From the IMG/VR virus record IMGVR_UViG_3300028840_001395, positions 124,001 through 188,000 of that record: a DNA stretch of 64,000 nucleotides; one strand, written 5' to 3'. Position numbers and translations under genes: made by a program. Under the pieces are notes generated by a model. That model had not been told where the DNA came from. It made no database searches and saw only the letters and a list, made by a program, of their open reading frames with translations. This document shows, piece by piece, positions 1 through 64,000 of this stretch. How positions within the stretch are numbered: the stretch's first letter is position 1; each line of letters starts with the position of its first letter.

Positions 1-1
1 C

Positions 2-304
2 CTACTTGGCCTGGTTCCTGATCAGGAAGGAGATGGCGACCCGGAAGCCTTCCTGCGTGACGATGCCCTTGGCGTTGACCCACTTCTTCGCCAAGGCGAA
101 CTTGGCCTGCGGGGTCTCCATGTTCGGCACCGGCTTCTGCGCCAGGGTCAGTAGGCACCAGCGCGTGAGTGCCTCGACCGCCTGGCGCTGCATGGGAACT
201 GCCGGAGCCTTCGGCTTCACCGGGGCCTTCTTCGCCGGAACGGCCTTCTTCACCGGGGCCTTGACGGGACGACGAGCAGGGCTTGCGGGCTTGCGGGCTG
301 CCAT
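2..304 (-). CDS. Small basic protein with Lys/Ala/Pro-rich (histone-like) N-terminus
   Basis: PAKKA/PVKK repeats; GGAGG RBS upstream; preceded by a class II motif. Confidence 0.6.
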   Translation of the reverse strand: MAARKPASPARRPVKAPVKKAVPAKKAPVKPKAPAVPMQRQAVEALTRWCLLTLAQKPVPNMETPQAKFALAKKWVNAKGIVTQEGFRVAISFLIRNQAK

Positions 305-329
305 CTCATACCTCCAGAGGGAGTGTTCT

Positions 330-355
330 TTGGCTACTAGGTGGGGGGTATAGAG
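330..355 (-). promoter_or_regulatory. Class II motif copy (CTCTAT-N12-GTAGCC)
   Basis: Same 12-nt spacing as copies at 56472 and 62067; sits in the intergenic gap upstream of the 2..304 gene. Confidence 0.4.
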
Positions 356-358
356 GCT

Positions 359-934
359 CTAGTGAGATGTCCCGTAGAGCTTGTGCTCCAGAATGTAGTC
401 CATCACCTTGGGCGGAACCATCTTCCGAGCATGACCCAGACCACCTGGGCCGCTCGCCAGGCTCATCCTGATGTCCGTGCTGCTGATGTCAGGGAGGACG
501 AAGGGCATCTGGGACTCCGCACCATCGGGCCGGGGCATCACGAAGAATTCGACCAACCCGGCCAAGTCCTGCCAACGATGCCAGGAGTGCATCACGCCCT
601 CATTGTCCGAGCCGATGATCAGGAACAGGTCGAAGTCCTCCTTCGGGTACTCGACCCGCATCTTCTCCATGAGATCCACCGTGTAGCGGATACGCAGGAG
701 TCGCTCCATCGAGGACACATGGACGTCCGGCATACCACTGAACGCCCGTCCACACATGAAAAGCCGATGGTCGAAGTCGATGAGGTGGGAGTCCTTGTCG
801 AAGGCGTGGTGCCAGCAGGGGTGGACGTAGATGCGGTCAAACTGGCCCATCACCTGGGCGTAGGCCAGGCCCATGACATGAGCGATGTGGGGTGGGTTGA
901 ACCCGCCGCCGAAGAACGCGATACGCTGCTTCAT
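359..934 (-). CDS. nadD: Nicotinate-nucleotide adenylyltransferase
   Basis: FFGGGFNPPHIAH (HxGH-like), IIGSDN and ISSTDIR motifs typical of NadD. Confidence 0.92.
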   Translation of the reverse strand: MKQRIAFFGGGFNPPHIAHVMGLAYAQVMGQFDRIYVHPCWHHAFDKDSHLIDFDHRLFMCGRAFSGMPDVHVSSMERLLRIRYTVDLMEKMRVEYPKEDFDLFLIIGSDNEGVMHSWHRWQDLAGLVEFFVMPRPDGAESQMPFVLPDISSTDIRMSLASGPGGLGHARKMVPPKVMDYILEHKLYGTSH

Positions 935-1152
935 GGTAACACCAACCCCCAGAAGCCAGGAGTGACCCGAGCTACGTCAGGGCAGAGGTAGGCCCGGCAG
1001 ACGGTGGGTCTCTCCTCACGAGGGAGGGTACATCCCGTGTCGCTCCAGTGGCGACAGTAGCCGTCCTTGCGGTAGGGCTTGGCGAAGCCGTAGCCAGGCT
1101 GGTAGCAGCACTCGCCGCATCCCGTGGGGCATTCCCAGTCCTGACCTTCCAT
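931..1152 (-). CDS. Small CxxxCxxCC cysteine-cluster protein (YkgJ-like)
   Basis: CPTGCGECC...CRHW...C...RPTVCRAYLC. Confidence 0.65.
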   Translation of the reverse strand: MEGQDWECPTGCGECCYQPGYGFAKPYRKDGYCRHWSDTGCTLPREERPTVCRAYLCPDVARVTPGFWGLVLP

Positions 1153-1168
1153 CGGGGCCTCCAGTCAC

Positions 1169-1200
1169 CTAGACTACTCTCGCGTGTGCCCGTGTAAGCC
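1169..1200 (-). promoter_or_regulatory. Class I bipartite phage promoter motif
   Basis: GGCTTAC-N14-GAGTAGTCTAG on the minus strand, upstream of the Cys-cluster/nadD pair. Confidence 0.75.
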
Positions 1201-1504
1201 CCTGGATGGTCGCCATCACCCTGCCGGGGATATTCTGCTCGTAGGGGCGATAGTCCCAGGCGAGCATCTTGGTGAGCCTCTCCTGGTCGAAGGTGTCCTC
1301 GGAGCCTTCCGGATTCCACTCCTGGTCGAAGATGACCAGCATGGTCTTGATGAACTTCCGCAGGTAGTGGTGAACCGAAGGATCTCCGGAGATCTTCCTG
1401 AACACGTCCATGTACTCTACGGGAATGGCGTGGAAGCCCCGCCAGGTGAACGGGAGGAACGCTTGACTACCATCGGGGAGGGTCTTCTGAATCAGATGGT
1501 GCAT
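1169..1504 (-). CDS. Hypothetical protein
   Basis: Co-oriented, fits operon spacing, GC3-biased codons. Confidence 0.6.
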   Translation of the reverse strand: MHHLIQKTLPDGSQAFLPFTWRGFHAIPVEYMDVFRKISGDPSVHHYLRKFIKTMLVIFDQEWNPEGSEDTFDQERLTKMLAWDYRPYEQNIPGRVMATIQGLTRAHARVV

Positions 1505-1517
1505 CCTCGATGCCCTT

Positions 1518-1958
1518 TCACATCAACTTCAAGTGTCCCGTGATCTCATCGATGGCCTTGGGGTGTGCCGGACCGATGGCCACACAGGTCTTGGTAGGTA
1601 CCCCGTGGAACTCCGTCGCCCCCGAATCAGTGATGACTGCCGTGGGGAATCCGAGTTTCTGGGACTCCTCCGCCAGGGCGAGAAGCTCCTCCTCGTCCTT
1701 GCAGCCCACGACGACCTTGGTGAACAGCCCCTTGATCCAGCCCTCCAACCCCGCCGTGTCCAGCATGACGATGAGACAGGCCATCTCCTTGGTCGTCCTG
1801 CCGGGATTCTGAGGGTCGGCATCGACCTCGACCATCCCGAACTCTCCCCGGTCAAGCAGCACCTTCATCGAGGCATGGGCCACCTGGGCGGCAATCTTGC
1901 CCTTCCGCATCTTGAGATCCTTGCGGACGACGATCACCTGCTTCATCTCATCGGCCAT
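1518..1958 (-). CDS. pth2: Peptidyl-tRNA hydrolase, Pth2 family
   Basis: KQVIVVRKDLKMRKGKIAAQVAHAS, TKVVV, ITDSGATE, TCVAIGP...IDEITGHLKL; start reassigned to ATG at 1958. Confidence 0.92.
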   Translation of the reverse strand: MADEMKQVIVVRKDLKMRKGKIAAQVAHASMKVLLDRGEFGMVEVDADPQNPGRTTKEMACLIVMLDTAGLEGWIKGLFTKVVVGCKDEEELLALAEESQKLGFPTAVITDSGATEFHGVPTKTCVAIGPAHPKAIDEITGHLKLM

Positions 1959-1959
1959 G

Positions 1960-2652
1960 CTACACCTCGAAGAAGATGCCGTCCTTCTGGAGTCGGCGGT
2001 ACGTGGGGCAGTCGAAGCGGTAGAGCTTCGGAGGACGCCGCCCGATGCTCTTGGTCTCCCCGGTCTCGACCAGGACACCCAGGCGGAGCACCCGGCGGCG
2101 GAAGTTCCGCTTGTCGAGCTTGCGGTCGAGGATGATCTCGTACACTCGCTGCAACTCGGTCAGGGTGAACTCCTCGGGCAACAGGTCGATGCCCAGCGGC
2201 TGCCAGCGGACCTTGGAACGAAGCCGCTCCAGGCCCACCGCCAGAATCTCGGCATGGTCGAAGGCCAGCGCACCCTGGATCTTGTCGGCGGGTGCCCAGG
2301 TGACGCCCTGGGCGTCGCTGCCAGGTTGAAGCTGCATCCCTGTCCTGACCAGCGCCAGGTAGGCGGTCGAGATGTAGTGCCCTCGGGGATCCCGCTTGGG
2401 CTTGCCGAACGTGTAGAGCTGTTCCAGGTAGGAGAGCTTGAGCCCTGTCTCCTCCTGAAGTTCCCGCTTGACCGCTGCATCGAGGTCTTCATCCGGCTCC
2501 ACATGGCCCCCAGGGAGCGCCAGGAGGCCCTTGAACGGCTCCTCTCCCCTTTGGATGAGCAAGACCTGGAGTTCCTCGAAGTCGGCGCTCACACCGAAGA
2601 CCACGGCGTCCACGGTGTTGACGGCTCGCGGGTACTCGTAGGTGTAGCTCAC
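1960..2652 (-). CDS. nrtR: NrtR-family Nudix + winged-helix regulator
   Basis: Intact Nudix box GHVEPDEDLDAAVKRELQEETGL; AFDHAEIL; C-terminal FTLTELQRVYEIILDRKLDKRNFRRRVL wHTH. Confidence 0.9.
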   Translation of the reverse strand: MSYTYEYPRAVNTVDAVVFGVSADFEELQVLLIQRGEEPFKGLLALPGGHVEPDEDLDAAVKRELQEETGLKLSYLEQLYTFGKPKRDPRGHYISTAYLALVRTGMQLQPGSDAQGVTWAPADKIQGALAFDHAEILAVGLERLRSKVRWQPLGIDLLPEEFTLTELQRVYEIILDRKLDKRNFRRRVLRLGVLVETGETKSIGRRPPKLYRFDCPTYRRLQKDGIFFEV

Positions 2653-3302
2653 GATGCCCCCCGGACAGGCACCTTGCGAATGGCACCCTCCTCGTTGCGC
2701 TCGACGGCCACGTAGACGACCTCGGTGGCGACCACGGCGACGGGAGCCGCTTCACCATCGCGGGAGAACTCCACTTCGACCTTGATGGTCAGGGAGGTGT
2801 TGCCGATCTTCACCAGCGTCGTGTAGAGCGTCACCACGTCACCGATAGACACGGGATGGTTGAACTCGATGCCGTTCATGAAGCGGGTGGCAACATCATG
2901 CTTCGTGTGCTTGCGGGCCTCCACGGCTCCTGCCAGATCGATCTCCGCGAGGATAGCTCCGCCGAATACCTCGCCCCGGTGGTTGGTGTCCTTGGGCAGC
3001 AGGATGCGCCGGATGGCCAGATTCCGCCGAGGGGGCTCCTCCTTGAGCTTCTGTGGCTCATCGTGCATCTGGCACTCGGAGACGTGGGTGAGCATGTGCC
3101 GGTATCCCTCCCGTTCGGGGTCAGGTTCGGTGAGGGTGGTGGCCCAGCACCGACAGTCCGGGTCGCCACAGTCGAGGTCGCAGTAGTCGAAGGCATCCTC
3201 GTCCTCGGGCTGGATCTCGACCCGCAGGCGGTTGGAGTTCTTGATGTAGCCGCTGCCCGGAGAGGGCCACACCCAGTCGCCCGGCTTTCGGCGCTTACTC
3301 AT
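2649..3302 (-). CDS. Hotdog-fold acyl-CoA thioesterase (YciA-like) with N-terminal Cys/His-rich extension
   Basis: PKDTNHRGEVFGGAILAEIDLAG motif and PVSIGDVV; start at MSKRRKPG. Confidence 0.8.
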   Translation of the reverse strand: MSKRRKPGDWVWPSPGSGYIKNSNRLRVEIQPEDEDAFDYCDLDCGDPDCRCWATTLTEPDPEREGYRHMLTHVSECQMHDEPQKLKEEPPRRNLAIRRILLPKDTNHRGEVFGGAILAEIDLAGAVEARKHTKHDVATRFMNGIEFNHPVSIGDVVTLYTTLVKIGNTSLTIKVEVEFSRDGEAAPVAVVATEVVYVAVERNEEGAIRKVPVRGAS

Positions 3303-3342
3303 CTTCGACCTCCAGTTCCTCAATGTACCCCTCGGGGCCACC

Positions 3343-3543
3343 CTAGTCGTCCCGGAAGGTGGCGACGAACTCGCCCTCCATCGTGACCTCGTAGCCATGC
3401 TCGTCGTGGATGGTGTCGGGGAAGATCAGCCCTGCGAACTCACCGTGGAGAACCTCGACCGCGACCTGGCGGTGACGGCTGGCCTTGATCACGTCCGAGG
3501 GTGTGTCCGGCTCGTGTCGGTATCTGGCGACGTAGATCTTCAT
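3343..3543 (-). CDS. Hypothetical protein (66 aa, MKIYVARY...)
   Basis: ATGA overlap with upstream gene; GGAG RBS. Confidence 0.5.
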   Translation of the reverse strand: MKIYVARYRHEPDTPSDVIKASRHRQVAVEVLHGEFAGLIFPDTIHDEHGYEVTMEGEFVATFRDD

Positions 3544-3776
3544 TCGGGAAGCTCCTTCTCCGACCAGATGATGAACGGCCCCTGTCCTGACCCCAAGATC
3601 ATGTAGCCGTGCTCGGGATGCTTGGCCAACCCAGTCGGCCCACTGGGGCCGTCCATCTCCATCCGGAGAATCGCGCGGCCCTCTTCGGGCATCTTGGGGA
3701 GATGCTGTCTCCACTGAGACAGCGGGATGAGGTGCTTCTCGGCCTCGAAGGCGATCTTGCTCAGGTGGTGACTCAC
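3540..3776 (-). CDS. Hypothetical protein
   Basis: Coupled overlaps on both sides. Confidence 0.55.
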   Translation of the reverse strand: MSHHLSKIAFEAEKHLIPLSQWRQHLPKMPEEGRAILRMEMDGPSGPTGLAKHPEHGYMILGSGQGPFIIWSEKELPE

Positions 3777-5518
3777 TTGCTCCCCTTCATCTTGGCCCAG
3801 TAGAGCTTGTCGCCCTGGGCGATGACGAGCTTCGACCCGCTCTTGTAGAGCCGCATGTCGCCCGAGAGCGCCGGGTCATCGATCTCCTTGACCGACGCCG
3901 AATCCTTCCGGGAGGAGCACAGCTCCAGCTTGGAATCCTCGTTGAGACAGACACACACGCCCGAAGCGAGCACCACGAAGTTGAGACCCCCGTGCTGGAT
4001 GTCCTCGACCAGGCGCACGTCGTAGCTGTAGTCACGGGGGTCGAAGCGGAACACCAGCCGGTCATACTGGCCCTTCTTCTCCCCGATGACCATCAGCACT
4101 CCACCGCTGTCCTCATCGGTGCTGTCGAACTTGGCGTCGAGGACGCGGTAGTCGTCCAACTCCTTCATCCGCACCTGGTAGGACTGATCCCCCCGCAGGA
4201 TGGAGACGTGAACGGCCCCGAGGAGTTTCTGGACGACCACACCGGGGTAGAGCCGGGCCGCGTGCTCCAACGTCTGGGCGACCTTGTTGGAGGAGGCGAT
4301 GATATCTGGCCCGGCCTCGTTGAGCACGATGCGATACACGGCGTCCCGAGTCCGCATGTAGAGGTTGCCCCCACCCGACGACACCTCCAGGGCTTCCAGG
4401 TTGAATCCGAGGTACTTGCGATCCTTCACGCTATAGAGCTTGAGCGTCCCGCCCGAGTGGTCAGCCAGCACGGGCCATGCACACCAGGTAAAGCCCAGGC
4501 CAGAGAGCTTTTTCGGGGCGTCTCCACACCGCTTGCCCGGATGGCCCAGGTTGTACCAGATGCCCTGGTCGGTGACAGCGACCAGGGCAGAGGTCGAGTG
4601 CTGGAAGCTGTCCATGCTCCAGAAGCCTCGGACGGTGCCCTTGTGTCCCAGGTCGTCCAGTTCGACCATCTCGATGATGTCCGACCCGGCCACGGCCTTG
4701 ACCTTCGGGACGATGACGGCCACGACTCCGAACTCGCCCGGAGGAGGCAGGCGCTTGCCCTGCTTGAACAGCGCCTCGTACCACTGCCGGTAGGCGGAGG
4801 GGATGACGCTGAAGTCGTAGGCCACCGCAGGCACCTTGACGTTCGGGTCGAACACCGAGATGCCCCGCTGCATCCGGGTCTCCAATCCCTTCGCCGTGGG
4901 GTGCTTGCCCTTGTAGGGGTGGATGCCGGTGAACATCTGGAAGCTGACGATGGCGAAGCTGAACCAGTCGGACAGTTCCGAGAAGTCTGCGGGCTCGACC
5001 GACCAGTCCCGGATCGAGGGCATGATCGCAGAGGCGGGGAAGCTCCGCGTCTGGTAGCTGGCGGCGTCGATGCCGTAGACATCATCGAACTTCTTGCCGA
5101 CGAGGAAGTTCATCTCATTGCCGTCCACCAGGAGCACGTCGGCCTTGTGGACATTGGATACCAGGTCTTGTAGCTTGCGAACAAGCTCCCGCATCCTGTC
5201 GTGGGTCAGGCCCTCTCGCTCTCGGAAGACACGGGGGAACAACTGGCACAACGCCCAGGCGTCCCTGATGAAGCGCATGGTGTAGCCGATGGGCTTCTTC
5301 TTGGTGTCGGTCAGGAGTCCCAACGGGCGAATCACCCGGTCATCCTTGATGGCTGACAGTTCGTGGATCTTGCCCAGCGGGGGCATCGTCTTGGGGTCGT
5401 GGTAGACCTTGAATGACCGCTGGCCACGGGCGTACACGACGCCTTCGCCGCCCTCTCCGACGTAGTTCGCCTGCGTCAGCGTGACCGGCTTGGACTCGCC
5501 CTTGACGTAGACCTTCAT
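3773..5518 (-). CDS. Ser/Thr-type protein kinase (TerY-P triad kinase, YegI-like) with beta-rich C-terminal domain
   Basis: GEGGEGVVY P-loop, FKVYH lysine, DGNEMNFLV catalytic loop, IDAASYQ, SDWFSFAI, GIHPY. Confidence 0.85.
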   Translation of the reverse strand: MKVYVKGESKPVTLTQANYVGEGGEGVVYARGQRSFKVYHDPKTMPPLGKIHELSAIKDDRVIRPLGLLTDTKKKPIGYTMRFIRDAWALCQLFPRVFREREGLTHDRMRELVRKLQDLVSNVHKADVLLVDGNEMNFLVGKKFDDVYGIDAASYQTRSFPASAIMPSIRDWSVEPADFSELSDWFSFAIVSFQMFTGIHPYKGKHPTAKGLETRMQRGISVFDPNVKVPAVAYDFSVIPSAYRQWYEALFKQGKRLPPPGEFGVVAVIVPKVKAVAGSDIIEMVELDDLGHKGTVRGFWSMDSFQHSTSALVAVTDQGIWYNLGHPGKRCGDAPKKLSGLGFTWCAWPVLADHSGGTLKLYSVKDRKYLGFNLEALEVSSGGGNLYMRTRDAVYRIVLNEAGPDIIASSNKVAQTLEHAARLYPGVVVQKLLGAVHVSILRGDQSYQVRMKELDDYRVLDAKFDSTDEDSGGVLMVIGEKKGQYDRLVFRFDPRDYSYDVRLVEDIQHGGLNFVVLASGVCVCLNEDSKLELCSSRKDSASVKEIDDPALSGDMRLYKSGSKLVIAQGDKLYWAKMKGSK

Positions 5519-5772
5519 TTCACCACCCACAGCCAGCCGACGATGCGGCTTTTCTGGTCACCCCTCATGGAATGGAACAGCACGAAGGGATCACCTTTCC
5601 ATCCTTTGCATTTGGGAGGAAGGTCACGTTCGTAGTGGTATCTTTCCACCACGAACCCACAACAGGACTGCGGCTCGGACTCCACCACGAGGATGCACTG
5701 GTTGGGCTGTCCCTCTGGAAGCTCCTCGATGGGGTGAAGGAGAGCCTTGAAGTCGGGATGGAGGGTCTTCAT
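5515..5772 (-). CDS. Hypothetical protein
   Basis: Coupled overlaps, co-oriented. Confidence 0.55.
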   Translation of the reverse strand: MKTLHPDFKALLHPIEELPEGQPNQCILVVESEPQSCCGFVVERYHYERDLPPKCKGWKGDPFVLFHSMRGDQKSRIVGWLWVVK

Positions 5773-6098
5773 CCTGGTGCTCCCGGTGCGAACATCCCCA
5801 TGCCGTAGGTGCCGAAGAACATCTGGGCAAGCTCGCTCTCACGCTTCTCGTCCCGCTTGCCGTCGTTGAGGGCCTCCACGATGAGGCGGATGGCGAGGAG
5901 GAACCGAGGCTGGACCGGCATCTCGTCCGGGATGGCGCTCATGCAGTCCTTGACGGCAGCCACGGCCCAGACGAACTTGCCCGTCCACACCATGTCCTCA
6001 TCCATCGAGCCGTCATCCCAGGCGGAGTCCCAGACGATGCGGAAGCCACCGATGCGCTCGCCTCGCAGTTTGACCTCGATGATGCGTGTGTCAGCCAT
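5769..6098 (-). CDS. Hypothetical protein
   Basis: Coupled, co-oriented. Confidence 0.6.
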   Translation of the reverse strand: MADTRIIEVKLRGERIGGFRIVWDSAWDDGSMDEDMVWTGKFVWAVAAVKDCMSAIPDEMPVQPRFLLAIRLIVEALNDGKRDEKRESELAQMFFGTYGMGMFAPGAPG

Positions 6099-6365
6099 CT
6101 AGCTCCCCCAGTACTCGGCACGGAGCATCTTCTCCGTGAGTGCGTATCCCTTGTTGCACCTCGTCCCGACCAGGTACACCCCATCTTCCAGGGTCCAGCC
6201 GGGCGCACCGAAGTTCGGATGCCGCTGGGCGTGTTCGTGGCCGGAGCAGACGATGATCTTGCCCGATTCGTGGACGAGCAGGCAGTAGTCCTTGAGAAGC
6301 AGGTAGGCCAGGTGCTCCTGATCTTCCAGGGCTGCCTCTGCGATCTCGTCGGCCAGCGTACTCAC
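6099..6365 (-). CDS. Hypothetical protein
   Basis: GTGA overlap with the PP2C gene. Confidence 0.6.
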   Translation of the reverse strand: MSTLADEIAEAALEDQEHLAYLLLKDYCLLVHESGKIIVCSGHEHAQRHPNFGAPGWTLEDGVYLVGTRCNKGYALTEKMLRAEYWGS

Positions 6366-7267
6366 GCATCCCCCAGGTAGATCGCACCGACGCCCAGGTC
6401 ATCGTAGTGCTGCCAGTGGTTCTTCACGCAGAAGCGGGTCAGGAAGCTCTTGCACCTCCGGGCCATAAACTCCCCCGTAAAGCTCTTGATGTCCGTCAAA
6501 TGACCCAGAACCCAGGCCATCGGGATGCGCTCCATCGTCTCGGCGTCCTGGAAGCTCTGAACGCCATCGGAGAACACCGCCACCAGGTCGTACAGCTTGG
6601 GGTCGAAGGTCATGACGAAGGGGAAGTTGTCGTAGGTGACCGTCTGACCCGGTTCACCCTCGATAATCACGGGCCAGTCCCAGTGGTTGTCCGGCTCGGC
6701 CCCCTCCCGCAGCTTCTCCAGGGAATCCCACCGACGCAAGATGCGACCCTCATGCGTCCCACTCGCCTCCATCGTCGCCTCGATGGCCTCCTTGTAGACC
6801 AGGAGCCGGTCCGGGTTGAGCAGGTAGGACAGATAGCTCGGGGCGTTCTGGCAGTCGATCTCGACCACCTCGACCTGTCCCGTCTCCCGCTGCCGGGCAG
6901 CTATCACCCCATCCCCGCAGGTGATGACCTGCACGGAGCCGTCATCCTGCTGGTAGGCCGTCAAGAGGGTGGCGTCAAGACTTTGACGCTTGAGGCTCTG
7001 GGGCAGCTTGTCCAGGGCGTGCCAGATGAGCCAGTCCACCTTCTCGGGCAGCCGGTCACCCAGAATCTCGATCCCCGTGACAGCGGCCATCGTCAGGAGC
7101 CGGGAGCCGAAGTCCGTGTCCGGCGAGCCGGAGCAGCCGTCCGAGACGATGGCGAAGGTGCGGGCACCCTCGTCCACCCCGAACCGGGCCGGGGTCCGAC
7201 CAGAGCGGGCGTAGTCCTGGCAGACCGCGTGAGCCTTGCCCCGAGTGAAGAAGGCATCCGAGTGCAT
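6362..7267 (-). CDS. PP2C-family protein phosphatase (TerY-P triad, YegK-like)
   Basis: AIVSDGCSG, CGDG, AVFSDGV, DDLGVGAI metal-binding motifs. Confidence 0.88.
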   Translation of the reverse strand: MHSDAFFTRGKAHAVCQDYARSGRTPARFGVDEGARTFAIVSDGCSGSPDTDFGSRLLTMAAVTGIEILGDRLPEKVDWLIWHALDKLPQSLKRQSLDATLLTAYQQDDGSVQVITCGDGVIAARQRETGQVEVVEIDCQNAPSYLSYLLNPDRLLVYKEAIEATMEASGTHEGRILRRWDSLEKLREGAEPDNHWDWPVIIEGEPGQTVTYDNFPFVMTFDPKLYDLVAVFSDGVQSFQDAETMERIPMAWVLGHLTDIKSFTGEFMARRCKSFLTRFCVKNHWQHYDDLGVGAIYLGDA

Positions 7268-7279
7268 CGTAGGCCCCCG

Positions 7280-8020
7280 TCAGAAGGTCAACGACTGCGA
7301 CGGCCCGCCCGTGCCGAGCGCCTGGCTCTGAGACGAGAAGGACTTGGAGATGAAACCGCCCAGCTTGGCCAGCTCCTTCTCGGTCGCGTTGGCGATGGCC
7401 ACGTACTGCTGGAACCCCGCCTCGTCCCGGAAGTCCTCCAGGTAGGAGTTGAGGCCCGTGCTGGCGTCCGTGTTCACGCCGATGAGGACCGGCATGATGG
7501 ACTCCAGGGCCTCCTTGCGGCGGGCCTCGGCCAGGGCGTCCTTGACCATCTTGCGGCTGCACTTGCCCTTGTTGTGCTCCCCGTCCGTGATGACGAACAC
7601 GCAGGCGTTGCAGTCGAAGTCGTTGTCCACGAGGGTCTGGCCGTACTGCATGGCCGAGTGGACGGCCTGGTAGGTCGCGTCGTGCAGCGCCGTCAGCCCA
7701 CCCTCGGGCAGGCAGTCGTCGTAGTCGGCCTCGTTGCAGTCCGCCAGCGGCTTGAAGCCGTGGAACTCCTGCACCTTGTCATCGAAGAAGGTCACGCGGA
7801 GCATCATGTTGTCCGCACGGGGAGACCGGCGGCAGGCCTTGACGACCTCCTTGAGCGCGGCCTCGATCTCCTTGCGGAAACCCCAGACCGAGCCGGACAC
7901 GTCCACGACGATCTCGCCCAGCGTGTACTCGGTCGCGCCGAGTTCCTCGATGCGGGTGCCGGAGAACTTGAAGTTGGTGCCACCGATCTGGTGGGTCTCC
8001 ATGTCAGCGAGCTTGGGCAT
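7280..8020 (-). CDS. vWA-domain protein (TerY-like)
   Basis: MIDAS DVSGS, GGLTALHDA, FVITDG; directly upstream of PP2C and kinase. Confidence 0.85.
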   Translation of the reverse strand: MPKLADMETHQIGGTNFKFSGTRIEELGATEYTLGEIVVDVSGSVWGFRKEIEAALKEVVKACRRSPRADNMMLRVTFFDDKVQEFHGFKPLADCNEADYDDCLPEGGLTALHDATYQAVHSAMQYGQTLVDNDFDCNACVFVITDGEHNKGKCSRKMVKDALAEARRKEALESIMPVLIGVNTDASTGLNSYLEDFRDEAGFQQYVAIANATEKELAKLGGFISKSFSSQSQALGTGGPSQSLTF

Positions 8021-8032
8021 CTTGCCCTCCCT

Positions 8033-8887
8033 TCAGGCCAGGAAGTTGACGGTGGTGTCGGTCTTCATCCCCTTGGCGGTCATCTCCTTCACGAAGTCGT
8101 CGCCCAGGGACTCGAAGCCGCCGACGCTGCTGCTGGCGTCCGTGAGCAGGCACAGCTTCTCGACGTACTTGGGGTCGGAGAAGCAGTCCGCGATGTCCCG
8201 CGCCGTGTTGGCCATGCAGTGCGAGAGCGCCTCGCCCGTCATGCCGATGATGTCGGCCTCCTCCAGCGTCTGGATGAGCTTGGTGTTGACCTGCGACTCG
8301 GGGTCGTTCGGGTCGGGCACCTCGGCCTTGACGCCGGAGAAGTGCTCCGTCCAGGGGTTGCTGCCCTTGGTCACGTAGTCGGTCTGGGCGAAGTTGCGCT
8401 CCTCCCAGCCCTGGAGCGCCTGGAACACGACGGGCACGATGTTGTGGCCCCAGGAGCCGATGAGGCAGTGCGGGGGCCAGATGCAGTGCGGGTAGCGCCC
8501 ACCCGCCGTCAGGGCCTTGAGGTAGTCCCGCGAGCGGTCGAGGAAGCTCGGCAGGTGGGTGGTGAACTCCTGGTCGGTCGGGGCCATGTTGTTCGTCGGG
8601 TCGAGGGCAACGATCTTGTCACCGTCCATCCCGAGCAGCGTGAAGGGCGCGGGCGGGTTGCCCGCCGAGTCCTTCCACCACTTCGGGTGGGAGATGTCGA
8701 TCAGCCGGTGGCTGTCGAGGGTGACGTGGATGTCATCGAACTTGTCGCCCACGCGGTCGATCATCGCCGCGAGTCGCGTCATGTCCTCGTCCGCGCCGGG
8801 CACCACGAGTGCCCCCTGGTTGCCGTGTCCGTCGTCCGCGATGCAGAAGTCGTTCTGCGGGTCGATGATCAAGAGCTGGATGTTCAT
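8033..8887 (-). CDS. pncA: Nicotinamidase (isochorismatase/cysteine hydrolase family)
   Basis: LLIIDPQNDF, TLDSH...HP..W, WPPHC...WG, KG, GEALSHC catalytic Cys. Confidence 0.88.
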   Translation of the reverse strand: MNIQLLIIDPQNDFCIADDGHGNQGALVVPGADEDMTRLAAMIDRVGDKFDDIHVTLDSHRLIDISHPKWWKDSAGNPPAPFTLLGMDGDKIVALDPTNNMAPTDQEFTTHLPSFLDRSRDYLKALTAGGRYPHCIWPPHCLIGSWGHNIVPVVFQALQGWEERNFAQTDYVTKGSNPWTEHFSGVKAEVPDPNDPESQVNTKLIQTLEEADIIGMTGEALSHCMANTARDIADCFSDPKYVEKLCLLTDASSSVGGFESLGDDFVKEMTAKGMKTDTTVNFLA

Positions 8888-8923
8888 GGTCTCCTCCTCA
8901 CCCCTCCGTTGGGGCGCTTGGTT

Positions 8924-10000
8924 TCACTCGGGCACCTGGGGAAGCTCATCGGTCAGGAAGCCCGCCTTGACCAGTTCCGCTCGCGTCCCCAGCATCGGGA
9001 TGTTCGGGTTCGCCTTGTGTCTCGTCTGCGCCTCGGCCCGGCGGGCAGCCTTGAGGAAGTCCAGCACGAACGCCTTGGGCACCGGCTGCCAGAGGGCGCT
9101 CTTCACCGCGAAGCCTTCGAGGGACTTCCAATCCGGCTCCGTGAAATCGAACAGCACCTTGTCCACCTGGACGAGGCTGCTGTAGCGCACATCGTAGTAG
9201 GGGATCTCCACATCGAGGAACCGGCTCACCCGCTCGATGGTGCCGATACGCATGATGTCGCCCGTGTCCGGGTTGATGCGCCCGTAGGTGAAGGGCATCC
9301 CGAGCCAGTCGAGAAGCTCCTTCTCGTCCGAGTGCCCATCCCCGGTCCCCCACAGGTCGGGCGACGGGGTGGCCTCGATGATGGGCCGGACGACATCGTA
9401 GATGCCCAGCTTGTTGCCCAGGTAGAAGGCAAGCTGGTACACCTCGGTCTTGCTCAGCATGGCGAGCGGATTGGTGTCCACCTCGCCGTCGCCGCCCTTC
9501 TGGTAGAAGCGCAGCCAGCGATCCTCGCACTCGTTGCCGGTCCCGTGCCGGATGCCCCCGCCCATGATGCGGTTGTAGGCACGACCGATGGGTGCCCGCA
9601 GGGTCGAGCGGATGCTTCCGAGGATGGTCGGGTCGGCATCCATGCGTTCCTTGATCTCGGTGCCGATGTCGGTGCCGAAGTGGGCGTCCACGAGCGACGT
9701 GATCACCTCGTCACGGACGTTGTTGAAGATGTCGTTGAAGTGTCCGATGGCCAGAGGCACCTGGAGAGCCTCGCACAGCTCCCGCGCACGGTCGGTCTGC
9801 TGGAAGCTCGTGTGGATGATGGTGTGGTCGAAGATGCAGTTCTCCGGCCCCAGCGCCTTCACGAGCAACATCGTCATCACGGCGGAGTCGATGCCCCCGG
9901 AGATGTCGAGCTGCGCCTTCGGAACCCCGAACTCGTCGTGATACTCACGGATGGACTGCATCCGGTCACGAGCGAGTCCCTTGGCATCAATGACAGGCAT
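8924..10000 (-). CDS. nadE: NH3-dependent NAD+ synthetase (single domain, no glutaminase)
   Basis: ISGGIDSAV ATP-PPase loop, GTGNECED, YQKGGDG, PLAMLSKTEVYQLA, PSPDLW; ATG at 10000 overlaps the pncB stop (TGATG). Confidence 0.9.
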   Translation of the reverse strand: MPVIDAKGLARDRMQSIREYHDEFGVPKAQLDISGGIDSAVMTMLLVKALGPENCIFDHTIIHTSFQQTDRARELCEALQVPLAIGHFNDIFNNVRDEVITSLVDAHFGTDIGTEIKERMDADPTILGSIRSTLRAPIGRAYNRIMGGGIRHGTGNECEDRWLRFYQKGGDGEVDTNPLAMLSKTEVYQLAFYLGNKLGIYDVVRPIIEATPSPDLWGTGDGHSDEKELLDWLGMPFTYGRINPDTGDIMRIGTIERVSRFLDVEIPYYDVRYSSLVQVDKVLFDFTEPDWKSLEGFAVKSALWQPVPKAFVLDFLKAARRAEAQTRHKANPNIPMLGTRAELVKAGFLTDELPQVPE

Positions 10001-11466
10001 CACATACCTCCCCGGACACGCGCCCACTGCTCCTTGATCATGGCCTTCAGCGCCCTCGTGTGTTCCGACACCTCGGGCTTCACGGTGTCCGTGTGGGTCA
10101 GCCGGTGGAAGCCCTTCGGCTCGGACTCCCACTCCTGGCCGACGACGCTGCGCTTGCCATCCTCACTGCGGAAGATCACGGGCTTGCCGGGCAAGGACAT
10201 CTTGCCCTCGACGGCGAACTTCATCACGTCGCGCTCGCCCGTCCGGCACAGCTTGTAGACCGCCGACACGGCGTTCCGGGTGAACTTGTGCGGGGAGGGG
10301 TCGCAGACGAGGAAGCCGCCAGAGCCGTAGCCCGACTGCTCGGGAGTGATGCCCAGCGACTCGCAGAGCACCTCCTGCGCTCGCGCCTTGAGGACGTTGA
10401 TTCCGTCCATGAACATGTAGAAGGGATTGACGTGTTCCTCGGCCTCGGCCTGGACGTACTCGCGGAGCTGAGCCTCCTGGTCGCCCGAGTCGAAGCGGAC
10501 ACCGTGCTGGATGTCCGGGCGTTCCTTCATCGCCTGGACGGCGGCGGGGATGCCGACCTCCATCGCGTCGAAGGTGTCGAACAGGTAGGAGGGCCGCTGC
10601 GGGCGCATGTCCCGGATGGCCCGGAAGGCGTCCAGGTCGTTGCCCCACCGCTGCTGATGCTCGTGGCCCGTGGTGCCGACCGGCACCATCCCCATCTGCT
10701 TCGCGCCCCAGACGTTCGATGTCCGGGTGATGCCCGCCTCCTTGCAGGCGGACAGGGCGATCTCGTGCATCTGGAGGCAGGTCGCGCCTCGCATCCCGAC
10801 CTCGAAGATGCGGTCGCCGCCGACGATGTTGACCAGCCCCTTGGCGTTGTGGAGCACCTTCATGAAGTAGTCGTCCTGCTGGACGGTGATGTCCCGGTCA
10901 TCCTCGCGCTCGATGGCCTCGCAGGTGAGCCGGACGATCTCGGCCTCATCCTCGCAGGTGCAGCGGAACTCACGGGTGTCGTTGGTCAGCACCTCGGTTG
11001 CGATCTGGATGGGGAAGTGCAGGGCGATGGCCAGCGGCTCCAGCCACGACACCAGGAACGAGGGGCCGGTGATGGTGGCGATGGGTTCCCGTGCCATGAC
11101 CCAGGTGCCAGGAGGCGCACAGGTGACCTCGATGTCCTGCTTGAGCGCGACCTCCATCGACTGCGACATGCCGTAGCCGAACATCCGGAGGTAGTCGTTC
11201 TCACCGGGCCAGATCTCGTCCGGCAGCAGCTCGCGGATGAGCAGGTTGAGGTCGAAGGGGATGTAGTGGGTGCCACGTCGGAAGGACAGGTAGAACGTCT
11301 CGCGCCGGAGGGGGAAGCCCGCCTGGGCCATCGAGAACTTGTAGCCGTCCGACATCAGCACGGACGGATCCTTGCCGTTGAGCATCCGCCCGGCGACATC
11401 GAACTCGATGCACTGGTCGGTTCCGACCCTCGCCAGTCTGCTCTGTCTCTTTGCTCTCTCGTTCAC
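10000..11466 (-). CDS. pncB: Nicotinate phosphoribosyltransferase
   Basis: DGYKFSM, EVGMRG, TSNV, GTTGHE, DTFD, GVRFDSGD, VYKL, K..LPGK; adjacent pncA/nadE favour a nicotinate (not nicotinamide) PRTase. Confidence 0.85.
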   Translation of the reverse strand: MNERAKRQSRLARVGTDQCIEFDVAGRMLNGKDPSVLMSDGYKFSMAQAGFPLRRETFYLSFRRGTHYIPFDLNLLIRELLPDEIWPGENDYLRMFGYGMSQSMEVALKQDIEVTCAPPGTWVMAREPIATITGPSFLVSWLEPLAIALHFPIQIATEVLTNDTREFRCTCEDEAEIVRLTCEAIEREDDRDITVQQDDYFMKVLHNAKGLVNIVGGDRIFEVGMRGATCLQMHEIALSACKEAGITRTSNVWGAKQMGMVPVGTTGHEHQQRWGNDLDAFRAIRDMRPQRPSYLFDTFDAMEVGIPAAVQAMKERPDIQHGVRFDSGDQEAQLREYVQAEAEEHVNPFYMFMDGINVLKARAQEVLCESLGITPEQSGYGSGGFLVCDPSPHKFTRNAVSAVYKLCRTGERDVMKFAVEGKMSLPGKPVIFRSEDGKRSVVGQEWESEPKGFHRLTHTDTVKPEVSEHTRALKAMIKEQWARVRGGM

Positions 11467-11468
11467 CT

Positions 11469-11511
11469 TTAGTGTCCCTCCGACACCTTTATAGTGTCAC
11501 CCGCACACTTT
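11469..11511. promoter_or_regulatory. Two tandem NrtR-box-like palindromes
   Basis: ttaGTGTC-cctcc-GACACctt (11469-11489) and ataGTGTC-acccg-CACACttt (11491-11511); each has a GT-N7-AC core; centres 22 bp apart. Confidence 0.7.
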
Positions 11512-11516
11512 GTCAA
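11488..11516 (-). promoter_or_regulatory. Host sigma70-type promoter of the pncB operon
   Basis: TTGACA-N17-TATAAA on the minus strand. Confidence 0.8.
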
Positions 11517-11534
11517 GCACTTTCTTCGTGCCAC

Positions 11535-11566
11535 CTAGACTACTCTCGCGGGAACACAGATAAGCC
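11535..11566 (-). promoter_or_regulatory. Class I bipartite phage promoter motif
   Basis: GGCTTAT-N14-GAGTAGTCTAG. Confidence 0.75.
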
Positions 11567-12172
11567 TGAAATTCCCGGCTCCCCTCCCATCCTCGGAGGG
11601 TCAGGCAATCCGTTGTGTTTCCAGATGAGTCGCATCAGTCGATCCTCGGCGTCCGCGACAACGGCCCAGGTCATGGCCACCGAGGACACCCCCTCTTTCT
11701 GGACGACTGCGGTGAGGAGCTTCCGGGCGTTCTCCTTCGCGTGACCCTGGAACAGGTTCCACAGGCTGCCATGCTCTCGTCCGGCGTCCATGAGGCGGTT
11801 GTATCGTTCGTGGCCTCGCAGGTAGCCGATGACGTGGACCAGGAGGTAGCGCCGGGGGTTGTCGCTGGGACGCTCGACACCAAGCTCCTTGTAGAGCCAG
11901 GTGAAGTAGAACGAGTGCTGTATCGACACCGTGGCCAGGCCGAGAGGCACCCTCTCGCTGATGAGCCTGTATTGCTCATCGTGAACGTCGCTGATCTGGA
12001 GGCACTGCAACATGAACTCGGGGTACACGCCCCTGATGTTGTTCAGCACCTCCTTCATGTAGATGCACGCTTCGCCCTGACGCTTGAGGTAGGCGTCCAT
12101 GTCGAGATTCTGTGCCCACTCGGGCGGGGACTTGGCGGGGATGTTGAAGTCGAGGTCTTTCATCAGAGGCAT
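11540..12172 (-). CDS. Hypothetical protein (210 aa)
   Basis: Co-oriented, overlaps the end of the CoaB-like gene. Confidence 0.65.
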   Translation of the reverse strand: MPLMKDLDFNIPAKSPPEWAQNLDMDAYLKRQGEACIYMKEVLNNIRGVYPEFMLQCLQISDVHDEQYRLISERVPLGLATVSIQHSFYFTWLYKELGVERPSDNPRRYLLVHVIGYLRGHERYNRLMDAGREHGSLWNLFQGHAKENARKLLTAVVQKEGVSSVAMTWAVVADAEDRLMRLIWKHNGLPDPPRMGGEPGISGLSVFPRE

Positions 12173-13287
12173 TGGATGAACCCATGTCCTTCGATGTTGA
12201 AAACGGGGCCGGGGATGATCCGGTTGTTGTCGCGGACGGTGCCCGGCGGAGCGTGCGGCACAGTCGGCACGTCGGGAAGCTGCTCGTGCAGGTGGAGGAC
12301 GGCCTTGGACTCGTGGGTTTCTCCGACCGCGATGAGCAGCGGGGCGTTGAGCGTGGCCTTGGTGTTGCCCTCAACCAAGATGGTCGAGCCGTGTGTGGCA
12401 CACCCCTCCCACCCCTTCACCAGCACAGCATCCTTGCTGGTGAATCCCACACCCTTCTCCCGAGGGCTGCACAGCCATCCGAACCCCGGCAGCTTGACGG
12501 CGAGGGAACCGAACACTCGATGTTCTCCTTCGATGGGCTTGATGAAGCGGTCGAGGTTCTCCTCCACAATGCGGTCGAACAGGCGGAACCGATCCGGGAA
12601 GTTCTTCTGCGCCTGCTCCATGAGGATGTAGCCCCCGCTCAGTTCCGTCCGGTAGTGCTCGTCCTCGATGACCGCCAGGAGGTCGGCGTAGAAGGCGTTC
12701 CAGTCGTCCTCGTGGGTCACGACCGTCCTGTCCTTGTGGACGAGGTACTTGGTCTTGAGGCCACGGCCCATGTCGTTGGCGATCACCAGGTTGCAGCGAG
12801 CGTTGAGCAGGACGTGGTACGCCGCCTCGATCAGCGCCTCGTGATCCGCGTTGACCAGCATCTTGCAGCCGATGAGGGTCAGCTTCGGGTTGTTGACCTT
12901 CATGTCCTCGATGACCCGAGGGGCGAGGATGAAGGGCACCCGAATGATGTCTCCGGGCTTGTACCCGGCGGTGGGCATCTTGCCCTCGTAGGGTTCGGCG
13001 GGAATCCAGTTGACCACGGCTGCGGCCATGATGGCGGCGTCGTGGGTCTTGGCGAGTTCCAGGGCCTTCATGTGGTACTGCATGAAGCCCTTGTGCCGGA
13101 CGACCTTGATACCCACAGAGGGCTGGTGCTGGAACGTGTCCGCCACCAGGAGCGTGACCTGGTGGCCTCGCCGGACGAGGTAGTGACCGAACTTCACGGC
13201 CCAGATACCCCGGATTCTGTTGCTCACGAGCTTGTTGGCGTCTAGCGACCCGTAGACGGGGCCAGCAGTGATGAGGATCTTCTTCAC
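12163..13287 (-). CDS. CoaB/Dfp-like phosphopantothenate-cysteine-ligase-family domain fused to a class II aldolase-like domain
   Basis: KKILITAGP...SN...G, MAAAV, LIGCK, VIAND (CoaB pattern); C-terminal GSLAVK...VLHLHE...GHG; GTG start overlaps the MTase stop. Confidence 0.65.
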   Translation of the reverse strand: MKKILITAGPVYGSLDANKLVSNRIRGIWAVKFGHYLVRRGHQVTLLVADTFQHQPSVGIKVVRHKGFMQYHMKALELAKTHDAAIMAAAVVNWIPAEPYEGKMPTAGYKPGDIIRVPFILAPRVIEDMKVNNPKLTLIGCKMLVNADHEALIEAAYHVLLNARCNLVIANDMGRGLKTKYLVHKDRTVVTHEDDWNAFYADLLAVIEDEHYRTELSGGYILMEQAQKNFPDRFRLFDRIVEENLDRFIKPIEGEHRVFGSLAVKLPGFGWLCSPREKGVGFTSKDAVLVKGWEGCATHGSTILVEGNTKATLNAPLLIAVGETHESKAVLHLHEQLPDVPTVPHAPPGTVRDNNRIIPGPVFNIEGHGFIQCL

Positions 13288-13946
13288 TTCGCAACCTCCA
13301 GATGCTTCGGCTTGGTGCAGACCCAGCGCAGCCCCCGCCCGTGCTCCTCCAAGAGCACCTTGAATCCCGCCAGGCAGAGGAGGCGGCGGATGTCCTGAGC
13401 CGGGTGATACCGGAAGTGGGTCACGTCCCAGCCCGTCCCCAGCCGCCACTGGAGATGGACGACATGCTCGCCCCAGGCGTAGTGGCACTCGAAGTATCGG
13501 GAATCCCTGAACTTGTAGGACTTCCATGAGTAGGGCCGGGGCTGGATGAACGTGCTGAACACGAACTGACCGCCGGGCTGCAGGACGCGGAAGACCGCCG
13601 GAATGACGAGCGATGGATTGAGGTAGCCCATCGCCTGTCGGCAGACGACCACATCAAAGGTGTCACGCGGGAAGTAGATGGCCAGGTTCTCGGCCCGGCC
13701 CCGGACGGTCTCGATCTCCTTGTGCTTGCAGCGAGGGTTGATATCGAACAGCGTGATGTCTGAGGGATTCTGGCGACCGGCTTCCCAGCCTCGGCAGTGA
13801 GCGGCCAGCGACACGGCTCCCGTTCCCCCGCAGAGGTCGAGCAGCTTGAGGCCCGGCTCGTAGTCCACCAGGTCGAGCAGGTCGTGGGGCTGTTGCAGCC
13901 AGGGGGCGTAGATGTCGGCGTACTTCTCGGTGGTGCAGTTCAGCAA
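13284..13946 (-). CDS. Class I SAM-dependent methyltransferase
   Basis: LLDLCGGTG motif I, FDIN, FDVVVCRQAM, VLQPGG. Confidence 0.85.
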   Translation of the reverse strand: MLNCTTEKYADIYAPWLQQPHDLLDLVDYEPGLKLLDLCGGTGAVSLAAHCRGWEAGRQNPSDITLFDINPRCKHKEIETVRGRAENLAIYFPRDTFDVVVCRQAMGYLNPSLVIPAVFRVLQPGGQFVFSTFIQPRPYSWKSYKFRDSRYFECHYAWGEHVVHLQWRLGTGWDVTHFRYHPAQDIRRLLCLAGFKVLLEEHGRGLRWVCTKPKHLEVAK

Positions 13947-14140
13947 TCGATGACCTCCAGGGCTGCTCGGACGCGCTCGACACGCTCCGGGTTGGAACCC
14001 CCGTCATAGGCGGCAGCGACCAGGGCGGCAGCCCCTCGCAGGAGAACGCGGAAGCCTTCTCCCAGGACTCGATCACCGACCTTGGCGTGGGCCATGATCT
14101 CGCGGACGACTAGGTTGAGGGTCTGACGGGGTTGAGCCAT
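13940..14140 (-). CDS. Hypothetical protein
   Basis: GGAG RBS, co-oriented. Confidence 0.5.
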   Translation of the reverse strand: MAQPRQTLNLVVREIMAHAKVGDRVLGEGFRVLLRGAAALVAAAYDGGSNPERVERVRAALEVIDC

Positions 14141-14196
14141 CTGTCTATCTCCTTCCCCTGCCCGAAGTCGGGCGGGGAGGTCAGCACCAAGTCATG

Positions 14197-14757
14197 CTAC
14201 CCGATCTCCTCCCAGCAGCGCTTGAACTCCTCGAACTCCTCGTCCATGAACAGCATGAAGGTCAGCTCCTGGAGCCGCCACTGCTTGCAGGCGATGATGG
14301 CCTTGACCGTTCTGACGAAGTTCTCGATGGTGCAGCCGAACACCCCGCACGAGATCGCGGGCATCGCCATCGTGCGGAGGTGCATGGCCGAGGCCATGTC
14401 CAGGCAGGCGACGATGGACAGCCCGAGCATCACCTCGGGGGCAGCGAAGTACTTGCCCTCGCCCGGATGAACCGGGGCGCGAGCCGTGGGGCTGTCGGGG
14501 AAGATGGGACCGACCGTGTGGATGATGAAGTTGGCGGGCAGATCGAAACCCGGCGTCACGCGGGCGTCTCCGGTCGGACAGCGGACGTGGATGGACACCT
14601 CGGGGATCTTCTTGCAGCACTCCAGCAGTTCCGACCCGGCAGCCCGGTGGATGCAGCCATCCACTCCCCCGCCGCCCAGGAGAGTCACGTTGGCGGCGTT
14701 GACGATGGCGTCACCCTCGAACTGTGTGATGTCGCCTTGCTCGATCTTGATCTTCAT
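14197..14757 (-). CDS. Macrodomain (ADP-ribose-binding/hydrolase, YmdB-like)
   Basis: GDIT, DAIVNAAN..LLGGGGVDGCIHRAAG, IIHTVGP, AMPAISCGVFG. Confidence 0.93.
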   Translation of the reverse strand: MKIKIEQGDITQFEGDAIVNAANVTLLGGGGVDGCIHRAAGSELLECCKKIPEVSIHVRCPTGDARVTPGFDLPANFIIHTVGPIFPDSPTARAPVHPGEGKYFAAPEVMLGLSIVACLDMASAMHLRTMAMPAISCGVFGCTIENFVRTVKAIIACKQWRLQELTFMLFMDEEFEEFKRCWEEIG

Positions 14758-14771
14758 GTCATTACCTCCAC

Positions 14772-14803
14772 CTAGACTACTCTGCCAGGGTGGAAAGTAA
14801 GCC
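14772..14803 (-). promoter_or_regulatory. Class I bipartite phage promoter motif
   Basis: GGCTTAC-N14-GAGTAGTCTAG followed by a GGAGG RBS and the macrodomain ATG. Confidence 0.8.
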
Positions 14804-17191
14804 CTAGTCGATGGTCAGGCTCCATATCGCGTGCGGGTTGGCCTCCCAGGAGCGGCAGCGCCGGATCTCCCACCAGCCCTCGACCAGCCCCGCGATGTCG
14901 TCGTGCTCCGGGTGGCTCACGGACAGCCCCGTGGGCGCGTAGAGGAAGCCCAGCCGGTTCTTCGGCGTCTTGGCCTCGCTCTCGTAGAGCTTCATCGGCC
15001 CACCCACACCCAGCGGCGAGAAGCGGTGCGACTCGAACTCGATGGACATGGACTCCTGGGGCTCCTTGACCTTGGCCCCCTTCTCCACCGGGTCGTGCGG
15101 GTGCTTGATGAAGATGAGGTCGCCCTGCTGGGCCGACACGTCCGAGGCCGGGATGTTGCCCGCCATGTACTGGTAGCACGCCTCGATCAGCTCGCAGCCC
15201 GGCGTCTTGCGCCCGTTCTTGCTGCGCTGCGGGCGGACGCGGTGGAAGTGGACGCGGGTGCCCGCCGCGAGGCGCTCGAAGATGATGAGGAAGGTGGGGT
15301 AGCCCCGCGCCGTCTCGGTGCCCGTCAGGGTGTAGTAGCACAGCCCGTAGTCGTCGCGCCCGTTGAGCTTGATCTCCAGTTCGTTGACCACGATGCCGCC
15401 GCTCTCCGGGTCGGTGAACCCCTCCTCGAAGAGATGGTAGTGGCGGGCGTAGCACCACTGGGTACGGACGCCGGACACGCTCACGGCCACGTAGGGAACG
15501 GTGACGATGCCGGTCTCGTTGTCCGCGACGGGCGTGAAGGCGGAGCGCCGCTTGGTGGTGCCACCGTCGTCGGCCTCGTCCATTTCCAGTTCCCACTGGC
15601 TCTGGACGAACTTGGGCATCGCGGTCCACTTCCGCTTGCTGTGCTTCTTGAGGTACTTCTCGATGCGGAACAGGAAGGCCAGGTAGGGCGTGATGTCCTT
15701 CTCGTAGGTGCTGCGACCCGAGGCGTTCACGGCGATCTCGTAGATGACCTCGGCCCAGCCCTTGCGCTTGAGGGCCTTCTCCCAGATGGCGAACTCGCGG
15801 TTGACCGGGTTCTTGTCCGGCTGGCGGAACACGTTGGTCGGGATCTCGCCCGCCTCGACGGCCTTGCGGAGCTTGGGGTACTTGGCCTTGTCGATGCCCA
15901 ACGCATCGGCCTGCTTGCCGTTGCTCTTGGCCTTGGCCCAGTCCGCCTTGGCGTCCTGCTCCTGCACCTTCTCCTTCGCGCCCGGCAGTTCCAGGCAGAT
16001 GGCCCGGCGGGACTCGAAGAAGCGACCGTGCTTGTCGATGTCGTGGTGGTAGCCGTCGAAGGCGGGGGTGGTCGGGGCGATCACGTTGCGGGCGTGCTGG
16101 AGAGCCTCGGTCAGCTTGTAGAAGTCGTCACCGATGGCCCGGAGCATCGCAGCCAGCAGGCTGTTGTTCGACCGCTTGTTCACGGTCTTGCCGCCTGACA
16201 GCCACTTGAAGAAGCGCCAGTCGGTGGGTGCCGCGACCCGAAGCTGGTCGATGGAGGGCTTGATCTTCTTCTGCTTGAGCACGGCGGCGAGGCCCTTCAT
16301 GTCCAGCTTCTCGTCCGTGGGCACGACCGCGTTGGAGTCGAAGAACCGCTCCCACCAGGCGTCCTTGCCGTCCGGAAGCTCGCTCCCGGTCAGGTGCCGG
16401 TAGAGCACGCTCAGCGGCTCGCTGTTCAGGGTGTCGTGGCCCCGGTAGTTGCCGGAAGTGAGGCGCATCGTGTGCGGGCCGAGATGCTCCTCCCACTCAT
16501 CCTTGACCCCGTAGAACTCGGACTTGATGGTGATGATGTCGTTCGTGGGGGCGAGGGTGGCGACGCCCACGTCCGGCTGCTTGGTGAGGAACTCGCCCTC
16601 GACCGAAGTGCCGTCCTGGGTGGTCACGCGGATGGTGAGGTAGATGAACGGGGTGTAGCGACCCGTGGCCTCGCGGTAGTTGTCCCTGTTGGTGTAGCGG
16701 TGGCCCCCGTAGCGCCCGTCGAAGGGGGCCGTCCGGATGTAGCCGTGAAGCACGACCTTGGGCTCGCCCTTCTCCTTCTCACCGAAGGGGAGCCTGACCT
16801 TGCGGGGCGAGAGCTTCTCGGTCTGGATGGCCCGCGTCTCGGCCTTGAGCACCTCGATGGTGACGAAGGGTTCCACGGTCTTGTCGGGAACGTGACCGTA
16901 ATCCCGACCCCAGAGGTGCCACTCGTCATTCCCGTAGTGGCCCCCCATGTTGCTCTGGCCGATGAAGACGTGATTCCCCAGGGCCGTGACGGGGATCTTG
17001 ATGCCCTGGCCCAAGTCCACCTCACACCGCTGGAACCGCGAGGTCTTGGGCGGCTTGTCATCGGGGAACTTCTTGTCGAGGAAGTCCTCGACGTTGGGGA
17101 ACCGCCCCGGTTCCTTGAGGAGATCCGGGTAGTTCCGCATCATGTGGATTCTGGTCTTGGTCGGCTCGGTCTGGACTGCGGCTCCGCTCAT
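14804..17191 (-). CDS. Large hypothetical protein (795 aa) with C-terminal QGD...H...HPEH module
   Basis: Strong GC3 bias, AAGGAGG RBS; C-terminal QQGDLIF...ESHRF...VSHPEHDDI...GWWEIRR. Confidence 0.75.
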   Translation of the reverse strand: MSGAAVQTEPTKTRIHMMRNYPDLLKEPGRFPNVEDFLDKKFPDDKPPKTSRFQRCEVDLGQGIKIPVTALGNHVFIGQSNMGGHYGNDEWHLWGRDYGHVPDKTVEPFVTIEVLKAETRAIQTEKLSPRKVRLPFGEKEKGEPKVVLHGYIRTAPFDGRYGGHRYTNRDNYREATGRYTPFIYLTIRVTTQDGTSVEGEFLTKQPDVGVATLAPTNDIITIKSEFYGVKDEWEEHLGPHTMRLTSGNYRGHDTLNSEPLSVLYRHLTGSELPDGKDAWWERFFDSNAVVPTDEKLDMKGLAAVLKQKKIKPSIDQLRVAAPTDWRFFKWLSGGKTVNKRSNNSLLAAMLRAIGDDFYKLTEALQHARNVIAPTTPAFDGYHHDIDKHGRFFESRRAICLELPGAKEKVQEQDAKADWAKAKSNGKQADALGIDKAKYPKLRKAVEAGEIPTNVFRQPDKNPVNREFAIWEKALKRKGWAEVIYEIAVNASGRSTYEKDITPYLAFLFRIEKYLKKHSKRKWTAMPKFVQSQWELEMDEADDGGTTKRRSAFTPVADNETGIVTVPYVAVSVSGVRTQWCYARHYHLFEEGFTDPESGGIVVNELEIKLNGRDDYGLCYYTLTGTETARGYPTFLIIFERLAAGTRVHFHRVRPQRSKNGRKTPGCELIEACYQYMAGNIPASDVSAQQGDLIFIKHPHDPVEKGAKVKEPQESMSIEFESHRFSPLGVGGPMKLYESEAKTPKNRLGFLYAPTGLSVSHPEHDDIAGLVEGWWEIRRCRSWEANPHAIWSLTID

Positions 17192-17213
17192 TGTTCGATC
17201 CTCCTTGGATCCT

Positions 17214-17726
17214 CTACTCTTTGCGGAAGGGATTGGGCCTACCCCGTAGGGCTGTCAGGAACCCCTCGTACCAGACCATCCCCATCGGGCTGTGGGGGTC
17301 GTAGGGGTTGTCCTTTTCGTGGTGCATGTAGATGCCCTGGTCGAGCTTGGGCAGCGGCCACGACACCCCGATGTCTCGGAGCATCTTCATCAGGTGCTTG
17401 TAGCCCTCGATGTAGAACGGTTCCAGATCATCCAACCGTGGACGCACGACAACCTGGTATCCGTCGTTCTCCAGGTGGTAGGTGGTGACGCTGGAGTGCC
17501 CCTTGTGCTGACCGAACGGGACGCCGAAGCCGGACACAAAGCCGATGGTGTCGATCCACCTTTCCAGCTTCTCGCCCTCATGGTTACGGGTGATACGGGC
17601 CTCGTAGTTGACATCGGAGAGGAACTTGAGCATTCGCCAGGCTCCGGTGAGGACGGGAGTGCCGATGGGCATGAATTCCAGGTCGTCAGCGGTTAACGGT
17701 TGGAGGATGACTCGGGGGAGTTCCAT
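17214..17726 (-). CDS. Hypothetical protein (170 aa, MELPRVIL...)
   Basis: 3' part of the track ORF 17214..18362; its upstream part is an off-frame shadow of rIIB. Confidence 0.55.
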   Translation of the reverse strand: MELPRVILQPLTADDLEFMPIGTPVLTGAWRMLKFLSDVNYEARITRNHEGEKLERWIDTIGFVSGFGVPFGQHKGHSSVTTYHLENDGYQVVVRPRLDDLEPFYIEGYKHLMKMLRDIGVSWPLPKLDQGIYMHHEKDNPYDPHSPMGMVWYEGFLTALRGRPNPFRKE

Positions 17727-17737
17727 CGGAGCACCGG

Positions 17738-18763
17738 CTACTTGCCGTCCCGCACCTTGCAGATGGTGGCGACCAGGGCCACCTTGCCGCCCCGGATCTT
17801 GCTCGCGCCGACGATCTCCAGGTGGCAGGTCGCGTAGCGCCGGAGGTGGTGGAGATCCTGCTTGAGCAGGCCCGCCGAGTCCTTCCGGTTGAAGCGGTGG
17901 AACCGCTTGCGCTCCGTGGACGTGGGCGGCGTGACCTGGCCCCGCGTCTTCCCCTTGGCCTTGACCTTGGTGGTCTTGCCCGGCTTCTTGCCGTCCGCAG
18001 CCGCCTGGGTGACCGTGCGCTTCGCGGGGGCGGGCACGTCGCGGGCCGGGATGGTCGTGCTCCCCAGCTTGGCCCCGTGGAAGCCGATGACCTCGTACTC
18101 GCAGACGCGCATCTTGCGGGCGGACTCGTCGTAGGGCACGCTGACCACGTTCTCCGGATCCACCTTGCAGATGACCACGCGGGGGCCGAAGGTCTCGGCG
18201 TAGGACAGCGCCCCGACGTGGAACCCCTCGTGGCACGCCTCGCGCGGGTCGTCGCTGATCTTGTTGCGGGGCATCCGGTTGGTCGCGCCCGGCTTGTTGT
18301 TCCACTGGCCGGAGTGCAAGTCCTTGAGCCTGTGGGTGACGCCCTTGTACGCCAGGAAGCACCCATCCTCGGTGATGGGGTGCCCGCCGTGCTGCAAGAA
18401 GGCGAAGAGTTGCTCCACCGACCGCTTCGACGGGTTGCGGGCCAGGCGCTCGAAGAAGCGGCAGAGCGGCTTCGGATCCTCGCCCCGCTGGAGCATGGCC
18501 GTCAGGCGCTTGCCGAACGCGGCGGGGACGGACTCGCCCTGGTAGCGCACGGCGTCGTCCTGGAGGGTGAACTCGCCCTCCGACCAGGACGCGACGGCCC
18601 GCTTGACCGTCAGGAAGCCGGGCACCTCGTCCCAGGCCTTGCGCTCCAACGCCGACTTGAGGCCCTTGAAGTGCGGGCTCGACTCGGCCACCGTGAAGGG
18701 CTGGCCCTTGTACACGATGCTGATGGAATCGGTGGTCATCGTGAAGCTCGGGATGGTACTCAT
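17738..18763 (-). CDS. rIIB: rIIB-like protein
   Basis: PITEDGCFLAYKGV, GFHVG...Y...F, KVDPENVVSVPYD...KMRVCEYEV; start at MSTIPSF with a GGAGG RBS. Confidence 0.85.
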   Translation of the reverse strand: MSTIPSFTMTTDSISIVYKGQPFTVAESSPHFKGLKSALERKAWDEVPGFLTVKRAVASWSEGEFTLQDDAVRYQGESVPAAFGKRLTAMLQRGEDPKPLCRFFERLARNPSKRSVEQLFAFLQHGGHPITEDGCFLAYKGVTHRLKDLHSGQWNNKPGATNRMPRNKISDDPREACHEGFHVGALSYAETFGPRVVICKVDPENVVSVPYDESARKMRVCEYEVIGFHGAKLGSTTIPARDVPAPAKRTVTQAAADGKKPGKTTKVKAKGKTRGQVTPPTSTERKRFHRFNRKDSAGLLKQDLHHLRRYATCHLEIVGASKIRGGKVALVATICKVRDGK

Positions 18764-18789
18764 GGCTTGTTCCTCCTTCTCCTCTTCCC

Positions 18790-18821
18790 CTAGCCTACTC
18801 TGTCGAGAGCCGAAGTAAGCC
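18790..18821 (-). promoter_or_regulatory. Class I bipartite phage promoter motif (variant GAGTAGGCTAG)
   Basis: GGCTTAC-N14-GAGTAGGCTAG upstream of rIIB. Confidence 0.7.
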
Positions 18822-20943
18822 CCCCGGCATTCTTCTTGGCCTCGCGGGTATCGACCATCTTGATGTACTCGGCCCACTCGTTCGCCTCGACCCAGGTGGG
18901 CTTGTCCGCGTACCGGCTGTCCGGCTCCCACAGGGCCTCGACACTCGCGTGCCGGGTGAACAGCGGGTAGCGATCCCTGATGCGCTTGAGCGCCGGGCCT
19001 GCGGTCGGATGCTTCGGCCCGCCGAACCGCTGGCGCAGAGTACCCATGATATCGCGGATCTTGCGGGGGCACTTGTTCATCGTCTTGATGCCCCGCAGGT
19101 GCCGCTCGAACAGCTTGACGATGGGGTGATCCTCGCCCAGGAGCTTGACCAGGTGCTCCTTGACGGCCTCGGCCTTCGCCGCCTGGGTCTTGCCCTTCCA
19201 GGGGTTGTGGTAGCCGCTCGTCCAGCTCGTCCGGAGCAGGTTCGCCCACTCGTTGTAGGACATGTAGCGCCACAGGAGCGGGGTCATCTTGCCCTCGAAG
19301 AACTTGTCGCGCCACACGCGGTAGTTCATCCCGTCGCAGTCCTTGTCCGTGACCGGCTTCTTGCTGGTGGTCTTGTATCCGTAGACCTCGGGCATCTCCA
19401 GCCCCAGGGCGTCGGCCAGGTACTTGTCCTGCTCGTAGGCCCGGTAGAAGTCCCCGAAGTCCACGGCCTCGAAGCGGCTGATGATGACGAACACGTCATC
19501 GTCCGTGGGCTCCCGATCCACGATCTCCCAGTTCCGCGAGCGGGAGCCGTAGGTCGAGGTGCCCACCAGCCGGAAGCTGCGGACGCGGTGCTTCTTGTTC
19601 GGGGTGCGCCCGTTGTTGGCCTGGACGACCGAGTAGGGCAGCGTCGAGATGTCCACCACCTCGATGCCGACCATCCCGGCCTTCTTGAGCAGCTTGGCCA
19701 GGAAGTCTCGGACGGCCTGCATCGACTCGCCGGGGTTGGGATTGACCACGTAGTCGTACTGGCCCAGGCGGTAGCCCTTGATCTTCTTCTTGTCGTTGCG
19801 GATGACGATCCGGGTGTCGCTGTTGACCATGACCTGCCCGACCGCCGAGCTTCCCCGCAGGATGGTGAACGGAACCTTCGTGCCCTTCTTGATCTTGTCG
19901 TAGAGTCGGACGTTCTCGGCCACCCACTCCTTCGCGGAGTCGGGGAACGGCAGGCCCAGCTTGCCCATCCCGTGCAGGCGCAGGCGCTTGGCCCAGGAGA
20001 GCACCTTGTCGTCCTTGAGCATTTTCAGGGAGTGCTCGACGTACTCCTCGAACAGCTTCTCGAAGCGGGAGAGGAGGATCTCCTTCGTCCGCTTGGAGTA
20101 CTTCAGCTCCTCGCGGCTGGCGCTGATCTCGACCTCCCCGATGTCGAACTTGAGCACTCCGCTCATCCGGTTCAGCGGGAGCCACAGCCCCTCGGCCTCG
20201 TCGCTCCCGCGAAGCTGCTCGATGTTGATGCGGTAGGGGACGCAGCCCATGAGGGCCAGCCACTCGCCGTCATCCTCGTGGACGACACCGCTCGGGAGCA
20301 CCGCCGCCGCCTCCTTCTCGGGGGCCAGCGTGACGTTGATCTCCGGACGCGGGGTGTAGTAGCTGTAGAGGTTGCGGGCCTTGCGCTCGAACTCCCACAG
20401 GTCTTCCGGCCTCACCGCGACCTTGACCTCCACGCCGGTCTCGCTCTCGTCGCAGGGCTCCTCGTGGAGCCGCTGCATGACGCCCAGGTCGGAGTCGTCC
20501 AGCGCCGCCACGTACACCCGCTTCATGCCCCCGTGCCAGGAGGTGATGGTGAAGGTGTCGCTGTAGGCGAACGCCGACTTGGAGCCGATGCCGAGCATCC
20601 CGACCGCCAGGTCGGAGCCCCGCTTGGTGGACTTGCCGTACTGGGTGTAGACCGTGAACACCTCGGCGTCCGAGAGGCCCGGCCCGAAGTCCCGGATGGT
20701 CAGCGTCGGGTCGGCGTTGGTCGGGACGTGGATCTTGAGCGGGGTGTCGCCCCGCCCCGCCTCGCGGTTGGCATCCCAGGCGTTGGCCCCGTACTCGCGC
20801 AAGACCGCGAGCACCCGGTCGGTGTACAGGGTGTCGCGCAGGATGCCCATGATGTGGGCGGTGTCGTCGGCGGAGATGCCGAACGTCGCCTGCTCGCTGA
20901 CGCCGCTGCTCTGCACGTTGCGATCCTTGGAATTGGGAATCAT
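18790..20943 (-). CDS. rIIA: rIIA-like protein (N-terminal GHKL/Hsp90-type ATPase)
   Basis: LREYGANAWDA, IRDFGPGLS, STKRGSDLAVGMLGIGSKSAFAYSDTF; directly upstream of rIIB. Confidence 0.88.
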   Translation of the reverse strand: MIPNSKDRNVQSSGVSEQATFGISADDTAHIMGILRDTLYTDRVLAVLREYGANAWDANREAGRGDTPLKIHVPTNADPTLTIRDFGPGLSDAEVFTVYTQYGKSTKRGSDLAVGMLGIGSKSAFAYSDTFTITSWHGGMKRVYVAALDDSDLGVMQRLHEEPCDESETGVEVKVAVRPEDLWEFERKARNLYSYYTPRPEINVTLAPEKEAAAVLPSGVVHEDDGEWLALMGCVPYRINIEQLRGSDEAEGLWLPLNRMSGVLKFDIGEVEISASREELKYSKRTKEILLSRFEKLFEEYVEHSLKMLKDDKVLSWAKRLRLHGMGKLGLPFPDSAKEWVAENVRLYDKIKKGTKVPFTILRGSSAVGQVMVNSDTRIVIRNDKKKIKGYRLGQYDYVVNPNPGESMQAVRDFLAKLLKKAGMVGIEVVDISTLPYSVVQANNGRTPNKKHRVRSFRLVGTSTYGSRSRNWEIVDREPTDDDVFVIISRFEAVDFGDFYRAYEQDKYLADALGLEMPEVYGYKTTSKKPVTDKDCDGMNYRVWRDKFFEGKMTPLLWRYMSYNEWANLLRTSWTSGYHNPWKGKTQAAKAEAVKEHLVKLLGEDHPIVKLFERHLRGIKTMNKCPRKIRDIMGTLRQRFGGPKHPTAGPALKRIRDRYPLFTRHASVEALWEPDSRYADKPTWVEANEWAEYIKMVDTREAKKNAGGLTSALDRVG

Positions 20944-20962
20944 CGTCGTCTCCCTCTCGGTT

Positions 20963-21166
20963 CTACTTCGGTCCCGTAGACTCGGTGCCCCGGCGCTTCG
21001 ACTTGAACCCCGCGTTCCACAGGGCGTAGCGCCGTGAGCCGTAGGGGTAAGGGTTCATGCAACCCCGCGCCCTCTCGCTTCCCCCGTCCGAGATGCCCAG
21101 GTGAGTCATCTCGGCGGCAGCGGTCTGACCATTCTCGTAGGCCACGTTCCCGCCCGGCCAGTCCAT
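20963..21166 (-). CDS. Small hypothetical protein (67 aa)
   Basis: TGATG coupling to the upstream ORF. Confidence 0.4.
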   Translation of the reverse strand: MDWPGGNVAYENGQTAAAEMTHLGISDGGSERARGCMNPYPYGSRRYALWNAGFKSKRRGTESTGPK

Positions 21167-21303
21167 CACTTGCGCCCCCGGCGCTTGCCCGCGTGGAGCT
21201 TGACGCCGACCGGCCTCACCACCTCGGGCGGGCGGCTCGGGATAGCCCCCGCCGTGAGGGCCACCAGGAACAGGGCCAGGGAGCACAGTGTCATCGTCTT
21301 CAT
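21166..21303 (-). CDS. Small signal-peptide-like protein (45 aa)
   Basis: MKTMTLCSLALFLVALTAGA hydrophobic N-terminus; GGAGG RBS directly after a class I promoter. Confidence 0.5.
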   Translation of the reverse strand: MKTMTLCSLALFLVALTAGAIPSRPPEVVRPVGVKLHAGKRRGRK

Positions 21304-21317
21304 CGCTTCCTCCTGGC

Positions 21318-21349
21318 CCAGACTACTCTCGTCCCTGTCTAAATAAGAC
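21318..21349 (-). promoter_or_regulatory. Class I bipartite phage promoter motif
   Basis: GTCTTAT-N14-GAGTAGTCTGG. Confidence 0.75.
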
Positions 21350-22294
21350 CTACGCCGCGTCGTGTTCGGCGGGGTCAACCTCGGTCTCGACCTCGGCGTC
21401 CGGCACCACCTTGACCTTGGTGAAGTTCGCCGCGTCGCGGGCGAGGCGGGCGGCGGTGAACACCGCGTACTTGTCGCCCTTGAGGATCTTCAGCCAGTGG
21501 CCGATGTACTCCTCGTGCTGGAGCTTGCCCTCGATGGCGTAGTCGGCGCAGAGGAAGGCCGCACCCAACTCCGCGACCAGCTCCTCGGCGGCGTAGCTCG
21601 CGTCCCCGAACCGGCCCTTGAGGTCACGGTCGCAGCGCCCCTCGGCCCCCGTCCAGTGGATGACCTCGTGGAAGGCCGTCGCCAGGTAATCCTCGGGGGT
21701 CTTGAAGGCCTCGACCGGCGGCAGACCGATGCGGTCGCGCTTGGGGTCGTAGAAGGCCTTGGCCCCGCCGTGCTTGATGTCGGCCCCGCAGGTGGCGAGG
21801 AACTCGACCGCCTCGGCGTGGAGGGCCTCCAGGTCCACCGGCTCCGCGTCGGTGAGCTTGGGCTCCTTGTCCGCATCCTCCCACTTGACCTGCTCGTGGT
21901 TGAACACCGTCCAGACCGAGAGGCGCGGCACCTTGCGGTGCTTGCGAGCCTCGAAGTCCTCGTCGGTCTCGTCCTTGCGCTGCTTCGGCACCACGAACCG
22001 CCAGTGGACGATCTTGATGCCGTGCTGGCCCCGCAGGTTCCCGCCCAGCGCCTTGGCCTGGTTGAACGTGTACCAGCGGGGGTCCTGGTATCCAGCGGCC
22101 CAGGCGGCGGCGAACGTCAGCCAGGTGTTGATCCCGTTGTAGACGTGCCCGTTCGCCCCGTTCCGGCTCAGGCCCAGGGTGCGATCCCAGGGGCAGGTCC
22201 ACGGCGCGACTCCCTCTTCGAGAGACGCGATGATGGCGTTGGTGATCTCCGCGTAGTGATCCTTCGGCTTCCAGTTCTTCTTGCCCCGTGCCAT
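21350..22294 (-). CDS. ardC: ArdC-like antirestriction protein (ssDNA-binding domain + zincin metallopeptidase-like domain)
   Basis: LEEGVAPW..PW, YNGIN, WYTFNQAKALGG, FHEVIHWTG...R, YAAEELVAELGAAFLC. Confidence 0.88.
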   Translation of the reverse strand: MARGKKNWKPKDHYAEITNAIIASLEEGVAPWTCPWDRTLGLSRNGANGHVYNGINTWLTFAAAWAAGYQDPRWYTFNQAKALGGNLRGQHGIKIVHWRFVVPKQRKDETDEDFEARKHRKVPRLSVWTVFNHEQVKWEDADKEPKLTDAEPVDLEALHAEAVEFLATCGADIKHGGAKAFYDPKRDRIGLPPVEAFKTPEDYLATAFHEVIHWTGAEGRCDRDLKGRFGDASYAAEELVAELGAAFLCADYAIEGKLQHEEYIGHWLKILKGDKYAVFTAARLARDAANFTKVKVVPDAEVETEVDPAEHDAA

Positions 22295-22320
22295 CGTATC
22301 TCTCCTTTCCCTTGCCTCAC

Positions 22321-22438
22321 CTAGACTACTCTGGCCCAGGGCGAAATAAGACCCCATCTGAAATAAAAAGTACGCGCCCGCGTAGGCGCTTTTTTCGCGC
22401 GAAAGGGTCTTATCTCGGGCCGGGACAGAGTAGTCTAG
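22321..22438. promoter_or_regulatory. Back-to-back divergent class I promoters forming a ~38-bp inverted repeat
   Basis: Minus copy 22321-22352 and plus copy 22407-22438, both GTCTTAT-N14-GAGTAGTCTAG; marks the minus-to-plus gene-orientation switch. Confidence 0.8.
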
Positions 22439-22632
22439 GTGGAACGAGAGGTGCCTCCCGCATCGACCCCCGGCGGGAAGGGAAGGCGCTCCTCCGACGT
22501 AGCTGGGATAGCCTGTATCGCGTCCCGCGTTAGGCTGTCCTGGCAGAAGGCCTGCGGAGGGGAAGGGGGCTAGCATTACACGGGGGCTCACCAAGTCCCC
22601 GATAGCGTAGAAGGGTCAGAACGGAGGAAGCT

Positions 22633-23163
22633 GTGGACGTTCGGAAACTCGCCGTCGAGGCCCATGCTGGTCAGCTCTACGGAGACCGGCCCTACGCTGT
22701 CCACCTGGACGACGTGGCCGCTGTCCTGCGGGAGTTCGGCTACGTTGACGCAGCGCACCAGGACGGGGCGTTCTGCCACGACATCGTGGAGGACACCGAC
22801 CTGACCGCCAAGTCGCTGCTCGACGCGGGCGTATCGGACGAGGCTGTGGCCATCGCGCTGTTCTGCACCGACGAGTCCGGCCCGAACAGGAAGACGCGGA
22901 AGGCTCTCACCATGAAGCGGGTACACGCGCTCCTGAGCCTGCACCTCAAGGACAAGGACGCCTACCCCTACGTGCCCGCTGGCATCCGGGTCAAGGTGGC
23001 CGACAGGATTGCCAACGTCCGGGCCTGCCTGCGGGACGGGGCCGAAGGCCGGGGCCTGCTCAAGATGTACCGGCGCGAAGCGGTGGCCTTCAAGGAGGCC
23101 CTCTACCACCCCGGCATGGCCGACGCCATGTGGGAGGAACTGGACAAGCTGATGGAGGGCTAG
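22633..23163 (+). CDS. HD-domain hydrolase, Mesh1/SpoT-HD-like
   Basis: AHAGQ...PYAVH...VA, CHDIVEDT, VKVADRIAN. Confidence 0.85.
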   Translation: MDVRKLAVEAHAGQLYGDRPYAVHLDDVAAVLREFGYVDAAHQDGAFCHDIVEDTDLTAKSLLDAGVSDEAVAIALFCTDESGPNRKTRKALTMKRVHALLSLHLKDKDAYPYVPAGIRVKVADRIANVRACLRDGAEGRGLLKMYRREAVAFKEALYHPGMADAMWEELDKLMEG

Positions 23164-23642
23164 TGTCCCGAGAGAAGAAGAACACAGGGAACCGGCCCGG
23201 CAAGAAGAAGCCGGGCCGGTCTTCCCCCATTGGCCCAAGTCCAGAACCTCGGACTGCCCTGGACGAAGAACCTGGCTCCAAGGCCCGCCTCCGACTACAG
23301 AGGGCTGCGTGCGAAGAGATTGCCGAGCAGATCGAGGAGGCCGGGTTCCAGGCCGAGTGCCGGTCGGGCACCGTCTACGTCTGGTCTGACAGTGACCACA
23401 TCGCCACATTGTCCTGGCGCAAGAAGCAGGGCTGGTGCCTCATGGTCAGGCAACCGGCAACCTACACCCGCCATGACCTCGGACACGCAATCGAAGAGAT
23501 GCGTCGTTGTCAGGCGGGTATCTTGGCTGTGAACAAGGCCTGGGAGAGATACAAGAAATCCAAGACGAACAAGAACTGGGCCGAGTATCAGGGTGCGCTG
23601 GCGGCGCACTTCTTCCGGCTCTACACGGGAGGGAACGAATGA
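23163..23642 (+). CDS. Hypothetical protein
   Basis: GTG overlapping the HD stop; co-oriented. Confidence 0.5.
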   Translation: MSREKKNTGNRPGKKKPGRSSPIGPSPEPRTALDEEPGSKARLRLQRAACEEIAEQIEEAGFQAECRSGTVYVWSDSDHIATLSWRKKQGWCLMVRQPATYTRHDLGHAIEEMRRCQAGILAVNKAWERYKKSKTNKNWAEYQGALAAHFFRLYTGGNE

Positions 23643-23875
23643 GCCTGCTCGAAGGCAAGTCCAAGGCCGAACTCGACTTCATCAAGGAGTCCGCTCGCAC
23701 CTACCTGGTGAGCTGGGCCGACAAGCAGATCCGGCGAGGCCAGATGCCACAGGAATTCGCCAATGCCGATGTCTTTCTGGAGTTCGCCCAGAGCAAGGGC
23801 TGGGTCTCCAAGACGGAGCCGTTCAAGGTGCTGGCCAAGGGCTTCCAGACGGCGGCAGCGTTCCTCCGGAGGTAG
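23639..23875 (+). CDS. Hypothetical protein (78 aa)
   Basis: ATGA overlap, GGAGG RBS. Confidence 0.6.
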   Translation: MSLLEGKSKAELDFIKESARTYLVSWADKQIRRGQMPQEFANADVFLEFAQSKGWVSKTEPFKVLAKGFQTAAAFLRR

Positions 23876-23878
23876 GTC

Positions 23879-24232
23879 ATGGCCGATGAAGAAGCTCCTT
23901 GCTGTCGGAAGTGGCGCAAGGCTCGCGCTCAGGCACAAGCCTGGGCCGCAACTACGAATGTCCTGGTCGGGGGCATCCCCCGCTACATCCACCAGATGTT
24001 CGACATCGCCTGCCGACACGACCCGAACTTCGCAGCGGTGATGCGTCTCGGCACACGGGACAGGTGCCCGTGCCAGGAATCCCCCTACCCCGAAGCCATG
24101 CGGGAGTTGTTCCGCAGGATGGTGTCCAGCGGGATGAAGTACAACCCGGACGGCCCACGCGCCCTCGACTTCGACAAGATGTGCGACCTGGCCAACGACA
24201 TCGCACGCGAGAGAGGTCTCATAGATGAGTGA
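23879..24232 (+). CDS. Hypothetical protein
   Basis: GGAGGT RBS, co-oriented. Confidence 0.6.
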   Translation: MADEEAPCCRKWRKARAQAQAWAATTNVLVGGIPRYIHQMFDIACRHDPNFAAVMRLGTRDRCPCQESPYPEAMRELFRRMVSSGMKYNPDGPRALDFDKMCDLANDIARERGLIDE

Positions 24233-24659
24233 GAAGAAGATCGTCATCCCGACCCCCGAGCAGGTCGAATCCATCACCAACCCCTCACCCCCTTCGGGGG
24301 GCTGGATGATGTGCGAGTACTCGGGCATGGAGATACTCAAGGTGCCCTCCGACATCCAGGACAAGAGCTACGACGACCTCACCGACCAGGACTCCGAGTG
24401 CCTCCGGCAGATGATCAAGAAGCCCCAAGACCACTGGGTCACCACACGCGAGGGCCTGCGGGTCGGGGACAAGATTCTGTGCTTCATGGCCCTGGAGCAC
24501 TGGTACTGGGCGACGGTCTCCGAGCTTGACGAGGATGGTGGTCTGGCCATGTCTCCCGATGCCGGGCTGGCCTTTGAGCTTGAGTTCTCCGACGATGACC
24601 GCCACTGCTGGGTGACTCCGGGTGCGATGAACCTGGAAGCCCTGGAGAAGTGCCGATGA
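24225..24659 (+). CDS. Hypothetical protein, paralogue of 24650..25297
   Basis: Shared C-terminal L.VGDKI...W...V.EL...SP...DDRHCW...NL. Confidence 0.65.
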   Translation: MSEKKIVIPTPEQVESITNPSPPSGGWMMCEYSGMEILKVPSDIQDKSYDDLTDQDSECLRQMIKKPQDHWVTTREGLRVGDKILCFMALEHWYWATVSELDEDGGLAMSPDAGLAFELEFSDDDRHCWVTPGAMNLEALEKCR

Positions 24660-25297
24660 CCGACGAGAAGAAGCCCACCCCTCCGGGTGACGATGAGGAA
24701 GACGACGATCTCGACCTCCTGAACCTGGGTGAGTTGCAACCCGGCGAAGCCTACGTGGCCGATGAGCCCAAGTTCGTCGGAAAGATCCCGCCTCGCAAGG
24801 ATCTGCCCATCAAGCCCAAGAGACACTTCCACCACTGCAAGGCTCCCGATCATCCAGGGATCGACTTCCCCGACGATCCAGAGCCTCGCATCCTCGGTCC
24901 GGACGAGCCGAAGCCCGAGCTGTTCGGCTTCGAGGCCGTGGAGGTTCAGGGGACACCCATCGTCCGGGTGCCCGAGGATCTCCAGAATCGTGACCCCGAC
25001 AGCTTCAGCGAATCCGAGCGGGCACGCCTGAAGGCGCTGGTCGATGACCCCTACGAGCATTGCCTCAAGTCCTTCGATGACCTGAAAGTCGGGGACAAGA
25101 TCATGTCCCTCGGGTTCGCCGGGTGGAACTGGTCCGTCGTGGATGAGCTTCGCCCCGAGCGGAAGAACGGCTCCGCGCTCAGCCCTGGCGGCAAGACCCT
25201 CTACATGCTGATGTTCGACCAGGACGACCGCCACTGCTGGGCCTGCATCGGGTCCGGCAACCTGATCGGTCTCAAGCGCCTGCGGATACAGCGATGA
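24650..25297 (+). CDS. Hypothetical protein, paralogue of 24225..24659, with acidic/Pro-rich N-terminus
   Basis: LKVGDKIM...DDRHCWACIGSGNL. Confidence 0.65.
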   Translation: MPMTDEKKPTPPGDDEEDDDLDLLNLGELQPGEAYVADEPKFVGKIPPRKDLPIKPKRHFHHCKAPDHPGIDFPDDPEPRILGPDEPKPELFGFEAVEVQGTPIVRVPEDLQNRDPDSFSESERARLKALVDDPYEHCLKSFDDLKVGDKIMSLGFAGWNWSVVDELRPERKNGSALSPGGKTLYMLMFDQDDRHCWACIGSGNLIGLKRLRIQR

Positions 25298-25578
25298 GCA
25301 AGATCACCTGGGAACCTGTCCACCCCATCCACCACAACAAGCGAGCCGGAGGCAAGCTCCCCAAGAGCTACACCGAGGTCGCCCATATCGGGGATGTGAT
25401 TCTGTTCAAGAGCAAGACCCGCATCCGAGCTGGACTACCGCTCACGGGCTGCGACATGACGGCCACGCCGAAGAAGGGTCAGACCCTCAACGAGGTCGCC
25501 AGAATCGTGGCCCGGCGGGTCCAGGCCGAGGTGGACATCCTGGCTCAACGGTTCCAGAGGGGCTTACTGCGGCCCTGA
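25294..25578 (+). CDS. Hypothetical basic protein
   Basis: ATGA overlap. Confidence 0.55.
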   Translation: MSKITWEPVHPIHHNKRAGGKLPKSYTEVAHIGDVILFKSKTRIRAGLPLTGCDMTATPKKGQTLNEVARIVARRVQAEVDILAQRFQRGLLRP

Positions 25579-25592
25579 ATGGAGTAGTCTGG
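25561..25592 (+). promoter_or_regulatory. Class I bipartite phage promoter motif
   Basis: GGCTTAC-N14-GAGTAGTCTGG. Confidence 0.75.
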
Positions 25593-25625
25593 AGTGAAGG
25601 GAGGGCCACAGATGCCTGCTAGAGT

Positions 25626-26174
25626 CTATTCCCGAATGAAACTCTTGACCCGATTCTTGAAGTCTTCAGGGATGGATTCTAGGGCGCAGACTTCTTCCAG
25701 AAGCCCTATGGCTTTCGACACCCGGTCCTCCAATCTGGCGACGGCATGACGACGTTTACGAACCATGTCACGGGAATTTTGGGCTTTGGTGCCCTTCCAG
25801 AGGTGATCTGGATTGCAACAACGAGGGTTGTCGCAAGTATGACAGACCGCGAATCCTGTGGGGTACTCCTGGTTTTGGATAGCCCAAGCAGCCCGATGGG
25901 CACCGATGGGTTTACCGTTGATCATGAACTGCCCATACCCGTGCTTGTTGGTGCTGGCAGTCCATTCCCAACACTCTTGCGGAGAACCTTTTGCCACCTT
26001 ACTCCAAAATCTCTTCTTCAGAGCAGGGTCACTAAGTTGTTGGGGTTCATTCCGATAGGGAGTCCTCCCGTTGTAGCAGCTTTTACAAAGTCCCTTGCAA
26101 TACAGCTTGATGATGCCCCCGAATCTTCCTCGGGAACCCCACTCACGCCCACACTTTTTGCAGCTCCCACCCAT
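25626..26174 (-). mobile_element. Free-standing HNH homing endonuclease gene
   Basis: RFWSKV...CWEWT...GYGQF...AHRAAW...VCHTCDNPRCCNPDHLW.GT..QN..DM; AT-richer than flanks; opposite orientation. Confidence 0.88.
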
Positions 26175-26180
26175 ACCAAT

Positions 26181-26209
26181 AGGATAGCCCCTTTTATTGG
26201 TGTTGTCAA
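26181..26209 (-). promoter_or_regulatory. sigma70-type promoter for the HNH gene (probably leaderless mRNA)
   Basis: TTGACA-N17-TATCCT, with the -10 element ending 7 nt before the HNH ATG. Confidence 0.6.
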
Positions 26210-26221
26210 GGATAGTGCCTG

Positions 26222-26776
26222 ATGGAAACCTACATCAGTATCGATGTCGAAGCGGACGGACCCATTCCCGGAGAATTCTCAATGCTTTCCTTGGGGGCGG
26301 CAGCATTCTCTCTCGGAAATCGAACTCCCCTTTCTACATTTGGGGCCAATCTGAAGACCCTTCCTGATGCCTCGACCCACCCGTCAACGATGGCTTGGTG
26401 GGACAAAAATCAGGAGGCCTGGAAGGAAGCCACCACAGACCCTCGTGACCCTGAAGAAGTGATGAAGGACTTCCAGAGGTGGATGAGAGGGTTGCCTGGT
26501 AAACCCGTTCTTGTGGGCTATCCCATCACTTTCGATTTTTCCTTTGTTTACTGGTACTACGTCCGCTTCGTCGGCTTCCCGGCCCCGTTCAGCTTCTCGG
26601 CCCTCGACCTCAAGACGATGGCGATGGTCAAGATGGGCACCGGCTTCCACACGGCTGCCAAGCGCCGGATGCCGAAGAAGTGGTTCGAGGGCGCTCCGGC
26701 CCACACACACAGGGCGCTCGATGACGCCATCGGCCAGGGAGTCCTGTTCGTGAACATGATGCTCGACAAGGAGTAG
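26222..26776 (+). CDS. DEDDh 3'-5' exonuclease
   Basis: ISIDVEADGP (ExoI), FDFSF (ExoII), HRALDDA (ExoIII). Confidence 0.88.
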   Translation: METYISIDVEADGPIPGEFSMLSLGAAAFSLGNRTPLSTFGANLKTLPDASTHPSTMAWWDKNQEAWKEATTDPRDPEEVMKDFQRWMRGLPGKPVLVGYPITFDFSFVYWYYVRFVGFPAPFSFSALDLKTMAMVKMGTGFHTAAKRRMPKKWFEGAPAHTHRALDDAIGQGVLFVNMMLDKE

Positions 26777-26778
26777 TC

Positions 26779-27228
26779 ATGGCCAAGCCGGACGCTCAGA
26801 CAGGGACAGTCATCCAGGAAACCACCTACGCCGAGTTCCTTCATCCGGACGAAGAGAACCCCGGCCAGGTCGAGTACTCCGAGCGTGAGGTGGATGACCG
26901 CAACCCCCGCGTCCCGCCGGGCTGGCCCGCTGATGCCATTGGTGTCCGCTTCTTCGACCGCATCACCGTGACCTTCACCTACAAGGGCGAGGAGATCACC
27001 TGCACATCCGAACGACGCAACCCGAGCGCCGGGACGACCTTCTACAAGGGTGAGGTGCTCTACCGCTCCGACTTCGACCAGAACAGCGGGCGCTTGCTGG
27101 CCGTCAAGATCCCCACCATCGTCAAGCAGACCATCGAGGCCACGATGCACCGCAACGGCTGGGATGCGGTCATCTACATCGACGGCCTGGCACTGCCGCT
27201 CGACCCCAAGACCGACAAGACGCTCTGA
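26779..27228 (+). CDS. Hypothetical protein
   Basis: AAGGAG RBS, GC3 bias. Confidence 0.65.
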   Translation: MAKPDAQTGTVIQETTYAEFLHPDEENPGQVEYSEREVDDRNPRVPPGWPADAIGVRFFDRITVTFTYKGEEITCTSERRNPSAGTTFYKGEVLYRSDFDQNSGRLLAVKIPTIVKQTIEATMHRNGWDAVIYIDGLALPLDPKTDKTL

Positions 27229-27425
27229 TGTCCCGAGCACTGACCCAAGAGGAGCGCATCGCCCGCGAGAAGAAGCGTATCAACGCCTGCACCAACCCCA
27301 TCCACGGACTCGGGTTCTACGGCAAGATGGGGTGCGGCCTGTGCGACGCCTGCAAGGCCGTCCAAGCCGAGTTCGACGCCGAAGATGAGCGCGAGGGAAT
27401 CGTGTATCCGAGGGTGTACGTATGA
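27228..27425 (+). CDS. Small Cys-containing hypothetical protein
   Basis: TGATG coupling; C..H...CGLCDAC. Confidence 0.55.
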   Translation: MSRALTQEERIAREKKRINACTNPIHGLGFYGKMGCGLCDACKAVQAEFDAEDEREGIVYPRVYV

Positions 27426-27760
27426 GCGAGTTCCGACTCATCCTGAGCTTCGCCTACCTCGACCCCCTCGTGGCCGTTATCAGAGACGAGCCGGAGTGGG
27501 AGTCCGTTGAGCCTTATGAGGAGGACTTCCGGTTCGCCAGCGAGGACAAAGCCCGAGAGATGTACAACGAGGCCAAGGCGATTCTGGCCGACCCGAAGGC
27601 GAGCGATGATGACCCTACCCAGGCCCAGCAGGACTTCGTCACGAAGCACGGGATCGGGATGCGCGACTTCGACGGCAACGACATGGAAGACGCCAAGCTC
27701 GCTCTGATCGAAATCGTGGACTTCCTGCGGGTCGAGAATCTGATCGAGGAGGAGGAATGA
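27422..27760 (+). CDS. Acidic hypothetical protein
   Basis: ATGA overlap. Confidence 0.6.
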   Translation: MSEFRLILSFAYLDPLVAVIRDEPEWESVEPYEEDFRFASEDKAREMYNEAKAILADPKASDDDPTQAQQDFVTKHGIGMRDFDGNDMEDAKLALIEIVDFLRVENLIEEEE

Positions 27761-28263
27761 TGAGTCAGTTGACCGGCGTGCATCTGATCGCCGCCGAACG
27801 TGCCCGACAGCGCAAGGACGAAGGCTGGGACGAACATCACGACAGCGAGCACGCGGATGGTGAGATGGCCCTCGCTGCTGCGTGCTACGCAATCGTGGAC
27901 GCCGATGCCGTCGCCCACAAGGGCTTCCTCGATGACCTCTGGGGAATGCTCTGGCCCACGACGGGATGGAGCATCAAGTGGTGGAAGCCGAAGGATCCCC
28001 TCCGCAACCTCGTCCGGGCCGGGGCGCTCATCGCCGCCGAGATCGACCGACGACTGCGGGCGGGCGAGAAGATGCTGCCTCGCCGTGGTGAAGTGGAGGA
28101 TCTCATCCTCGACCTGCTCCGACAGAAGGACGGCACCCTCCGCGAGAGGGGCCACTTCTGCACCAACCTCCAAGAGGAAGATGGACACTCGGGGCTCGTC
28201 GCCTGCGGCAAGTGCGATGCCTGTGAGGCGTTCGACGCTCTGACGGCTCTCGTGGTAGACTGA
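27757..28263 (+). CDS. Phage-type conserved domain of unknown function plus C-terminal CxxCxxC
   Basis: IAAERARQ...EGW..HD..H..GEMALAAACYA...WWKP...RNLVRAGALIAAEIDR, a pattern I recognise from phage proteins. Confidence 0.7.
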   Translation: MMSQLTGVHLIAAERARQRKDEGWDEHHDSEHADGEMALAAACYAIVDADAVAHKGFLDDLWGMLWPTTGWSIKWWKPKDPLRNLVRAGALIAAEIDRRLRAGEKMLPRRGEVEDLILDLLRQKDGTLRERGHFCTNLQEEDGHSGLVACGKCDACEAFDALTALVVD

Positions 28264-28271
28264 AGACCTAC

Positions 28272-28359
28272 GCGGCCAGGGACCCCACCTAGCAGGCAGC
28301 ATGGGGTGTGCGGTGCCCTTCCCCCTATCCACCGCCTCCCTGGCCGCTCTTCCCCATGC
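28272..28359. ncRNA. Candidate structured RNA element (three stems plus possible pseudoknot)
   Basis: Complementary pairs 28272-82/28337-47, 28310-15/28330-35 and 28299-306/28352-59 in an intergenic gap. Confidence 0.3.
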
Positions 28360-28414
28360 CCCAGCATCCACCAATAGAAGTCCTTTCACGACGATCTAGC
28401 AGGAGGGTGCTGAT

Positions 28415-28651
28415 ATGCCCAAGTTCCGGGTGCTCCACCTCAACCGCGTAGGCGACGATTTCGTAGTCTCTTCCGGGGTGGGACGCATCATCGAAGCGGA
28501 CTCGGAACACTGGGCTATCCGAACGGTTGCGGATGACCTCGGAATACCGCCCCGCTGGTTCAAGGCTGAACGCCTCATCCTGTCTGATGCCGACCGTCAA
28601 TGGTATCTCTCCTCCACTACCAGAGTGACGGCTCCCATCCGAAGAATCTGA
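28415..28651 (+). CDS. Hypothetical protein
   Basis: GGAGGG RBS. Confidence 0.5.
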   Translation: MPKFRVLHLNRVGDDFVVSSGVGRIIEADSEHWAIRTVADDLGIPPRWFKAERLILSDADRQWYLSSTTRVTAPIRRI

Positions 28652-28669
28652 CAGACAATCTCTTCGAGG

Positions 28670-28701
28670 GTCTTATCTCCCCGCGTGGGGGAGTAGTCTA
28701 G
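28670..28701 (+). promoter_or_regulatory. Class I bipartite phage promoter motif
   Basis: GTCTTAT-N14-GAGTAGTCTAG. Confidence 0.78.
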
Positions 28702-28806
28702 GTGTCATCGCCTCCTTTCTCGGTTCGGGGGCGAGGCCACCGGGGCAATGCTGTCAGCGGGGCCTCGCCCCCTTCCTCTTGGGGGTAAGATGAGTAGGGA
28801 CGAACG

Positions 28807-29529
28807 ATGAAGCTGGAACGCATCACCATCACGGGACTCGACAGGAAGACGGACGTGTTCCGCCTGGAGAGGATCGCCAAGGGCTTCTGGCCCCTGCCGG
28901 AGTTCGGTATCCTGGCCAGTCCCTCGCGGGCGGGCAAAGACCCGCGCTACCCGAGGATGGATGAGATCAAGAGGTGGCTCGGTCACGCCCGGCTGTTCAA
29001 GATGGCCGTCCACGTCTGCGGACGTTTCTCGCGGAAGCCGGGGGAGTTCTTCGAGACCATCGGGGAGCACTCCCGCTTCTTCGAGCGGATGCAGTGGAAC
29101 GTGGCCCCGTCGCACCTCAAGCCGAAGGCGGTCACGGAGATGGCCATGAGGGCGTCGGAGGGGCAGCACACGGTCATCGTCCAGATACGGGACGAAGCCA
29201 GCGTCGAGCTTCTCCGCACCCTCCAGGACAACCATGTCTCGGCACAACCGCTGTTCGACGCCTCTGGTGGTCGGGGCGTGCCGTTCGAGACGGTGCAGGA
29301 GCCGCTTGACATCCCCGCAGAGGGACGTTGGACGGGCTACGCGGGTGGAATCACCCCCGAGACCGTTTCGGGCGTCCTGGAGCGCCTGGAGGCCGAGCTT
29401 CCGAAGGACCAGCCGGTCTGGATCGACATGGAGACCGGCGTGCGGACCGACGACTGGCTCGACCTGGACAAGGTGCAGGAGGTTCTCTGCCGCTGCTTCA
29501 TCTTCATGCAGGAGCAGAAGCGATCATGA
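28807..29529 (+). CDS. TrpF/phosphoribosylanthranilate-isomerase-like TIM barrel
   Basis: TITGLD, LFDASGGRG, GYAGGITPETV, WIDMETGVRT...DLDKV. Confidence 0.75.
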   Translation: MKLERITITGLDRKTDVFRLERIAKGFWPLPEFGILASPSRAGKDPRYPRMDEIKRWLGHARLFKMAVHVCGRFSRKPGEFFETIGEHSRFFERMQWNVAPSHLKPKAVTEMAMRASEGQHTVIVQIRDEASVELLRTLQDNHVSAQPLFDASGGRGVPFETVQEPLDIPAEGRWTGYAGGITPETVSGVLERLEAELPKDQPVWIDMETGVRTDDWLDLDKVQEVLCRCFIFMQEQKRS

Positions 29530-29741
29530 GCAAGCTACGCGACTGGTGGGCCAAGACCAAGACGGCGCGGGACATCATCGTCTGCGTCCTGATCCTCGCG
29601 CTCATCGCCATCTTCGGCTATGTCCAGTACGTCAAGCAGGACTGCCGTGACCTCTGCAAGGCGGAGGGTTTCGACAGCGGTGAGGGCTTCCACGCCGAGT
29701 GCAAGTGCATCACCTACACGCCCTACGCGGGAGAGTGGTGA
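29526..29741 (+). CDS. Small single-TM membrane protein with Cys-rich tail
   Basis: IIVCVLILALIAIFGYV; C...C...F....C.C. Confidence 0.6.
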   Translation: MSKLRDWWAKTKTARDIIVCVLILALIAIFGYVQYVKQDCRDLCKAEGFDSGEGFHAECKCITYTPYAGEW

Positions 29742-29744
29742 ACA

Positions 29745-29927
29745 ATGCCCGTCGAACGCAACCCCGCCTACACCCAACTCTCGACCGAGGAGTTGAAAAA
29801 GTCCCTCAACGAAGCCCAAAAGGCCCTGCTCCGCGACGAACGCACCAGCATCTCTTCGGATGACCCGGTGTACCGGAGATGGTCGGAGTTGTGCTGGGAG
29901 GAGCGGTGCCGGAGGGCGCTGGCCTAG
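29745..29927 (+). CDS. Hypothetical protein
   Basis: Co-oriented. Confidence 0.5.
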   Translation: MPVERNPAYTQLSTEELKKSLNEAQKALLRDERTSISSDDPVYRRWSELCWEERCRRALA

Positions 29928-30247
29928 CTACGCGAGATTTCGATGAAGGGCTGAGCCTCAAAGGGCTTCCCGAGCCTTCCGCCCTTGATCATGTAACCCA
30001 CGATCCCACTGATACCCCACTCGCTGGTCGTGCTGTCTGCCACCCACGAACGGGAAGGGGATAGGGCATCCCCCGAGATCCCAGAGCGCATGTTCCATCT
30101 GACAGAACCTCGGACATAGCCCCGGTCACGACCATGCTTGATGAGGAAGGCATCAATCTGTTTGAGGTTGATGGAGCCACCCTGCGACCCCAGAGGGACA
30201 CGCGCAGCCTCCAGATAGCGTCGGGCTACCCGGTCTGCCATGTTCAT
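29924..30247 (-). CDS. Hypothetical protein with N-terminal RVARRY peptide
   Basis: MNMADRVARRYLEAA; ATGA-coupled to the upstream gene. Confidence 0.6.
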   Translation of the reverse strand: MNMADRVARRYLEAARVPLGSQGGSINLKQIDAFLIKHGRDRGYVRGSVRWNMRSGISGDALSPSRSWVADSTTSEWGISGIVGYMIKGGRLGKPFEAQPFIEISRS

Positions 30248-30636
30248 CGGTCGTCCTCGACCTCGACCTGGAAGTCTCTGTCGAACAGGCCGTCCTCAAG
30301 GATCACATCCACCGCATCATCTTCCCGAGTCGTGACCGTGAACTGTGCGTGGACGCGGATACCACTCCTCTCGGGCTGGATGACGTTCCGGTCACTCGAC
30401 GTGTCCAACCTGGCGTTGATACGCCGAGGAATGAGGTCAGCAGATTTCTGGATGAGATCCCTGGCATCGGTGAGAAGTTCGATCAGCCCGTCAGTGGACA
30501 TGAGATCCCTGAACTCGACCATGATGTCGAAGCTGATGTAGAACTGACGGGAGTGGGGAATGTAGATCTTGCACTTGTTGCTCCAACGAGTCGCCGTCTT
30601 GGCGATGGTTGGCCCCCACTGTTCGCCCAAGCCCAT
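30244..30636 (-). CDS. Hypothetical protein (N-terminal IAKTATRW)
   Basis: Downstream of a class II motif. Confidence 0.55.
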   Translation of the reverse strand: MGLGEQWGPTIAKTATRWSNKCKIYIPHSRQFYISFDIMVEFRDLMSTDGLIELLTDARDLIQKSADLIPRRINARLDTSSDRNVIQPERSGIRVHAQFTVTTREDDAVDVILEDGLFDRDFQVEVEDDR

Positions 30637-30670
30637 GTCAAACCCCGCTCTAGACAGACGTCACATGACG

Positions 30671-30696
30671 CCTCCTATAAAATCCCCCCCTATAGC
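30671..30696 (-). promoter_or_regulatory. Class II motif copy (GGCTAT-N12-ATAGGAG)
   Basis: Same spacing as other class II copies. Confidence 0.45.
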
Positions 30697-30843
30697 CTAT
30701 CCACCGAAGATGAACCGACACCACCCGATATTTGCATGGTAAATAGCGATTATTACAGGGAACACTACACTTAACTTTCGACCCCCTGCAAGCTCATCTA
30801 AGTGCCTTGTAACCCCCACTTCAGCTCGACATCGTCTTGAGGG

Positions 30844-30875
30844 GGCTTACCCGTAGGTCCAATGGAGTAGTCTAG
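30844..30875 (+). promoter_or_regulatory. Class I bipartite phage promoter motif
   Basis: GGCTTAC-N14-GAGTAGTCTAG. Confidence 0.78.
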
Positions 30876-30921
30876 CCGGAGGACGTGAGATGGACTTCAC
30901 TGGCTACCCCTGGGACATCAC

Positions 30922-31689
30922 ATGAGGGTCAGAGAACTCAACCAGGCATTCATGACCTTCAGGAAGCTCCTCCGGGCTGCCGAAGCCGACGAGACGCTCG
31001 ATGAGGGCACCCGCGCCAACATCCCCGAAGTCAAGGAGTCCTTCAAGGACATCCTGAAAGAGATGAGCGACCAGCGCCGGGAGATCCAGAAAGAGGCCCG
31101 CGAAGAGGAACAACAGGTCATCGATGATGCCACCGAAGAGATCAAGCGGGTGACCGAGAACCTCAAGTGGTACCTGGGCACCATCGACTGCCCCCGATGC
31201 TGGGGTTCCGGCATGGATACCGTCGCCGTCCTCGGAGAACACACGACCGACATCGAGATCGACCCCGAGGAGGCCCGAAGCCTGACCTCGCTGGCCAAGA
31301 TCATCGAGTGGGTACACGACCACCGGAAAGACCCCACGGTCGCACCCGTCTACGAGAAGATGAACCGACGCTGCCAGCTCTGTGAGGGCAAGCTCCGCCT
31401 GCCTCGCAACTTCGACGTGCCCCTCGACAGCGCCATCAAGGGCTGCTGGATCTACCGGAAGAACGCAGGCTCCCTCCGCATGAGGAAGGACGCCCCCGAA
31501 GCCTTCACCAAGCCCCTGGTCGAAGCCGGACTACTCAAGCCCTCCGAGGCTGGAACTGGCATCCTCTTTTTCACCCAGGAGTTCCGGGACAAGCACCTGG
31601 AGAAGGTCGCTCCGGGGAAGTCCAACCTGCAAATCGGGGACGACTACTACTGCCTCGACAGGACATCGCTCAACAAGGAGACACCGTGA
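30922..31689 (+). CDS. Coiled-coil + CxxCxGxG zinc-finger hypothetical protein
   Basis: CPRCWGSG ... CQLCEG; N-terminal helical region. Confidence 0.65.
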   Translation: MRVRELNQAFMTFRKLLRAAEADETLDEGTRANIPEVKESFKDILKEMSDQRREIQKEAREEEQQVIDDATEEIKRVTENLKWYLGTIDCPRCWGSGMDTVAVLGEHTTDIEIDPEEARSLTSLAKIIEWVHDHRKDPTVAPVYEKMNRRCQLCEGKLRLPRNFDVPLDSAIKGCWIYRKNAGSLRMRKDAPEAFTKPLVEAGLLKPSEAGTGILFFTQEFRDKHLEKVAPGKSNLQIGDDYYCLDRTSLNKETP

Positions 31690-31982
31690 GCCAGAACCCA
31701 ACCCTCATCATCAAGGGGAGCCACTACCCCCTCCAGGTCTATCACCACATCAAGAAGGGCTGGCAGCGCATGACCGTCGTGCGAGTCACCTTCGATGGCA
31801 GCCTCGCCAGCCAGAAGAAGGCAATCTTCTCGGCACCTGGGAAGGGGAAGATCGTCCTCCACGGGATGAACGCCAACTACGACGCCGCCGTCGAACTCCT
31901 CATGGGCGAGATCCAGAAGGCTTTGAGCGACGGTCGCCTCGTCTGCCGGGACAACCAGACCCGGCTGGACTTCCCGGCATGA
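31686..31982 (+). CDS. Hypothetical protein
   Basis: GTGA overlap, AAGGAG RBS. Confidence 0.55.
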   Translation: MSQNPTLIIKGSHYPLQVYHHIKKGWQRMTVVRVTFDGSLASQKKAIFSAPGKGKIVLHGMNANYDAAVELLMGEIQKALSDGRLVCRDNQTRLDFPA

Positions 31983-32485
31983 GCTTCCCCGAACGACATC
32001 AGACCATCCACGTCAACTACCGAGGCTCCTACATCGTGGTCAAGGTCAAGCGGGAACTGGACGACCGCAGTTGGGGCATCCTCACCACCTGCGAAGCACA
32101 CTTCGACCGCCACTGCGAGAAGTGCCACAAGCCCGGCAACGGGGGACTCGTCCTCCGAGCCACGTCGGACCGGGGCCTGAGCTTCACGCTCCAAGACCTC
32201 ATGAACAAGGTCAAGGAGGCCATGCGGAAGAAGCGCCTCGCCTTCAACGACCAGAGCGACGACAAGACCCCCAAGGGCTTCTACGTGCCGACCGTGCCCC
32301 CTATCATGTGCATGGACTGCACCCACTGGCCCCACGACAAGGCCAAGCGCCCCGTCTACGACTGGCACCCGGCTACGTGCCCCGGTGGCGCGGACATGAA
32401 CATCTTCGACGGCCAGCCCTACCTGCGAGCCGAATACGACGCCTCCGACTGCGAGCACTTCGCGGAGCGGGAGCGGAAGAAGTGA
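31979..32485 (+). CDS. Cys-rich hypothetical protein
   Basis: CxxxxxxxCxxC and CxxCxHW motifs. Confidence 0.6.
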   Translation: MSFPERHQTIHVNYRGSYIVVKVKRELDDRSWGILTTCEAHFDRHCEKCHKPGNGGLVLRATSDRGLSFTLQDLMNKVKEAMRKKRLAFNDQSDDKTPKGFYVPTVPPIMCMDCTHWPHDKAKRPVYDWHPATCPGGADMNIFDGQPYLRAEYDASDCEHFAERERKK

Positions 32486-32619
32486 GCGACCACGATACCA
32501 AGGAATTCTCCATCAGCGGGTGGGAGATCGACGCCCCCCTGCACATGGCCATCGGCATCGCCGCCATGCTGCTCGGTGTCGGCACGGGTATCCTGATCGG
32601 ATGGGGAATCTGGGGATGA
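32482..32619 (+). CDS. Small single-TM protein (45 aa)
   Basis: MAIGIAAMLLGVGTGILIGWGIW; GTGA overlap. Confidence 0.5.
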   Translation: MSDHDTKEFSISGWEIDAPLHMAIGIAAMLLGVGTGILIGWGIWG

Positions 32620-32631
32620 AGGAGGAGTCCA

Positions 32632-34092
32632 ATGGATAGCCGCACCCTCAAGTTCAAGAAGACCTCCATCACCGTCCACTTCAGCGAGGAAGTGAGTGAG
32701 AACGGCCTCGTCCTCACCACGGCCCGCACCGACTTCTTGAGGAAGTCACCCGGCATCTGCACCCCGCTCACCGTCACCACGAACTGTAACTCCCGAGAAG
32801 ACGCGCTCCAGGCACTCATCTACAAGATCAACAACATGATCGCGGAAGGCACGCTGGTCTACGAGGAACACCCCTACGACCCCACGACGGCCAGCATCTA
32901 CAAGGCCGAAGGCGTCAAGCCCATCATGCCAGGAGACACCGCCCCGCCGCTGCCCGTCATCACAAGACCCCTCGTCTCCAAGCCCAAATACGAGGGCAAG
33001 CCAGGCCAGAGAGTCCTCATCCTCCAGAACATGGAAGACGGACGCTCACCCTACGTCCACCAACACGTCATCCCCCCCAACCGGGACTTCTTCACGGTGC
33101 CCGAGATCGACATCTGGGGCCACGGCTGCGACCGCGAATCCGCCGAACAAGCCTTCAAGCGCCAGCGACGGAGAGCACTCGAACTGGTCGAGGAGTTCGC
33201 CCACGGAACCTACGGCTCCGACCAGTTCGTCATCTACGAGTACCGCTGCGGCAGCGACAGCCCCGTCCTCTCGGAAGGTGCCTACTCCAAGAGCGGATGG
33301 GACGCCCACCGCAAAGCCGTCATCTTCGCCCTGTCCAACAAGCACGAGGCCGAGTTCTACATGCTCAAGTGCGGAGCCGATGACCCCACCCGATTCCGCG
33401 AGGTGCTGACCCTCATCTACAAGAGAGTGGAAACCTACCTCCGGGACAAGAGCGAGATCCGACCAGGTGACCCCGAGAAGGAACTCAAAGAGATCCAGAC
33501 GCTGGCCCAAGCCTACCTGGCGTCATGCTCATCCACTGACCCCGACAAGTACAAGTTCCAAGACCCCAGCCCCATCAGTGACCCCAAGAAGGCCCGCAGC
33601 ATCATGGAACTCATCCTCCGTGCCTGCATGACGACCGAGAACCGCCCGCCCGACCCCCAACTCGCCCTGGATACCATCAGGACAATGGCCAAGGAGTCCC
33701 TGGAACCGGCGAAGCCCGAGCCCAACCCCATGCTCGACATCCTCCCCAAGCTCATCGACTGCTTCAAGACCATCACACAGGACATCAAGGACGATCCCGA
33801 GGTCAAGGAGATCGAAGGCGAGCTTTCCAACTGCATCAAGAAAGCCAAGGAGAAGATCGAGACCCCCGACCCCTACACCGACGCCATCAACCACATCATG
33901 AAGACCATCGAGCAGTCGCTCGACCCCCACCCGCAGGGTGCCAACCGACCACCCGCAGCCATCCTCGATGAGATCATCCACGATGCGGCCAAGGCCCTGC
34001 TCACTGCGGGCTACTACGCCAATGCACCCACCCTGCGTGACCACCTCGACAGCATCGTCCGGGTCATGGAAGCAAGAGAGAACCAGGGGTAA
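32632..34092 (+). CDS. Large hypothetical protein (486 aa)
   Basis: AGGAGGAG RBS; long open frame with C-ending codons. Confidence 0.7.
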   Translation: MDSRTLKFKKTSITVHFSEEVSENGLVLTTARTDFLRKSPGICTPLTVTTNCNSREDALQALIYKINNMIAEGTLVYEEHPYDPTTASIYKAEGVKPIMPGDTAPPLPVITRPLVSKPKYEGKPGQRVLILQNMEDGRSPYVHQHVIPPNRDFFTVPEIDIWGHGCDRESAEQAFKRQRRRALELVEEFAHGTYGSDQFVIYEYRCGSDSPVLSEGAYSKSGWDAHRKAVIFALSNKHEAEFYMLKCGADDPTRFREVLTLIYKRVETYLRDKSEIRPGDPEKELKEIQTLAQAYLASCSSTDPDKYKFQDPSPISDPKKARSIMELILRACMTTENRPPDPQLALDTIRTMAKESLEPAKPEPNPMLDILPKLIDCFKTITQDIKDDPEVKEIEGELSNCIKKAKEKIETPDPYTDAINHIMKTIEQSLDPHPQGANRPPAAILDEIIHDAAKALLTAGYYANAPTLRDHLDSIVRVMEARENQG

Positions 34093-34751
34093 GGAAGAAA
34101 AAAGGCCCCTTGTCTATATAAAGGCCCCTCCCCTGAGAGCATACTTCTTTAACTTTCATCAATGTTTGCAAACTTCGGCCCCCCATAGCCCCCAAAGAAC
34201 CCGTTTCGGATTCGGAAGTGAGATTTTCAGTACAACTTCAATTTGAGATTTTTGACTACCGACCCCCTCTCGAAAAGTTTTTTATCCGGTTTTCACACCC
34301 CTCCCCCTACCTACCCCACCAGTCCTCCCCCTGGTAACGCGAGAGATCCATGACGCCTCACCACGAAGTTGTCAAACTTCGCCTCACATGTTATACTCAA
34401 TGTTTCACCTAGACCCATAGTAAGCAAACTCGTAGTCAGCCCAGCCCCAGGTTTCATTACTTCGGGCAGCCGGGCTCAATCTTTGGGGCTGTCGGGTCGT
34501 GTGAGGTCGGCTTGGGTCGGCGCGGGTTGGAGGCTTCGGGAAGAGTCATTCATCTAAGTGGCCTACAAGGGCTGTGTATCTAAGGCTACAGGCGGCCCGA
34601 AACTGCAGGTGGCCGCCTGCCTTAAAACAGACTGGTTTTTCTTGACCCCCCGCTCTCACACGGGGGAGCTACCCCACCCAGGAGGAGGAGTCCTCCTCGT
34701 GTCGCCTGCGGGAAGTGGACGCTGCCCCGGAGACTCTGCGGGGTGGGGTAG
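34093..34751. other. Non-coding AT-rich gap with GC-skew switch; candidate replication origin
   Basis: AT-rich 34130-34300; plus strand C-rich to about 34470, then abruptly G/T-rich. Confidence 0.5.
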
Positions 34752-35789
34752 CTAGGCTTTCGTCTGCCTGCGCCAGTCAGCCGCCACCTGACGGATGAGA
34801 CTCATCCCTCTGCTCACCATGTTCATGCTGACCTGAATCAAGTCCGACAGCTCTGCCCGTGTGTACCCCTCCTCCACATAGGGCAAGAGCCGGAGAGCTA
34901 CCTGACCGTCCCTGGTCTGCTGTACCCGTGGGTCTGCCCGGATGAACTCCACCAAGGCGTTGGCTTCCAGACACTGGGCCTGACTGGGCTCCTGGCACCC
35001 TGTAGGGTTCGACAGGAGACTCGCACCCGAAGCCACGTCCACAGAGGTCAGGTCACCATGATCCCAGCCCGGTGCCCCTACCTGCTCGACAGCCCTCCGC
35101 CGGGTCATCCTCCGATGGTAGTTGGCCACGATGCAGCCACAGACCATGTGGACGTAGTGGCCGAAGGAGGACTTCCTGGAGTCCCAAGGGCACCGACCCT
35201 TGTTCCTCGACAGCAGACCCTTGTAGACCTCCTGCAACACGTCCTCGGGGTCATAGCCAGCAGCATAGACCCGCTGACCGAACCCAGCATAGAACAGCTT
35301 CGCCACCTCATGTGACCGATTCACCAGGTCAATACCCAGAGGTTGAGTCGAAGTTACGAAACTCGCGTCCGGCGCAGGGTCGAAGTTTGGAACTTCCGTG
35401 ACCGTGAGGGCCGGGGAAGTTTCGATAGGCATCCCGGAGGGCGTAGTTGCGAGGTCATCGGGAAGAAAGAGGTCGAGAGCGGGTACTATGGGTTGGTTGT
35501 GAGCGAGGGTGAGGCTTGGGGGGGCATGGCGGCCTGTCTTGAAGTATCGGTCGAAGGTCCAGTTGCGAGCGTTGGGGTGGCCGGTGATGGCGATGAGCAA
35601 CTGGCGTGCTGACGTGAAGGTCTGGACGGGGCCTCCCCCTGAAGCCAGGGAGGGTCGGAGTTGGAAGTCCCCGTCCGGTGTCAGAATCACTTTGTCTGCA
35701 CCATCCCTCCACCGACTGTAGAGATACTTCGACTTCGCAGTGCGGGTGCCTTCGCTTCGTTTTGCGCGAAGGTTTGACTTTCCGGGCAT
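34752..35789 (-). CDS. ECF-like sigma70-family sigma factor with N-terminal extension
   Basis: Region-2-like DPEDVLQEVYKGLL...WDSRKSSFGHYVHMVCGCIVANYHRR; region-4-like GYTRAELSDLIQVSMNMVSRGM. Confidence 0.65.
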   Translation of the reverse strand: MPGKSNLRAKRSEGTRTAKSKYLYSRWRDGADKVILTPDGDFQLRPSLASGGGPVQTFTSARQLLIAITGHPNARNWTFDRYFKTGRHAPPSLTLAHNQPIVPALDLFLPDDLATTPSGMPIETSPALTVTEVPNFDPAPDASFVTSTQPLGIDLVNRSHEVAKLFYAGFGQRVYAAGYDPEDVLQEVYKGLLSRNKGRCPWDSRKSSFGHYVHMVCGCIVANYHRRMTRRRAVEQVGAPGWDHGDLTSVDVASGASLLSNPTGCQEPSQAQCLEANALVEFIRADPRVQQTRDGQVALRLLPYVEEGYTRAELSDLIQVSMNMVSRGMSLIRQVAADWRRQTKA

Positions 35790-35954
35790 CCCCTGACCCC
35801 CTTCGGTCTAGCGACCCTCCGTTTTATGGCACGTCATTCATTTGCTCCCTCTACCATTCCTACGGATAGGGCGTTGGGCTGTCAAGAAATACGGTGTCAT
35901 CCGGGTGGGGTTTTTTGTCGCGTGGGGGTATCTTGGGCGTATGGAGGTGCATGG

Positions 35955-36170
35955 ATGGAGTCCAATGTTCATCTTCATGGGCTGTGGGTTGGTGACACGG
36001 TGAAGTATCCTCTCCGCCGGGGGGAGTCTCCTCCGGGTGAATTCTCGCGGGTGAGGTTGATCGACAGTCCGAATGACCTGGAAGCTGAGGGCGAGGTCAT
36101 TGGTGTTCGGGGGACGATGGTTCAGGTTCGGTTGGTCGAGGAGCCTCGGGAGTTCGATAGAAGGGTGTGA
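35955..36170 (+). CDS. Small beta-rich hypothetical protein
   Basis: GGAGGT RBS upstream; VGDTVKY...GEVIGV. Confidence 0.4.
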   Translation: MESNVHLHGLWVGDTVKYPLRRGESPPGEFSRVRLIDSPNDLEAEGEVIGVRGTMVQVRLVEEPREFDRRV

Positions 36171-36267
36171 CCAGGGCTTTAGCACCACCCGCTGCAATCC
36201 CGCAGCGGGCTTCGGGTAGAGGAGGTGCTGACACTCCGGCCCCTGGTCACGATTGGAGTGCTGACCT

Positions 36268-37020
36268 CTATGATACCCCACTGGACGCTTGTGCGGGTGG
36301 GCAGGCCATGAATTTCAGGGTGTCGTGTATATGCAGGGCGATGGAGTCTGCGTCGTGGGTGATCTTGTTGAGGTCATATCTGCCCGTGTCGGTGACGATG
36401 GGGCTGTGGAGGTAGAAGATGACGGCCATGTCAGTGGTGTCGGTGTCTTGGACTTCGAGCACCCAGGGCAGATGAGGGCCTCCGTATCGTCTATCGATGC
36501 AGCGGGCGATGACGTAGAGGGCCAGGATGGAGGCCGAAGTCATCCAGATGCCGAAGGGGTGCTTGCCGTGTCCACAGCAGGACTCGAAGGTCTTGATGCC
36601 GGGTACGTGGTTGAGGGCGTCACAGAGCCTTCGGCACTCGGGGTCGAAGTCGGGGTCGTGGTGATAGTCGAATCGGCCCCCCTGGGGGCTGGCCATTTGG
36701 AGGCCGTGGTCACGGCGTAGTTGCAGATGGAGCTTGTAGAGCCACGCTCGGTCAATGGCGTTGAACGTGGTGCTGGGAGCGTCGTCTTGGTGCTCCAGTA
36801 GGAAGTCGAGTCCGTTGCGGGTCATCCTGTAGCTGTAGGGGCCTCTGTCTCCCCAGTCTCCTTTGCCTGTTCTCATGAGGCATCCTCTGTCGTGGAGGCT
36901 CTTGAGGGCGGCGGAGACTTTCCGGGTTGGGAGGTTGAGCTTCTGGGCGAGGCTTCGGGCTTCGATGGCCGTGTCCAGGGCCGACAGTGCGAGGAGGACT
37001 TGTTCTTGTAGGGGGGTCAT
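36268..37020 (-). CDS. Winged-helix protein fused to a SCCGH-containing domain
   Basis: N-terminal ARSLAQKLNLPTRKVSAALKSLHDRG wHTH; C-terminal LN..PGIKTFESCCGH. Confidence 0.65.
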   Translation of the reverse strand: MTPLQEQVLLALSALDTAIEARSLAQKLNLPTRKVSAALKSLHDRGCLMRTGKGDWGDRGPYSYRMTRNGLDFLLEHQDDAPSTTFNAIDRAWLYKLHLQLRRDHGLQMASPQGGRFDYHHDPDFDPECRRLCDALNHVPGIKTFESCCGHGKHPFGIWMTSASILALYVIARCIDRRYGGPHLPWVLEVQDTDTTDMAVIFYLHSPIVTDTGRYDLNKITHDADSIALHIHDTLKFMACPPAQASSGVS

Positions 37021-37023
37021 GTG

Positions 37024-37254
37024 CTAGGGGCCTCCCGTGATGGTCGCGCCACCGGGCGCACCCGCGCTAGGGGCATCGCCGTCGAGGTTGATGGACAGGG
37101 CTTCTTGGATACCGAGGGCGATGAGGTTGACCACGGCGTCAGTTCGGGAGACGTGTTTCCCTGGCCCTGCGTGAGCTTGGAGTCTGGCCTGGTGGAATTC
37201 GATATCCCGTAGCAGTGGTTCGGGGATACGGACGGTGACTTGCTTGGTGCTCAT
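37024..37254 (-). CDS. Ribbon-helix-helix (Arc/CopG-like) DNA-binding protein
   Basis: KQVTVRIPEPLLRDI...VSRTDAVVNLI. Confidence 0.7.
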   Translation of the reverse strand: MSTKQVTVRIPEPLLRDIEFHQARLQAHAGPGKHVSRTDAVVNLIALGIQEALSINLDGDAPSAGAPGGATITGGP

Positions 37255-37271
37255 GGCTTGCCTCCCGTGCT

Positions 37272-37303
37272 CTATGCTACCCCGAAGTCGGAGTAGGTGA
37301 GTC
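37272..37303 (-). promoter_or_regulatory. Divergent class I-like motif embedded in an inverted repeat
   Basis: GACTCAC-N14-GGGTAGCATAG; overlaps ccgaagtcgg...ccgacttcgg. Confidence 0.4.
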
Positions 37304-37373
37304 CCCCGACTTCGGGAGGTTGCACGAGGTTGCTATAGACAGATGAGACCCCGGCAGAGGGCCGGGAGGGAGA

Positions 37374-37553
37374 TCACTTTTTCTTGGTCTGGCGCTTCTT
37401 GGCGACCTTGAGGTGGGTCTTGCAGAGCTTCTGGCCCTTGGCCTTGGGGCGTGTACAGCGCCGGGTCTTGTTCCCGTAGGCGGGCATGGGTATCTGCCAG
37501 GTACAGCGATCCTTGTTGGCGGGCAGGCTCCGACTCTCCGTGTAACCACTCAT
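37374..37553 (-). CDS. Small basic CCCH zinc-finger protein (59 aa, absent from ORF track)
   Basis: MSGYTESR...RCTW...RRCTRP...LCKTH...KKK; GGGAGG RBS. Confidence 0.6.
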   Translation of the reverse strand: MSGYTESRSLPANKDRCTWQIPMPAYGNKTRRCTRPKAKGQKLCKTHLKVAKKRQTKKK

Positions 37554-37660
37554 CTGTCCTCCCTCTGACTGGGGGTGCTTGACTTTCTTGTCAAGCCTAG
37601 CTCACTATCGGGGGTATAGTCAAGCTCGTGTTGGGGTAGGACTGGGTGGAGGGCTTCGGG

Positions 37661-38200
37661 ATGGATGATACGGCAGAGCGCAAGCAGGTCGCTCACGAGG
37701 TTGCCTTCGAGGAGGCCGCTTCGCGGGCGTATGACAAGGGTCAGACGAAGATCAAGCTCGATGTGGACATGGCCTACGCGGTGGCGATGAAGCTCAAGAC
37801 GCTTCGCCGGGAGAAGGAGCGTCGGGTCTACTATCAGGGCATCGTGTATGACGTGTGCAACCTGATCGACGTGAGTGGGCCGGGCGACCGGAACTCCGTC
37901 GTCAGCGGCACGGTGGAGCAGCCCTCGAATGAAGTCCAGAAGCACGTCCGGGCGCTGATTCAGCGGACATCCTCCAAGCAGGATACGGTCTGGCTGGCGA
38001 TGCACCAGGCGGTCGAGGACTTCGGTGGCGAGGAGGAAGGCATCTTCAATGCTGCGGGCTTCGGGGCAGCCTTGATGCGAATCGCTGGTCTCAAGGGGGT
38101 CATTGACGGGCATCTGGTTCGGGCTATCCTGTCCGGGCGCACGGATGTCGAGATCCTGAAGCCGGGCGACGCTCATTTCAGGCTCCTGGGAGAGAGATGA
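37661..38200 (+). CDS. Hypothetical protein
   Basis: GGAGG RBS, co-oriented block. Confidence 0.6.
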   Translation: MDDTAERKQVAHEVAFEEAASRAYDKGQTKIKLDVDMAYAVAMKLKTLRREKERRVYYQGIVYDVCNLIDVSGPGDRNSVVSGTVEQPSNEVQKHVRALIQRTSSKQDTVWLAMHQAVEDFGGEEEGIFNAAGFGAALMRIAGLKGVIDGHLVRAILSGRTDVEILKPGDAHFRLLGER

Positions 38201-38379
38201 TGGCCGTGATCGCGTCGAAAAAGGGTCTTGAGCTTCTGATGAGTAACATGGCCGAGATCAAGCCCGGCGAGTGGGTTCCGGCCAAGCCCTTGCCCGGCCC
38301 GCTTCGGGGGCGTCTGCGGGATGCGTGGGCCGTCCTGTGGGGCCGGGCGGAGGCGCTCTACTTCAAGGGGCAGCGATGA
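38197..38379 (+). CDS. Hypothetical protein
   Basis: Coupled overlaps. Confidence 0.5.
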   Translation: MMAVIASKKGLELLMSNMAEIKPGEWVPAKPLPGPLRGRLRDAWAVLWGRAEALYFKGQR

Positions 38380-38768
38380 AGGAGTGGGCGTGTGGGCCGA
38401 AGCTCAAGGAACTCATCTTCGAGGTCTGCGGCTTGACGGGCTCACGGGAGCACCTCGACCCCCAGCAGTGCCTCTTGCACGTCAAGAAGCACATGGGCGA
38501 GCAGTTGGGCTGGATTGCCCGTCAGGGCTGTGAGGATCCGAGTCCCGACGAGATGGGCCATAGAAGGGGCGTCTGCGGCCACTGTCCGCCCTGTGAAGCC
38601 CGTGACCGACTCCGCGAGGCTGGACTGCCGGTGCCGTTCCAATGTGCTGTCTGCGGGGCGACGAAGCCCTGTCGGCACGTCACGGTAGGTTCTCCCGAGG
38701 GTCCGGCGCGGGGCGTCGTGGAAGTATCAGGGGTGTCACCGCCCTTCAAGGAGCCGTGTGATGACTAA
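38376..38768 (+). CDS. Cys-rich hypothetical protein
   Basis: ATGA overlap; CGHCPPC, CAVCG..KPC. Confidence 0.55.
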   Translation: MKEWACGPKLKELIFEVCGLTGSREHLDPQQCLLHVKKHMGEQLGWIARQGCEDPSPDEMGHRRGVCGHCPPCEARDRLREAGLPVPFQCAVCGATKPCRHVTVGSPEGPARGVVEVSGVSPPFKEPCDD

Positions 38769-39231
38769 GGACTGCGACTTCCGCTCACCGACAAACTCGG
38801 ATGACACGATCTACTGCCATCGGCGGCAGGGCCAGCGTCCGGCGGCGACGTGCAACGAGGAGGCGTGTGGCGGCTGGGAGCACCAGGAGCCAGTGCCCGA
38901 CTACGAGGGCGACCTGAAGAAGCTCCGCAAGGGCTTGTGGAGCCTCCTGCCGGACTTCGAGAATACGGTCAGGCGCATGATCGATCTGCGTAGTGCCTCC
39001 CGCGACTTGCGGGATATCATCACGAGACTCAGGCTGCTGTTGGGGCCTCCCCGTGACGAAGATGAGGCAGCCTGCTACGGGGCGACGACCATCCGGCAGG
39101 CCGAGGATGCCCGGATTCTGGACGAGCTAGACCAGGCAGCGACGAAGGGCAACCACGTCCCGGAGGGCGATCAGTGCCAGTTCTGTGGGGTGGTCAAGCC
39201 CGTGATCGACAAGGAGCCGTGTGATGGATAG
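38758..39231 (+). CDS. Cys-rich hypothetical protein
   Basis: AAGGAG RBS; CQFCG..KP. Confidence 0.6.
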   Translation: MMTKDCDFRSPTNSDDTIYCHRRQGQRPAATCNEEACGGWEHQEPVPDYEGDLKKLRKGLWSLLPDFENTVRRMIDLRSASRDLRDIITRLRLLLGPPRDEDEAACYGATTIRQAEDARILDELDQAATKGNHVPEGDQCQFCGVVKPVIDKEPCDG

Positions 39232-40201
39232 CTGCAAGACCTGCCTGCGTCTGTATTCGTTGTGCAAGGGGTGCGGGCCTGATGACCCCGGCTGCCAGTG
39301 GCACACCGACCTGGACGGCACAGAGAGAATGGTTCCGGGGCCGGGCGGCAAGCCCGTGCGCTACGGCCCGGTGAAGCCGCCCGAGATGGTGCTAGTGCGG
39401 GCCGCAGAGGGTGGCCCGACCGTGGAAGCCCCCAAGGAAACTTGGGAGGAGATGACCGCCTCACCTCCGATGTCGATGGGCTGCCAGGTGGCCGGGCCGT
39501 CGCCGTGCCGTATCTGTGCGGAGAGCGAGCGTGTCGTAGAAGAGATGACGAACGGCCAGACCACCCCCTCGGGGGTTGACCAGGAGGCGGTGACTCGGGT
39601 GATGTCGGAGTTGCCCCCTGCAAAGCGGACTTCGGAGGAGTGTGACCGTGTGACTCCCACGGTGGGCTGGGAAGGCAAGCCCGCCAAGAAGGGTGAGGGT
39701 GAGCTTGAGCTTCCGCCACCCTGTTCTCCCGAGGAGGTTGAGAAGCTGCTTCAGGAGGGCATCGAGGCTGCTGCGGAGGAGCACAAGAGGGTGGCTCCGA
39801 TGCGGGCGAGACCGAGCCGGATGCCCCTGAAGTCGGGTCAGAAGACTGTGGGCGGAGAGATCATCGAGCACCTGGACAACTACCAGGCAGCCATTGACAG
39901 GATCGTGGGCGACGTGCGGCCCGAAGGTCGAAGGGACTTCACCAACATGCCTCCGTTGACCCCTGTGGAGGTCATCAGACGGTATCCCGAGCAGGTGATC
40001 GTTGTGGTTCAGAAGCTCATGGACGAGAACCTCAAGCTCAAGGAGGCGCTGAGGTTCTGGGATGACCTCGGTGTCCGCATCCGACGCGAGGGTACGGAGC
40101 CGGATGGCCCCGAGAACCTGCCGGACAACTGGCCGTGGATCTGCCAGTTCCTGAAGGAAGGCCAGAGACTCGCCCACCGCGCGTTGGGCAAGGAGAAGTA
40201 A
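39221..40201 (+). CDS. Hypothetical protein (326 aa)
   Basis: AAGGAG RBS; N-terminal CxxC cluster. Confidence 0.6.
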   Translation: MMDSCKTCLRLYSLCKGCGPDDPGCQWHTDLDGTERMVPGPGGKPVRYGPVKPPEMVLVRAAEGGPTVEAPKETWEEMTASPPMSMGCQVAGPSPCRICAESERVVEEMTNGQTTPSGVDQEAVTRVMSELPPAKRTSEECDRVTPTVGWEGKPAKKGEGELELPPPCSPEEVEKLLQEGIEAAAEEHKRVAPMRARPSRMPLKSGQKTVGGEIIEHLDNYQAAIDRIVGDVRPEGRRDFTNMPPLTPVEVIRRYPEQVIVVVQKLMDENLKLKEALRFWDDLGVRIRREGTEPDGPENLPDNWPWICQFLKEGQRLAHRALGKEK

Positions 40202-40202
40202 G

Positions 40203-40619
40203 ATGGGACTGCTTTGGACGACGAATCACAACCACCCGACGCGCACGGAGTTCGTGACCCGTGAGGTTCACGAGCATCGGGCACCCACGGATGAGAGTGT
40301 CCGGCTGCTCAACGAGATGCAGCAGAAGGCGGCGGAGAACCTCATCCGCACGGCGCACATCGAGGACAACGTGCTGCGGGACGCCATCGTGGGGGTGTCA
40401 CAGGACAAGTTCGAGGACTACACCGTCTGGTACCGCCTCACGGTCAATGGTCGTGAAGTGATGGGCGACTTCAAGATCCCCAACTACGACTTCAAGGTGG
40501 CCGGGGAGCAGATCATCTACGAGCGCATCATCGAGGAACTGACCCACCACATCATGGCGGGCCTCCGTGGCGGCATCGCCACGGAGATGATGAGCCTTCA
40601 GGCCCAGAGGACCCGATGA
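40203..40619 (+). CDS. Hypothetical protein
   Basis: AAGGAG RBS. Confidence 0.6.
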   Translation: MGLLWTTNHNHPTRTEFVTREVHEHRAPTDESVRLLNEMQQKAAENLIRTAHIEDNVLRDAIVGVSQDKFEDYTVWYRLTVNGREVMGDFKIPNYDFKVAGEQIIYERIIEELTHHIMAGLRGGIATEMMSLQAQRTR

Positions 40620-40840
40620 CCGGAGACTCGACCAGTAAGGAAGTGCTCAAGACGAGAATTCGTCTCCTGGAGCGCAAGTGCGAGCGGTATCACGATGAGG
40701 TCGAAGGCTACATGGATCTCATCAACACGTTGAAATCGAGACTCGGGGAGGCCCTTGGGGTCGAGGAGGGTCTTCGGGCGATGGAGCTTGTGGACCGGGC
40801 CGTTTTGGCACTCAAGGAGAGGGGAAATGGCGATGACTAG
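40616..40840 (+). CDS. Small coiled-coil protein
   Basis: ATGA overlap; heptad pattern. Confidence 0.55.
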   Translation: MTGDSTSKEVLKTRIRLLERKCERYHDEVEGYMDLINTLKSRLGEALGVEEGLRAMELVDRAVLALKERGNGDD

Positions 40841-41174
40841 CACCGGAGCGTTGATCTGCACAGCCTGTCAACAGGAGATCGGCGGGGCCTCGATCTGGGA
40901 GGGGAGTCTCCCCTACCATCCCGCGTGTGCTCCCTCGTCCATCCACATCGACCCCTCGGGGGTCTCACCCGAGGATGCGATCATGGCGGCAGCCTCGGTG
41001 GTCTGGGAGGCCGAGAAGGCGGACGTGATTGCCCGACTGTCGAAGGCATTGGGGGTCGAGGGGCCGGTCACCCTGGAGGGCTTGCTTCAGCAGGTCGAGG
41101 GGCGACTGGACGAGCATCGGGAGTTCACCCAGAAGCTCCGCGATGACGGTGTGGTCTGGAAGGGAAAGAGCTGA
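40827..41174 (+). CDS. Hypothetical protein with LIM-like CxxC...YHPAC
   Basis: GGAG RBS. Confidence 0.55.
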   Translation: MAMTSTGALICTACQQEIGGASIWEGSLPYHPACAPSSIHIDPSGVSPEDAIMAAASVVWEAEKADVIARLSKALGVEGPVTLEGLLQQVEGRLDEHREFTQKLRDDGVVWKGKS

Positions 41175-41257
41175 TGGCGTGGCCCGCGACGGTGTGCCCC
41201 CACTGTGGGCGTGTGCTCTACCCCTGGGTGCAGTACTGCTCCTGTAGGGAGCCGTGA
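41174..41257 (+). CDS. 27-aa zinc-ribbon peptide (absent from ORF track)
   Basis: MAWPATVCPHCGRVLYPWVQYCSCREP; TGATG-coupled at its start, stop overlaps the next ORF. Confidence 0.45.
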   Translation: MAWPATVCPHCGRVLYPWVQYCSCREP

Positions 41258-41946
41258 AGATGGCCGGTGAGTTCAAATGCCCATTCTGTGGGGCTACAGA
41301 GCCGTGCGCCCATGCCATCATGACCCGAACCTGCGGCGTGTGCGACGCCTTCATGCGGTATTCGGGCGAGTGTACGATCAAGGGCATCAAGGTTGACCCC
41401 AAGACCGAGATCCGTGTCCTGACAGACACGGGCGAGTGGAACTGCATCCGATACCCCCGCAATGAGAACCCCTGCCGGACGTGTGATAGGGGTGCCTTTT
41501 GTCGAGAGTGGCCCTATAGCCTTCGATGTGAGAAAGAGCGACGCCCGATGCTCGACATGGACAAGATCGCCAAGGGCCTTGGCGCGGAGCGGCGGGGCAA
41601 GGTTCCCAAACCCGGTGGGGGCTACTTCGGGGCGATGCAGACAGCGACGGAGCGTGTGACCCGGCGATACAGTCGGCACGTCCCGACCCCGGACGACTGG
41701 TATCCGACGTGGGCGAACGGGACGGCCAAGGGGTCGGTCATCCAGAATCCTCCGTGGCGGGGGACGATCCTGGTTCGGATGTGCTTCTGGGGTGCCGACG
41801 ACTTCGGACTGGAGAAGGACTTCCTGTTCGCGGAGGAGGATTCGTTCGGGGCGACCCAGCGATTCGAGTCGCTCAAGCGGCAGCTTGATGGTATGGCCAT
41901 CGTGACCCAAGAGGCCCTTCGGGAGATGGGCTTCGTGAACGCATAA
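41254..41946 (+). CDS. Mosaic Cys-rich hypothetical protein
   Basis: N-terminal CxxC clusters; internal MLDMDKIAKGLGAERRGKV...GYFGAMQ segment. Confidence 0.6.
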   Translation: MKMAGEFKCPFCGATEPCAHAIMTRTCGVCDAFMRYSGECTIKGIKVDPKTEIRVLTDTGEWNCIRYPRNENPCRTCDRGAFCREWPYSLRCEKERRPMLDMDKIAKGLGAERRGKVPKPGGGYFGAMQTATERVTRRYSRHVPTPDDWYPTWANGTAKGSVIQNPPWRGTILVRMCFWGADDFGLEKDFLFAEEDSFGATQRFESLKRQLDGMAIVTQEALREMGFVNA

Positions 41947-41956
41947 CAAGGAGAGA

Positions 41957-42397
41957 GTGATGACGAAGGCAAAGCGGACGAGAGCGAAGAAGGCGCACAA
42001 GGCCCGGCTTAGCCCGGCGATGCTCCTGTGTGCGGTGGGCCAGCGGGCGGTCAACTCCAAGGACTTCGAGTACGTCGAGATCCTCGACGCCAAGGGGCCT
42101 CTCCTGGCTGCGGAGATGAAGCGGCTGATCAAGGCCCAGGCCCCCTACCTGGGTATCGATGACTTCGCAGACCGGCAAGAGATGATCGCAGCGATGCCGA
42201 AGCGGTATCGGCAGACCTTCCTGTCTCCGGGCCTCTGGGTTCTGGGGGGTATCCCCAAGGCGGTCGAGCACGACGAACACAAGGGCAACGAGTCTGTCCC
42301 GCGTGTCTGCTTCAACGACAAGGAGAAGCTCACCTGGCGGCGTCCGCGAGAGTCCGACCAGTGGCCCAAGCGGCTGCACTGCGCGGGGAGCCTCTGA
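41957..42397 (+). CDS. Hypothetical protein
   Basis: AAGGAG RBS. Confidence 0.6.
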   Translation: MMTKAKRTRAKKAHKARLSPAMLLCAVGQRAVNSKDFEYVEILDAKGPLLAAEMKRLIKAQAPYLGIDDFADRQEMIAAMPKRYRQTFLSPGLWVLGGIPKAVEHDEHKGNESVPRVCFNDKEKLTWRRPRESDQWPKRLHCAGSL

Positions 42398-42603
42398 TGG
42401 CTGCCGTAGGTATCCGTCTCGCCGCGTTGGACGATTCCAGGACGTGTCCCGGCGCTTCGGTGTGCCACGAGGCTCCGAACTGCATTCTGGGGGATGGTGA
42501 CCGGCTTCCCACCGTCACGCTGTCGCAGCCCGACCATCCCGATGCGACCCTGGAGATCGTCTGCACCGAGTTCCAGATTCCGTGGCCCAAGGGGGTCGAG
42601 TGA
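42397..42603 (+). CDS. Small hypothetical protein
   Basis: TGATG coupling. Confidence 0.4.
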   Translation: MAAVGIRLAALDDSRTCPGASVCHEAPNCILGDGDRLPTVTLSQPDHPDATLEIVCTEFQIPWPKGVE

Positions 42604-43250
42604 GGGTCATCACCCTGGCCAGGAAGCCCTTGGTGGGGTCGGTAGCAGACAACGTGCTCCGGCACTCGACGGGCGGCTTGAACATCGATGCCACCCGCAT
42701 CGGGTATCAGAGCGACGCTGATAAAGCGTCTGCCACGCCGCAAGGATCATGCACGGCGATGAGTGGGCGTCTAGCTGGGAAAGTTCAGGGAGGTGGAGAT
42801 CGGTCGGAGTTCGAGCGGCCCCCCCAGAAGGGCCGTTGGCCCGCCAATGTCATCCTTGAGCACACTTCGGAGTGCCGTCAGGTCGGTACGAAGAAGGTCG
42901 AGGGATGGGACGACATTCGGGGCGGCAATGAAGTCGGGGAGGGTGGCCAGTTCGGGACGGACATCTATGGCGACTCGAAAGGCCGGACAAAGGCTACCCC
43001 CCGAGGCTACGGGGTCGAAGAAGTCCCGGCCTGGGACTGCCACCCCGAGTGCCCCGTCAAGGCCCTGGACGACCAGAGCGGCCCCGATAGAGGGGCCTTC
43101 GCACCCGTCAGGGGGTCAGAGCCGAGCGAAGCCGTCAAGACCGTGTACGGGCAACGTGAGCGCATAGAGGGCGTGTTCCACGGCGACACGGGTGGCGCGA
43201 GTCGGTTCTTCAAGCAGGTCGGAGGTGATGACCGTGCTGATCAGGAATGA
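42600..43250 (+). CDS. Stand-alone internal segment of a phage-type N6A/N4C DNA methyltransferase (no catalytic motifs)
   Basis: ITLARKPL.G.VADNVL.H.TGGLNIDATRI, GRWPANVIL, GGASRFF; no DPPY or FxGxG seen. Confidence 0.65.
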   Translation: MRVITLARKPLVGSVADNVLRHSTGGLNIDATRIGYQSDADKASATPQGSCTAMSGRLAGKVQGGGDRSEFERPPQKGRWPANVILEHTSECRQVGTKKVEGWDDIRGGNEVGEGGQFGTDIYGDSKGRTKATPRGYGVEEVPAWDCHPECPVKALDDQSGPDRGAFAPVRGSEPSEAVKTVYGQRERIEGVFHGDTGGASRFFKQVGGDDRADQE

Positions 43251-43701
43251 CAAGCAACGAGAGAAGTCGGTCAAGCTCCTCGGTGAGATGCAGGCCGAGG
43301 CGAAGGCCTTCAAGAAGAAGCTCCAGAGCGAGGGTCACACTCGGAAGGAGATCAAAGAGCTTCTCGATCCGATGATCAGCCAGTACGAGGATGTTCAGGC
43401 CGACATCGACCAGTACGACCGCTGGAAGGGTGGCGACCTCACTGACTTCGAGGCAGCAGACCTCGACCAACTGGGCATCTTCCTCATCGCTGCCCGAATC
43501 GCCAAGGGCGTGACCCAGCGCGAGTTGGCCGAGAGGTTGGGGGTCAACGAGTCCAGTGTGAGCCGGGACGAGCGCAACGACTACCACGGCATCACCATCC
43601 AGCGGGCCGTCAAGATTCTGGCGGCGCTCGATGTCAGCGTCGTGATCGACATCTGGCCCCAGCGGATTCTGCCACCTCCTGCCGACCACGCCGTGCCGTG
43701 A
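43228..43701 (+). CDS. XRE-family HTH protein (antitoxin-like)
   Basis: LIAARIAKGVTQRELAERLGVNESSVSRDE; GGAGGT RBS. Confidence 0.85.
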   Translation: MTVLIRNDKQREKSVKLLGEMQAEAKAFKKKLQSEGHTRKEIKELLDPMISQYEDVQADIDQYDRWKGGDLTDFEAADLDQLGIFLIAARIAKGVTQRELAERLGVNESSVSRDERNDYHGITIQRAVKILAALDVSVVIDIWPQRILPPPADHAVP

Positions 43702-44006
43702 GAGTCTTTGAGGGCGGCGAGCACGCTGCCGCCAAGGCCCGCCAGGTCGCCTCCACCAAGGGCACGATCACCATCTGGTTGACGGTGGACAGGGACGGCA
43801 AGGAGATCGGCTGGCTATACGGCCCCGAAGAGAAGTTGCTCCACATCGGACGCATCATCTACAGCCGGACGGGCAAGGTGTTCGTTATCGCACAGGTCGG
43901 GACAGAGCACCAGCACATCACCGTCTACCAGCCGCAGCTTCAGAATGCTATCAAGCTCTGTCGGTTCGGTGAAATTTCCGACGACCCCTACCGCCGTCGC
44001 CGTTAG
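43698..44006 (+). CDS. Hypothetical protein
   Basis: GTGA overlap. Confidence 0.5.
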   Translation: MRVFEGGEHAAAKARQVASTKGTITIWLTVDRDGKEIGWLYGPEEKLLHIGRIIYSRTGKVFVIAQVGTEHQHITVYQPQLQNAIKLCRFGEISDDPYRRRR

Positions 44007-44009
44007 ATT

Positions 44010-44035
44010 GTCTATGAGCCTCCTCTCCATAGGAG
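44010..44035 (+). promoter_or_regulatory. Class II motif copy (GTCTAT-N13-ATAGGAG), overlapping an RBS-sequestering hairpin
   Basis: gagcctcct...aggaggctc inverted repeat covers the AGGAGG of 44049. Confidence 0.45.
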
Positions 44036-44048
44036 TAGGAGGCTCAAG

Positions 44049-44678
44049 ATGACCACACTCGCGGACTGGACATTCGTCAATAAGACCGCCGCCGCCGATG
44101 TTCCACAGATCAGGCAGTGGGTGGACGAGTGGGAGACCGACGACTATCCCTACGGGCGTTTCCGCACCACAGCCCGCTGGTGGGTAGACAAGAAGGGCAA
44201 CAAGGCCCGCGTAGGCCGCACCACGGTCAACCCCAAGAACGGGCGGGTCAACAAGCCCAAGTACACCACCTACGGGGCTGCAGCGAAGCTGGGCGTGGGT
44301 GCTGACGGTCGGGTGTACATCTTCGTCGGTGGTCCGGGCCAGATCAGGGTCATGGGCGGAGACATGAAGTATAGCCTGGGCAGTGTGTTCACCGATGACC
44401 CTCGGTATGCCGAGTTCGCCAAGCGGCTCAAGATCAAGACCGTGGACAGCCCCAGTGGCGGGACGGCACAGGTCAAGAAGGTCCAGAATGGGGCTCTCAT
44501 TGATGGTCTCCAGGGGACTTCGATGAGACTTCGTGAGCTTCTTGACCTGGCGGGGCTGAAGTCGAGAGATCAGGCGGACATCGACAAGGTCAAGCGGAAG
44601 GACACGATCACACACACCCTCTGGACGGTCATCTTCAAGTCTGACCGCCCCGATTACACCATCCAGGTCAAGACCTAG
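44049..44678 (+). CDS. Basic hypothetical protein with N-terminal LADWTFVNKTA peptide
   Basis: AGGAGG RBS; N-terminus shared with 54864..55190. Confidence 0.7.
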   Translation: MTTLADWTFVNKTAAADVPQIRQWVDEWETDDYPYGRFRTTARWWVDKKGNKARVGRTTVNPKNGRVNKPKYTTYGAAAKLGVGADGRVYIFVGGPGQIRVMGGDMKYSLGSVFTDDPRYAEFAKRLKIKTVDSPSGGTAQVKKVQNGALIDGLQGTSMRLRELLDLAGLKSRDQADIDKVKRKDTITHTLWTVIFKSDRPDYTIQVKT

Positions 44679-45025
44679 TGCAGCGTCAGGCTGTGACCCA
44701 CCACGCGCTTCTCCCCCTGTAGCATCTTCGTCGCCACTTCCAGCGTCGTGATCTCTTCCAGCGTCAGCTCTCGCTCGGGCCGGTAGAGGGCCAGCTCGAT
44801 CTTCTGGGCCACGCTGGGCAGCGCCTCGGGCTGCTCCCGCTGGATGCGGTAGAGGAACTTCTCGGCACAGTCCAGGCAGATGTGGACGACCGTGTTGGGC
44901 GGATGGTCAGCCTCGATGACCCACACGTCATCACCGACCTTGAAGGCCTTGTCGCACTCGTCGCACTCAAGGTCAGGGGGTAGCTCGGGCCACCCCTGCC
45001 ACTCGCCGGGCATATCCAGATTCAC
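44675..45025 (-). CDS. Zinc-binding hypothetical protein
   Basis: CDECD...HICLDC; GTGA overlap. Confidence 0.55.
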   Translation of the reverse strand: MNLDMPGEWQGWPELPPDLECDECDKAFKVGDDVWVIEADHPPNTVVHICLDCAEKFLYRIQREQPEALPSVAQKIELALYRPERELTLEEITTLEVATKMLQGEKRVVGHSLTLH

Positions 45026-45102
45026 TGGCACACCGCCTGAACGACTCCCGTGGCGATCATCACCAGGGCGAATCCGATGGTCAGCACCATGACGGCCTTC
45101 AT
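45022..45102 (-). CDS. 26-aa hydrophobic peptide (absent from ORF track)
   Basis: MKAVMVLTIGFALVMIATGVVQAVCQ; ATGA/GTGA-coupled on both sides. Confidence 0.45.
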   Translation of the reverse strand: MKAVMVLTIGFALVMIATGVVQAVCQ

Positions 45103-45239
45103 CGCACCGGGCTCTCCATGCCCTGTCCCGAGCTATCGACACCCGAAACGCAAGGGCCGACCCAGTTGACGACCGCCGTGGCCACGATGCCCACGATGGC
45201 GACGGTGATGAGAAGCTCGATGAGCGTATATCCCTTCAT
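45099..45239 (-). CDS. 46-aa type IV mini-pilin (prepilin N-methylation motif; absent from ORF track)
   Basis: MKG|YTLIELLITVAIVGIVATAVV with E5; GGGAG RBS; ATGA overlap. Confidence 0.75.
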   Translation of the reverse strand: MKGYTLIELLITVAIVGIVATAVVNWVGPCVSGVDSSGQGMESPVR

Positions 45240-45682
45240 GGATTCTCCCCTGTCAGCTTACGAAGAGTGCTGTAGATGGCGTCCAAGGCCCTCTCACGGG
45301 CCTGCTTGGCAACCTTGTCCTGATCCATGCCCTCACCCACGGTCATCATGGCCCCATGCAGCGTGAGGGCTGTTCCAAGCACCATCAAGGCATCGAAGCG
45401 TGCCAGCTTGAGGATCTTCGCCCGGATTCTCCGGGGGAGCTGGCCGAGATGCTTCTCGGAGCGCTCGACGTATAGCTCAACCTGGTGCCGATCATGTTCG
45501 ATGGCATCCTTGATGAACTGGGGCAACGAGGCTTCCAACTCGCGTTCGCGGCGCTTGACCGCCTCGGCCTCCCTACGAGCCTTGTCAAGTCGCTCTTTTT
45601 CGGCTTTTTCGCGCTGAGCAGATACGATCTGCTCCTCGGTGGCGAGTCCCGATTTCGTCAGAGCGTCTTGAAGTGAGCCCAT
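45236..45682 (-). CDS. Helical hypothetical protein
   Basis: MGSLQDALTKSGL..., charged coiled coil. Confidence 0.6.
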   Translation of the reverse strand: MGSLQDALTKSGLATEEQIVSAQREKAEKERLDKARREAEAVKRRERELEASLPQFIKDAIEHDRHQVELYVERSEKHLGQLPRRIRAKILKLARFDALMVLGTALTLHGAMMTVGEGMDQDKVAKQARERALDAIYSTLRKLTGENP

Positions 45683-45858
45683 TATTTCGGCCTCTTGAAG
45701 TAGTAGCGGGTCACACGGATGCCCTGGTCACGGTCGGTGAACTCACGGGTGTCATAGTGCTCCCATCCAGACTTCCCGTACTCGTTGAGGAGGGCCACGA
45801 TGCTCTTGTTCGTGGCCTCGGGGTCTTCACTGATGATCTGGTATTCCCATGCGTTCAT
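45682..45858 (-). CDS. DUF4177-like small protein
   Basis: WEY...LLNEYGKSGWE...YYFKRP. Confidence 0.7.
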   Translation of the reverse strand: MNAWEYQIISEDPEATNKSIVALLNEYGKSGWEHYDTREFTDRDQGIRVTRYYFKRPK

Positions 45859-46538
45859 CGCTTCTCCTGTGCAAGCTCCCATGCCTGCTCTGCGAGCTTC
45901 CGGGCGTCCTCGACCGGCGCTCCCTGCATATAGATACCTGCCTCACCCCGGAGACAGGCGGATTCGTGATGGCTCTGCGCCCAAGCGGCCAGGAAGCTGA
46001 TCACGAACTCCTCCACGAACCGAGCCTTGGACAGAGACTTGCCCTCCATCCACGGGGAGAGCATCCCTGACAAGACTACTCTAGGAAGGGCGTTCAATAA
46101 GCCCTCTACCGTCTGGGTGATTCGCATGGACACCTCGATGAACGTCCTGTTCACGGCGTCCAGGAGGGCCGTGAGCGCCTGATCGACCGTCTTGCGGCCC
46201 TCACACCCCACCGGGAACATCGGTTGCCCCAGAGGCATATCGATCCCCGCTCCCCAGCCGTTCGCCCGCTCGTCGCCCGTGATGGGGCAGAGGTCTGGCT
46301 CCTCATACCAGACGTGGATGACGGCGACCTTGCCCCCGTGGGGGTCGCCCTGGTCGGGCCAGCCGTGGAAGCTCTGGCAGCGAGGCTCTCCGGGGCCGGG
46401 GCCGGTCACACCGGAGTATTTCCACTTCATCGCCATCGGGGTCAGCTTCTGGAGCTTCTCGATGGTTTTCAGGGCGAAGTGGGCGTCCGCCTCGGCCTGG
46501 GCATCTTCCTCGGTTCCAGGGTAGTTTACGGGCATCAT
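45855..46538 (-). CDS. Hypothetical protein
   Basis: GGAGGAG RBS, coupled. Confidence 0.6.
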   Translation of the reverse strand: MMPVNYPGTEEDAQAEADAHFALKTIEKLQKLTPMAMKWKYSGVTGPGPGEPRCQSFHGWPDQGDPHGGKVAVIHVWYEEPDLCPITGDERANGWGAGIDMPLGQPMFPVGCEGRKTVDQALTALLDAVNRTFIEVSMRITQTVEGLLNALPRVVLSGMLSPWMEGKSLSKARFVEEFVISFLAAWAQSHHESACLRGEAGIYMQGAPVEDARKLAEQAWELAQEKR

Positions 46539-47971
46539 CTCCTCCCACTGCCGGGAATACGATGTCTAGGGCACGGAGAAGGATTCTCGGGGTTCTCGCC
46601 TGCTTGGCATTTCCAAGACCATACCCCGCTCTTGGACTTGGACGAAATCCCGTAGTCACACGCCGGACACTGGACACTCTTGCGGGTGCTGCCCTCTGCG
46701 GGCTTGTCCTCGTAGAAGTCACAGTCCTCGTACCCGGTCATGTTCACGTTGATATGGCAGTCACCGTCATCCTTGAGGTGCTTGCACGTCGTACACTTCG
46801 GCCACACTTTCGTTGGTGTCTTCTGCGAGTACAGGTTGCAGATCGGAGCCGTTCCCAACGCCTCGTCCACCTTGCAGGTGCCGGGGCCTCCGTAGTTCTC
46901 ACAGTTCTTGCAGTTGCGCTCCGAGGGACGGGTGGCCCGAAGTCCTGTCCCGCCCGTGGGGGCGATCCCGGCCCACTTGAAGTCCGCGCAACTGACGGGG
47001 TTGCCGATCACCCAGTTCAACCGACATCCGGGGACTTGGGCGTCGAAGTGGACGCACTGGGGGCAACTGGGCTTCGGGCCGGGGCTAGCCTTCTCGGCCT
47101 TGGTCTTGAAGTCTTCACAGTCCCGCGACGGGTAGTGGCCCCGCTGGCACTGCCAGTCCCAGTCGCCGTCCGACGCCTCAACACGGGTGCCATGCTGGCA
47201 GCGGCCACAAGGCACGTTGCGTGTCTCGCCCGTGGCCTGGAGGGGTTTCCAGTCGTTCGCCAGGGTCGGCTGCTTCGCCGCCGCCTTCGGCGGCGGCTTG
47301 GGCAAGTCAGTGGGATGGTCTGGCTGCTGGGCCTTGGGGACGTTGTGGAGGTGGTAGCAGCTACGGGTCTTGTTGGGGTCGCGCTTCTCCTTGCTGCCGC
47401 AGTTGATGAACTCCGCTGCACAGCCCCGACACGGGTCCGCATAGTCGTAGCACCGGACGACATAGCCCTTGGCCAACCACTCGCGGAGCTTGTCCGGCGT
47501 CACGTCGGCGGTCCCACTCTCGTCGGAGAACCGGATGGTGGCGTAGTCCTTGTCCACCGCGAAGAGGCTGCCCGCCCGGATCTCGCACGAGTACACCCCC
47601 CACGAATGGTTGAACGTCTTGACCACCATGTAGCTGTGAGGCAGCGGGAAAATGGCTCGGACAGAGGACAGCCATCCGATGAAATCGTCCTTGAGCGGCT
47701 TGATGACCACCCGCTCAGCCTCTTCCACCGTCCGGGCGAACGGATCCAGTCGGGTCACGATCTGACAGACGGCCCACTCGTTCTGATTCAGGATGATCTC
47801 CAGGCGGAGGGAGCGGTCGAAGTCCGCCTGGAGGATCCAGTGGATACCGTCCGGTGTCTGCCGGACTTCCCAAGCATGGGCGGAAATCTCGGGGAAGATT
47901 TCCCGCGCCAGCCGGACGATGCCGGTGATCGTCATGCCCTGCTGGGCCGCAGCCTGGGGAAGTGCGCTCAC
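46535..47971 (-). CDS. DFxGW-family paralogue with six short C-terminal Cys clusters
   Basis: EIFPE...DDFIGWLSS; repeated CxxC.H/N...C...C. Confidence 0.7.
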   Translation of the reverse strand: MSALPQAAAQQGMTITGIVRLAREIFPEISAHAWEVRQTPDGIHWILQADFDRSLRLEIILNQNEWAVCQIVTRLDPFARTVEEAERVVIKPLKDDFIGWLSSVRAIFPLPHSYMVVKTFNHSWGVYSCEIRAGSLFAVDKDYATIRFSDESGTADVTPDKLREWLAKGYVVRCYDYADPCRGCAAEFINCGSKEKRDPNKTRSCYHLHNVPKAQQPDHPTDLPKPPPKAAAKQPTLANDWKPLQATGETRNVPCGRCQHGTRVEASDGDWDWQCQRGHYPSRDCEDFKTKAEKASPGPKPSCPQCVHFDAQVPGCRLNWVIGNPVSCADFKWAGIAPTGGTGLRATRPSERNCKNCENYGGPGTCKVDEALGTAPICNLYSQKTPTKVWPKCTTCKHLKDDGDCHINVNMTGYEDCDFYEDKPAEGSTRKSVQCPACDYGISSKSKSGVWSWKCQAGENPENPSPCPRHRIPGSGRR

Positions 47972-48414
47972 CCTTCGCCCACCGTGTAGGCGTCACATTC
48001 ACCCGTCCCGCAACAGCCAAGGCACGAGGTTCCGCACACGGGGCATGACCCCTCCCCGTAGCACACGGGGCACGGGTCGCCTTCCTTGAGCGGGCCATCC
48101 GTGAACCAGAAGTCTCGGAGGTCGAGTCGCCACTTGCACCCGAGCTTCTCATCGGCCCGGTTGGCGAAGCAGTCGTAGCACCACACCCCAGCGTCGGAGC
48201 CGATGACCTCATCCCAGAGCTTCGGAGGCACCAGGAAGTCGTGGACGTTGCGGCCACAGTCCCGGCAGCGAGCACACTCCTCGATCAAGGGATACGTCTT
48301 GAGCGTGTGCCGGTTGACCCACTGGGTCAGGTTCCACAGGTGGATACGCCCGATCTTGAGCAGGTAGCCCACCATGTTCCGCCACCCGGTCATCTCTTCG
48401 CGGAGGTCAGTCAT
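47968..48414 (-). CDS. Cys-rich hypothetical protein
   Basis: CRDCG...WCYDCF; CPVC..EG.CPVC. Confidence 0.55.
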   Translation of the reverse strand: MTDLREEMTGWRNMVGYLLKIGRIHLWNLTQWVNRHTLKTYPLIEECARCRDCGRNVHDFLVPPKLWDEVIGSDAGVWCYDCFANRADEKLGCKWRLDLRDFWFTDGPLKEGDPCPVCYGEGSCPVCGTSCLGCCGTGECDAYTVGEG

Positions 48415-49042
48415 TGGGGAATCCACAGGCCGGGCACTTGTCCTGCCAGCTTGCGTTGTAACAGACCTCGCAGTTGGAGCACACGCGGGAGTGCTCGTGG
48501 CTGGCGTGCTCCGGGCAGAACTCGACAATCCGGCCTTCCTTCCAGGTGCAGGCGACACAGGCACAGGCGGAGCAGAACACACCGCCCTGCTCGCCGGGCT
48601 TGGCCCCGCAGATGTGGCAGGGCTTGTCCTCATCGCCCAGCGATTCGAGAAAGCGCATGACCTCCCGGTATCGGGGAGTCTCCTCGCCCCGCCACTTGGG
48701 GAAGTCTCGCAAGGCCCACTGAAGCTGTCGGATGGCCTCGGCCCGGCTCCGGGATAGCTCCAGCATCGCCCGTGGGAGCACGTCGGAGGGCTTGATGGTC
48801 GCCCCTGCCAGGCTGACATCCCGAAGCTCGTGAAGGTGGTCTTGGACGGCCAGACAGAGCCGTAGCACGGTGGTCTTGTACTCGTCGTAGGTGATCATGC
48901 CCATGTTGGCCAGTTCCCAGGCCAAAGCGTGAGCCGTCTCGTGCGGCGAAGAACACCGCTTCTCCAGCCACTTCCGGTCGCCCTCGTTGATGAGGGCGGC
49001 GAGCTTCTCGCGGAGCATCTCATCGGTCAGGGACAGGTTCAT
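48407..49042 (-). CDS. Helical hypothetical protein with C-terminal Cys clusters
   Basis: ATGA overlap, start MNLSLTDE. Confidence 0.6.
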   Translation of the reverse strand: MNLSLTDEMLREKLAALINEGDRKWLEKRCSSPHETAHALAWELANMGMITYDEYKTTVLRLCLAVQDHLHELRDVSLAGATIKPSDVLPRAMLELSRSRAEAIRQLQWALRDFPKWRGEETPRYREVMRFLESLGDEDKPCHICGAKPGEQGGVFCSACACVACTWKEGRIVEFCPEHASHEHSRVCSNCEVCYNASWQDKCPACGFPND

Positions 49043-49434
49043 TCGGGCACCCCCGGCCTCTTGGCCTTCCAGTCCCCGACTACTTCGTAGGGCTGGTCGA
49101 AGTAGCGGAAGCCCTGGAAGCCCTTCATCTTGATGGGCTTGACCCACTTCCACGAGTCGGCTCGCATCATCAGCCGGGCACCTTCGCCCCAGTCCCGGTT
49201 GGTGACCTCGCAGGTGTTCTGCTCGCCCCAGTCGATGCCCAGCAGGGTGCAGAAGCCCCGGACGTAGCCGTCCTCGACGTAGAACACCTTGTCGCCGGGT
49301 CGTAGTTCCTGGGGAACACGCTTCATCCGCCGGAAGTAGAGCACTCCCGGCCCGCCGCCCTGGGCCTTGGCCCACTCGGCTTCGGCCTCGGCGTTGACCC
49401 GCTCCGACTTGGGAGTCGTGACCACGATGTCCAT
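49039..49434 (-). CDS. ASCH/PUA-like domain protein
   Basis: PGDKVFYVEDGYVRGF...PIKMKGFQGFRY. Confidence 0.6.
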   Translation of the reverse strand: MDIVVTTPKSERVNAEAEAEWAKAQGGGPGVLYFRRMKRVPQELRPGDKVFYVEDGYVRGFCTLLGIDWGEQNTCEVTNRDWGEGARLMMRADSWKWVKPIKMKGFQGFRYFDQPYEVVGDWKAKRPGVPE

Positions 49435-49766
49435 CAGTCCCCCTCCTTGGTCACGAGCCGGAGCCGCCTCGACCGGGCGACTTCCTCCTCGAATCGGCGC
49501 TTGTCCTCCTCGTTGCAGAGGAGCATCACCTCATAGGCCAGCTTCATATCGAGCGGGAATCGCAAGTGAATGCAGATCTGGCCTCCGCCTTGGAACTCGT
49601 TCCGCACCTGGATGGACGCACAGCGCACGTTCTCGTAGCGGTCGGGGTCTCCGTTCACCCAGAGGCGCTCGATCTGGTTGAGGAAATGGCCCAGACGACC
49701 CTCACGGGGGTTGTCAAGCTCCTTGAGCGTCACGTCGAAGCTGAGGCCCTTCTCCAGATCGCCCAC
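49434..49766 (-). CDS. Hypothetical protein
   Basis: GGAGGT RBS after a class I promoter. Confidence 0.6.
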   Translation of the reverse strand: MGDLEKGLSFDVTLKELDNPREGRLGHFLNQIERLWVNGDPDRYENVRCASIQVRNEFQGGGQICIHLRFPLDMKLAYEVMLLCNEEDKRRFEEEVARSRRLRLVTKEGD

Positions 49767-49781
49767 AGGGGCACCTCCTAC

Positions 49782-49813
49782 AGAGACTACTCCGCCGGAG
49801 TGCCGGGTAAGCC
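49782..49813 (-). promoter_or_regulatory. Class I bipartite phage promoter motif
   Basis: GGCTTAC-N14-GAGTAGTCTCT. Confidence 0.72.
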
Positions 49814-49815
49814 CC

Positions 49816-50223
49816 CTAGTCGTGCCAGCGCTTGACCTCGAAGCCCTGGAGGTCGCCCAGCAAGAGCTTCTCGCCGCAGTCGGGACAGGGCTTGCCGACC
49901 TTCACGTCGTCGGTGCAGGTCTTGGCCTCCTGGCAGGTGTTGCACCAGACATCGAAGTTGGCCGTGATGAAGCCCCACCCCACCGAGTCCGTCCCGAACA
50001 GCCCGTTGAGCAGCCCCAGAATCCCGACCTTGAAGTTGCCGGGCGTGGGCTTCCCCGTCTGCTCATTGTAGGCCGATACCTGGATGGTCGGGTGGTCGGC
50101 CAACGCTTCGTTGCAAGGCACGCGGGCCTCGACCAGCGCCCGCATCGCAGCGGGATCGAGCTTGACGGCCTCGTTGAGCAGCTTCACGACATCTTCGGGG
50201 GTTACAGAGGTGATATCGGGCAT
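49816..50223 (-). CDS. Phage-type hypothetical protein with C-terminal zinc ribbon
   Basis: LLNEAVKLDP...RVPCN..LADHPTIQV...VGILGLLNGLFG; CxxC...CxxC. Confidence 0.65.
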   Translation of the reverse strand: MPDITSVTPEDVVKLLNEAVKLDPAAMRALVEARVPCNEALADHPTIQVSAYNEQTGKPTPGNFKVGILGLLNGLFGTDSVGWGFITANFDVWCNTCQEAKTCTDDVKVGKPCPDCGEKLLLGDLQGFEVKRWHD

Positions 50224-50236
50224 CCGGGCCTCCCTT

Positions 50237-50713
50237 CTAGTCGCAGTGGATGCAGAGGTTGTAGCGGTCGATGGTCTGCCCCTCGTCATCGGTCAGGAAC
50301 AGCCGGGTGTTGCACAGGACAGACGTGGACGGCCCCATGTCCGGGTCATCCCCCCGCAGCCAGAACTCGATGAGGTAGGCGTGGGTGTCCTCCACGGGGA
50401 TGTCCCGGAGACGGGGATGCTTGGCCCGTTCCTGATCCCGAGAACGGACGTGCTTCAGGTGTCGCCGGGCCTCGTCGTGGCTGAACTCGGACTGGCTGAA
50501 GTTGACCTGTCGGGAGGGGTAGATGATGGCCCCCTGCAACTCTACAGGCTCGCCCTTGTCATCAACGTGACCCTCGGGATAGAGCAGGATGGGGCCACCA
50601 TCCTTCCCCATCGCACCCGGTTCGGCCACGACACACCGGAGAACCCGGCACCGCCGGATGTCCTCGATGTAGGCCCAGCCCTCATCACCAACGGTCTGCA
50701 TCTTGAGAATCAT
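50237..50713 (-). CDS. Hypothetical protein
   Basis: GAGGAGG RBS; C-terminal FLTDDEGQTIDR. Confidence 0.6.
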   Translation of the reverse strand: MILKMQTVGDEGWAYIEDIRRCRVLRCVVAEPGAMGKDGGPILLYPEGHVDDKGEPVELQGAIIYPSRQVNFSQSEFSHDEARRHLKHVRSRDQERAKHPRLRDIPVEDTHAYLIEFWLRGDDPDMGPSTSVLCNTRLFLTDDEGQTIDRYNLCIHCD

Positions 50714-50767
50714 GACGTACCTCCTTCTGACTACTGACTACGCACTACTATTAGCCAGATTATACCG

Positions 50768-52204
50768 TCAGAAGGGGATGTCATCGACCTTCTCCTGGTG
50801 GAGAAGACAGTCGTCGGTCGAGGTCGTGTCACTACCCTGGACACAGGTTGTGGCTCCTGAGCCTGGATCAGTGCGCTTGTATTTACACCCCCGGCACAGG
50901 GACTCGCTCCGTTTCTTGGGCGGCGGGGGCGGCGGCTCTTCCAGTGTCCAGTCCTCACACTTCGGGTCATCGGCATACCGCTCGGGACGGGTGCAGCCAT
51001 TGTTGTAGTGCCAGCATCCTTCGCAGCCCGTGATCCCATGCTCGAAGAACGGCACCATCGCCCCGCTGGCGACCAGCTCGCGCACCTGATCGTCAGAATC
51101 ATCCCCCATCATGTGGATGATATGGCCCTTCCCCCAACGATTCTCGCCAATCTCGACCGTCTGGGTGGTCAGGAACTTGTAGCCCTTGACCTCGACGGGG
51201 TGGGGAACCATGCCAGCAACGACCGAGAGCCAACCCACGAAGTCATCCCAGGAATGACTGCCGAAGACGACCCTCGACTTCTCCCGATAGACCGGGTGGC
51301 TACCCCCGTCTGTTTCCTCTCGGGTCAGAATCCCAACGGTATCATCCACGCCGATCACGAACTCGACGTACCAATCTTGACCGAGAGAAGCGAAGATATC
51401 GGCCTTCGGAATTCCTTTCATCGGAGAGGTGATGTTCCAGTCGTGACCTGGCACCCACGGAAAGACCTCCTTGATGGTCGGCAGGATGTTCAGGGCGATG
51501 GCCAACGGAGGGCCTTCCAGGTCGGGTGTCTCGGGCGGCGGCTCCTCGGGAGGCATTGGGACCAGCCAGCCCCGCAGGTGGTCAGGATCGGCGCTAAGAT
51601 GATTTCCCGACCCCTTGTGTCGGATGAGATCACCCTTGACTTCGACCTCATCATCCTTGGCAAAGCCCACGTCGTTCACGAAGAACGGCACCGTCACCAC
51701 ACAGGGAACCCACTGGCCTCCGTTCTCGACCTTGACAAGCAAGCCTTCCCCGATGGCCTTGGAAAGCTCATCGGCGGCTACCGTCCACAGCAGATGAGGG
51801 TCTGTCCGTATCCCCCTCGCCGCCCCGTTCCGCAGGTTGATCTCCACGATCTGACCCTCGGTCAAATCGAACTTCGGGACAAGCTCGAAGTCACCCGTGA
51901 CTACGAACGAAGAAATCTCTTCGACGGGGACGGGCGGCTTGGCGACCTTCATCGGCTTCATCCGGGTGTCGAGGACTTCCGAGAGATGCTTGTCTGCGGG
52001 GAGCCACTTGCCCCCGGTAGCCCGGCAGCGGAACTTGCTAGCACCCGCTCCCGAGAACAAGACCTCGATGGTCTCCCCGATCTTGACGTGCTGCTGGCCG
52101 TCCTCCGTCTGTAGGATGAAGTTCCGGGTGACATCGTAGTCCCTGACCTCGGGGGTCACGTTCCCGGTGGAGGCGAAGCCGTGGGGCATGTCTTGGCTGG
52201 CCAC
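50768..52204 (-). CDS. DFxGW-family paralogue with N-terminal beta-barrel-like repeats and C-terminal Cys clusters
   Basis: KEVFPWV...WDDFVGWLSVV; CEGCWHY, CRGCKY. Confidence 0.7.
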   Translation of the reverse strand: MASQDMPHGFASTGNVTPEVRDYDVTRNFILQTEDGQQHVKIGETIEVLFSGAGASKFRCRATGGKWLPADKHLSEVLDTRMKPMKVAKPPVPVEEISSFVVTGDFELVPKFDLTEGQIVEINLRNGAARGIRTDPHLLWTVAADELSKAIGEGLLVKVENGGQWVPCVVTVPFFVNDVGFAKDDEVEVKGDLIRHKGSGNHLSADPDHLRGWLVPMPPEEPPPETPDLEGPPLAIALNILPTIKEVFPWVPGHDWNITSPMKGIPKADIFASLGQDWYVEFVIGVDDTVGILTREETDGGSHPVYREKSRVVFGSHSWDDFVGWLSVVAGMVPHPVEVKGYKFLTTQTVEIGENRWGKGHIIHMMGDDSDDQVRELVASGAMVPFFEHGITGCEGCWHYNNGCTRPERYADDPKCEDWTLEEPPPPPPKKRSESLCRGCKYKRTDPGSGATTCVQGSDTTSTDDCLLHQEKVDDIPF

Positions 52205-52207
52205 GGA

Positions 52208-52330
52208 TTAGCCCCCATACGCCTTGATCAGATAGTCCGCCAGGAACCCAGCACCGATCAGAATCCACGTCGCCGCGAGGAACCACCAGCAGGCCTTGAG
52301 CACGTCCTCGGGGATGTTCGGGACTCTCAC
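52208..52330 (-). CDS. 40-aa single-TM peptide (absent from ORF track)
   Basis: WWFLAATWILIGAGFLADYLI; GTGA overlap. Confidence 0.5.
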   Translation of the reverse strand: MRVPNIPEDVLKACWWFLAATWILIGAGFLADYLIKAYGG

Positions 52331-52920
52331 TTGCCCATCCCCATCACCACGCGGGGCTCGGGCAGGTCATCCCTCACGAACTCACAGCGACCATAGGTTG
52401 CCTCCGAGATCACGAAGGTCTGCTTCCCTGTTCGGATGACCGGGATGCCAAACAGCATATCTGGCTGGGAGTCAGGGGCATACTCGTGGCCCAGCGCCTC
52501 CTGAACCTTGTGTCTCATCAAGTGCCAGGAGAACTTGCCTCCCAGGTAGATCGTCCCCGGAGGGATGTCGGCCCTCTCCAGGGCGAGAACGGCCTCTCTG
52601 ACACGCATCAGGGCGTCCCAGGTGCATTCCCGGAGAGCCTGCTTGCGGTCTCGACGCTTCTGGGCCGTCCCATCCTCCTCGTAGCTCTGCTGGATGAAGG
52701 GCTCGATCTCGTCCCTGAACTCCCCGTCGTAGGCGAAGGCGGTGGTGATGTCGTCACGGGTCAGGTGGGGATAGACTTCGTGGACGGCCTGGAACCAGTC
52801 CGCCTGGGTTCCCACGTCGCGGGTGATTCTGGCGATGCGCCAGATGTAGCAGCCCTTGATGTGAGCGATACCCTTGGCGTCCTTCTGAACCTCGGGAAAC
52901 AGGTCTTCCTGGTCGCTCAT
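52327..52920 (-). CDS. DUF433-like N-terminal domain protein
   Basis: VYPHLTRDDITTAFAY; GGAGG RBS. Confidence 0.55.
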   Translation of the reverse strand: MSDQEDLFPEVQKDAKGIAHIKGCYIWRIARITRDVGTQADWFQAVHEVYPHLTRDDITTAFAYDGEFRDEIEPFIQQSYEEDGTAQKRRDRKQALRECTWDALMRVREAVLALERADIPPGTIYLGGKFSWHLMRHKVQEALGHEYAPDSQPDMLFGIPVIRTGKQTFVISEATYGRCEFVRDDLPEPRVVMGMGK

Positions 52921-53462
52921 CTCTTCCTCCCGTGGCCCAGGATTCCGTGGAGTTCGTCTCGCAGGGACTCCGCTTCCTTGATGATCTCGATGGCCTTGTC
53001 CACGCACTCGGCGTGGGTCGGGCTGCCGGGCAGCGGGACGGCCTCGGCCAACCCCTGCAGCAGGTTCTCGTAGTGATGGAGAGTGGCCCGAAGCTCTCGC
53101 TCCGACTGGGACTTCCCTGCCGGGGTCTCGCTCTGGTCGGCACCGAGGAGCGCGATGATGTTGTCAGCGGCCTCCTTCAGGTCGGAGTGGTCGAGATAGC
53201 CCTCGGGAGTCCGCTTCTCGACCAACTTCATCTCACCCGGCCCCAACGTGTCGCCCGGATCCTCGCTGTCGAGCCACTCGATCAGGGCCTCGACGCACTC
53301 CTCCGAGTGCGGGGCCTCGTTGCCCTGGGGACAGTCGTGAAAGAGCGGGCAGCCCGTGAAATGAACCGGACAACCTCCGAACCGGCCCGCAATCGAGGAC
53401 TCCCAGGTGAGCCGACACGTCTCCACCACGTTGCGAACCAGGATGCTGTCACGGCGGCTCAT
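52917..53462 (-). CDS. Hypothetical protein
   Basis: GGAGGT RBS after a class I variant; CP.H..GCP...DCP. Confidence 0.6.
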   Translation of the reverse strand: MSRRDSILVRNVVETCRLTWESSIAGRFGGCPVHFTGCPLFHDCPQGNEAPHSEECVEALIEWLDSEDPGDTLGPGEMKLVEKRTPEGYLDHSDLKEAADNIIALLGADQSETPAGKSQSERELRATLHHYENLLQGLAEAVPLPGSPTHAECVDKAIEIIKEAESLRDELHGILGHGRKR

Positions 53463-53479
53463 CCAGCACCTCCTCTGGG

Positions 53480-53511
53480 CTATACTACTCCGACCAGGGG
53501 GTGCGTAGCCC
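53480..53511 (-). promoter_or_regulatory. Class I motif variant
   Basis: GGGCTAC-N14-GAGTAGTATAG. Confidence 0.6.
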
Positions 53512-53546
53512 CCCCACTTCGGGGTATGATGCACGGGGAGGATACG

Positions 53547-53849
53547 ATGGCCAAGAAAGTCGTCAACTGTCCCTACTGCGAGAAGCCCGGCGTCCTGAAA
53601 ACCCGCGAGTCCACCTTCCGCCGGGAGGACAAGTTCGTCACCATCCAGGTCAAGCACTACGAGTGCCCTTCGGGCTGCGAGATGCCCCGAGGCCAGGGTG
53701 ACCCACCCCTGCCGGAGAAGTACCGGGTGTTCGGCTGGGAGGATATGGAGTTGATGAAAGAGAACTCGGAGCAGGCCAAGCTCGCCTGGCTGGCCAAGTA
53801 CGGCGAGGAGATGCCCAAGCCCCGTAGGATTCGGCGTAAGCAGCCGTGA
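53547..53849 (+). CDS. YgiT/MqsA-type zinc-finger protein
   Basis: CPYC...TF......VTIQVKHYECP..C; GGAGG RBS. Confidence 0.6.
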   Translation: MAKKVVNCPYCEKPGVLKTRESTFRREDKFVTIQVKHYECPSGCEMPRGQGDPPLPEKYRVFGWEDMELMKENSEQAKLAWLAKYGEEMPKPRRIRRKQP

Positions 53850-53935
53850 AGGTCATCGCGTTCATCGGGATGACCTTGGTGATGCTCAGCATCCTCTGGT
53901 TCGGGCTCAATGGAGAAGACGATGGAGAGGAATGA
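53846..53935 (+). CDS. 29-aa single-TM peptide (absent from ORF track)
   Basis: MKVIAFIGMTLVMLSILWFGL + acidic tail; GTGA overlap. Confidence 0.4.
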   Translation: MKVIAFIGMTLVMLSILWFGLNGEDDGEE

Positions 53936-54581
53936 CCGCCGGACAGGGCCACTGACAGCCCGAGTGTTCAACGTGGAACATCCGTTCATTTACGTGGAAG
54001 TCTCCGCACCTGGAGAGTCCGGCCCCGCTGACAATCCCTTTCCCTGGAAGGACTCACTGGGCCTCGCAGTCCGGCTCGGAGAGGATGCCTTCCTCAAGCT
54101 GGCCAACTCGCCCGAAGCCACGCCGCCCTGCGTCATCGTGGACGTGCCTCCGACCACGAGGGGCAATATCCTGCCCAAGATCGAGGGTTGGGAGCAGGAA
54201 TTTGCTCGGGACATGGAGAAGGCGACTGACTTCACCCAGGAGGATCAGAACTTCTGGACGATGGACAAGAAGATGGTCGTCCTCGTCCCGGCAGCCCATG
54301 TCCTCTACCACGATGACCGGAACGGCAAGTCGGGAGCCTACCTCTGGATGCGAATCCACCTGCTCGGCTCCGAGACTCCGGTCGAGGACATGGAGAGCCT
54401 TCTCAAGGCGCTCGGGTACAAGCACTTCCGCGATGAGGATGCCAGCAACGGCATGTTCACCCGCTGCGGCGAGGCCTACTGCTACATCAGCCCCGAATGG
54501 CGCTCCGGCTGGTGGCAGAATCACGCCCTGGCCGAAGGAGGCATGGGGCGCTACCACTGGCGAGGAGAGCCTTGTGAGTAG
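53910..54581 (+). CDS. Hypothetical protein
   Basis: Co-oriented, GC3 bias. Confidence 0.6.
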   Translation: MEKTMERNDRRTGPLTARVFNVEHPFIYVEVSAPGESGPADNPFPWKDSLGLAVRLGEDAFLKLANSPEATPPCVIVDVPPTTRGNILPKIEGWEQEFARDMEKATDFTQEDQNFWTMDKKMVVLVPAAHVLYHDDRNGKSGAYLWMRIHLLGSETPVEDMESLLKALGYKHFRDEDASNGMFTRCGEAYCYISPEWRSGWWQNHALAEGGMGRYHWRGEPCE

Positions 54582-54693
54582 AGGTGGGGGCCGGGCCTGT
54601 CAGGAGTCGAGCGGCGACCCGGCCCCCTGGCTCGCAGGCCGCTCACTCTACCTATGTCTGCGACCCCCGGAAAACTTGCAGGAAAAGTGACCT

Positions 54694-54867
54694 ATGCCCG
54701 TATATGAATACGAATGCCCCAAGTGCAAGCACCGCTTCGAGCGCCTCGTCAAGATCAGCGACCCGCTGCCCGAGTGTCCCGAGTGCGGTCACAAGCCCGT
54801 CGAGAAGGCTGTGAGCGTATCGACGTTCAAGCTGAAGGGTGGGGGCTGGGCCGAGGACGGGTACTAG
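54694..54867 (+). CDS. FmdB-family zinc-ribbon protein (57 aa, absent from ORF track)
   Basis: MPVYEYECPKCKHRFE...PECPECG...FKLKGGGW. Confidence 0.85.
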   Translation: MPVYEYECPKCKHRFERLVKISDPLPECPECGHKPVEKAVSVSTFKLKGGGWAEDGY

Positions 54868-55190
54868 CCGTAGGGCTTGTGCTCGACCACGATGGTCACG
54901 ACCTCGGTGCCGTCGTTCCGGCGCTTCGGGCGTCCTCTGACCTCGGTGACGAACTGATCACGCTTGAGTTCGGACGAGATCGCACGAACCTTGTCCTTGG
55001 GGATGTTGTAGAAGACGTAGCTCTCCTTGCGCCCCGAGAACTCGACCACGAAGTCCAGATCCCAGTCGTAGTCGAAGCCCCTCGGAAGATGCTTCCTGAC
55101 GACCTTGACCGCATCACGACCCGTTGGCCCACGCTCATCGAGATGCAGCCGCGCCTGGCGCTGAACGAACGTCCAGTCCTTGAGGTCCAT
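54864..55190 (-). CDS. Hypothetical protein with N-terminal LKDWTFV peptide
   Basis: 3' part of track ORF 54864..55892; N-terminus matches 44049. Confidence 0.6.
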   Translation of the reverse strand: MDLKDWTFVQRQARLHLDERGPTGRDAVKVVRKHLPRGFDYDWDLDFVVEFSGRKESYVFYNIPKDKVRAISSELKRDQFVTEVRGRPKRRNDGTEVVTIVVEHKPYG

Positions 55191-55195
55191 CGTTG

Positions 55196-56032
55196 CTACC
55201 CTGGCCTGTAGATGTTGTGCTTCCGCGCCCAGTCGAGAAGCTCCCGGTCGAAGTCGTGGAACTCCCGGCGGTGATTCATGAACCGGATGTGAGCCATCTC
55301 GTGAATCATCGTCCGCATCACGGCAGAGTACTTCCGCAGCTTCATCGGGTTCTTCTTCTGTCGGACGTTCAGGGCGATGACGCCCCCGCCGCCCCGGTTG
55401 AAGCCCAGCGACCCCTCGGCCACGGACTCCTTCATCTTCTTCCAGCGGAGGCCGAACTCCTTTGCAAGAGGCTTCACGTCGCGCTCGATGCGCCCCATGA
55501 TGGCCGCGACCTCTTCCTTGCCCTCGACATCGTAGACCGAGTAGCCGTTGATCACGGTCCGGGTCCAGTCCTTGCGCTGCTCGACCCGCTGCTTCTTGCC
55601 TTCCAGATGCTTCTTGCCCCACCTGACCCACTTGGGCAGATACTTCTGCTTGACGTAGTTGTCGGCGTCCATCCCCCACAGAATCAGGAGCTTGTTGCCC
55701 TTGATCTTGGCCTTGGAGCGGCGGTTGTCGGTGTTGACCTGGGTGACCTTGATGCCGTCGATCACCGAGTCCTCGTAGGGGCCGATGGCCTTGGCGGTCT
55801 TTCCTCGGGCCTTGATGCAGGCCTTGCAGTTGGCCTTCGCCCGACCGTCGTTCGACAGGATAGTCCAGTTCTCGTCCACACCCTTCCCGCACAGCGTCTT
55901 GTCCTCGTTCTCGGCCCAGTGGATTGGCCCGTAGGGCTTGCCGCTCTTTGAGCGGACACGCTGAACCGTGTAGAGGGGATACTTGCCCTTGGCACCCAGC
56001 CAGCGGGCGGCGATGCGTTCGGCGGTGTTCAT
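55196..56032 (-). CDS. WLM/SprT-like zincin metallopeptidase with N-terminal RIAARW peptide
   Basis: SLGFN...IALNVR...MRTMIHEMAHIRFMNHRREF. Confidence 0.75.
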   Translation of the reverse strand: MNTAERIAARWLGAKGKYPLYTVQRVRSKSGKPYGPIHWAENEDKTLCGKGVDENWTILSNDGRAKANCKACIKARGKTAKAIGPYEDSVIDGIKVTQVNTDNRRSKAKIKGNKLLILWGMDADNYVKQKYLPKWVRWGKKHLEGKKQRVEQRKDWTRTVINGYSVYDVEGKEEVAAIMGRIERDVKPLAKEFGLRWKKMKESVAEGSLGFNRGGGGVIALNVRQKKNPMKLRKYSAVMRTMIHEMAHIRFMNHRREFHDFDRELLDWARKHNIYRPG

Positions 56033-56457
56033 GTGATCAACATGTCGAAGCCGTCCCTCTGGACAAGGGCGGTGATTCGCTCCAGGGTGACGTTGATGAC
56101 TCCCTGCATGGAGCCTCTCCCGCTCCAAGTGGCGGTGCCCGTCACCTCGGCCTTGATGCTTCGTCCATCGGCCCACATGATGACCTTGCCGTAGTCGGCC
56201 TTCGCCCGGCCACCAGCCTTGCTGATGCCAGTCTTCAGCTCGGTGGTGACCTTCTGCGCGACCTTCCGCAAGAGGGCGTCCCGCTTGACGATCTCTTCGA
56301 GGACAGTCGTGCCACCCATGCTGGAAGTGACGATGATGTCGGCGCTTTTGTCCCGGGTACGGACTTCGACCAGCCCGTAGAGGCCCACAGCGGTCTTGGT
56401 GACGTAGCGGGAGGCGACTCGGCGGCGCATGGAACGGTCGGACTTCATCTGGGCCAT
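56029..56457 (-). CDS. Hypothetical protein with N-terminal RVASRY...KTA peptide
   Basis: GGAGG RBS after a class II motif. Confidence 0.65.
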   Translation of the reverse strand: MAQMKSDRSMRRRVASRYVTKTAVGLYGLVEVRTRDKSADIIVTSSMGGTTVLEEIVKRDALLRKVAQKVTTELKTGISKAGGRAKADYGKVIMWADGRSIKAEVTGTATWSGRGSMQGVINVTLERITALVQRDGFDMLIT

Positions 56458-56471
56458 GAGAATCCTCCACA

Positions 56472-56497
56472 GGTTCTACGGAGGGAGTCTCATAGAG
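56472..56497 (-). promoter_or_regulatory. Class II motif copy (CTCTAT-N12-GTAGAACC)
   Basis: Identical spacing and 3' box to the copy at 62067. Confidence 0.55.
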
Positions 56498-56500
56498 GAT

Positions 56501-56944
56501 CTACCGAGTTGGGAACCCCATTCCCCAGCCACCTTCGGGCAGAGCGCAGATCCCGACCCCTTGCAGAGCACCCATCAGGTCGTCAAACCGCTCTCGCAGA
56601 TAGGCTTCCTGCTCGGGATGGAGCTTGGCCGCATGAGGATCGTCCCCGGTCAGCATGAAGCGGAAGAACTTGAGCGACCGAAGTGCCGCCTTCATCTCTT
56701 CATCACCCTCGATGGGTTCGCCGGTCAGGTGGATTTCGAGCAAGAGGGCTTGCTTGTCGTCGTAGTTGGATCGGGCGCACTTGTCGCAGGCAGCGACGGC
56801 GGGATCTTCGGGCAAGATGCCGAAGGACTCGCCGTTGGTGAAGGGGCGCTTGCAGAAAGCGCAATGGTCAGGGGCCATATCGTGACTGTAGTGGGTGTTG
56901 CTCATAGGATAGATGCCTCCTCCTCGGTACGCCAGGTGTGCCAC
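56501..56944 (-). CDS. Zinc-binding hypothetical protein
   Basis: CAFC...CDKC. Confidence 0.55.
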   Translation of the reverse strand: MAHLAYRGGGIYPMSNTHYSHDMAPDHCAFCKRPFTNGESFGILPEDPAVAACDKCARSNYDDKQALLLEIHLTGEPIEGDEEMKAALRSLKFFRFMLTGDDPHAAKLHPEQEAYLRERFDDLMGALQGVGICALPEGGWGMGFPTR

Positions 56945-57630
56945 TCGGCGGGGATGTTCTTGTCCATCAGGTCATCCCCGTCGTACTCCCGTTCCAACAC
57001 CCCGTCGTGGATGAGCAACTCCAGTTTCGGCCCACAGCCGTTCTCCCGGCCTGGGAACCACGTCCAACCCACCCGGAACCAGCAGTCCGGGTGCCTGTTG
57101 GGATGCGGGACGACCCTCGCTCCCATCCAGGGTGTACGTTCTATACCGAGTCCTCCTACGCTGGTGTAACTACTTTCCAGGTCGCAGAGCAGATGCGAGT
57201 TGAGAATGGCCACTAGACGGCCCTGGGGCAGCCAGAGAGGCCCTTCGTCGGTGTCGAGGTGGATATCACCCGCCGCCCGGTAGATGCCCGACAGACCGCT
57301 CTCTGGAGCACTGAAGCTCCGGTCGAAGATGGTCTGGGCCAGGGAGCACCAGCCGATGAAGTCCTGTTCAGTCAGGTTGACCCGTCCACAGAGGCTCCGC
57401 AGCAGGTAGCCGTTGATCGAAGCTCGGAGGATGACGTACTCGCCCGTTTCGTCCAAGACCATCGGGCCTTCCACCACGAGGTTGCGGGCGACGATCTTGG
57501 CTTCGAGATACCCTGACCGAGGTTTCTCGAAGTGCGGCTTGCGGCCATGCAGGACTTCACCGAAGGTCTCCCGCATCGTGCGGCAGAACAGGTCACGCAG
57601 CGGGTCGTCCAGTGGGATGGTGACGCTCAT
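56902..57630 (-). CDS. DFxGW-family paralogue
   Basis: RETFGE...QDFIGWCSLA. Confidence 0.65.
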   Translation of the reverse strand: MSVTIPLDDPLRDLFCRTMRETFGEVLHGRKPHFEKPRSGYLEAKIVARNLVVEGPMVLDETGEYVILRASINGYLLRSLCGRVNLTEQDFIGWCSLAQTIFDRSFSAPESGLSGIYRAAGDIHLDTDEGPLWLPQGRLVAILNSHLLCDLESSYTSVGGLGIERTPWMGARVVPHPNRHPDCWFRVGWTWFPGRENGCGPKLELLIHDGVLEREYDGDDLMDKNIPAEWHTWRTEEEASIL

Positions 57631-58229
57631 TCGCTGATGGGTCGGAGGCAGCCCAGTCGAATCATGCGGGGGATGTTGGAGATGCTGTCGCTCTTGCTCG
57701 GGGTAATCCACGGCCCCCGGTCACTCCCGAAGTGAAGCCGGATACGGCGACCGTGACCGTATCCGGCCACCTGAACCCGGTCACCCTTCTTGAACCGCAC
57801 CGATGTCTGGGAGGGCTCGTCGTAGATGCCGAAGGTCTTGACCACATGAAAGAGCTGCCCCTCGGTGGAGATCCGGTCATACTCGGTCTTGACCTTGTAA
57901 ATCCACCCCTGAAAATCCGACCAAGATGAGTTCCGGAGGGCCGAACGGTCAAGCTCCTCGACCCGCTGTGGGGAGGAATCCCGGCGATAGAAGATGGCCA
58001 CGGCGGCGTGGTCATTGATGGAGATCTTCACCTTGTACTGGTCATCCAGGTCGCCCCGGAGGATGAACATGCCGCTCTGCCCACCATCCTCCCACTTGAA
58101 GTCCCGAGCGCAGTCATCCCCGAACACAGAGCACACCAGGTCAGCCACCTTGGCCAAGAACGGCTCCATCGCCCCCGGATGGGGCTTGATGACCAGACCT
58201 GGATTCAACGCCAGGGGCACCATTGTCAC
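57627..58229 (-). CDS. DFxGW-family paralogue
   Basis: CSVFGD...WSDFQGWIY; HVVKTF module. Confidence 0.65.
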   Translation of the reverse strand: MTMVPLALNPGLVIKPHPGAMEPFLAKVADLVCSVFGDDCARDFKWEDGGQSGMFILRGDLDDQYKVKISINDHAAVAIFYRRDSSPQRVEELDRSALRNSSWSDFQGWIYKVKTEYDRISTEGQLFHVVKTFGIYDEPSQTSVRFKKGDRVQVAGYGHGRRIRLHFGSDRGPWITPSKSDSISNIPRMIRLGCLRPISE

Positions 58230-58245
58230 TTCGACACCTCCCAGA

Positions 58246-58277
58246 GTAGACTACTCTGTCGGAAGGGAAATTAAGCC
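58246..58277 (-). promoter_or_regulatory. Class I bipartite phage promoter motif
   Basis: GGCTTAA-N14-GAGTAGTCTAC. Confidence 0.72.
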
Positions 58278-59239
58278 CCTGCTACCAGGCTCTTGGATAG
58301 CGATACCCAGCCCACGAAGTCATCCCAGCGGGCGTTGTCGAGGGTCGTATCGTCCAGCATCGGTTCATCCTCGGCACCCCGCACCATGCACCGGGACGAG
58401 TTGGGCCTGATCTGGACGAGGATGTCCCGATCCCTCTTGACCCTGACCAGGACGCTCACGATGAGACTGCCACTCTCAAGATCCTGGGTTTCGTTCAAGA
58501 TCCAGAGCTTGTCCGGCACCTCGGGGAACACGTCACGGAGAAGCTCCATGACCTTGCGGATGAATGCCGTGGAGGCCCTGTAGCCGCCCGCATCAGGCGG
58601 GAGCTTGCGAAGGGCCACCTCGGGGCGAATGAACTGAGGCAGTGTGTCGTTGTGAGGGGTCATATCGCTCTCCTCCGAGGGCTTGCTGAAGCTGTCCTCG
58701 GGCATCGGATTGCTCTTGAGCACGGCCTCGGCAGCGGTCACCAGAGCCAACAACGCTCGATTATCCCGTCCTCCGCCCCCCTCCTGCAACCTCTCCTTGA
58801 CCTCGGTGAGTGCCTCCTCGGTCAGGGGCGGCGGGTCAGTTTCCGGCTTGGCGTCCCAGTCAACGGGCCGGGCAGCCTTGGGGTCACCTACGGGGTAGCC
58901 CTCCTCGGTGTCCGCCGGAGGTGGAGTGAGCATCTCCGAGTCCACCTTGCCTGCGAGAGCCTGTGCTGCCTCGGTGTAGGTGGTGTTGTAGAGTGAATCA
59001 CGGGTCGAACCCGTGGTGCTCATAGGCCCAGCGATCAGCCGACCATCACGGATGGCCTCCTCGGTTTCTGCATCAATGTCCGCCCGAACTTCCGGGGGGA
59101 GATCCCTGACCTTGACCGTGTGATTCGCAAGCTGATCATCCAGTTCCTTGAGGTCATCACGGAGCTTCTCCGTGTCCGGTTCCGTGACTACGGTTCCCGT
59201 TCCCTTGACCAGCTTGTGCAGCCATTCACGCAGGCTCAT
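58271..59239 (-). CDS. DFxGW-family paralogue (domain at C-terminus)
   Basis: RDVFPEV...WDDFVGWVSL. Confidence 0.7.
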   Translation of the reverse strand: MSLREWLHKLVKGTGTVVTEPDTEKLRDDLKELDDQLANHTVKVRDLPPEVRADIDAETEEAIRDGRLIAGPMSTTGSTRDSLYNTTYTEAAQALAGKVDSEMLTPPPADTEEGYPVGDPKAARPVDWDAKPETDPPPLTEEALTEVKERLQEGGGGRDNRALLALVTAAEAVLKSNPMPEDSFSKPSEESDMTPHNDTLPQFIRPEVALRKLPPDAGGYRASTAFIRKVMELLRDVFPEVPDKLWILNETQDLESGSLIVSVLVRVKRDRDILVQIRPNSSRCMVRGAEDEPMLDDTTLDNARWDDFVGWVSLSKSLVAGA

Positions 59240-59261
59240 GGCCCTTCTACCCCACTCGGCG

Positions 59262-59293
59262 GCATCACGGCCCCCTCTTCGGGGGTAGAATAC
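59262..59293 (+). promoter_or_regulatory. Divergent class I-like motif
   Basis: GCATCAC-N14-GGGTAGAATAC upstream of 59299. Confidence 0.3.
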
Positions 59294-59298
59294 CCCCG

Positions 59299-59904
59299 AT
59301 GGATAGGCTGAAGGAACACCGTGACCTCGCTCTCAAGCTCCTCGTGGCCCGCAGCTTGCCCTCGGGCTTGCCCTGGTCGGTGGACGAGGACACCAAGTAT
59401 ATCGCCCGTGAGCGGGTCTTGTGGGCCGCTCTGTCGGACACCGAGAAGGAGCAGGAGCAGAAGTGGTTGCAGGAGTTCTGGGCCGAAGAGAAGCCCCGGA
59501 TGTACTGCCCCGACCCCTGCTGGGGTGACTGGGCCTCGAAGATCGAGGTGATCGAGATTCTGGACGAGGCGTTCGGAAGCCCCTCTGACGCCTTCAGGCC
59601 CTATCAGAAAGGGCCTCTCGGCCCCGACGTGGCCCCGAACCACCACAAGCTCTGTGACTGGCTCTGGACACGCGGATTCCATGCTGTCAGCGCCTCTGAC
59701 CCCCTCACCCTCATCATCCCTCCACACCGGGTCAATCAGGAAGCCGACCGGCTCCTGGCGCTCCTGGCTCGCAACTTCCCGAAGCTCGACATCCGCCCCT
59801 TCGGTGACAGGGGTGGCCCCGTCCAGTTGCGCTCGACCTATGATCCCGTCATGGGAACAGCCTTCATCGAGCTACACGGGCTAGATGATTCGGACTTCAA
59901 CTAA
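59299..59904 (+). CDS. Hypothetical protein
   Basis: Only long GC3-biased frame in this gap. Confidence 0.65.
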   Translation: MDRLKEHRDLALKLLVARSLPSGLPWSVDEDTKYIARERVLWAALSDTEKEQEQKWLQEFWAEEKPRMYCPDPCWGDWASKIEVIEILDEAFGSPSDAFRPYQKGPLGPDVAPNHHKLCDWLWTRGFHAVSASDPLTLIIPPHRVNQEADRLLALLARNFPKLDIRPFGDRGGPVQLRSTYDPVMGTAFIELHGLDDSDFN

Positions 59905-59928
59905 CCAACTACCTAGATTTTTCGGGGT

Positions 59929-61050
59929 CTAATTGGTTGGGGCTTGTGGCAACCCGTCCCGATTTTTCGGGCGATAATTCGTCAGGTGGATAGAGTGAAA
60001 TGCGTCGTTGTTCGCATTGGAGAAGATGACGGTGCCGTCCTCCACAAGGTCATTGGCGGTCAGCTCGATACCCCGGAACGTGACCCTTCCTTGAGCGGGC
60101 CTGAATGAGTCCGATACGTGCTCGGTGCGTTCTTTCAACAGGGCATGGAGCATCAGAGGGTTCATCTGGATGCGGCTCGGCCACCCGTTCGTCTTGGTGA
60201 CTACGGCGCTGACCCCCTCGTAGATGGCTTCCGAGATCGGTGTCCGGGTGCCCAGCGGGGGGTCGCCCCAACCCAGCGGACTCGCTGCAGGGGGGACGTG
60301 GCCGTGCCCCCGCAGAATCTCGACCGCCTTGTCCTCCATCTCCGCGACAGCCTTCTCCACGATGGAGGTGAGCAGTCCTGCCTTGTCGCTACGCTTGCCC
60401 GTGGGGTCGGGGAGGAGCCGGACGTAGGCATAGGGGTGCATCGCCCGCCAAGGCCGGGGGAACGTCACAGACCAGCGAGTCGTCGGGGCGACCTCGTAGG
60501 TGGCCTTGCTCAATGAGATCTGGTTGAACGGCGGGATTCCGACTGGAGCCATTCTCCAGCAGAGGGCCTGGAGGTTGGGCATCTTGTAGCGGGAGTGGGT
60601 GTCAAGAAGCAGGTCGTAGGTCAACTCGGGCAGCCAGTCCTTGACCCAGGACACCCAGCCGATGACCTCGCTCATGTCCTTCGCCAGGTGCTCATCTCGG
60701 ATACGCCAGTCGCTCTCATGGGAGCCGTCCGCCCAAGCGATCTCCTTGAGTGACAGGTAGATCTTCTTGTCGCTGTTGAGCCCCCAGAGGTGTTGGATGT
60801 CGAGGCGGAAGTCCTGGGTGTCCGCACTGTCCAGTTCTCCGGCCCTGATACGAACCGTGATGGGGGTCATGTCCTGATCTTCAGCGTCTCTGCGCTGGAA
60901 TCCGACTTCGACTGGGCTTTCAAGGAAGGTATCGAGGAGCAGTTCCACGACACCTCGGAGGTCGAGGCCGTTGCACCGTTCCCGCAAGGCGCAGTGGCTC
61001 ATCTTGTCGAGGGCGCTCCGAAGCGTGACGTTCGCGTCGGCCAAGGTCAC
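59929..61050 (-). CDS. DFxGW-family paralogue (divergent)
   Basis: LDTFLE...SEVIGWVSWVK. Confidence 0.65.
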   Translation of the reverse strand: MTLADANVTLRSALDKMSHCALRERCNGLDLRGVVELLLDTFLESPVEVGFQRRDAEDQDMTPITVRIRAGELDSADTQDFRLDIQHLWGLNSDKKIYLSLKEIAWADGSHESDWRIRDEHLAKDMSEVIGWVSWVKDWLPELTYDLLLDTHSRYKMPNLQALCWRMAPVGIPPFNQISLSKATYEVAPTTRWSVTFPRPWRAMHPYAYVRLLPDPTGKRSDKAGLLTSIVEKAVAEMEDKAVEILRGHGHVPPAASPLGWGDPPLGTRTPISEAIYEGVSAVVTKTNGWPSRIQMNPLMLHALLKERTEHVSDSFRPAQGRVTFRGIELTANDLVEDGTVIFSNANNDAFHSIHLTNYRPKNRDGLPQAPTN

Positions 61051-62048
61051 CTCTTGATGGCCACCGGAAGTAGCCGAGCACCTTGTTCCGTATGGTGCTT
61101 CATCACGTAGATCTGGCCCAAGTCCTTCCTCTCACCCCACTCTACCCAGAACGCTGCACCCAGCGTGTCCAGATCGTCACCGAGCTTCTTCGCCCACTTC
61201 TCGGGCGTGTCCACCTTCTTCGCGGGCTGGGCCACGGCCAGAATCCGGGTCGTGGTCAGGCGCGATAGCTCGGGAAGCCGGTCTTGCACCTTCTTGGTCA
61301 GGATGGGGTCATCGAGGACGACCAGGTGGGGCTTGTCGAGGCCCTTGATCCAGGTCACCAGGCTGTCGAACACGTCATGCGACTTGCCCTCGGTGTCGAA
61401 ACTGTGGACGGACAGCACCTTGTCGCTGTCGCGCCACTGGGGGAACCGTCTGGCGAAGCTGTTGAGGAACTCCACTGGCTCTTGCTCGTTGGTCAGGACG
61501 TGAACCGGCCCCTCGTCCAGCGCCGCGTAGGCGATGTGCAGGGCCACCGAGGACTTTCCGCCGCCCGGAGGCCCGGCGATGATGGCTGACCCGACCCAGA
61601 ACAAGTCGGACATCTCGATGAGGTGCTGCGCCCGCCCACTGGGCCGGACGTAGGCAGGCTTGCTGTCCGCCCCGTGCTTCACGGACAAGGGCGGCAGCGG
61701 GAAGTCGATGCCACAGGCGTCGAGCATCCGGCCAGCCTCCATGATGATCTCGCGGTAGACGCGCTCCATGAGCCAGGACTCGAACTTCTCCCAGTCCGGG
61801 TCGCCTGGCAGTTGGAAGGTCGAGATGGGGGTGGACTCGCACTGCTGGGAGAAGAACACGTCGATGATGTGGCCGTTGACCTCCTCCTCCAGCACGGGGG
61901 CGACTTCGATGTAGTAGCGGTTGGCTATCATGCCCTGATACACGTCACCGTCCGGCTCGTCAGGATCCCACTCCAGCTTGACGAACGGGAATACGTCCGC
62001 GATCAGAGCGGCCACGCGCTTCATCGTCTTGAGCAGTGATTCGTCCAT
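61047..62048 (-). CDS. DFxGW-family domain fused to a RecA/KaiC-like P-loop NTPase
   Basis: ADVFPFV...WEKFESWL; Walker A GPPGGGKS; Walker B LVVLDD. Confidence 0.75.
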   Translation of the reverse strand: MDESLLKTMKRVAALIADVFPFVKLEWDPDEPDGDVYQGMIANRYYIEVAPVLEEEVNGHIIDVFFSQQCESTPISTFQLPGDPDWEKFESWLMERVYREIIMEAGRMLDACGIDFPLPPLSVKHGADSKPAYVRPSGRAQHLIEMSDLFWVGSAIIAGPPGGGKSSVALHIAYAALDEGPVHVLTNEQEPVEFLNSFARRFPQWRDSDKVLSVHSFDTEGKSHDVFDSLVTWIKGLDKPHLVVLDDPILTKKVQDRLPELSRLTTTRILAVAQPAKKVDTPEKWAKKLGDDLDTLGAAFWVEWGERKDLGQIYVMKHHTEQGARLLPVAIKR

Positions 62049-62066
62049 GATCTTCCTCGACGTAGT

Positions 62067-62092
62067 GGTTCTACAAGGCCATCCCTATAGGG
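62067..62092 (-). promoter_or_regulatory. Class II motif copy (CCCTAT-N12-GTAGAACC)
   Basis: Matches the copy at 56472. Confidence 0.55.
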
Positions 62093-62095
62093 CAA

Positions 62096-62890
62096 TCAAG
62101 GGGCAATCGCCCTGGGACTCACCTTGACCGGATCCTCACTGAGCCGAAGATGGTCAAAGATCGCCTTGATGTAGAGCCGCTTGAGCAACTTCTGGGCTCG
62201 CTCGATGAAGGTGTCGTCCGACCCCCGGAACGTGATCTCGCCCTTCCGAGACAAGGTGTCCGTCCCGACCATAATCCTGTAGGCCCACTGGAAAGGCTGT
62301 TCACCCATGAAGCGGTTGTGAATCCGGCCCACGACGTTACCTTCGACGGCTCCGTTGACCTTGAACAGCATCGAGACGGGCTTGGTCGTGTCGTCGGTGT
62401 GGTTGAACATCCACTTGACGGTCATGTCGTCAGCCACGTAGCGGATGATCTCCTGCGGGGCCTTCCCGCACTGGCGGAGGACTTCCAACGCCCCTCGAAT
62501 CATGGCGTCGTTGTGGTGTCCCTGGTAGCCGTCCGGGAACAGGTCTGCCGGATCCATCATGCCGATCAACGTCTGCTGGGCCAGTTGGGCGATGCTCTCC
62601 CAGATGTAGGACAGCCAACCGATGAGGTCGGCCTCGGTACGGGGCCTGTACGCGTCGAGACGCTTCGCAGCCTCGACGTTCCAGCGCCAGCGACCACCCG
62701 CCTTCCACTCGACGCGGGCGACGTGGCTGGTCAGGTCGGTGTGCAGCAGGATGAAGTGCTTGCCGACGCGGAACGCCTCCGCGCCCTCCTTGTATTGATT
62801 CTTGTCGAACAGGGCGGTGCCGTCGTCTTTCTCGGCTCCAGGGAAGATGCTCCGGATGATACGACCACCCTCGTCCATTCGGATGGTCAT
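62096..62890 (-). CDS. DFxGW-family paralogue
   Basis: RSIFPG...ADLIGWLSY; ATGA overlap. Confidence 0.65.
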   Translation of the reverse strand: MTIRMDEGGRIIRSIFPGAEKDDGTALFDKNQYKEGAEAFRVGKHFILLHTDLTSHVARVEWKAGGRWRWNVEAAKRLDAYRPRTEADLIGWLSYIWESIAQLAQQTLIGMMDPADLFPDGYQGHHNDAMIRGALEVLRQCGKAPQEIIRYVADDMTVKWMFNHTDDTTKPVSMLFKVNGAVEGNVVGRIHNRFMGEQPFQWAYRIMVGTDTLSRKGEITFRGSDDTFIERAQKLLKRLYIKAIFDHLRLSEDPVKVSPRAIAP

Positions 62891-63603
62891 TGCTCCGCCC
62901 TCCACAGGCTGTCGAGGCGCTCGATCTCCGGCTTGGTGATCTGGCCCGTCAGGCGGCTGTTCTCCCGCTGGTCCTTGTACATATCCGCCCACTGGGGGTC
63001 GGACTCCGCCTTCTCCTCCGGGTCTGCCAGACCCTCATCTACCGCCGCCTCCATCGGGGACTGGGGACAACGCCAGCCGTTCTCATCCGTGAGCATCCAC
63101 AGGAGCTTCTGGCGCTCCTCGGGATCCTTGACGTGCTTGATGTCGGCTTCCATCAGGATTGGCCATGCTTCGCCGCAGTCGTAGCACATGTAGGGCACTG
63201 GCTTGGTGACGTGCCCGTTGGTGATGCTCCGGCACGTCCGGCGGCGTCCGCCCCGCAGCGCGAGCCAGTTGAGGATGACCCGCTCCCACTCCCACTCGGG
63301 GCCACTCACGCTGTAGTTGAAGCCGATCTTGGTCGTGCCCTTGCCGTCGTGGTAGAAGATCTCCTTCGGCCCGACACAGAGGATGCTGGACGTATCCCCC
63401 CGCTGGATGGACGCACGGACATCATCCAGGGTGCCCCCGTTGTCGAGGATATGGCCATACATGAAGTTGGTTTCGGCCCACCTCTGGAAGTGCTCGCTCT
63501 CGGCCAGGATCTCCGTCCAGGGGCGCATGTGTTCGCGCAGGAAGGCGGCGAACAGGTCGCGGGCCTTCTTCGACTTCATGGTCACAGAGATCGAGTAGCC
63601 CAT
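62887..63603 (-). CDS. Hypothetical protein
   Basis: GGAGGT RBS after a class I promoter. Confidence 0.7.
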   Translation of the reverse strand: MGYSISVTMKSKKARDLFAAFLREHMRPWTEILAESEHFQRWAETNFMYGHILDNGGTLDDVRASIQRGDTSSILCVGPKEIFYHDGKGTTKIGFNYSVSGPEWEWERVILNWLALRGGRRRTCRSITNGHVTKPVPYMCYDCGEAWPILMEADIKHVKDPEERQKLLWMLTDENGWRCPQSPMEAAVDEGLADPEEKAESDPQWADMYKDQRENSRLTGQITKPEIERLDSLWRAEQ

Positions 63604-63617
63604 GTGGACACCTCCAC

Positions 63618-63649
63618 GTAGACTACTCCGAAGGCAGGTCCGATAAGCC
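63618..63649 (-). promoter_or_regulatory. Class I bipartite phage promoter motif
   Basis: GGCTTAT-N14-GAGTAGTCTAC. Confidence 0.75.
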
Positions 63650-63651
63650 CC

Positions 63652-63930
63652 CTACTTGATGCCCTTGAGCGCCTCACGCGCCTGCTCCTGGCATCTCCGC
63701 AACGCCTGGATGGCGAAGGTCCCGTCACTGGCCTTGACCAGATCGTCCTCTCGGGCGATCTCCTGAAGGGCATCTCGCATCTTCTCGTACTGCCGGGCCT
63801 GAATCCAGCGGCCCATGCCCGGCTTGGCCCGTGCCTTCTGCTCCTCGGGAGTCAGCGCACCGAACTTCGCAGTCCCCCAGTTGCAGTCTGCGACCCAGTA
63901 GTTCCACAGGACTCGGAGCCAGTAGCGCAT
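63652..63930 (-). CDS. Hypothetical protein
   Basis: TGATG coupling to the upstream partial ORF. Confidence 0.55.
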   Translation of the reverse strand: MRYWLRVLWNYWVADCNWGTAKFGALTPEEQKARAKPGMGRWIQARQYEKMRDALQEIAREDDLVKASDGTFAIQALRRCQEQAREALKGIK

Positions 63931-64000
63931 CACTTCACCCTGTTGGGGCCGAGCAGCTTGCCGATGAGCCTCTCGGTCTTCTCGTCCAGCGTCCCTGGCT
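63930..64000 (-). CDS. Partial ORF (3' end only)
   Basis: ...LDEKTERLIGKLLGPNRVK stop, coupled to the next gene. Confidence 0.4.
   Translation of the reverse strand, partial: PGTLDEKTERLIGKLLGPNRVK

What the first reader, a model, noticed from the sequence alone, without database searches (positions are those of the whole stretch)
3773..8020. TerY-P-like triad (vWA-PP2C-kinase) nested inside the NAD+ operon of a phage
Seen: vWA (intact MIDAS), PP2C and kinase follow pncA in the same direction with short gaps; three small orphan ORFs sit between PP2C and kinase. Established: TerY-P triads are known as bacterial stress/antiphage phosphorylation switches. Inference: the phage may have co-opted a defence-type kinase/phosphatase switch, co-regulated with NAD+ salvage, for superinfection exclusion, host phospho-rewiring, or control of the NAD enzymes. 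The inserted small ORFs are candidate substrates or modulators.
Basis: partly seen in the sequence, partly recalled or inferred. Interest (0 to 1): 0.75.

Follow-up and report, generated by a model that had tools for sequence, protein, structure and literature searches.

The report
Phage nicotinamidase–vWA–phosphatase–kinase cassette
A huge phage carries a four-gene cassette, shared by many uncultured huge phages, in which the first enzyme of nicotinamide-to-NAD+ recycling sits next to a vWA protein, a PP2C phosphatase and a Ser/Thr kinase, which suggests but does not prove that phosphorylation controls phage NAD+ salvage.

Summary
On the minus strand of a 435.8-kb virus genome, one tightly packed gene row reads NAPRTase, NadE, PncA, vWA (intact MIDAS), PP2C, three small ORFs, and a Ser/Thr kinase. 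NrtR and NMNAT lie further downstream.

Corrections:
- The kinase starts at 5518 and carries a C-terminal beta-propeller.
- The first small ORF is 88 aa (6099-6365), not the 103-aa frame.

The main reinterpretation is that the conserved unit has four genes, PncA-vWA-PP2C-kinase.
- Across 89 loci, PP2C is present in 87, vWA in 83 and PncA in 79. The canonical order holds in 62 of 78 non-redundant layouts.
- PncA-vWA is the tightest pair. PncA stays with the cassette even where NAPRTase and NadE sit about 180 kb away.
- The four families co-diverge.

The module is therefore old and phage-borne. It shares the TerY-P architecture, but I found no sign of TerY-P membership: no PADLOC TerY match, a propeller instead of a zinc ribbon or OB fold, and no ter or restriction context.

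The small ORFs occur only in the closest relatives, so they are not conserved substrates.

The mechanism is inferred only: a phospho-switch acting through vWA on nicotinamide salvage. Three cultured Variovorax strains carry the same genes on 0.8-Mb replicons and offer a test system.

The parts
11488..11516 (-). Sigma70-like promoter TTGACA-17 nt-TATAAA in the 73-bp gap upstream of NAPRTase
   Evidence: Read. It is the only match in the 64-kb window, with 0 expected by chance. The consensus scanner missed it because the second hexamer ends in A.
10000..11466 (-). Nicotinate phosphoribosyltransferase (PncB-like, divergent)
   Evidence: Pfam NAPRTase E 5.3e-5; NCBIfam TIGR01513 E 2.9e-25.
8924..10000 (-). 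NAD+ synthase NadE. The likely start is the ATG at 10000, overlapping the NAPRTase stop by 1 nt. The open frame extends to 10132.
   Evidence: Pfam NAD_synthase E 1.2e-17; start candidates.
8033..8887 (-). Nicotinamidase PncA (284 aa) with a phage-specific insert of about 60 aa; first gene of the conserved cassette
   Evidence: Profile A3 matches only nicotinamidases. The catalytic D-K-C triad and the D-x-H...H metal site are invariant. Present in 79 of 89 loci.
7280..8020 (-). Standalone vWA protein (246 aa) with an intact MIDAS and a conserved Ser-rich last helix and tail
   Evidence: Alignment A4; model pLDDT 88.7; vWA fold; 562 cluster representatives at E<=1e-30.
6362..7267 (-). PP2C-family phosphatase (301 aa)
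   Evidence: Pfam PP2C_2. D18, D43-G44, D119, D234-G235 and D289-D290 are invariant. Present in 87 of 89 loci.
6099..6365 (-). Small ORF, 88 aa. Its GTG start overlaps the PP2C stop (GTGA). Lineage-specific.
   Evidence: Sequence read; GC3 0.83; homologues only in L114, L115 and L116; no Pfam match.
5769..6098 (-). Small ORF, 109 aa, lineage-specific
   Evidence: GC3 0.85; homologues only in L114, L115 and L116; no informative Atlas match.
5515..5772 (-). Small ORF, 85 aa, with ATGA overlaps at both ends; lineage-specific
   Evidence: GC3 0.71; homologue only in L116.
3773..5518 (-). Hanks-type Ser/Thr kinase (residues 1-262) fused to a C-terminal beta-propeller (275-580)
   Evidence: At least 995 homologues; invariant catalytic residues; model pLDDT 89.4; Foldseek matches to LRRK2 kinase-WD40 and to beta-propellers.
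3540..3776 (-). Small ORF, 78 aa. Its GTG start overlaps the kinase stop.
   Evidence: GC3 0.82; homologues only in L114-L116; junction read.
3343..3543 (-). Small ORF, about 66 aa. The likely start is the ATG at 3543.
   Evidence: Start candidates; homologues in L114 and L115.
2649..3398 (-). Hotdog-fold (4HBT) thioesterase. The true start is probably near 3302. Homologues in relatives are fused to a Macro domain.
   Evidence: Pfam 4HBT E 4.3e-11; Macro+4HBT fusion in L006; N-terminus read.
1960..2652 (-). NrtR-type regulator (NUDIX domain plus winged helix)
   Evidence: Pfam NrtR_WHD E 2.2e-26 and NUDIX E 1.2e-21.
359..934 (-). Nucleotidyltransferase of the NMNAT/NadD type (CTP_transf_like)
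   Evidence: Pfam E 2.4e-11; found in the same neighbourhood in relatives.

Best explanation
The region is one copy of an old, vertically inherited four-gene cassette of huge phages:
- the nicotinamidase PncA;
- a standalone vWA protein with a MIDAS site;
- a PP2C phosphatase;
- a Hanks-type Ser/Thr kinase with a C-terminal beta-propeller.

In this phage the cassette sits in a single operon-like row with the remaining enzymes of the deamidated (Preiss-Handler) route from nicotinamide to NAD+: NAPRTase and NadE upstream, NMNAT and the ADP-ribose-sensing regulator NrtR downstream.

Shown here: the gene content, intact catalytic and metal-binding residues in all four proteins, the conserved order, co-divergence, and the tight PncA-vWA pairing.

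Inferred: the kinase and the PP2C form a reversible phosphorylation switch. The beta-propeller would act as its input or substrate-docking domain and the vWA protein as its adaptor or target. The switch would gate or assemble the nicotinamidase step, so that the phage tunes recycling of nicotinamide into NAD+ during infection. One such situation is when host NADase defences release nicotinamide and ADP-ribose.
For: - Co-occurrence: among 89 kinase-bearing loci, PP2C is present in 87, vWA in 83 and PncA in 79.
- Order and spacing: the canonical order is kept in 62 of 78 non-redundant layouts. The median PncA-vWA gap is 49 bp, and the pair is adjacent in 44 of 62.
- PncA follows the cassette: five near-complete genomes (CheckV 92-100%) whose cassette has no NAD gene within 10 kb still encode NadE (5 of 5) and NAPRTase (4 of 5) elsewhere.
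- Co-divergence: pairwise distance matrices of the four families correlate with r 0.50-0.77, and no permutation of 500 reached the observed value.
- Intact enzymes: catalytic residues are invariant in PncA, vWA, PP2C and the kinase.
- NAD/ADP-ribose neighbours recur: NAPRTase, NadE, NMNAT, NrtR, ADP-ribosyl glycohydrolase and Macro.
- Operon features in the window: one strong promoter-like site, overlapping stop and start codons, and no minus-strand terminator-like site within the gene row other than one inside the last gene, NMNAT.
- The same gene set, with pncB next to the kinase, lies on Variovorax 0.8-Mb replicons.
Against: - No experiment or transcript data exist; no RNA run was listed.
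- The PncA+vWA co-fold gave no answer, with a score of 0.00. This counts neither for nor against binding.
- NAPRTase and NadE lie within 10 kb in only about 40% of loci.
- The Ser-rich vWA helix and tail are kept in the Variovorax WDL1 copy, whose record has no detectable kinase or PP2C. The tail therefore need not be a phospho-acceptor.
- Correlated distances are expected for any genes that share a genome history. They do not show a functional link.
Confidence: 0.45

Rival explanations
1. Host-takeover kinase. The kinase phosphorylates host proteins early in infection, as T7 gp0.7 does (own knowledge). PP2C and vWA limit or direct it. Adjacency to PncA would reflect only shared early expression.
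For: - The row lies in a region with RIIA, RIIB and an ArdC-like anti-restriction gene on the same strand.
- The kinase is predicted to be active, and its beta-propeller could dock many substrates.
- The PP2C-kinase pair moves as a block relative to the PncA-vWA pair in a few loci: L037, L076, L088 and L070.
Against: - Shared timing alone does not explain why PncA-vWA-PP2C-kinase order is kept down to about 30% kinase identity while other neighbours change.
- The cassette keeps PncA when the other NAD genes are distant.
Confidence: 0.25
2. Phage-borne defence or superinfection-exclusion system of the TerY-P kind. The triad would sense a competing phage and trigger exclusion.
For: - The domain trio is the same as in TerY-P, which is reported as a stand-alone defence system (PMC10542128).
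- Kinase family members weakly match defence-kinase models: mad6 in 26 of 28, plus PD-T4-6 and MkoA.
- The gaps between the cassette genes accumulate variable small ORFs, as conflict loci often do.
Against: - No vWA member matches a TerY model, and only 4 of 24 PP2C members weakly match a PADLOC PP2C model.
- No effector gene is conserved with the trio. The only constant partner is a metabolic enzyme, PncA.
- The kinase lacks the zinc ribbon or OB fold.
- The family sits on huge-phage contigs and huge-phage-like replicons, not on bacterial defence islands.
Confidence: 0.12
3. The vWA protein is a maturation or metal-loading adaptor for the PncA metalloenzyme. This would resemble the vWA partners of MoxR systems such as NorD with NorQ (own knowledge). 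The kinase and PP2C would be a later regulatory addition.
For: - PncA-vWA is the tightest pair.
- The pair persists in Variovorax WDL1 without a detectable kinase or PP2C.
- PncA keeps a metal site.
- The NorD vWA domain is among the structural matches.
Against: - No MoxR-type ATPase is conserved next to the pair.
- The co-fold gave no answer.
Confidence: 0.15

Closest known systems
TerY-P triad (TerY-like vWA, PP2C, Ser/Thr kinase), as described in PMC10542128 citing Anantharaman et al. 2012 and Gao et al. 2020
   Same: It has the same three domains, encoded as neighbouring genes on one strand. The MIDAS site, phosphatase and kinase are all predicted to be active. A phosphorylation switch is the natural reading.
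   Different: - No PADLOC TerY match.
- The kinase C-terminus is a beta-propeller, not a zinc ribbon or OB fold.
- The constant fourth gene is a nicotinamidase.
- The context is NAD+ salvage on huge phages, not ter genes, restriction systems or CoCoNuTs.
Kinase (zinc ribbon) + PP2C + standalone vWA linked to GAP1-N2 GTPase systems in actinobacteria (PMC7159879)
   Same: The same trio of an active kinase, a PP2C and a standalone vWA in adjacent genes.
   Different: The partner there is a GTPase conflict system in bacteria. Here the partner is PncA on phage genomes, and the kinase C-terminal domain is different.
NAD-jumbo phages and the phage NAD+ reconstitution pathways NARP1, NARP2 and NARP3 (PMC11662467; bioRxiv 10.1101/2024.02.11.579819; PMC13464706)
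   Same: The phage encodes a full route to rebuild NAD+. The Preiss-Handler route has already been reported in jumbo phages.
   Different: - NARP1-3 use Adps/Namat, Nampt/Nmnat, or PnuC/NadR, none of which includes PncA.
- A term search found no kinase or phosphatase in the main text of PMC11662467, and no vWA in PMC13464706.
vWA proteins proposed as Mg2+-dependent peptide-binding chaperones in ARG/NrtR-centred ADP-ribose systems (PMC9503650)
   Same: A standalone vWA sits beside NUDIX/NrtR, Macro and ADP-ribosyl glycohydrolase genes.
   Different: Those are bacterial systems proposed to counter viral ADP-ribosylation. No PncA, PP2C or kinase is described with them.
Kinase plus WD40/beta-propeller architecture (LRRK2; cyanobacterial Pkinase-WD40 proteins)
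   Same: The two-domain layout is the same by fold.
   Different: The resemblance is in fold and layout only. Identity is 10-13% and no shared context is known.

Membership tests
TerY-P triad / Gao TerY-P defence system | A vWA protein with a MIDAS site, a PP2C phosphatase and a Ser/Thr kinase encoded together | tested here: met
   the gene order is kept in 62 of 78 layouts.
TerY-P triad / Gao TerY-P defence system | Sequence membership in the curated defence models (PADLOC-DB v2) | tested here: not met
   None of 24 vWA members matches a TerY model. Four of 24 PP2C members weakly match PDLC02222 (best E 1.6e-3). The kinase matches only generic defence-kinase models.
TerY-P triad / Gao TerY-P defence system | Kinase fused at its C-terminus to a zinc ribbon or OB fold (PMC10542128) | tested here: not met
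   The C-terminal 300 residues model as an all-beta propeller, with block pLDDT mostly 85-96. Foldseek matches WD40-type propellers.
TerY-P triad / Gao TerY-P defence system | Association with ter genes or with restriction/DNA-processing systems; anti-phage activity | tested here: not met
   The neighbours are NAD and ADP-ribose genes. Anti-phage activity cannot be tested with these tools.
Nicotinamidase (PncA, isochorismatase superfamily) | Catalytic Asp-Lys-Cys triad plus the D-x-H...H metal site | tested here: met
   D9, K174, C224, D58, H60 and H140 are invariant in 24 sequences. The profile matches only nicotinamidases in the PDB.
Hanks-type (eukaryote-like) Ser/Thr protein kinase | Gly-rich loop, VAIK Lys, catalytic Asp and Asn, DFG-position Asp, and the kinase fold | tested here: met
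   G23/G24, K37, D132, N137 and D151 are invariant. PF00069 is precomputed for many homologues. The fold matches protein kinases.
PP2C phosphatase | Conserved metal-binding Asp motifs and a Pfam match above the cut-off | tested here: met
   PP2C_2 scores 32.3 bits against a cut-off of 24. The Asp residues are invariant.
Phage NAD+ reconstitution pathways (NARP1, NARP2, NARP3) | The defining enzyme pairs: Adps+Namat, Nampt+Nmnat, or PnuC+NadR | tested here: not met
   The window encodes PncA, NAPRTase, NMNAT-like and NadE instead. Pathway definitions come from PMC13464706. Counter-defence activity cannot be tested with these tools.

The most novel reading that the evidence does not exclude
The cassette is a signal-gated NAD+ reconstitution system. 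The kinase-propeller, PP2C and vWA switch would sense NADase-type immunity or the stage of infection, and would switch on nicotinamide deamidation through PncA. That step would drive a phage-encoded Preiss-Handler route. This would be a fourth, regulated kind of phage NAD+ counter-defence.
Probability: 0.2. Interest if true: 0.85.

Novelty: new variant of a known kind. Interest (0 to 1): 0.6.

Why it matters
NAD+ depletion is a major bacterial defence, and the known phage countermeasures are unregulated enzyme pairs. Here a nicotinamidase is locked to a kinase, a phosphatase and a vWA protein. The vWA family alone has 562 representatives (one per 50%-identity cluster) at E<=1e-30, so the cassette is widespread.

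If the inferred link is real, huge phages would control NAD+ salvage by protein phosphorylation. The result also corrects the reading of this locus from a borrowed defence triad to an old phage module of four genes.

The cassette also occurs on 0.8-Mb replicons of three cultured Variovorax strains. This makes the question testable at the bench without first culturing a huge phage.

Tried and rejected
- Close DNA search against GenBank phages: no match.
- PHROGs: nothing informative for the kinase, the PP2C or the small ORFs.
- 103-aa ORF at 6091-6402: I first searched this frame. It is the wrong one (GC3 0.44), and I replaced it with the 88-aa frame.
- Co-fold of PncA with vWA: no answer, score 0.00. 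I do not use it as evidence either way.
- RNA data: none was listed.
- Scan of GTDB representative genomes: it found only MAG contigs. I first read this as absence from isolates. tblastn later found the cassette on replicons of cultured Variovorax strains, so I withdrew that reading.
- Anantharaman et al. 2012: the paper is not held. I took the TerY-P definition from PMC10542128 instead.
- Palindromes at the promoter: not significant on their own.
- Atlas and Pfam searches of the small ORFs: no function found.
- Fold searches of the vWA model: they confirmed the fold but named no TerY relative.


Full report
**What the window is**

The window is bases 124001-188000 of a single 435.8-kb contig that the tools class as a virus record. 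It has 63% G+C. RIIA and RIIB homologues lie at 17738-20943 and an ArdC-like gene at 21350-22594. DNA runs from sediment and seawater metagenomes hold the sequence. It is an uncultured huge phage.

**Checking the observation**

A co-directional gene row runs along the minus strand:

| Gene | Coordinates |
|---|---|
| NAPRTase | 10000-11466 |
| NadE | 8924-10000 |
| PncA | 8033-8887 |
| vWA | 7280-8020 |
| PP2C | 6362-7267 |
| three small ORFs | 5515-6365 |
| kinase | 3773-5518 |
| two more small ORFs | 3343-3776 |
| 4HBT thioesterase | 2649-3398 |
| NrtR | 1960-2652 |
| PTH2 | 1518-2078 |
| NMNAT-type nucleotidyltransferase | 359-934 |

- Alone, the 284-aa protein matches Isochorismatase and PncA models only weakly. 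A profile of 24 family members matches only nicotinamidases among solved structures (yeast Pnc1, E 1.3e-14). The D-K-C triad and the metal site are invariant.
- The vWA MIDAS residues (D40, S42, S44, T110, D146) are conserved.
- The PP2C Asp motifs are invariant.
- The kinase glycine loop, K37, D132, N137 and D151 are invariant.

Two details needed correcting. The kinase starts at the ATG at 5518, in line with the 581-aa database protein P0001. The first small ORF is the 88-aa frame 6099-6365 with GC3 0.83, not the 103-aa ORF with GC3 0.44.

**Operon features**

- The 73-bp gap upstream of NAPRTase holds TTGACA, 17 nt, then TATAAA at 11488-11516. It is the only such site in 64 kb, with none expected by chance.
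- From there to the kinase, genes are separated by 12-36 bp or overlap by 1-4 nt (TGATG, GTGA, ATGA). Purine-rich ribosome-binding sites precede PncA and vWA.
- The only minus-strand terminator-like site in 1-14500 is at 549-565, inside the NMNAT gene; none lies upstream of it in the row.
- Co-transcription is therefore likely from the sequence. It is not shown, because no RNA run was listed.

**The conserved unit has four genes**

The kinase has at least 995 homologues. The best 120 are full length at 45-88% identity, and many sit on contigs of 200-620 kb. I collected 89 loci with up to 10-kb flanks on each side (some contigs end sooner) and searched their six-frame ORFs with jackhmmer.

| Gene near the kinase | Loci (of 89) |
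|---|---|
| PP2C | 87 |
| vWA | 83 |
| PncA | 79 |
| NAPRTase | 36 |
| NadE | 33 |
| NrtR | 32 |
| NMNAT | 25 |

- Most of the loci that lack a cassette gene are truncated.
- In 62 of 78 non-redundant layouts the order is PncA, vWA, PP2C, kinase on one strand.
- Median gaps are 49 bp for PncA-vWA (adjacent in 44 of 62), 485 bp for vWA-PP2C and 368 bp for PP2C-kinase.
- In compact loci such as L068 the four genes are contiguous.
- The NAD genes move around. They lie upstream as here, between PP2C and kinase (L039, L040, L086), or downstream (L063, L080).
- Five near-complete genomes (CheckV 92-100%) whose cassette has no NAD gene within 10 kb still encode NadE (5 of 5) and NAPRTase (4 of 5) elsewhere. 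In one of them the distance is about 180 kb.
- PncA therefore travels with the vWA-PP2C-kinase genes, not with PncB and NadE.
- A few loci have PP2C-kinase followed by PncA-vWA (L037, L076, L088, L070). This suggests two sub-pairs.
- Distance matrices of the four families correlate with r 0.50-0.77, and 0 of 500 permutations reached the observed value. Mean identities are 50% (PncA), 45% (vWA), 36% (kinase) and 30% (PP2C).
- This fits long co-inheritance. It does not prove a functional link.
- Each of the four genes is single-copy in this genome.

**The small ORFs**

The 88-, 109- and 85-aa ORFs are real by codon bias. They have homologues only in the closest relatives: L114 and L115 (kinase 88% identical) and L116 (73%). 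Other loci carry different genes or none in these slots, for example a NUDIX gene, a DNA methyltransferase, or the NAD genes themselves. These slots are insertion hotspots. The small ORFs are not conserved substrates or modulators of the switch.

**The proteins**

- Kinase. The model (pLDDT 89.4) has a kinase domain at 1-262, a short disordered linker, and an all-beta domain at 275-580.
  - Foldseek matches LRRK2 (kinase plus WD40) and beta-propellers such as DDB1 BPB, Nup133 and Lis1.
  - AlphaFold DB and the ESM Atlas hold two-domain proteins of the same length, mostly viral.
- vWA. The model (pLDDT 88.7) is a classical vWA fold.
  - Its most conserved stretch is a Ser-rich motif with S225, S227, S229 and S232 invariant. 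It lies in the last helix (214-234).
  - A flexible tail follows and ends in a conserved Phe.
  - In integrin I domains the equivalent helix moves when the MIDAS binds a ligand (own knowledge). That makes it a plausible site of control.
  - The motif is kept in a Variovorax copy whose record has no detectable kinase or PP2C. It therefore need not be a phospho-acceptor.
- PncA + vWA co-fold. It gave no answer and is not used as evidence.

**Relation to TerY-P**

The published description is a TerY-like vWA, a PP2C and a Ser/Thr kinase fused to a zinc ribbon, or to an OB fold in the stand-alone defence systems. These triads are linked to ter genes or to restriction systems (PMC10542128).

- The domain trio is met here.
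- No vWA member matches a PADLOC TerY model, and only 4 of 24 PP2C members weakly match a PP2C model.
- The kinase matches only generic defence kinases.
- The kinase C-terminus is a propeller, and the context is NAD+ metabolism.
- I therefore describe the cassette as TerY-P-like in architecture but do not file it as a member.
- A similar kinase-PP2C-vWA trio is also reported with GAP1-N2 GTPase systems (PMC7159879).

**Where it occurs**

- In GenBank phages only three uncultured huge phages carry it: LR745208, LR756511 and LR756500.
- In species-representative genomes the pattern scan found 24 loci, all on MAG contigs from many phyla. These are probably mis-binned phage DNA.
- Three cultured Variovorax strains (SRS16, PBL-E5, PBL-H6) carry the set on replicons of about 0.8 Mb annotated as plasmids.
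  - The genes lie on one strand. PncA-like and vWA come first, then about 17 kb containing IS elements, then PP2C.
  - After PP2C come a full-length kinase-propeller homologue (28% identity, E 4e-53) and an annotated pncB.
  - The same record encodes an RIIA homologue.
- Strain WDL1 keeps PncA-vWA, but I found no kinase or PP2C on that record.

**Literature**

- Jumbo phages with complete salvage or Preiss-Handler routes have been reported. Term searches found no kinase or phosphatase in the main text of that paper (PMC11662467).
- NARP1 and NARP2 (bioRxiv 10.1101/2024.02.11.579819) and NARP3, which is PnuC plus NadR (PMC13464706), do not use PncA.
- The 2020 huge-phage survey does not mention these genes in its main text.
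- No paper in the searched library joins nicotinamidase, vWA, kinase and phage.
- Many subscription-journal papers are not in the library, so this is absence in what was searched, not proof of novelty.

**Mechanism**

Shown:
- A complete set of enzymes for nicotinamide to nicotinate to NaMN to NaAD to NAD+, together with an NrtR-type regulator.
- A kinase, a PP2C and a vWA protein that all look active and are locked to PncA.

Inferred:
- The kinase and PP2C set the phosphorylation state of a cassette protein or of PncA.
- The propeller supplies the input or docks the substrate.
- The vWA MIDAS binds a partner.
- The outcome is control of the nicotinamidase step, and so of NAD+ rebuilding. This would be useful when host NADases release nicotinamide.

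I give this reading 0.45. The rivals are a host-takeover kinase (0.25), vWA as a PncA maturation adaptor (0.15) and a phage-borne defence system (0.12).

**Verdict**

- The feature is a new variant of a known kind, with no experimental support yet.
- A cultured Variovorax system is available to test it.

Noticed in passing
L118 (NZ_LR594667.1, 610000-648000) and L117 (NZ_LR594690.1): Replicons of about 0.8 Mb, annotated as plasmids, in cultured Variovorax strains carry the cassette genes, pncB, NUDIX, Macro, NADAR and NAD kinase genes, and an RIIA homologue. They look related to huge phages. Strain WDL1 has PncA-vWA but no detectable kinase or PP2C on that record.
   Followed up: partly
window 17738-22594 (-): RIIB (17738-19315), RIIA (18790-20943) and an ArdC-N plus zincin metallopeptidase anti-restriction-type gene (21350-22594) lie on the same strand, upstream of the NAD row.
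   Followed up: partly
window 11472-11516 (-): Half-site palindromes (GACAC-N7-GTGTC-N5-GACAC) overlap and follow the -10 element of the promoter-like site. They could be an operator, for example for the NrtR encoded in the same row. The pattern counts are not significant on their own.
   Followed up: partly
window 12163-13946 (-): A DFP/CoaBC-like gene (phosphopantothenoylcysteine synthetase/decarboxylase family) and a SAM-dependent methyltransferase lie just upstream of the NAD row. This hints at wider cofactor metabolism in this phage.
   Followed up: no
window 1518-2078 (-): A PTH2-type peptidyl-tRNA hydrolase sits between NrtR and NMNAT. The same placement recurs in the close relatives L114 and L116, and a peptidyl-tRNA hydrolase lies next to the NAD kinase in Variovorax.
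   Followed up: no
L114:9120-10061 and L006:11326-12279: Close relatives carry an ADP-ribosyl glycohydrolase shortly downstream of the kinase (directly after it in L114), and L006 has a Macro-4HBT fusion. The window lacks the glycohydrolase and keeps only the 4HBT part.
   Followed up: no
window 61047-62048 (-): A 333-aa protein with weak AAA_25 and nSTAND3 NTPase matches. Most other large ORFs tested in the window have no family match.
   Followed up: no

What the first reader, a model, noticed from the sequence alone, without database searches (positions are those of the whole stretch)
11469..11566. Dual-promoter control region: host sigma70 promoter under tandem operators plus a phage-specific promoter
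Seen: within 100 bp upstream of pncB lie a near-consensus sigma70 promoter, two palindromes 22 bp (about two helical turns) apart, and a class I motif at 11535-11566. This is the only place in the window where I saw both promoter types stacked. Inference: the operon can be expressed from host RNAP at entry and from the phage programme later, and NrtR could block both (occlusion of one, roadblock of the other).
Basis: partly seen in the sequence, partly recalled or inferred. Interest (0 to 1): 0.65.

Follow-up and report, generated by a model that had tools for sequence, protein, structure and literature searches.

The report
NrtR-gated promoter on phage NAD operon
In front of its NAD+-salvage genes, a 435-kb phage carries a bacterial-type promoter flanked by two binding sites for the ADP-ribose-sensing repressor NrtR, which the phage also encodes. 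This sits just behind one of the phage's own standard promoters, so NAD+ rebuilding may be switched on when NAD+ is being broken down.

Summary
All three elements are present, on the minus strand. There is a sigma70-type promoter (TTGACA, 17 nt, TATAAA). There are two 15-bp palindromes of the form GTGTS-N5-SACAC with centres 22 bp apart. There is one copy of a 56-copy phage promoter-like motif.

The palindromes are the only two of their kind in the 435,804-bp genome. They match the operator that I derived independently from 80 bacterial loci encoding homologues of the phage's own NrtR. In those loci GTGT-N7-ACAC is the most enriched palindrome (77 observed, 4.5 expected). It usually starts 2 nt after the -35 hexamer and is often tandem at 22-25 bp, which is the phage layout.

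Two diverged relatives (PncB 64% identical) keep all 20 operator-arm bases and the -35 hexamer, while other intergenic positions drift (p = 3.5e-6).

The region heads a tightly packed ~10-kb unit running pncB, nadE, pncA-like and on to nrtR, so it is probably autoregulated.

Not supported: the timing claim (host promoter at entry, phage promoter later) and the roadblock. Class I units carry early-type genes (rIIA/rIIB, anti-restriction, macro). No phage RNA polymerase was detected. No RNA data exist.

Verdict: a bacterial NrtR regulon cassette embedded behind a phage promoter. This is a new variant of a known kind.

The parts
11558..11566 (-). Class I motif, upstream (-35-like) block GGCTTATCT. 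It lies inside the 3' end of the upstream ORF.
   Evidence: Positions -21 to -13 before the core are near-invariant in 56 genome copies: G54, C51, T55, T51, A51 of 56. GGCTTA is conserved in relatives L190/L192.
11532..11545 (-). Class I motif, downstream block GAGTAGTCTAGGTG. It contains the -10-like TAGTCT (11542..11537) and the TAG stop of the upstream ORF (11542..11540). The inferred start of transcription is near 11530.
   Evidence: The core is a perfect 11/11 match. 13 of 14 bases are identical in relatives while the spacer between the two blocks is unrelated.
11511..11516 (-). Sigma70-type -35 hexamer TTGACA
   Evidence: 6/6 conserved in L190/L192. The gap to the operator is 2 nt, as in 17 of 22 bacterial NrtR promoters with a recognisable -35.
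11494..11508 (.). Operator A (NrtR box), GTGTG-N5-GACAC read on the minus strand. It fills the -35/-10 spacer, at about -27 to -13 of the sigma70 promoter and +23 to +37 of class I.
   Evidence: Top-scoring site in the whole genome with a matrix built from bacterial NrtR sites, 17.2 bits. Arms invariant in relatives while the centre varies.
11488..11493 (-). Sigma70-type -10 hexamer TATAAA (TATCCT in relatives), directly abutting operator A. The inferred start is near 11481.
   Evidence: TAnnnT follows the site immediately in 11 of 22 bacterial cases.
11472..11486 (.). Operator B (NrtR box), GTGTC-N5-GACAC. It covers about -5 to +10 of the sigma70 promoter and +45 to +59 of class I. Its centre, GGAGG (11481..11477), is the likely ribosome-binding site in this phage.
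   Evidence: Second-best site in the genome, 15.6 bits. Arms invariant in relatives. 22 bp from operator A.
10000..11466 (-). pncB-like nicotinate phosphoribosyltransferase (488 aa, GTG start), first gene of the unit
   Evidence: Pfam NAPRTase 5e-5. NCBIfam nicotinate PRTase models down to 3e-25, below cut-offs. The N-terminal extension is conserved in relatives.
8924..9979 (-). nadE-like NAD synthase
   Evidence: The start is placed by the 351-aa homologue in a related contig.
8033..8887 (-). Isochorismatase-like protein, possibly a nicotinamidase (PncA-like); weak match
   Evidence: 56% identical to the first gene of the bacterial NrtR operon in L004.
3773..8020 (-). VWA (7280..8020), PP2C phosphatase (6362..7267), small ORFs and a 585-aa kinase-like protein (3773..5530). 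This block is shared with a bacterial NrtR operon.
   Evidence: The L004 homologues are 60%, 33% and 42% identical and in the same order.
1960..2652 (-). nrtR: a Nudix domain with a complete Nudix box plus the NrtR winged-helix domain. It lies in the same gene string as pncB.
   Evidence: Pfam NrtR_WHD 2e-26 and NUDIX 1e-21. NCBIfam ADPR-responsive repressor 1e-55. PDB 3GZ5/3GZ6 at 1e-36 over the full length. Recognition-helix residues D180, R182, N183, F184 and R185 are invariant across the clade.
11540..12172 (-). Upstream ORF (210 aa, unknown function). Its 3' end carries the class I motif.
   Evidence: No family hit. 65% identical in relatives.

Best explanation
The 73-bp gap upstream of pncB holds a complete bacterial-type NrtR-controlled promoter. 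It reads: -35 TTGACA, 2 nt, NrtR box A, -10 hexamer, NrtR box B. It sits about 50 bp downstream of one of the phage's own consensus (class I) promoters.

Shown by sequence:
- The two boxes are the only such sites in the genome.
- They have the motif, register and tandem spacing of operators found next to bacterial homologues of the phage's NrtR.
- They are under purifying selection in diverged relatives.
- The unit they head is a gap-free string of genes about 10 kb long: pncB, nadE, pncA-like, a VWA/PP2C/kinase-like block, and nrtR itself.

Inferred:
- Two NrtR dimers bind on the same face of the helix and occlude RNA polymerase at the sigma70-type promoter.
- ADP-ribose, the product of NAD+ cleavage, releases NrtR as in characterised family members. 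The operon then rises when NAD+ is being consumed and shuts itself down through nrtR autoregulation.
- Bound NrtR at +23 to +59 may also impede transcripts from the class I promoter and read-through from the upstream operon. This last step is the weakest.
- Which polymerase form reads class I, and when, is unknown.
For: - Unique pair of GTGTS-N5-SACAC sites 22 bp apart in 435 kb.
- The phage encodes an NrtR with an intact winged helix, and its recognition-helix residues are invariant across the clade.
- In 80 bacterial loci encoding 43-55%-identical NrtRs, an unbiased count of all 4-mer/gap/4-mer palindromes puts GTGT-N7-ACAC first (77 observed, 4.5 expected). The next three are nested registers of the same 21-bp palindrome.
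- Many of these sites sit directly upstream of pncB or nrtR. They start 2 nt after the -35 hexamer in 17 of 22 cases and are tandem at 22-25 bp in 11 of 15 close pairs. L141, L129, L160 and L124 are examples with the same layout.
- A matrix built from the bacterial sites ranks the two phage sites first and second in the genome.
- Relatives L190/L192 (PncB 64% aa, about 74% nt identity) keep 20/20 arm bases and 6/6 of the -35. The other intergenic positions (operator centres included) are 19/45 identical; Fisher p = 3.5e-6.
- Tandem NrtR sites and release by ADP-ribose are documented for S. oneidensis NrtR (PMC2330246).
- No terminator-like site on the coding strand and no class I motif lies between 11466 and about 1500.
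Against: - No transcript ends, binding data or expression data exist. No RNA run holds this DNA.
- The phage sites score 15.6-17.2 bits against a bacterial median of 25.5, because their flanks are poorer and their centres GC-rich.
- The window's -10 lacks the final T (TATAAA).
- Near-consensus sigma70 matches are not enriched in this genome, so host-type promoters are not a general feature of the phage.
- The core pattern used to collect bacterial sites for the matrix was first seen in the phage. The enumeration was independent of it.
- Tandem 22-bp-period GTGTC-N5-GACAC arrays also occur in 96 stretches of DNA from IMG/VR viral contigs; the 96 fetched stretches showed no NrtR. The bare pattern is therefore not exclusive to NrtR.
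Confidence: 0.7

Rival explanations
1. Relic cassette. The sigma70 promoter and NrtR boxes came in with pncB or the NrtR module by horizontal transfer and are no longer used. All expression comes from class I promoters, and the phage NrtR acts only as an ADP-ribose pyrophosphatase.
For: - Much of the operon is clearly of bacterial origin (56-63% identity and the same gene order as L004).
- The Nudix box is complete, so enzymatic activity is possible.
- Host-type promoters are otherwise not enriched.
- A good class I promoter sits just upstream.
Against: Relatives at about 74% nt identity keep every operator-arm base, the -35 hexamer and a TAnnnT -10, while neighbouring bases drift. The winged-helix recognition residues are invariant.
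Confidence: 0.1
2. The boxes are operators, but the binder that matters is the host's own NrtR or another protein, not the phage copy. The host's repressor would then silence this promoter at entry.
For: - At entry no phage NrtR exists unless it is packaged.
- The same motif is used by NrtRs of many phyla, so cross-recognition is likely if the host has one.
- Unrelated viral contigs carry similar arrays without NrtR.
Against: - The host is unknown.
- The phage keeps its own nrtR in the same operon in all relatives seen.
- ORFs next to the arrays in other viruses have no homologue in this genome.
- This explanation is compatible with the main one rather than exclusive of it.
Confidence: 0.12
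3. The palindromes act mainly in RNA. In the long class I transcript they fold into a composite hairpin that hides the ribosome-binding site or serves as a processing or stability element.
For: The leader from about 11531 folds at -22.6 kcal/mol (z = -3.4), with GGAGG partly paired. A transcript starting near 11481 would lack the 5' arms.
Against: - In relatives the ribosome-binding site lies downstream of box B and the loop sequences differ.
- The arms are conserved without any covariation.
- The same motif in bacteria sits in the promoter spacer, which is not transcribed.
Confidence: 0.06

Closest known systems
Bacterial NrtR regulons (Rodionov et al. 2008, PMC2330246; S. oneidensis NrtR with tandem sites at prs-nadV, PDB 3GZ6)
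   Same: - A Nudix plus winged-helix repressor.
- A 21-bp-type palindrome with the GT-N7-AC core.
- Tandem sites over the promoter of NAD salvage genes.
- nrtR linked to pncB and nadE, as in the cyanobacterial pncB-nadD-nrtR-nadE layout. The sites here match the motif of the closest bacterial clade.
   Different: - It is carried by a 435-kb virus.
- The promoter is stacked behind a phage-consensus promoter.
- The regulon is a single operon.
- The Nudix box is fully intact.
- Response to ADP-ribose is untested here.
Phage NAD+ reconstitution pathways NARP1, NARP2, NARP3 (bioRxiv 10.1101/2024.02.11.579819; PMC13464706)
   Same: Phage-encoded enzymes that rebuild NAD+, plausibly countering NAD+-depleting defence.
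   Different: - The enzyme set here is the four-step nicotinamidase-like, PncB, NadD, NadE route, not Adps/Namat, NAMPT/NMNAT or PnuC/NadR.
- The papers I searched report no dedicated metabolite-sensing repressor for those pathways.
Bacillus phage G gp273-gp283 cluster and the uncultured 636-kb phage LR756504.1
   Same: - Both encode an NrtR-like protein beside NAD salvage genes.
- LR756504.1 has a GTGT-N7-ACAC site 20 nt upstream of a NadM-like/NAMPT pair.
   Different: - These are unrelated phages of 26-31% GC.
- Phage G shows no site of this motif.
- Neither was seen with a stacked phage promoter, and neither has been analysed for regulation as far as I could find.

Membership tests
NrtR regulator (protein) | N-terminal Nudix-fold domain | tested here: met
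   PF00293 at 1.2e-21. The Nudix box G49-x5-E55-x7-R63-E64-L-x-E67-E68-x-G70 is complete (read).
NrtR regulator (protein) | C-terminal NrtR-type winged-helix DNA-binding domain | tested here: met
   PF21906 at 2.2e-26. Full-length alignment to S. oneidensis NrtR 3GZ5/3GZ6 at 1e-36. NCBIfam NF050029 at 1.3e-55, below the equivalog cut-off.
NrtR regulator (protein) | DNA binding relieved by ADP-ribose | not testable with these tools
   Known for the Synechocystis and Shewanella proteins (PMC2330246). Needs EMSA or ITC here.
NrtR operator | Palindrome with the GT-N7-AC core in front of NAD genes | tested here: met
   Both sites contain GTGT-N7-ACAC directly upstream of pncB. The core definition comes from PMC2330246.
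NrtR operator | Match to the motif used by the closest NrtR clade | tested here: met
   The clade motif was derived from 80 loci. The phage sites rank 1 and 2 in the genome but score below the bacterial median.
NrtR operator | Conservation in related genomes | tested here: met
   Arms 20/20 identical in L190 against 19/45 elsewhere, p = 3.5e-6.
Sigma70-type promoter | -35 and -10 hexamers at 16-18 nt | tested here: met
   TTGACA-17-TATAAA, 11/12. Relatives have TTGACA-17-TATCCT.
Sigma70-type promoter | A transcript start 6-8 nt downstream of the -10 | not testable with these tools
   No RNA runs hold this DNA.
Phage class I promoter-like motif | Two conserved blocks at fixed spacing with a free spacer, oriented with the downstream gene | tested here: met
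   56 copies, with a median of 16 nt to a ribosome-binding site and start codon, and several divergent pairs. The blocks are kept and the spacer replaced in relatives.
Phage class I promoter-like motif | Read by a phage-specific polymerase or sigma factor | tested here: inconclusive
   There is no RpoB-like or T7-like polymerase. Only small proteins with sigma70 region 4 were found. Divergent phage polymerases could escape Pfam.

The most novel reading that the evidence does not exclude
The phage uses ADP-ribose, the debris of host NADase-type defence (or of its own ADP-ribose chemistry), as an alarm. Its own NrtR holds a roughly 10-kb NAD+-rebuilding and signalling operon in check and releases it only when NAD+ is being cleaved. 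This would be an inducible, self-resetting counter-defence circuit. The unrelated 636-kb phage LR756504.1 also pairs an NrtR with a matching site in front of NadM-like/NAMPT genes, which suggests that huge phages have recruited NrtR sensing more than once.
Probability: 0.3. Interest if true: 0.8.

Novelty: new variant of a known kind. Interest (0 to 1): 0.6.

Why it matters
Phage NAD+ reconstitution is a recently recognised answer to NAD+-depleting bacterial immunity, but how phages control it is not described in the papers I could search.

This sequence shows a full metabolite-sensing repressor/operator/promoter cassette of bacterial type. It is kept under selection in a huge phage and wired in series with a phage promoter.

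It gives a directly testable system. The test needs one 60-bp probe, one 230-aa protein and one ligand. The question is whether a virus measures the damage done to the NAD+ pool and responds.

It also provides a clean operator motif (TTA-GTGT-N7-ACAC-TAA, 2 nt after the -35 hexamer) for a large NrtR clade spread over many phyla.

Tried and rejected
- Megablast of 5 kb against the phage records: no match, because own and near records are masked.
- tblastn with PncB against phage records: only 22-29% partial hits.
- The search for related loci with PncB in viral contigs: nothing.
- The stacked-layout pattern in viral contigs: nothing. The metagenome scan then found the relatives.
- The mycobacterial NrtR motif (GTTTTCGA-N7-TCGAAAAC, PMC6800001) does not match. 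My first guess of an actinobacterial phage was dropped when the NrtR homologues pointed to Myxococcota, Planctomycetota, Verrucomicrobiota and Bacteroidota.
- Searches for a phage RNA polymerase or complete sigma factor: PF00562 and PF00940 found none. PF04542 gave only a sub-threshold hit in a DUF2325 protein. PF04545 hit small HTH proteins.
- RNA evidence: no RNA run holds the stretch.
- ORFs next to the tandem arrays in 96 stretches of DNA from IMG/VR viral contigs gave no NrtR and no homologue in this genome.
- The upstream 210-aa ORF gave no usable lead in Pfam, PHROGs, NCBIfam or the Atlas.
- The terminator-like call at 11472-11486 on the plus strand is operator B read on the non-coding strand, not a terminator.

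Full report
**Setting**

The window is bases 124001-188000 of a single 435,804-bp virus record. The record has direct terminal repeats, is rated complete and has 62% GC. Genes around the finding run on the minus strand.

The gene downstream of the finding is ORF 10000..11466. It is a divergent nicotinate phosphoribosyltransferase (Pfam NAPRTase 5e-5; NCBIfam PncB models down to 3e-25 but below cut-off). Upstream lies a 210-aa ORF of unknown function (11540..12172). Its TAG stop (11542..11540) lies inside the class I motif.

**Observation check**

Read on the minus strand, the 73-bp gap contains these elements in order:
- the class I block GGCTTATCT (11566..11558);
- a 12-nt free spacer;
- GAGTAGTCTAGGTG (11545..11532);
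- 15 nt;
- TTGACA (11516..11511);
- 2 nt;
- palindrome A (11508..11494);
- TATAAA (11493..11488);
- 1 nt;
- palindrome B (11486..11472), whose centre is GGAGG;
- 5 nt;
- the GTG start (11466).

The built-in promoter scan missed the sigma70 match only because it insists on T at the last -10 position.

By hexamers alone the promoter is not significant genome-wide. There are four matches of 11/12 or better, against 0-3 in ten shuffles.

The palindromes are another matter. GTGTS-N5-SACAC occurs exactly twice in 435 kb, and both copies are here, 22 bp apart.

**Class I motif**

A search with one mismatch allowed finds 56 copies of the core. Aligned on the core, positions -21 to -13 are almost invariant (GsCTTAyyt). 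The 12 nt between the blocks are free.

Copies point toward the adjacent gene, and several form divergent pairs. The median distance from the motif to a start codon preceded by a ribosome-binding site is 16 nt. At pncB it is 68 nt, because the NrtR promoter cassette sits in between.

The -10-like TAGTCT fits TAnnnT. The upstream block does not resemble TTGACA.

No RpoB-like or T7-like polymerase and no complete sigma factor was detected. Only small proteins with sigma70 region 4 were found.

Class I units in the window drive a macro-domain gene, rIIA- and rIIB-like genes and an anti-restriction homologue. That content looks early, not late.

**Whose operators?**

The window encodes an NrtR at 1960..2652 (Nudix 1e-21, NrtR winged helix 2e-26). 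It aligns over its full length with S. oneidensis NrtR, PDB 3GZ5/3GZ6, at 1e-36.

Its closest relatives are bacterial. They are 55-66% identical and are labelled Deltaproteobacteria/Myxococcota, Planctomycetota and Verrucomicrobiota.

I fetched 80 bacterial loci encoding homologues of 43-55% identity. I then counted every 4-mer/gap/reverse-complement palindrome with gaps of 3-11 nt. GTGT-N7-ACAC came first (77 observed, 4.5 expected). It was followed by TAGT-N11-ACTA, AGTG-N9-CACT and TGTA-N5-TACA, which are nested registers of one 21-bp palindrome, TTAGTGTA-N5-TACACTAA. This agrees with the published family core GT-N7-AC (PMC2330246).

The sites lie directly upstream of pncB or nrtR in many loci. 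Where a -35 hexamer is recognisable, the site starts 2 nt after it in 17 of 22 cases. Eleven of those 22 have TAnnnT immediately after the site. Close pairs are mostly 22-25 bp apart.

Loci L141, L129, L160 and L124 show the same order as the phage: -35, 2 nt, site, -10, site.

A matrix built from the bacterial sites ranks the two phage sites first and second in the whole genome (17.2 and 15.6 bits; the next is 12.9). Both are below the bacterial median of 25.5.

A 63%-identical NrtR on a deltaproteobacterial contig (L004) also has two such sites about 23 bp apart in front of its operon.

**Conservation**

A metagenome scan for the stacked layout returned the same phage (L191) and two relatives, L190 and L192. 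These are well diverged: PncB 64%, NadE 60% and the upstream ORF 65% amino-acid identity, and about 74% nucleotide identity.

In the alignment of the control region:
- all 20 operator-arm bases are identical;
- all 6 bases of the -35 are identical;
- 13 of 14 bases of the class I downstream block are identical;
- the remaining intergenic positions, operator centres included, are 19 of 45 identical (Fisher p = 3.5e-6 for arms against the rest).

The -10 is TATCCT in the relatives and the sites are 23 bp apart. This is the pattern expected of protein-contacted operators and of a two-block promoter.

**The unit controlled**

From 11466 down to about 1518, the ORFs abut or overlap. No class I motif and no terminator-like site lies on the coding strand. 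The order is:
- pncB;
- nadE;
- an isochorismatase-like (possibly nicotinamidase) gene;
- a VWA protein;
- a PP2C phosphatase;
- small ORFs;
- a 585-aa protein whose bacterial homologue has a weak kinase match;
- a thioesterase;
- nrtR;
- a PTH2 peptidyl-tRNA hydrolase.

nrtR is thus probably inside its own regulon. nadD (359..934) lies outside it, behind the next class I motif at 1166-1200.

There is also no terminator between the upstream class I unit (from 14803) and pncB. Read-through is therefore a third possible source of transcription.

**Mechanism**

Shown: the elements, their uniqueness, their register and their conservation.

From established knowledge of the family (PMC2330246):
- NrtR dimers bind such palindromes;
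- tandem sites are both occupied at S. oneidensis prs-nadV;
- ADP-ribose releases the protein.

Inferred:
- Box A in the spacer and box B over the start occlude the sigma70-type promoter.
- ADP-ribose from NAD+ cleavage derepresses it.
- nrtR in the operon gives negative feedback.
- The fully intact Nudix box (read; invariant in the clade) might let the sensor destroy its own inducer.
- For class I transcripts the boxes lie at about +23 to +59, so a roadblock is possible but unproven.
- The long leader can also fold (-22.6 kcal/mol, z = -3.4) so that GGAGG is partly paired. The relatives place their ribosome-binding site downstream of box B, so I treat this as incidental.

**Comparison and novelty**

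The cassette is a member of the bacterial NrtR regulon type. Its setting is new in three ways: it is in a huge phage, it is in series with a phage promoter, and it sits in front of a four-step nicotinamide-to-NAD+ route that differs from NARP1-3.

Full-text searches found no report of a phage NrtR regulon.

It is not unique in nature:
- Bacillus phage G has an NrtR-like gene beside PncA, PncB, NadD and NadE homologues.
- The uncultured 636-kb phage LR756504.1 has an NrtR and a perfect GTGT-N7-ACAC site 20 nt upstream of a NadM-like/NAMPT pair.

**Caveats**

- There is no RNA or binding evidence.
- The host is unknown.
- Tandem arrays of a similar bare pattern occur in 96 stretches of DNA from IMG/VR viral contigs; the 96 fetched stretches showed no NrtR. 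The bare pattern alone does not prove the binder.

Noticed in passing
window 1960-8887 (minus strand); L004 1834-6693: The phage block of isochorismatase-like, VWA, PP2C, 585-aa kinase-like and NrtR genes has the same gene order as a deltaproteobacterial contig. Identities are 56, 60, 33, 42 and 63%. There it forms an NrtR-box-fronted operon without pncB. The function of this VWA/phosphatase/kinase-like set under ADP-ribose control is unknown.
   Followed up: partly
genome 123850-123979, i.e. 21-150 bp before the window start (minus strand): A second stacked pair: a class I motif followed about 95 nt later by TTGACA-16-TATCAT. The context around the -35 resembles the pncB site, but there are no NrtR boxes.
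   Followed up: partly
L007-L102 (IMG/VR contigs): 96 stretches of DNA from viral contigs carry arrays of GTGTC-N5-GACAC (often GTGTCA-N3-TGACAC) at a strict 22-bp period. Arrays often have 3-5 copies, lie next to AT-rich DNA or overlap a gene start, and have no NrtR nearby. This looks like a widespread operator or iteron type with an unidentified binder.
   Followed up: partly
L193 (LR756504.1) 7992-12668: An uncultured 636-kb, 26%-GC phage encodes an NrtR. It has GTGTATAATGTACAC 20 nt upstream of a NadM-like (Nudix) gene and a NAMPT gene, with a partial second site 43 bp further up.
   Followed up: partly
L194 (Bacillus phage G) 5854-12573: gp273 (NrtR-like Nudix protein) heads a cluster with isochorismatase, PncB, KptA, NadD and NadE genes. 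No GTGT-N7-ACAC site was seen, so its operator, if any, is of another type.
   Followed up: partly
genome 31416-32105 (minus strand): A 201-aa protein with sigma70 region 4 (r4_2, 1.7e-12) is preceded by GTGACA-16-TATAAT about 55 nt upstream of its start. It is a candidate host-read early gene for a factor that could redirect polymerase to class I promoters.
   Followed up: no
window 12163-22294 (minus strand): Neighbouring class I units encode a CoaBC-like DFP protein, a SAM methyltransferase, a macro-domain protein, rIIA- and rIIB-like proteins and an anti-restriction homologue. This is a dense host-takeover and counter-defence region.
   Followed up: partly
window 11440-11531 (minus strand, as RNA): The leader of a class I transcript can fold into a composite hairpin built from the two operator palindromes (-22.6 kcal/mol, z = -3.4). 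This partly pairs the GGAGG ribosome-binding site. A transcript from the sigma70-type promoter would lack the 5' arms.
   Followed up: partly
window 43192-43701 (plus strand): A 169-aa Cro/CI-type HTH_3 protein (2.5e-11). It is another candidate regulator in the window, with no site assigned.
   Followed up: no

What the first reader, a model, noticed from the sequence alone, without database searches (positions are those of the whole stretch)
29924..56497. Second promoter class (CTAT-N12/13-RTAG) precedes genes sharing short N-terminal peptides: candidate late, capsid-targeted proteins
Seen: the motif lies upstream of 304(-), 30636(-), 44049(+), 56457(-) and 62048(-). Products of three of these units start with related peptides: DRVARRY (29924), RRVASRYVTKTA (56029), ERIAARW (55196), IAKTATRW (30244), LADWTFVNKTA (44049) and LKDWTFVQRQA (54864). 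The 29924-30636 unit is inverted relative to its neighbours. Established: T4 internal proteins use a short N-terminal capsid-targeting sequence cleaved by the prohead protease. Inference: these are late genes for virion-packaged, ejected proteins with a shared targeting or cleavage tag.
Basis: inference. Interest (0 to 1): 0.62.

Follow-up and report, generated by a model that had tools for sequence, protein, structure and literature searches.

The report
Late promoter and portable protein address tags
In this 436-kb uncultured phage, a real late-gene promoter motif drives both the virion genes and about 29 enzymes and orphan proteins that carry short swappable end peptides, most likely address labels for loading them into the phage head, though that destination is untested.

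Summary
The DNA motif is real. There are 7 matches at 5 places in the window against 0.7 expected. Genome-wide there are 35 good sites, nearly all intergenic, at a median 21 nt before a start codon. The refined form is CGnTA-N5-6-CTAT(A/G)-N12-GTAG(A/G)A.

It behaves as the LATE promoter. It heads the operons for terminase and portal, for head protease and major capsid protein, for tail terminator and sheath, and for the tail-fibre paralogues. A different motif (CTTAT-N15-GAGTAGTCT) precedes rIIA/rIIB and NAD salvage genes.

- Three are copies of tag A, A-x-R-[VI]-A-A-R-[YW]-[LV] (21 core matches vs 0.37 expected).
- One gene carries tag B (QWGPTI).
- Two share tag C (DWTFV).
- A fourth, tag D, lies outside the window.

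Tags sit at N-termini, C-termini or between domains. All tagged genes lie in late units (16 of 34 late units, 0 of 55 early units). WLM-protease orthologues in related phages carry tag A at either end, or tag D or E instead. Carriers are topoisomerase IB, UvrD, RNA-repair enzymes, proteases and orphans. A 2469-aa multi-enzyme carrier lies between the portal and protease genes, as darB does in P1.

Packaging into the head is the best reading (about 0.5) but is unproven.

The parts
334..365 (-). Class-2 (late) promoter-like site before gene 2-304(-)
   Evidence: Strict motif match; matrix score 20.6.
2..304 (-). 100-aa protein with a Lys/Ala/Pro-rich, histone-H1-like N-terminal half; first gene of a late unit
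   Evidence: Translation; no Pfam family.
30675..30707 (-). Class-2 promoter-like site (palindromic CTAT...ATAG) before 30244-30636(-)
   Evidence: matrix score 24.7.
30244..30636 (-). 130-aa orphan protein; tag B (QWGPTI) at residues 4-15 (nt 30592-30627)
   Evidence: no Pfam family.
29924..30247 (-). 107-aa orphan protein; tag A at residues 4-14 (nt 30206-30238). Its start overlaps the stop of 30244-30636.
   Evidence: only identical copies in 5.8 billion proteins.
44000..44032 (+). Class-2 promoter-like site before 44049-44678(+); its upstream TAG is the stop codon of gene 43698-44006
   Evidence: matrix score 27.7.
44049..44678 (+). 209-aa orphan protein; tag C (DWTFV) at residues 4-14 (nt 44058-44090)
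   Evidence: no Pfam family.
56476..56507 (-). Class-2 promoter-like site heading the unit 56029 > 55196 > 54864
   Evidence: matrix score 27.8.
56029..56457 (-). 142-aa orphan protein; tag A at residues 11-21 (nt 56395-56427)
   Evidence: only identical copies found.
55196..56032 (-). 278-aa WLM/SprT-type zinc metalloprotease (HExxH motif); tag A at residues 4-14 (nt 55991-56023)
   Evidence: Pfam WLM E=2.4e-16. In the AlphaFold model the tag is a lone helix (residues 3-12), residues 14-77 have low confidence, and the core has pLDDT of 95 or more.
54864..55190 (-). 108-aa orphan protein; tag C (DWTFV) at residues 3-13 (nt 55152-55184)
62071..62102 (-). Class-2 promoter-like site before 61047-62048(-)
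   Evidence: matrix score 25.8.
61047..62048 (-). 333-aa P-loop ATPase-like protein, with no clear tag. It is followed by 59929-61050(-), 373 aa, of unknown function.
   Evidence: Weak AAA_25/nSTAND3 matches below the Pfam cut-offs.
28371..28406 (+). Weaker class-2-like site (CTTT in place of CTAT) before the small ORF 28415-28651(+)
   Evidence: Matrix score 17.4; ORF listed.

Best explanation
The window belongs to a complete 435.8-kb uncultured tailed phage. Its major capsid protein is of the Bacillus phage G / Tunturi_5 type.

The CTAT...GTAG element is this phage's late promoter. Its full form is roughly CGnTA, 5-6 nt, CTAT(A/G), 12 nt, GTAG(A/G)A, ending about 20 nt before the start codon.

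Besides the virion genes, this promoter drives about 29 genes whose products carry one of at least four short helical address peptides:
- tag A: RVAARY/W-L
- tag B: QWGPTI
- tag C: DWTFV
- tag D: a 25-residue peptide containing PE-x-R and LxPLL

The tags are portable. They work from the N-terminus, from the C-terminus or between domains, and orthologues exchange one tag for another.

The most likely role (inferred, not shown) is to dock these late-made proteins to a component of the assembling prohead. Candidates are the strongly acidic scaffold-like protein or the inner capsid surface. The carriers are topoisomerase IB, a UvrD helicase, RNA-repair enzymes, WLM and C39 proteases, very basic DNA-binding-like proteins and many orphans. 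Docking would enclose them in the head and deliver them with the DNA into the next cell, as T4 internal proteins and P1 DarB are.

Shown here: the motif, its link to late genes, the tags, their exclusive link to late units, and their portability. Inferred: that the motif is a promoter, and that the destination is the head.
For: Motif enrichment and position.

Late identity. Sites directly precede these units:
- 25664 > 849-aa protein > terminase > portal
- 16695 > 2469-aa carrier > protease > acidic 543-aa protein > major capsid protein
- tail terminator > sheath
Sites also precede tail-fibre-like paralogue families. The other motif precedes rIIA/rIIB and NAD salvage genes.

Tag A: 21 core matches vs 0.37 +/- 0.63 in 300 shuffles. 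14 of 21 lie in terminal zones that make up 14% of residues. Synonymous codons vary freely.

Link to late units:
- 17 of 18 tag-A carriers have a class-2 site as nearest upstream promoter, against 0 of 251 class-1 genes (p = 3e-7).
- 11 of 34 late units vs 0 of 55 early units hold a tag-A carrier (p = 8e-6).
- With all tags, 16 of 34 vs 0 of 55.

Portability:
- WLM orthologues carry tag A at the N-terminus, tag A at the C-terminus, tag A before the core in fusions, or tag D or E instead.
- Paralogues 30313 and 417362 share a body but carry tag D and tag B respectively.
- The LR745208 orthologue of 76632 has tag D where ours has tag A.
- In the model the tag is a lone helix on a low-confidence tether.

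Head link:
- The 2469-aa carrier (LigT, nucleotidyltransferase, topoisomerase IB and GNAT domains, three tags) lies between the portal and protease genes. In P1, darB lies next to prt and pro, and its first 30 residues are a capsid-targeting signal (PMC9024508).
- T4 internal proteins are diverse apart from a conserved capsid targeting sequence (PMC3012670).
- A 741-aa, very charged late protein carries tag D three times.
Against: - No virion proteome, no isolate and no RNA data exist.
- The head protease, which must itself enter proheads, has no conserved tag.
- The carriers' activities (topoisomerase, helicase, protease, RNA repair) could equally serve late DNA processing in the cytoplasm.
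- Four or five different tags imply several binding sites or receptors.
- The nearest cultured relative, Tunturi_5, shows no tag A.
- The promoter role rests on position and orientation only.
Confidence: 0.5

Rival explanations
1. The tags are docking motifs for a late-phase hub that is not part of the virion. An example would be a DNA maturation or repair complex that cleans, untangles and resolves replicated DNA (and repairs RNA) before packaging. The tagged enzymes would then work in the infected cell and would not be ejected.
For: The named carriers act on DNA or RNA: two topoisomerase IB proteins, UvrD, a WLM protease of the kind that removes DNA-protein adducts, a HAD RNA-repair domain, and LigT and nucleotidyltransferase domains. 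No recognised structural protein carries a tag.
Against: The replication proteins (DNA polymerase, DnaB-like helicase, clamp loader, RecD2) carry no tag. Many carriers are small orphans. The largest carrier sits inside the head gene cluster. Tags are exchanged freely among orthologues, which suits an address better than a catalytic partnership.
Confidence: 0.2
2. The peptides are recognition or cleavage sites for a protease, or degrons. The protease could be the head maturation protease, or the tagged WLM or C39 peptidases. Internal copies would mark where the 2469-aa and 985-aa proteins are cut into separate enzymes.
For: Internal tags lie between recognised domains of the 2469-aa and 985-aa proteins. 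Two carriers are proteases. The T4 targeting sequence is removed by the prohead protease (established knowledge; PMC3012670).
Against: A 9-25-residue conserved helix is far longer than known prohead-protease sites. Copies 4-15 residues from an end would release only tiny fragments. Several unrelated tags substitute for each other. Internal copies are explained by gene fusion, as in fused WLM orthologues that keep the tag before the core.
Confidence: 0.12
3. The motif is not a promoter. It would instead be a binding site for a regulator or an RNA-level signal, and the shared peptides would be by-products of mosaic recombination among late genes with no common function.
For: No transcript ends are available. 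15 of 35 sites overlap the stop codon of the preceding gene, so they could act in coupling or processing.
Against: Sites are oriented with the downstream gene, sit 7-50 nt before start codons, and also occur in divergent intergenic regions. The peptides are conserved at protein level with free synonymous variation. They are kept, at shifting positions, in orthologues that are only 46-70% identical.
Confidence: 0.08

Closest known systems
Capsid targeting sequence of phage T4 internal proteins IPI-IPIII
   Same: A short conserved peptide on otherwise very diverse, late-made, non-structural proteins, several of them counter-defence factors. In T4 it is sufficient to load foreign proteins into the head (PMC3012670).
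   Different: The T4 signal is N-terminal only and is cut off by the gp21 protease. Here tags are also C-terminal and internal, at least four unrelated tags exist and are interchangeable, the sequences are unrelated to T4's, and no gp21-type protease family was found. Packaging is not shown here.
Phage P1 Dar system: DarB and its N-terminal 30-residue capsid-targeting signal
   Same: A protein of about 250 kDa with several enzyme domains is encoded next to the portal and prohead-protease genes and is loaded into heads through a short terminal signal (PMC9024508). The 2469-aa carrier here sits between portal and protease.
   Different: No sequence homology to DarB was found; Tunturi_5's DarB-like protein found no match in this genome. 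The enzyme domains differ (topoisomerase IB, nucleotidyltransferase, LigT, GNAT). There are three internal tags rather than one N-terminal signal.
Encapsulin cargo-loading peptides
   Same: Short peptides at the C- or N-terminus of unrelated enzymes direct them to the inside of an HK97-fold shell and are portable between cargos (established knowledge).
   Different: Those systems are bacterial nanocompartments, not virions. Their consensus is Gly/Ser/Leu-rich, unlike these tags. No shell-binding was tested here.
Phage late promoters, for example the T4 late promoter TATAAATA read by gp55/gp33
   Same: A separate promoter class that marks virion and late accessory genes and is distinct from the early class.
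   Different: Here the element is long and tripartite, spanning about 35 nt. No gp55-like factor was identified, only a sub-threshold sigma-70 region-2 match in an early gene.

Membership tests
Late promoter class of a tailed phage | Lies upstream of, and oriented with, virion structural and packaging genes | tested here: met
   Sites precede the terminase/portal, protease/capsid and tail terminator/sheath operons and the tail-fibre paralogues.
Late promoter class of a tailed phage | Distinct from the motif before classic early genes | tested here: met
   CTTAT-N15-GAGTAGTCT precedes rIIA, rIIB and NAD salvage genes. Sites were assigned to one class or the other: 61 class-1 and 35 class-2.
Late promoter class of a tailed phage | Transcripts start just downstream and appear late in infection | not testable with these tools
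   Only three DNA metagenome runs hold the sequence; there is no RNA run.
Portable short linear address peptide | Over-represented against composition-matched shuffles and enriched at protein ends | tested here: met
   21 observed vs 0.37 expected (maximum 3 in 300 shuffles); 14 of 21 in terminal zones.
Portable short linear address peptide | Selected at protein level, not a DNA repeat | tested here: met
   All synonymous codon families are used at each core position.
Portable short linear address peptide | Moves between ends, or is replaced by another tag, among orthologues | tested here: met
   WLM family; paralogues 30313/417362; the 76632 orthologue in LR745208.
T4-type capsid targeting sequence | Strictly N-terminal and followed by a prohead-protease cleavage site | tested here: not met
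   6 C-terminal and 7 internal copies of tag A. No shared cleavage motif is seen after the N-terminal copies. Peptidase_S77 is absent.
T4-type capsid targeting sequence | Carriers are present inside virions, and the tag is sufficient for loading | not testable with these tools
Encapsulin-type cargo-loading peptide | Binds the inner face of an HK97-fold shell protein | not tested
   The capsid protein was identified and an 85-sequence alignment was built, but the complex job could not be sent.

The most novel reading that the evidence does not exclude
A clade of huge marine and sediment phages uses a small code of interchangeable address peptides (tags A, B, D, E and perhaps C). The tags work from either protein end. 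They sort dozens of late-made enzymes and orphan proteins into the virion, so each phage ships a customised enzyme kit with its DNA: topoisomerase, helicase, RNA repair enzymes, proteases and counter-defence factors. The tags would then be a general, transplantable loading signal for giant capsids.
Probability: 0.4. Interest if true: 0.85.

Novelty: new variant of a known kind. Interest (0 to 1): 0.7.

Why it matters
If the tags are loading signals, the cargo of an uncultured giant phage could be read directly from its sequence. That would show which enzymes such phages deliver at the moment of infection, including topoisomerase IB, RNA-repair and protease activities. It would also provide short peptides, usable at either end of a protein, for loading foreign proteins into very large capsids.

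Independently of the destination, two results stand. The work gives the early and late promoter consensus of an uncharacterised lineage of 300-500-kb phages. It also shows that unrelated short peptides are swapped among orthologues, which is rare direct evidence of modular protein addressing in viruses.

Tried and rejected
- DNA search of the window against GenBank phages: no match.
- Single-protein scan of IMG/VR with the 985-aa topoisomerase protein: nothing.
- PHROGs and Pfam on most large structural-region proteins: no families.
- Pfam searches of the genome for HK97 capsid, terminase C-terminal domain, sheath, beta clamp and T4 protease: none. The terminase N-terminal domain gave only weak hits. 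The head and tail genes were found only by tblastn against annotated phages and by blastp against Tunturi_5.
- Atlas look-ups gave only a weak tail-terminator lead and an EF-hand lead.
- PDB sequence searches for terminase, portal and the acidic protein were blank or uninformative.
- tblastn of the tag-D and tag-B carriers 414521 and 417362: no match.
- A clamp-binding reading was dropped: no beta clamp family was found and the replisome proteins are untagged.
- A tag-like stretch in the C-terminal half of the head protease was dropped because it is not conserved in LR745208.
- A candidate phage sigma factor (274511-275968) stayed below threshold.
- No RNA run holds the phage.
I re-derived them from the files instead.
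Full report
**What the window is.**
The window is bases 124,001-188,000 of a single 435,804-bp contig with 62% G+C. It is an IMG/VR virus record rated 100% complete. It has a 144-bp terminal repeat, 71 tRNA genes and one tmRNA gene. Megablast against GenBank phages found nothing.

Protein-level searches place it in a lineage of very large tailed phages:
- The terminase (genome 19990-21864) is 58% identical to that of an uncultured 485-kb phage, LR745208. It is 31% identical to that of the 309-kb Tunturiibacter phage Tunturi_5.
- The 291-aa protein 2891-3766 is the major head protein. It is 87% identical to LR745208's, 49% to Tunturi_5's and 38% to Bacillus phage G gp27.
- 6322-7950 contains the head maturation protease.
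- blastp against Tunturi_5 also identifies the portal (17704-19401), tail terminator (397646-398845), tail sheath (391663-396969) and a minor tail protein.

I made my own gene map from codon statistics: 496 genes covering 91% of the genome.

**The DNA motif.**
Genome-wide there are 32 matches, 29 of them intergenic although intergenic DNA is only about 9% of the genome.

A weight matrix trained on the intergenic matches finds 35 good sites and extends the motif upstream:
- C (88%), G (74%), n, T (97%), A (65%)
- then five to six bases
- then C-T-A-T (94-100%) followed by A or G
- then 11-14 bases (12 in 23 of 35 sites)
- then G-T-A-G (62-94%) followed by G/A and A

The element ends a median of 21 nt before a start codon and is always oriented with that gene. 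In 15 of 35 sites the upstream T-A-(G/A) coincides with the stop codon of the preceding gene.

A second, more numerous motif also exists: CTTA(T), 15-17 bases, then GAGTAGTCT. It has 61 intergenic sites.

That these elements are promoters is inferred from position and orientation. No RNA data exist for this phage.

**Which class is late.**
The CTTAT...GAGTAGTCT motif precedes rIIA (window 18790-20943), rIIB (17738-18763) and the NAD synthetase / nicotinamide phosphoribosyltransferase pair (8924-11466). These are classic early-type functions.

The CTAT...GTAG motif directly precedes these units:
- 25664 > an 849-aa protein > terminase > portal
- 16695 > the 2469-aa protein > 8568 > 7950 > protease > a 543-aa protein with 29% Asp+Glu > 3782 > major head protein
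- tail terminator > sheath

It also precedes paralogous families that share N-terminal anchor regions and carry beta-helix or tail-fibre-like matches: 255581/257263/267399/279362, 117574/118711 and 261843/265888. I therefore read it as the late promoter.

**The peptides.**
A six-frame search shows that DRVARRY, ERIAARW and RRVASRY are copies of a genome-wide peptide, A-x-R-[VI]-A-A-R-[YW]-[LV], which I call tag A.
- The core R-[VI]-A-x-R-[YWF] occurs 21 times in the predicted proteome. The expectation is 0.37 +/- 0.63, with a maximum of 3 in 300 residue shuffles.
- Eight copies lie in the first 20 residues and six in the last 15. Those zones hold 7.9% and 6.0% of all residues. Seven copies are internal.
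- Every synonymous codon family is used at the core positions, so selection acts on the protein, not on a DNA repeat.

The 30244 protein does not share IAKTATRW with anything. It shares the preceding QWGPTI(K/R)EA (tag B) with five other proteins, four of them at the N-terminus and one at the C-terminus. LADWTFV and LKDWTFV (tag C) have only these two members.

A fourth tag, D, is about 25 residues long and contains PE-x-R and L-x-P-L-L. It heads 30313 and 111946. It occurs three times (start, middle, near the end) in the very charged 741-aa protein 414521-416746.

**Link between promoter and tags.**
- Of 18 genes with tag A, 17 have a late site as their nearest upstream promoter on the same strand. 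None of the 251 genes assigned to the early motif has tag A (Fisher p = 3e-7).
- Carriers cluster in operons, so I also counted units. 11 of 34 late units hold a tag-A carrier, against 0 of 55 early units (p = 8e-6).
- Counting tags A to D, 29 genes in 16 of 34 late units are tagged, against none in early units.

**Portability.**
The WLM protease of the window has 33 relatives on contigs up to 437 kb. Its conserved core begins at the same point in all of them. What precedes or follows the core differs:
- tag A at the N-terminus (several relatives)
- tag A at the C-terminus, in a QRVAAAWL form (P0009, P0022, P0023)
- tag A between a fused kinase or other domain and the core (P0008, P0028)
- tag D (P0004, P0007, P0013, P0026, P0027)
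- a third helix, tag E (P0012, P0015, P0018)
- nothing

Other examples point the same way:
- Inside this genome, the paralogues 30313 and 417362 are 40% identical over 213 residues but start with tag D and tag B respectively.
- The LR745208 orthologue of 76632 starts with tag D, whereas ours has tag A internally. The orthologues of 31044 and of the gene after the portal keep diverged A-like tags.
- A profile of tag A finds 2-6 copies in each of four partial or complete relatives and none in Tunturi_5.
- The AlphaFold model of the WLM protein shows the tag as a lone helix (residues 3-12), then a low-confidence stretch (residues 14-77), then a confident core.

**Who carries the tags.**
Named carriers are:
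- two topoisomerase IB proteins
- a 2469-aa protein with LigT-like, nucleotidyltransferase (PolyA_pol head), topoisomerase IB and GNAT domains and three tags between them
- a UvrD helicase
- a HAD domain of RNA-repair proteins
- the WLM protease
- a C39-like peptidase
- a SWIM-finger protein

The rest have no family, and the two small window proteins 29924 and 56029 have no relative in 5.8 billion proteins. Replication proteins (DNA polymerase, DnaB-like helicase, clamp loader, RecD2, ribonucleotide reductase) are untagged.

**Mechanism.**
The facts established here are:
- short, conserved, helical peptides tethered to either end of unrelated proteins
- free exchange of the peptides among orthologues
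- strict confinement to late units
- a giant multi-enzyme carrier encoded between the portal and protease genes

These facts fit an address label for the assembling head best. The precedents are the T4 capsid targeting sequence (PMC3012670) and P1 DarB. DarB is a 250-kDa enzyme encoded next to prt and pro, and its first 30 residues suffice for loading (PMC9024508). Encapsulin cargo peptides are a third precedent, from established knowledge.

The strongly acidic 543-aa protein between protease and capsid genes is a plausible scaffold. It would be a plausible partner for the Arg-rich tag A, but this is a guess. I rate head loading at about 0.5. The rivals are a late non-virion hub (0.2), a protease or degron signal (0.12), and no common function or not a promoter (0.08).

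**What I could not do.**
- There are no RNA runs, so no reads were laid.
Their loci do show both motif classes.
- No other genetic code was used.

**Verdict.**
It covers one true DNA motif and three different peptide families rather than one. The T4-like details (N-terminal only, cleaved) are not supported, and virion loading remains a well-motivated hypothesis.

Noticed in passing
window 11545(-), 14782(-), 21328(-), 22331(-), 22409(+), 25582(+), 28672(+), 30846(+), 49792(-), 53490(-), 58256(-), 63628(-): Sites of the other promoter-like class (G)GCTTAT, about 15 nt, then (A)GAGTAGTCTAGG. There are 61 intergenic sites genome-wide. It precedes rIIA, rIIB and NAD salvage genes, so it is probably the early class. 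A similar motif (GGGGCTTAG...GAGTAGT) occurs in the relative L025.
   Followed up: partly
window 2-304(-): A late-promoter gene for a 100-aa protein whose first 40 residues are Lys/Ala/Pro-rich like histone H1 tails. It could be a DNA-condensing internal protein.
   Followed up: no
G000 414521-416746(-) = L020:5031-7256: A 741-aa, very Lys/Glu/Asp-rich late protein carries tag D three times (start, middle, near the end). It has high codon adaptation and no match in GenBank phages.
   Followed up: partly
G000 4704-6335(-) = L001:4704-6335: A 543-aa protein between the protease and capsid genes with 29% Asp+Glu, long acidic runs and one EF-hand calcium loop. It is scaffold-like by position and composition.
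   Followed up: partly
genome-wide, 15 of 35 late sites; e.g. window 44004-44006: The conserved upstream T-A-(G/A) of the late motif doubles as the stop codon of the preceding gene, so promoter and gene end overlap at a fixed distance.
   Followed up: partly
G000 about 85-125 kb, just left of the window: 67 of the 71 tRNA genes, and the tmRNA gene (90688-91048), cluster here.
   Followed up: no
window 8924-11466(-): NAD synthetase-like and nicotinamide phosphoribosyltransferase-like genes: an NAD salvage pair under the early motif.
   Followed up: no
346-kb ENA contig carrying P0022 (no DNA available): In a relative, the WLM gene with a C-terminal tag sits in one direction with an AcrVA2-like gene and an ADP-ribosylglycohydrolase gene. 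This looks like a counter-defence neighbourhood.
   Followed up: no
G000 255581-258798, 267399-268886, 279362-280735; 117574-120033; 261843-267333: Three families of late paralogues share 80-170 N-terminal residues and differ in the rest, some with beta-helix matches. This is the pattern of exchangeable receptor-binding proteins on a common anchor.
   Followed up: partly
G000 274511-275968(-) = L012:8740-10197: A 485-aa protein under an early motif has a sub-threshold sigma-70 region-2 match (E = 0.0045). Pfam scanning did not confirm it. It could be the factor that reads the late motif.
   Followed up: partly
G000 upstream of 390602-390997(-): A textbook sigma-70 promoter (TTGACA, 17 nt, TATAGT) sits inside the tail region, unlike either phage motif.
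   Followed up: no
window 30640-30920: A divergent intergenic region holds a late site for 30636(-) and an early-type site (30846, +) for 30922(+). The inverted two-gene late unit is an island among genes of the other class.
   Followed up: partly
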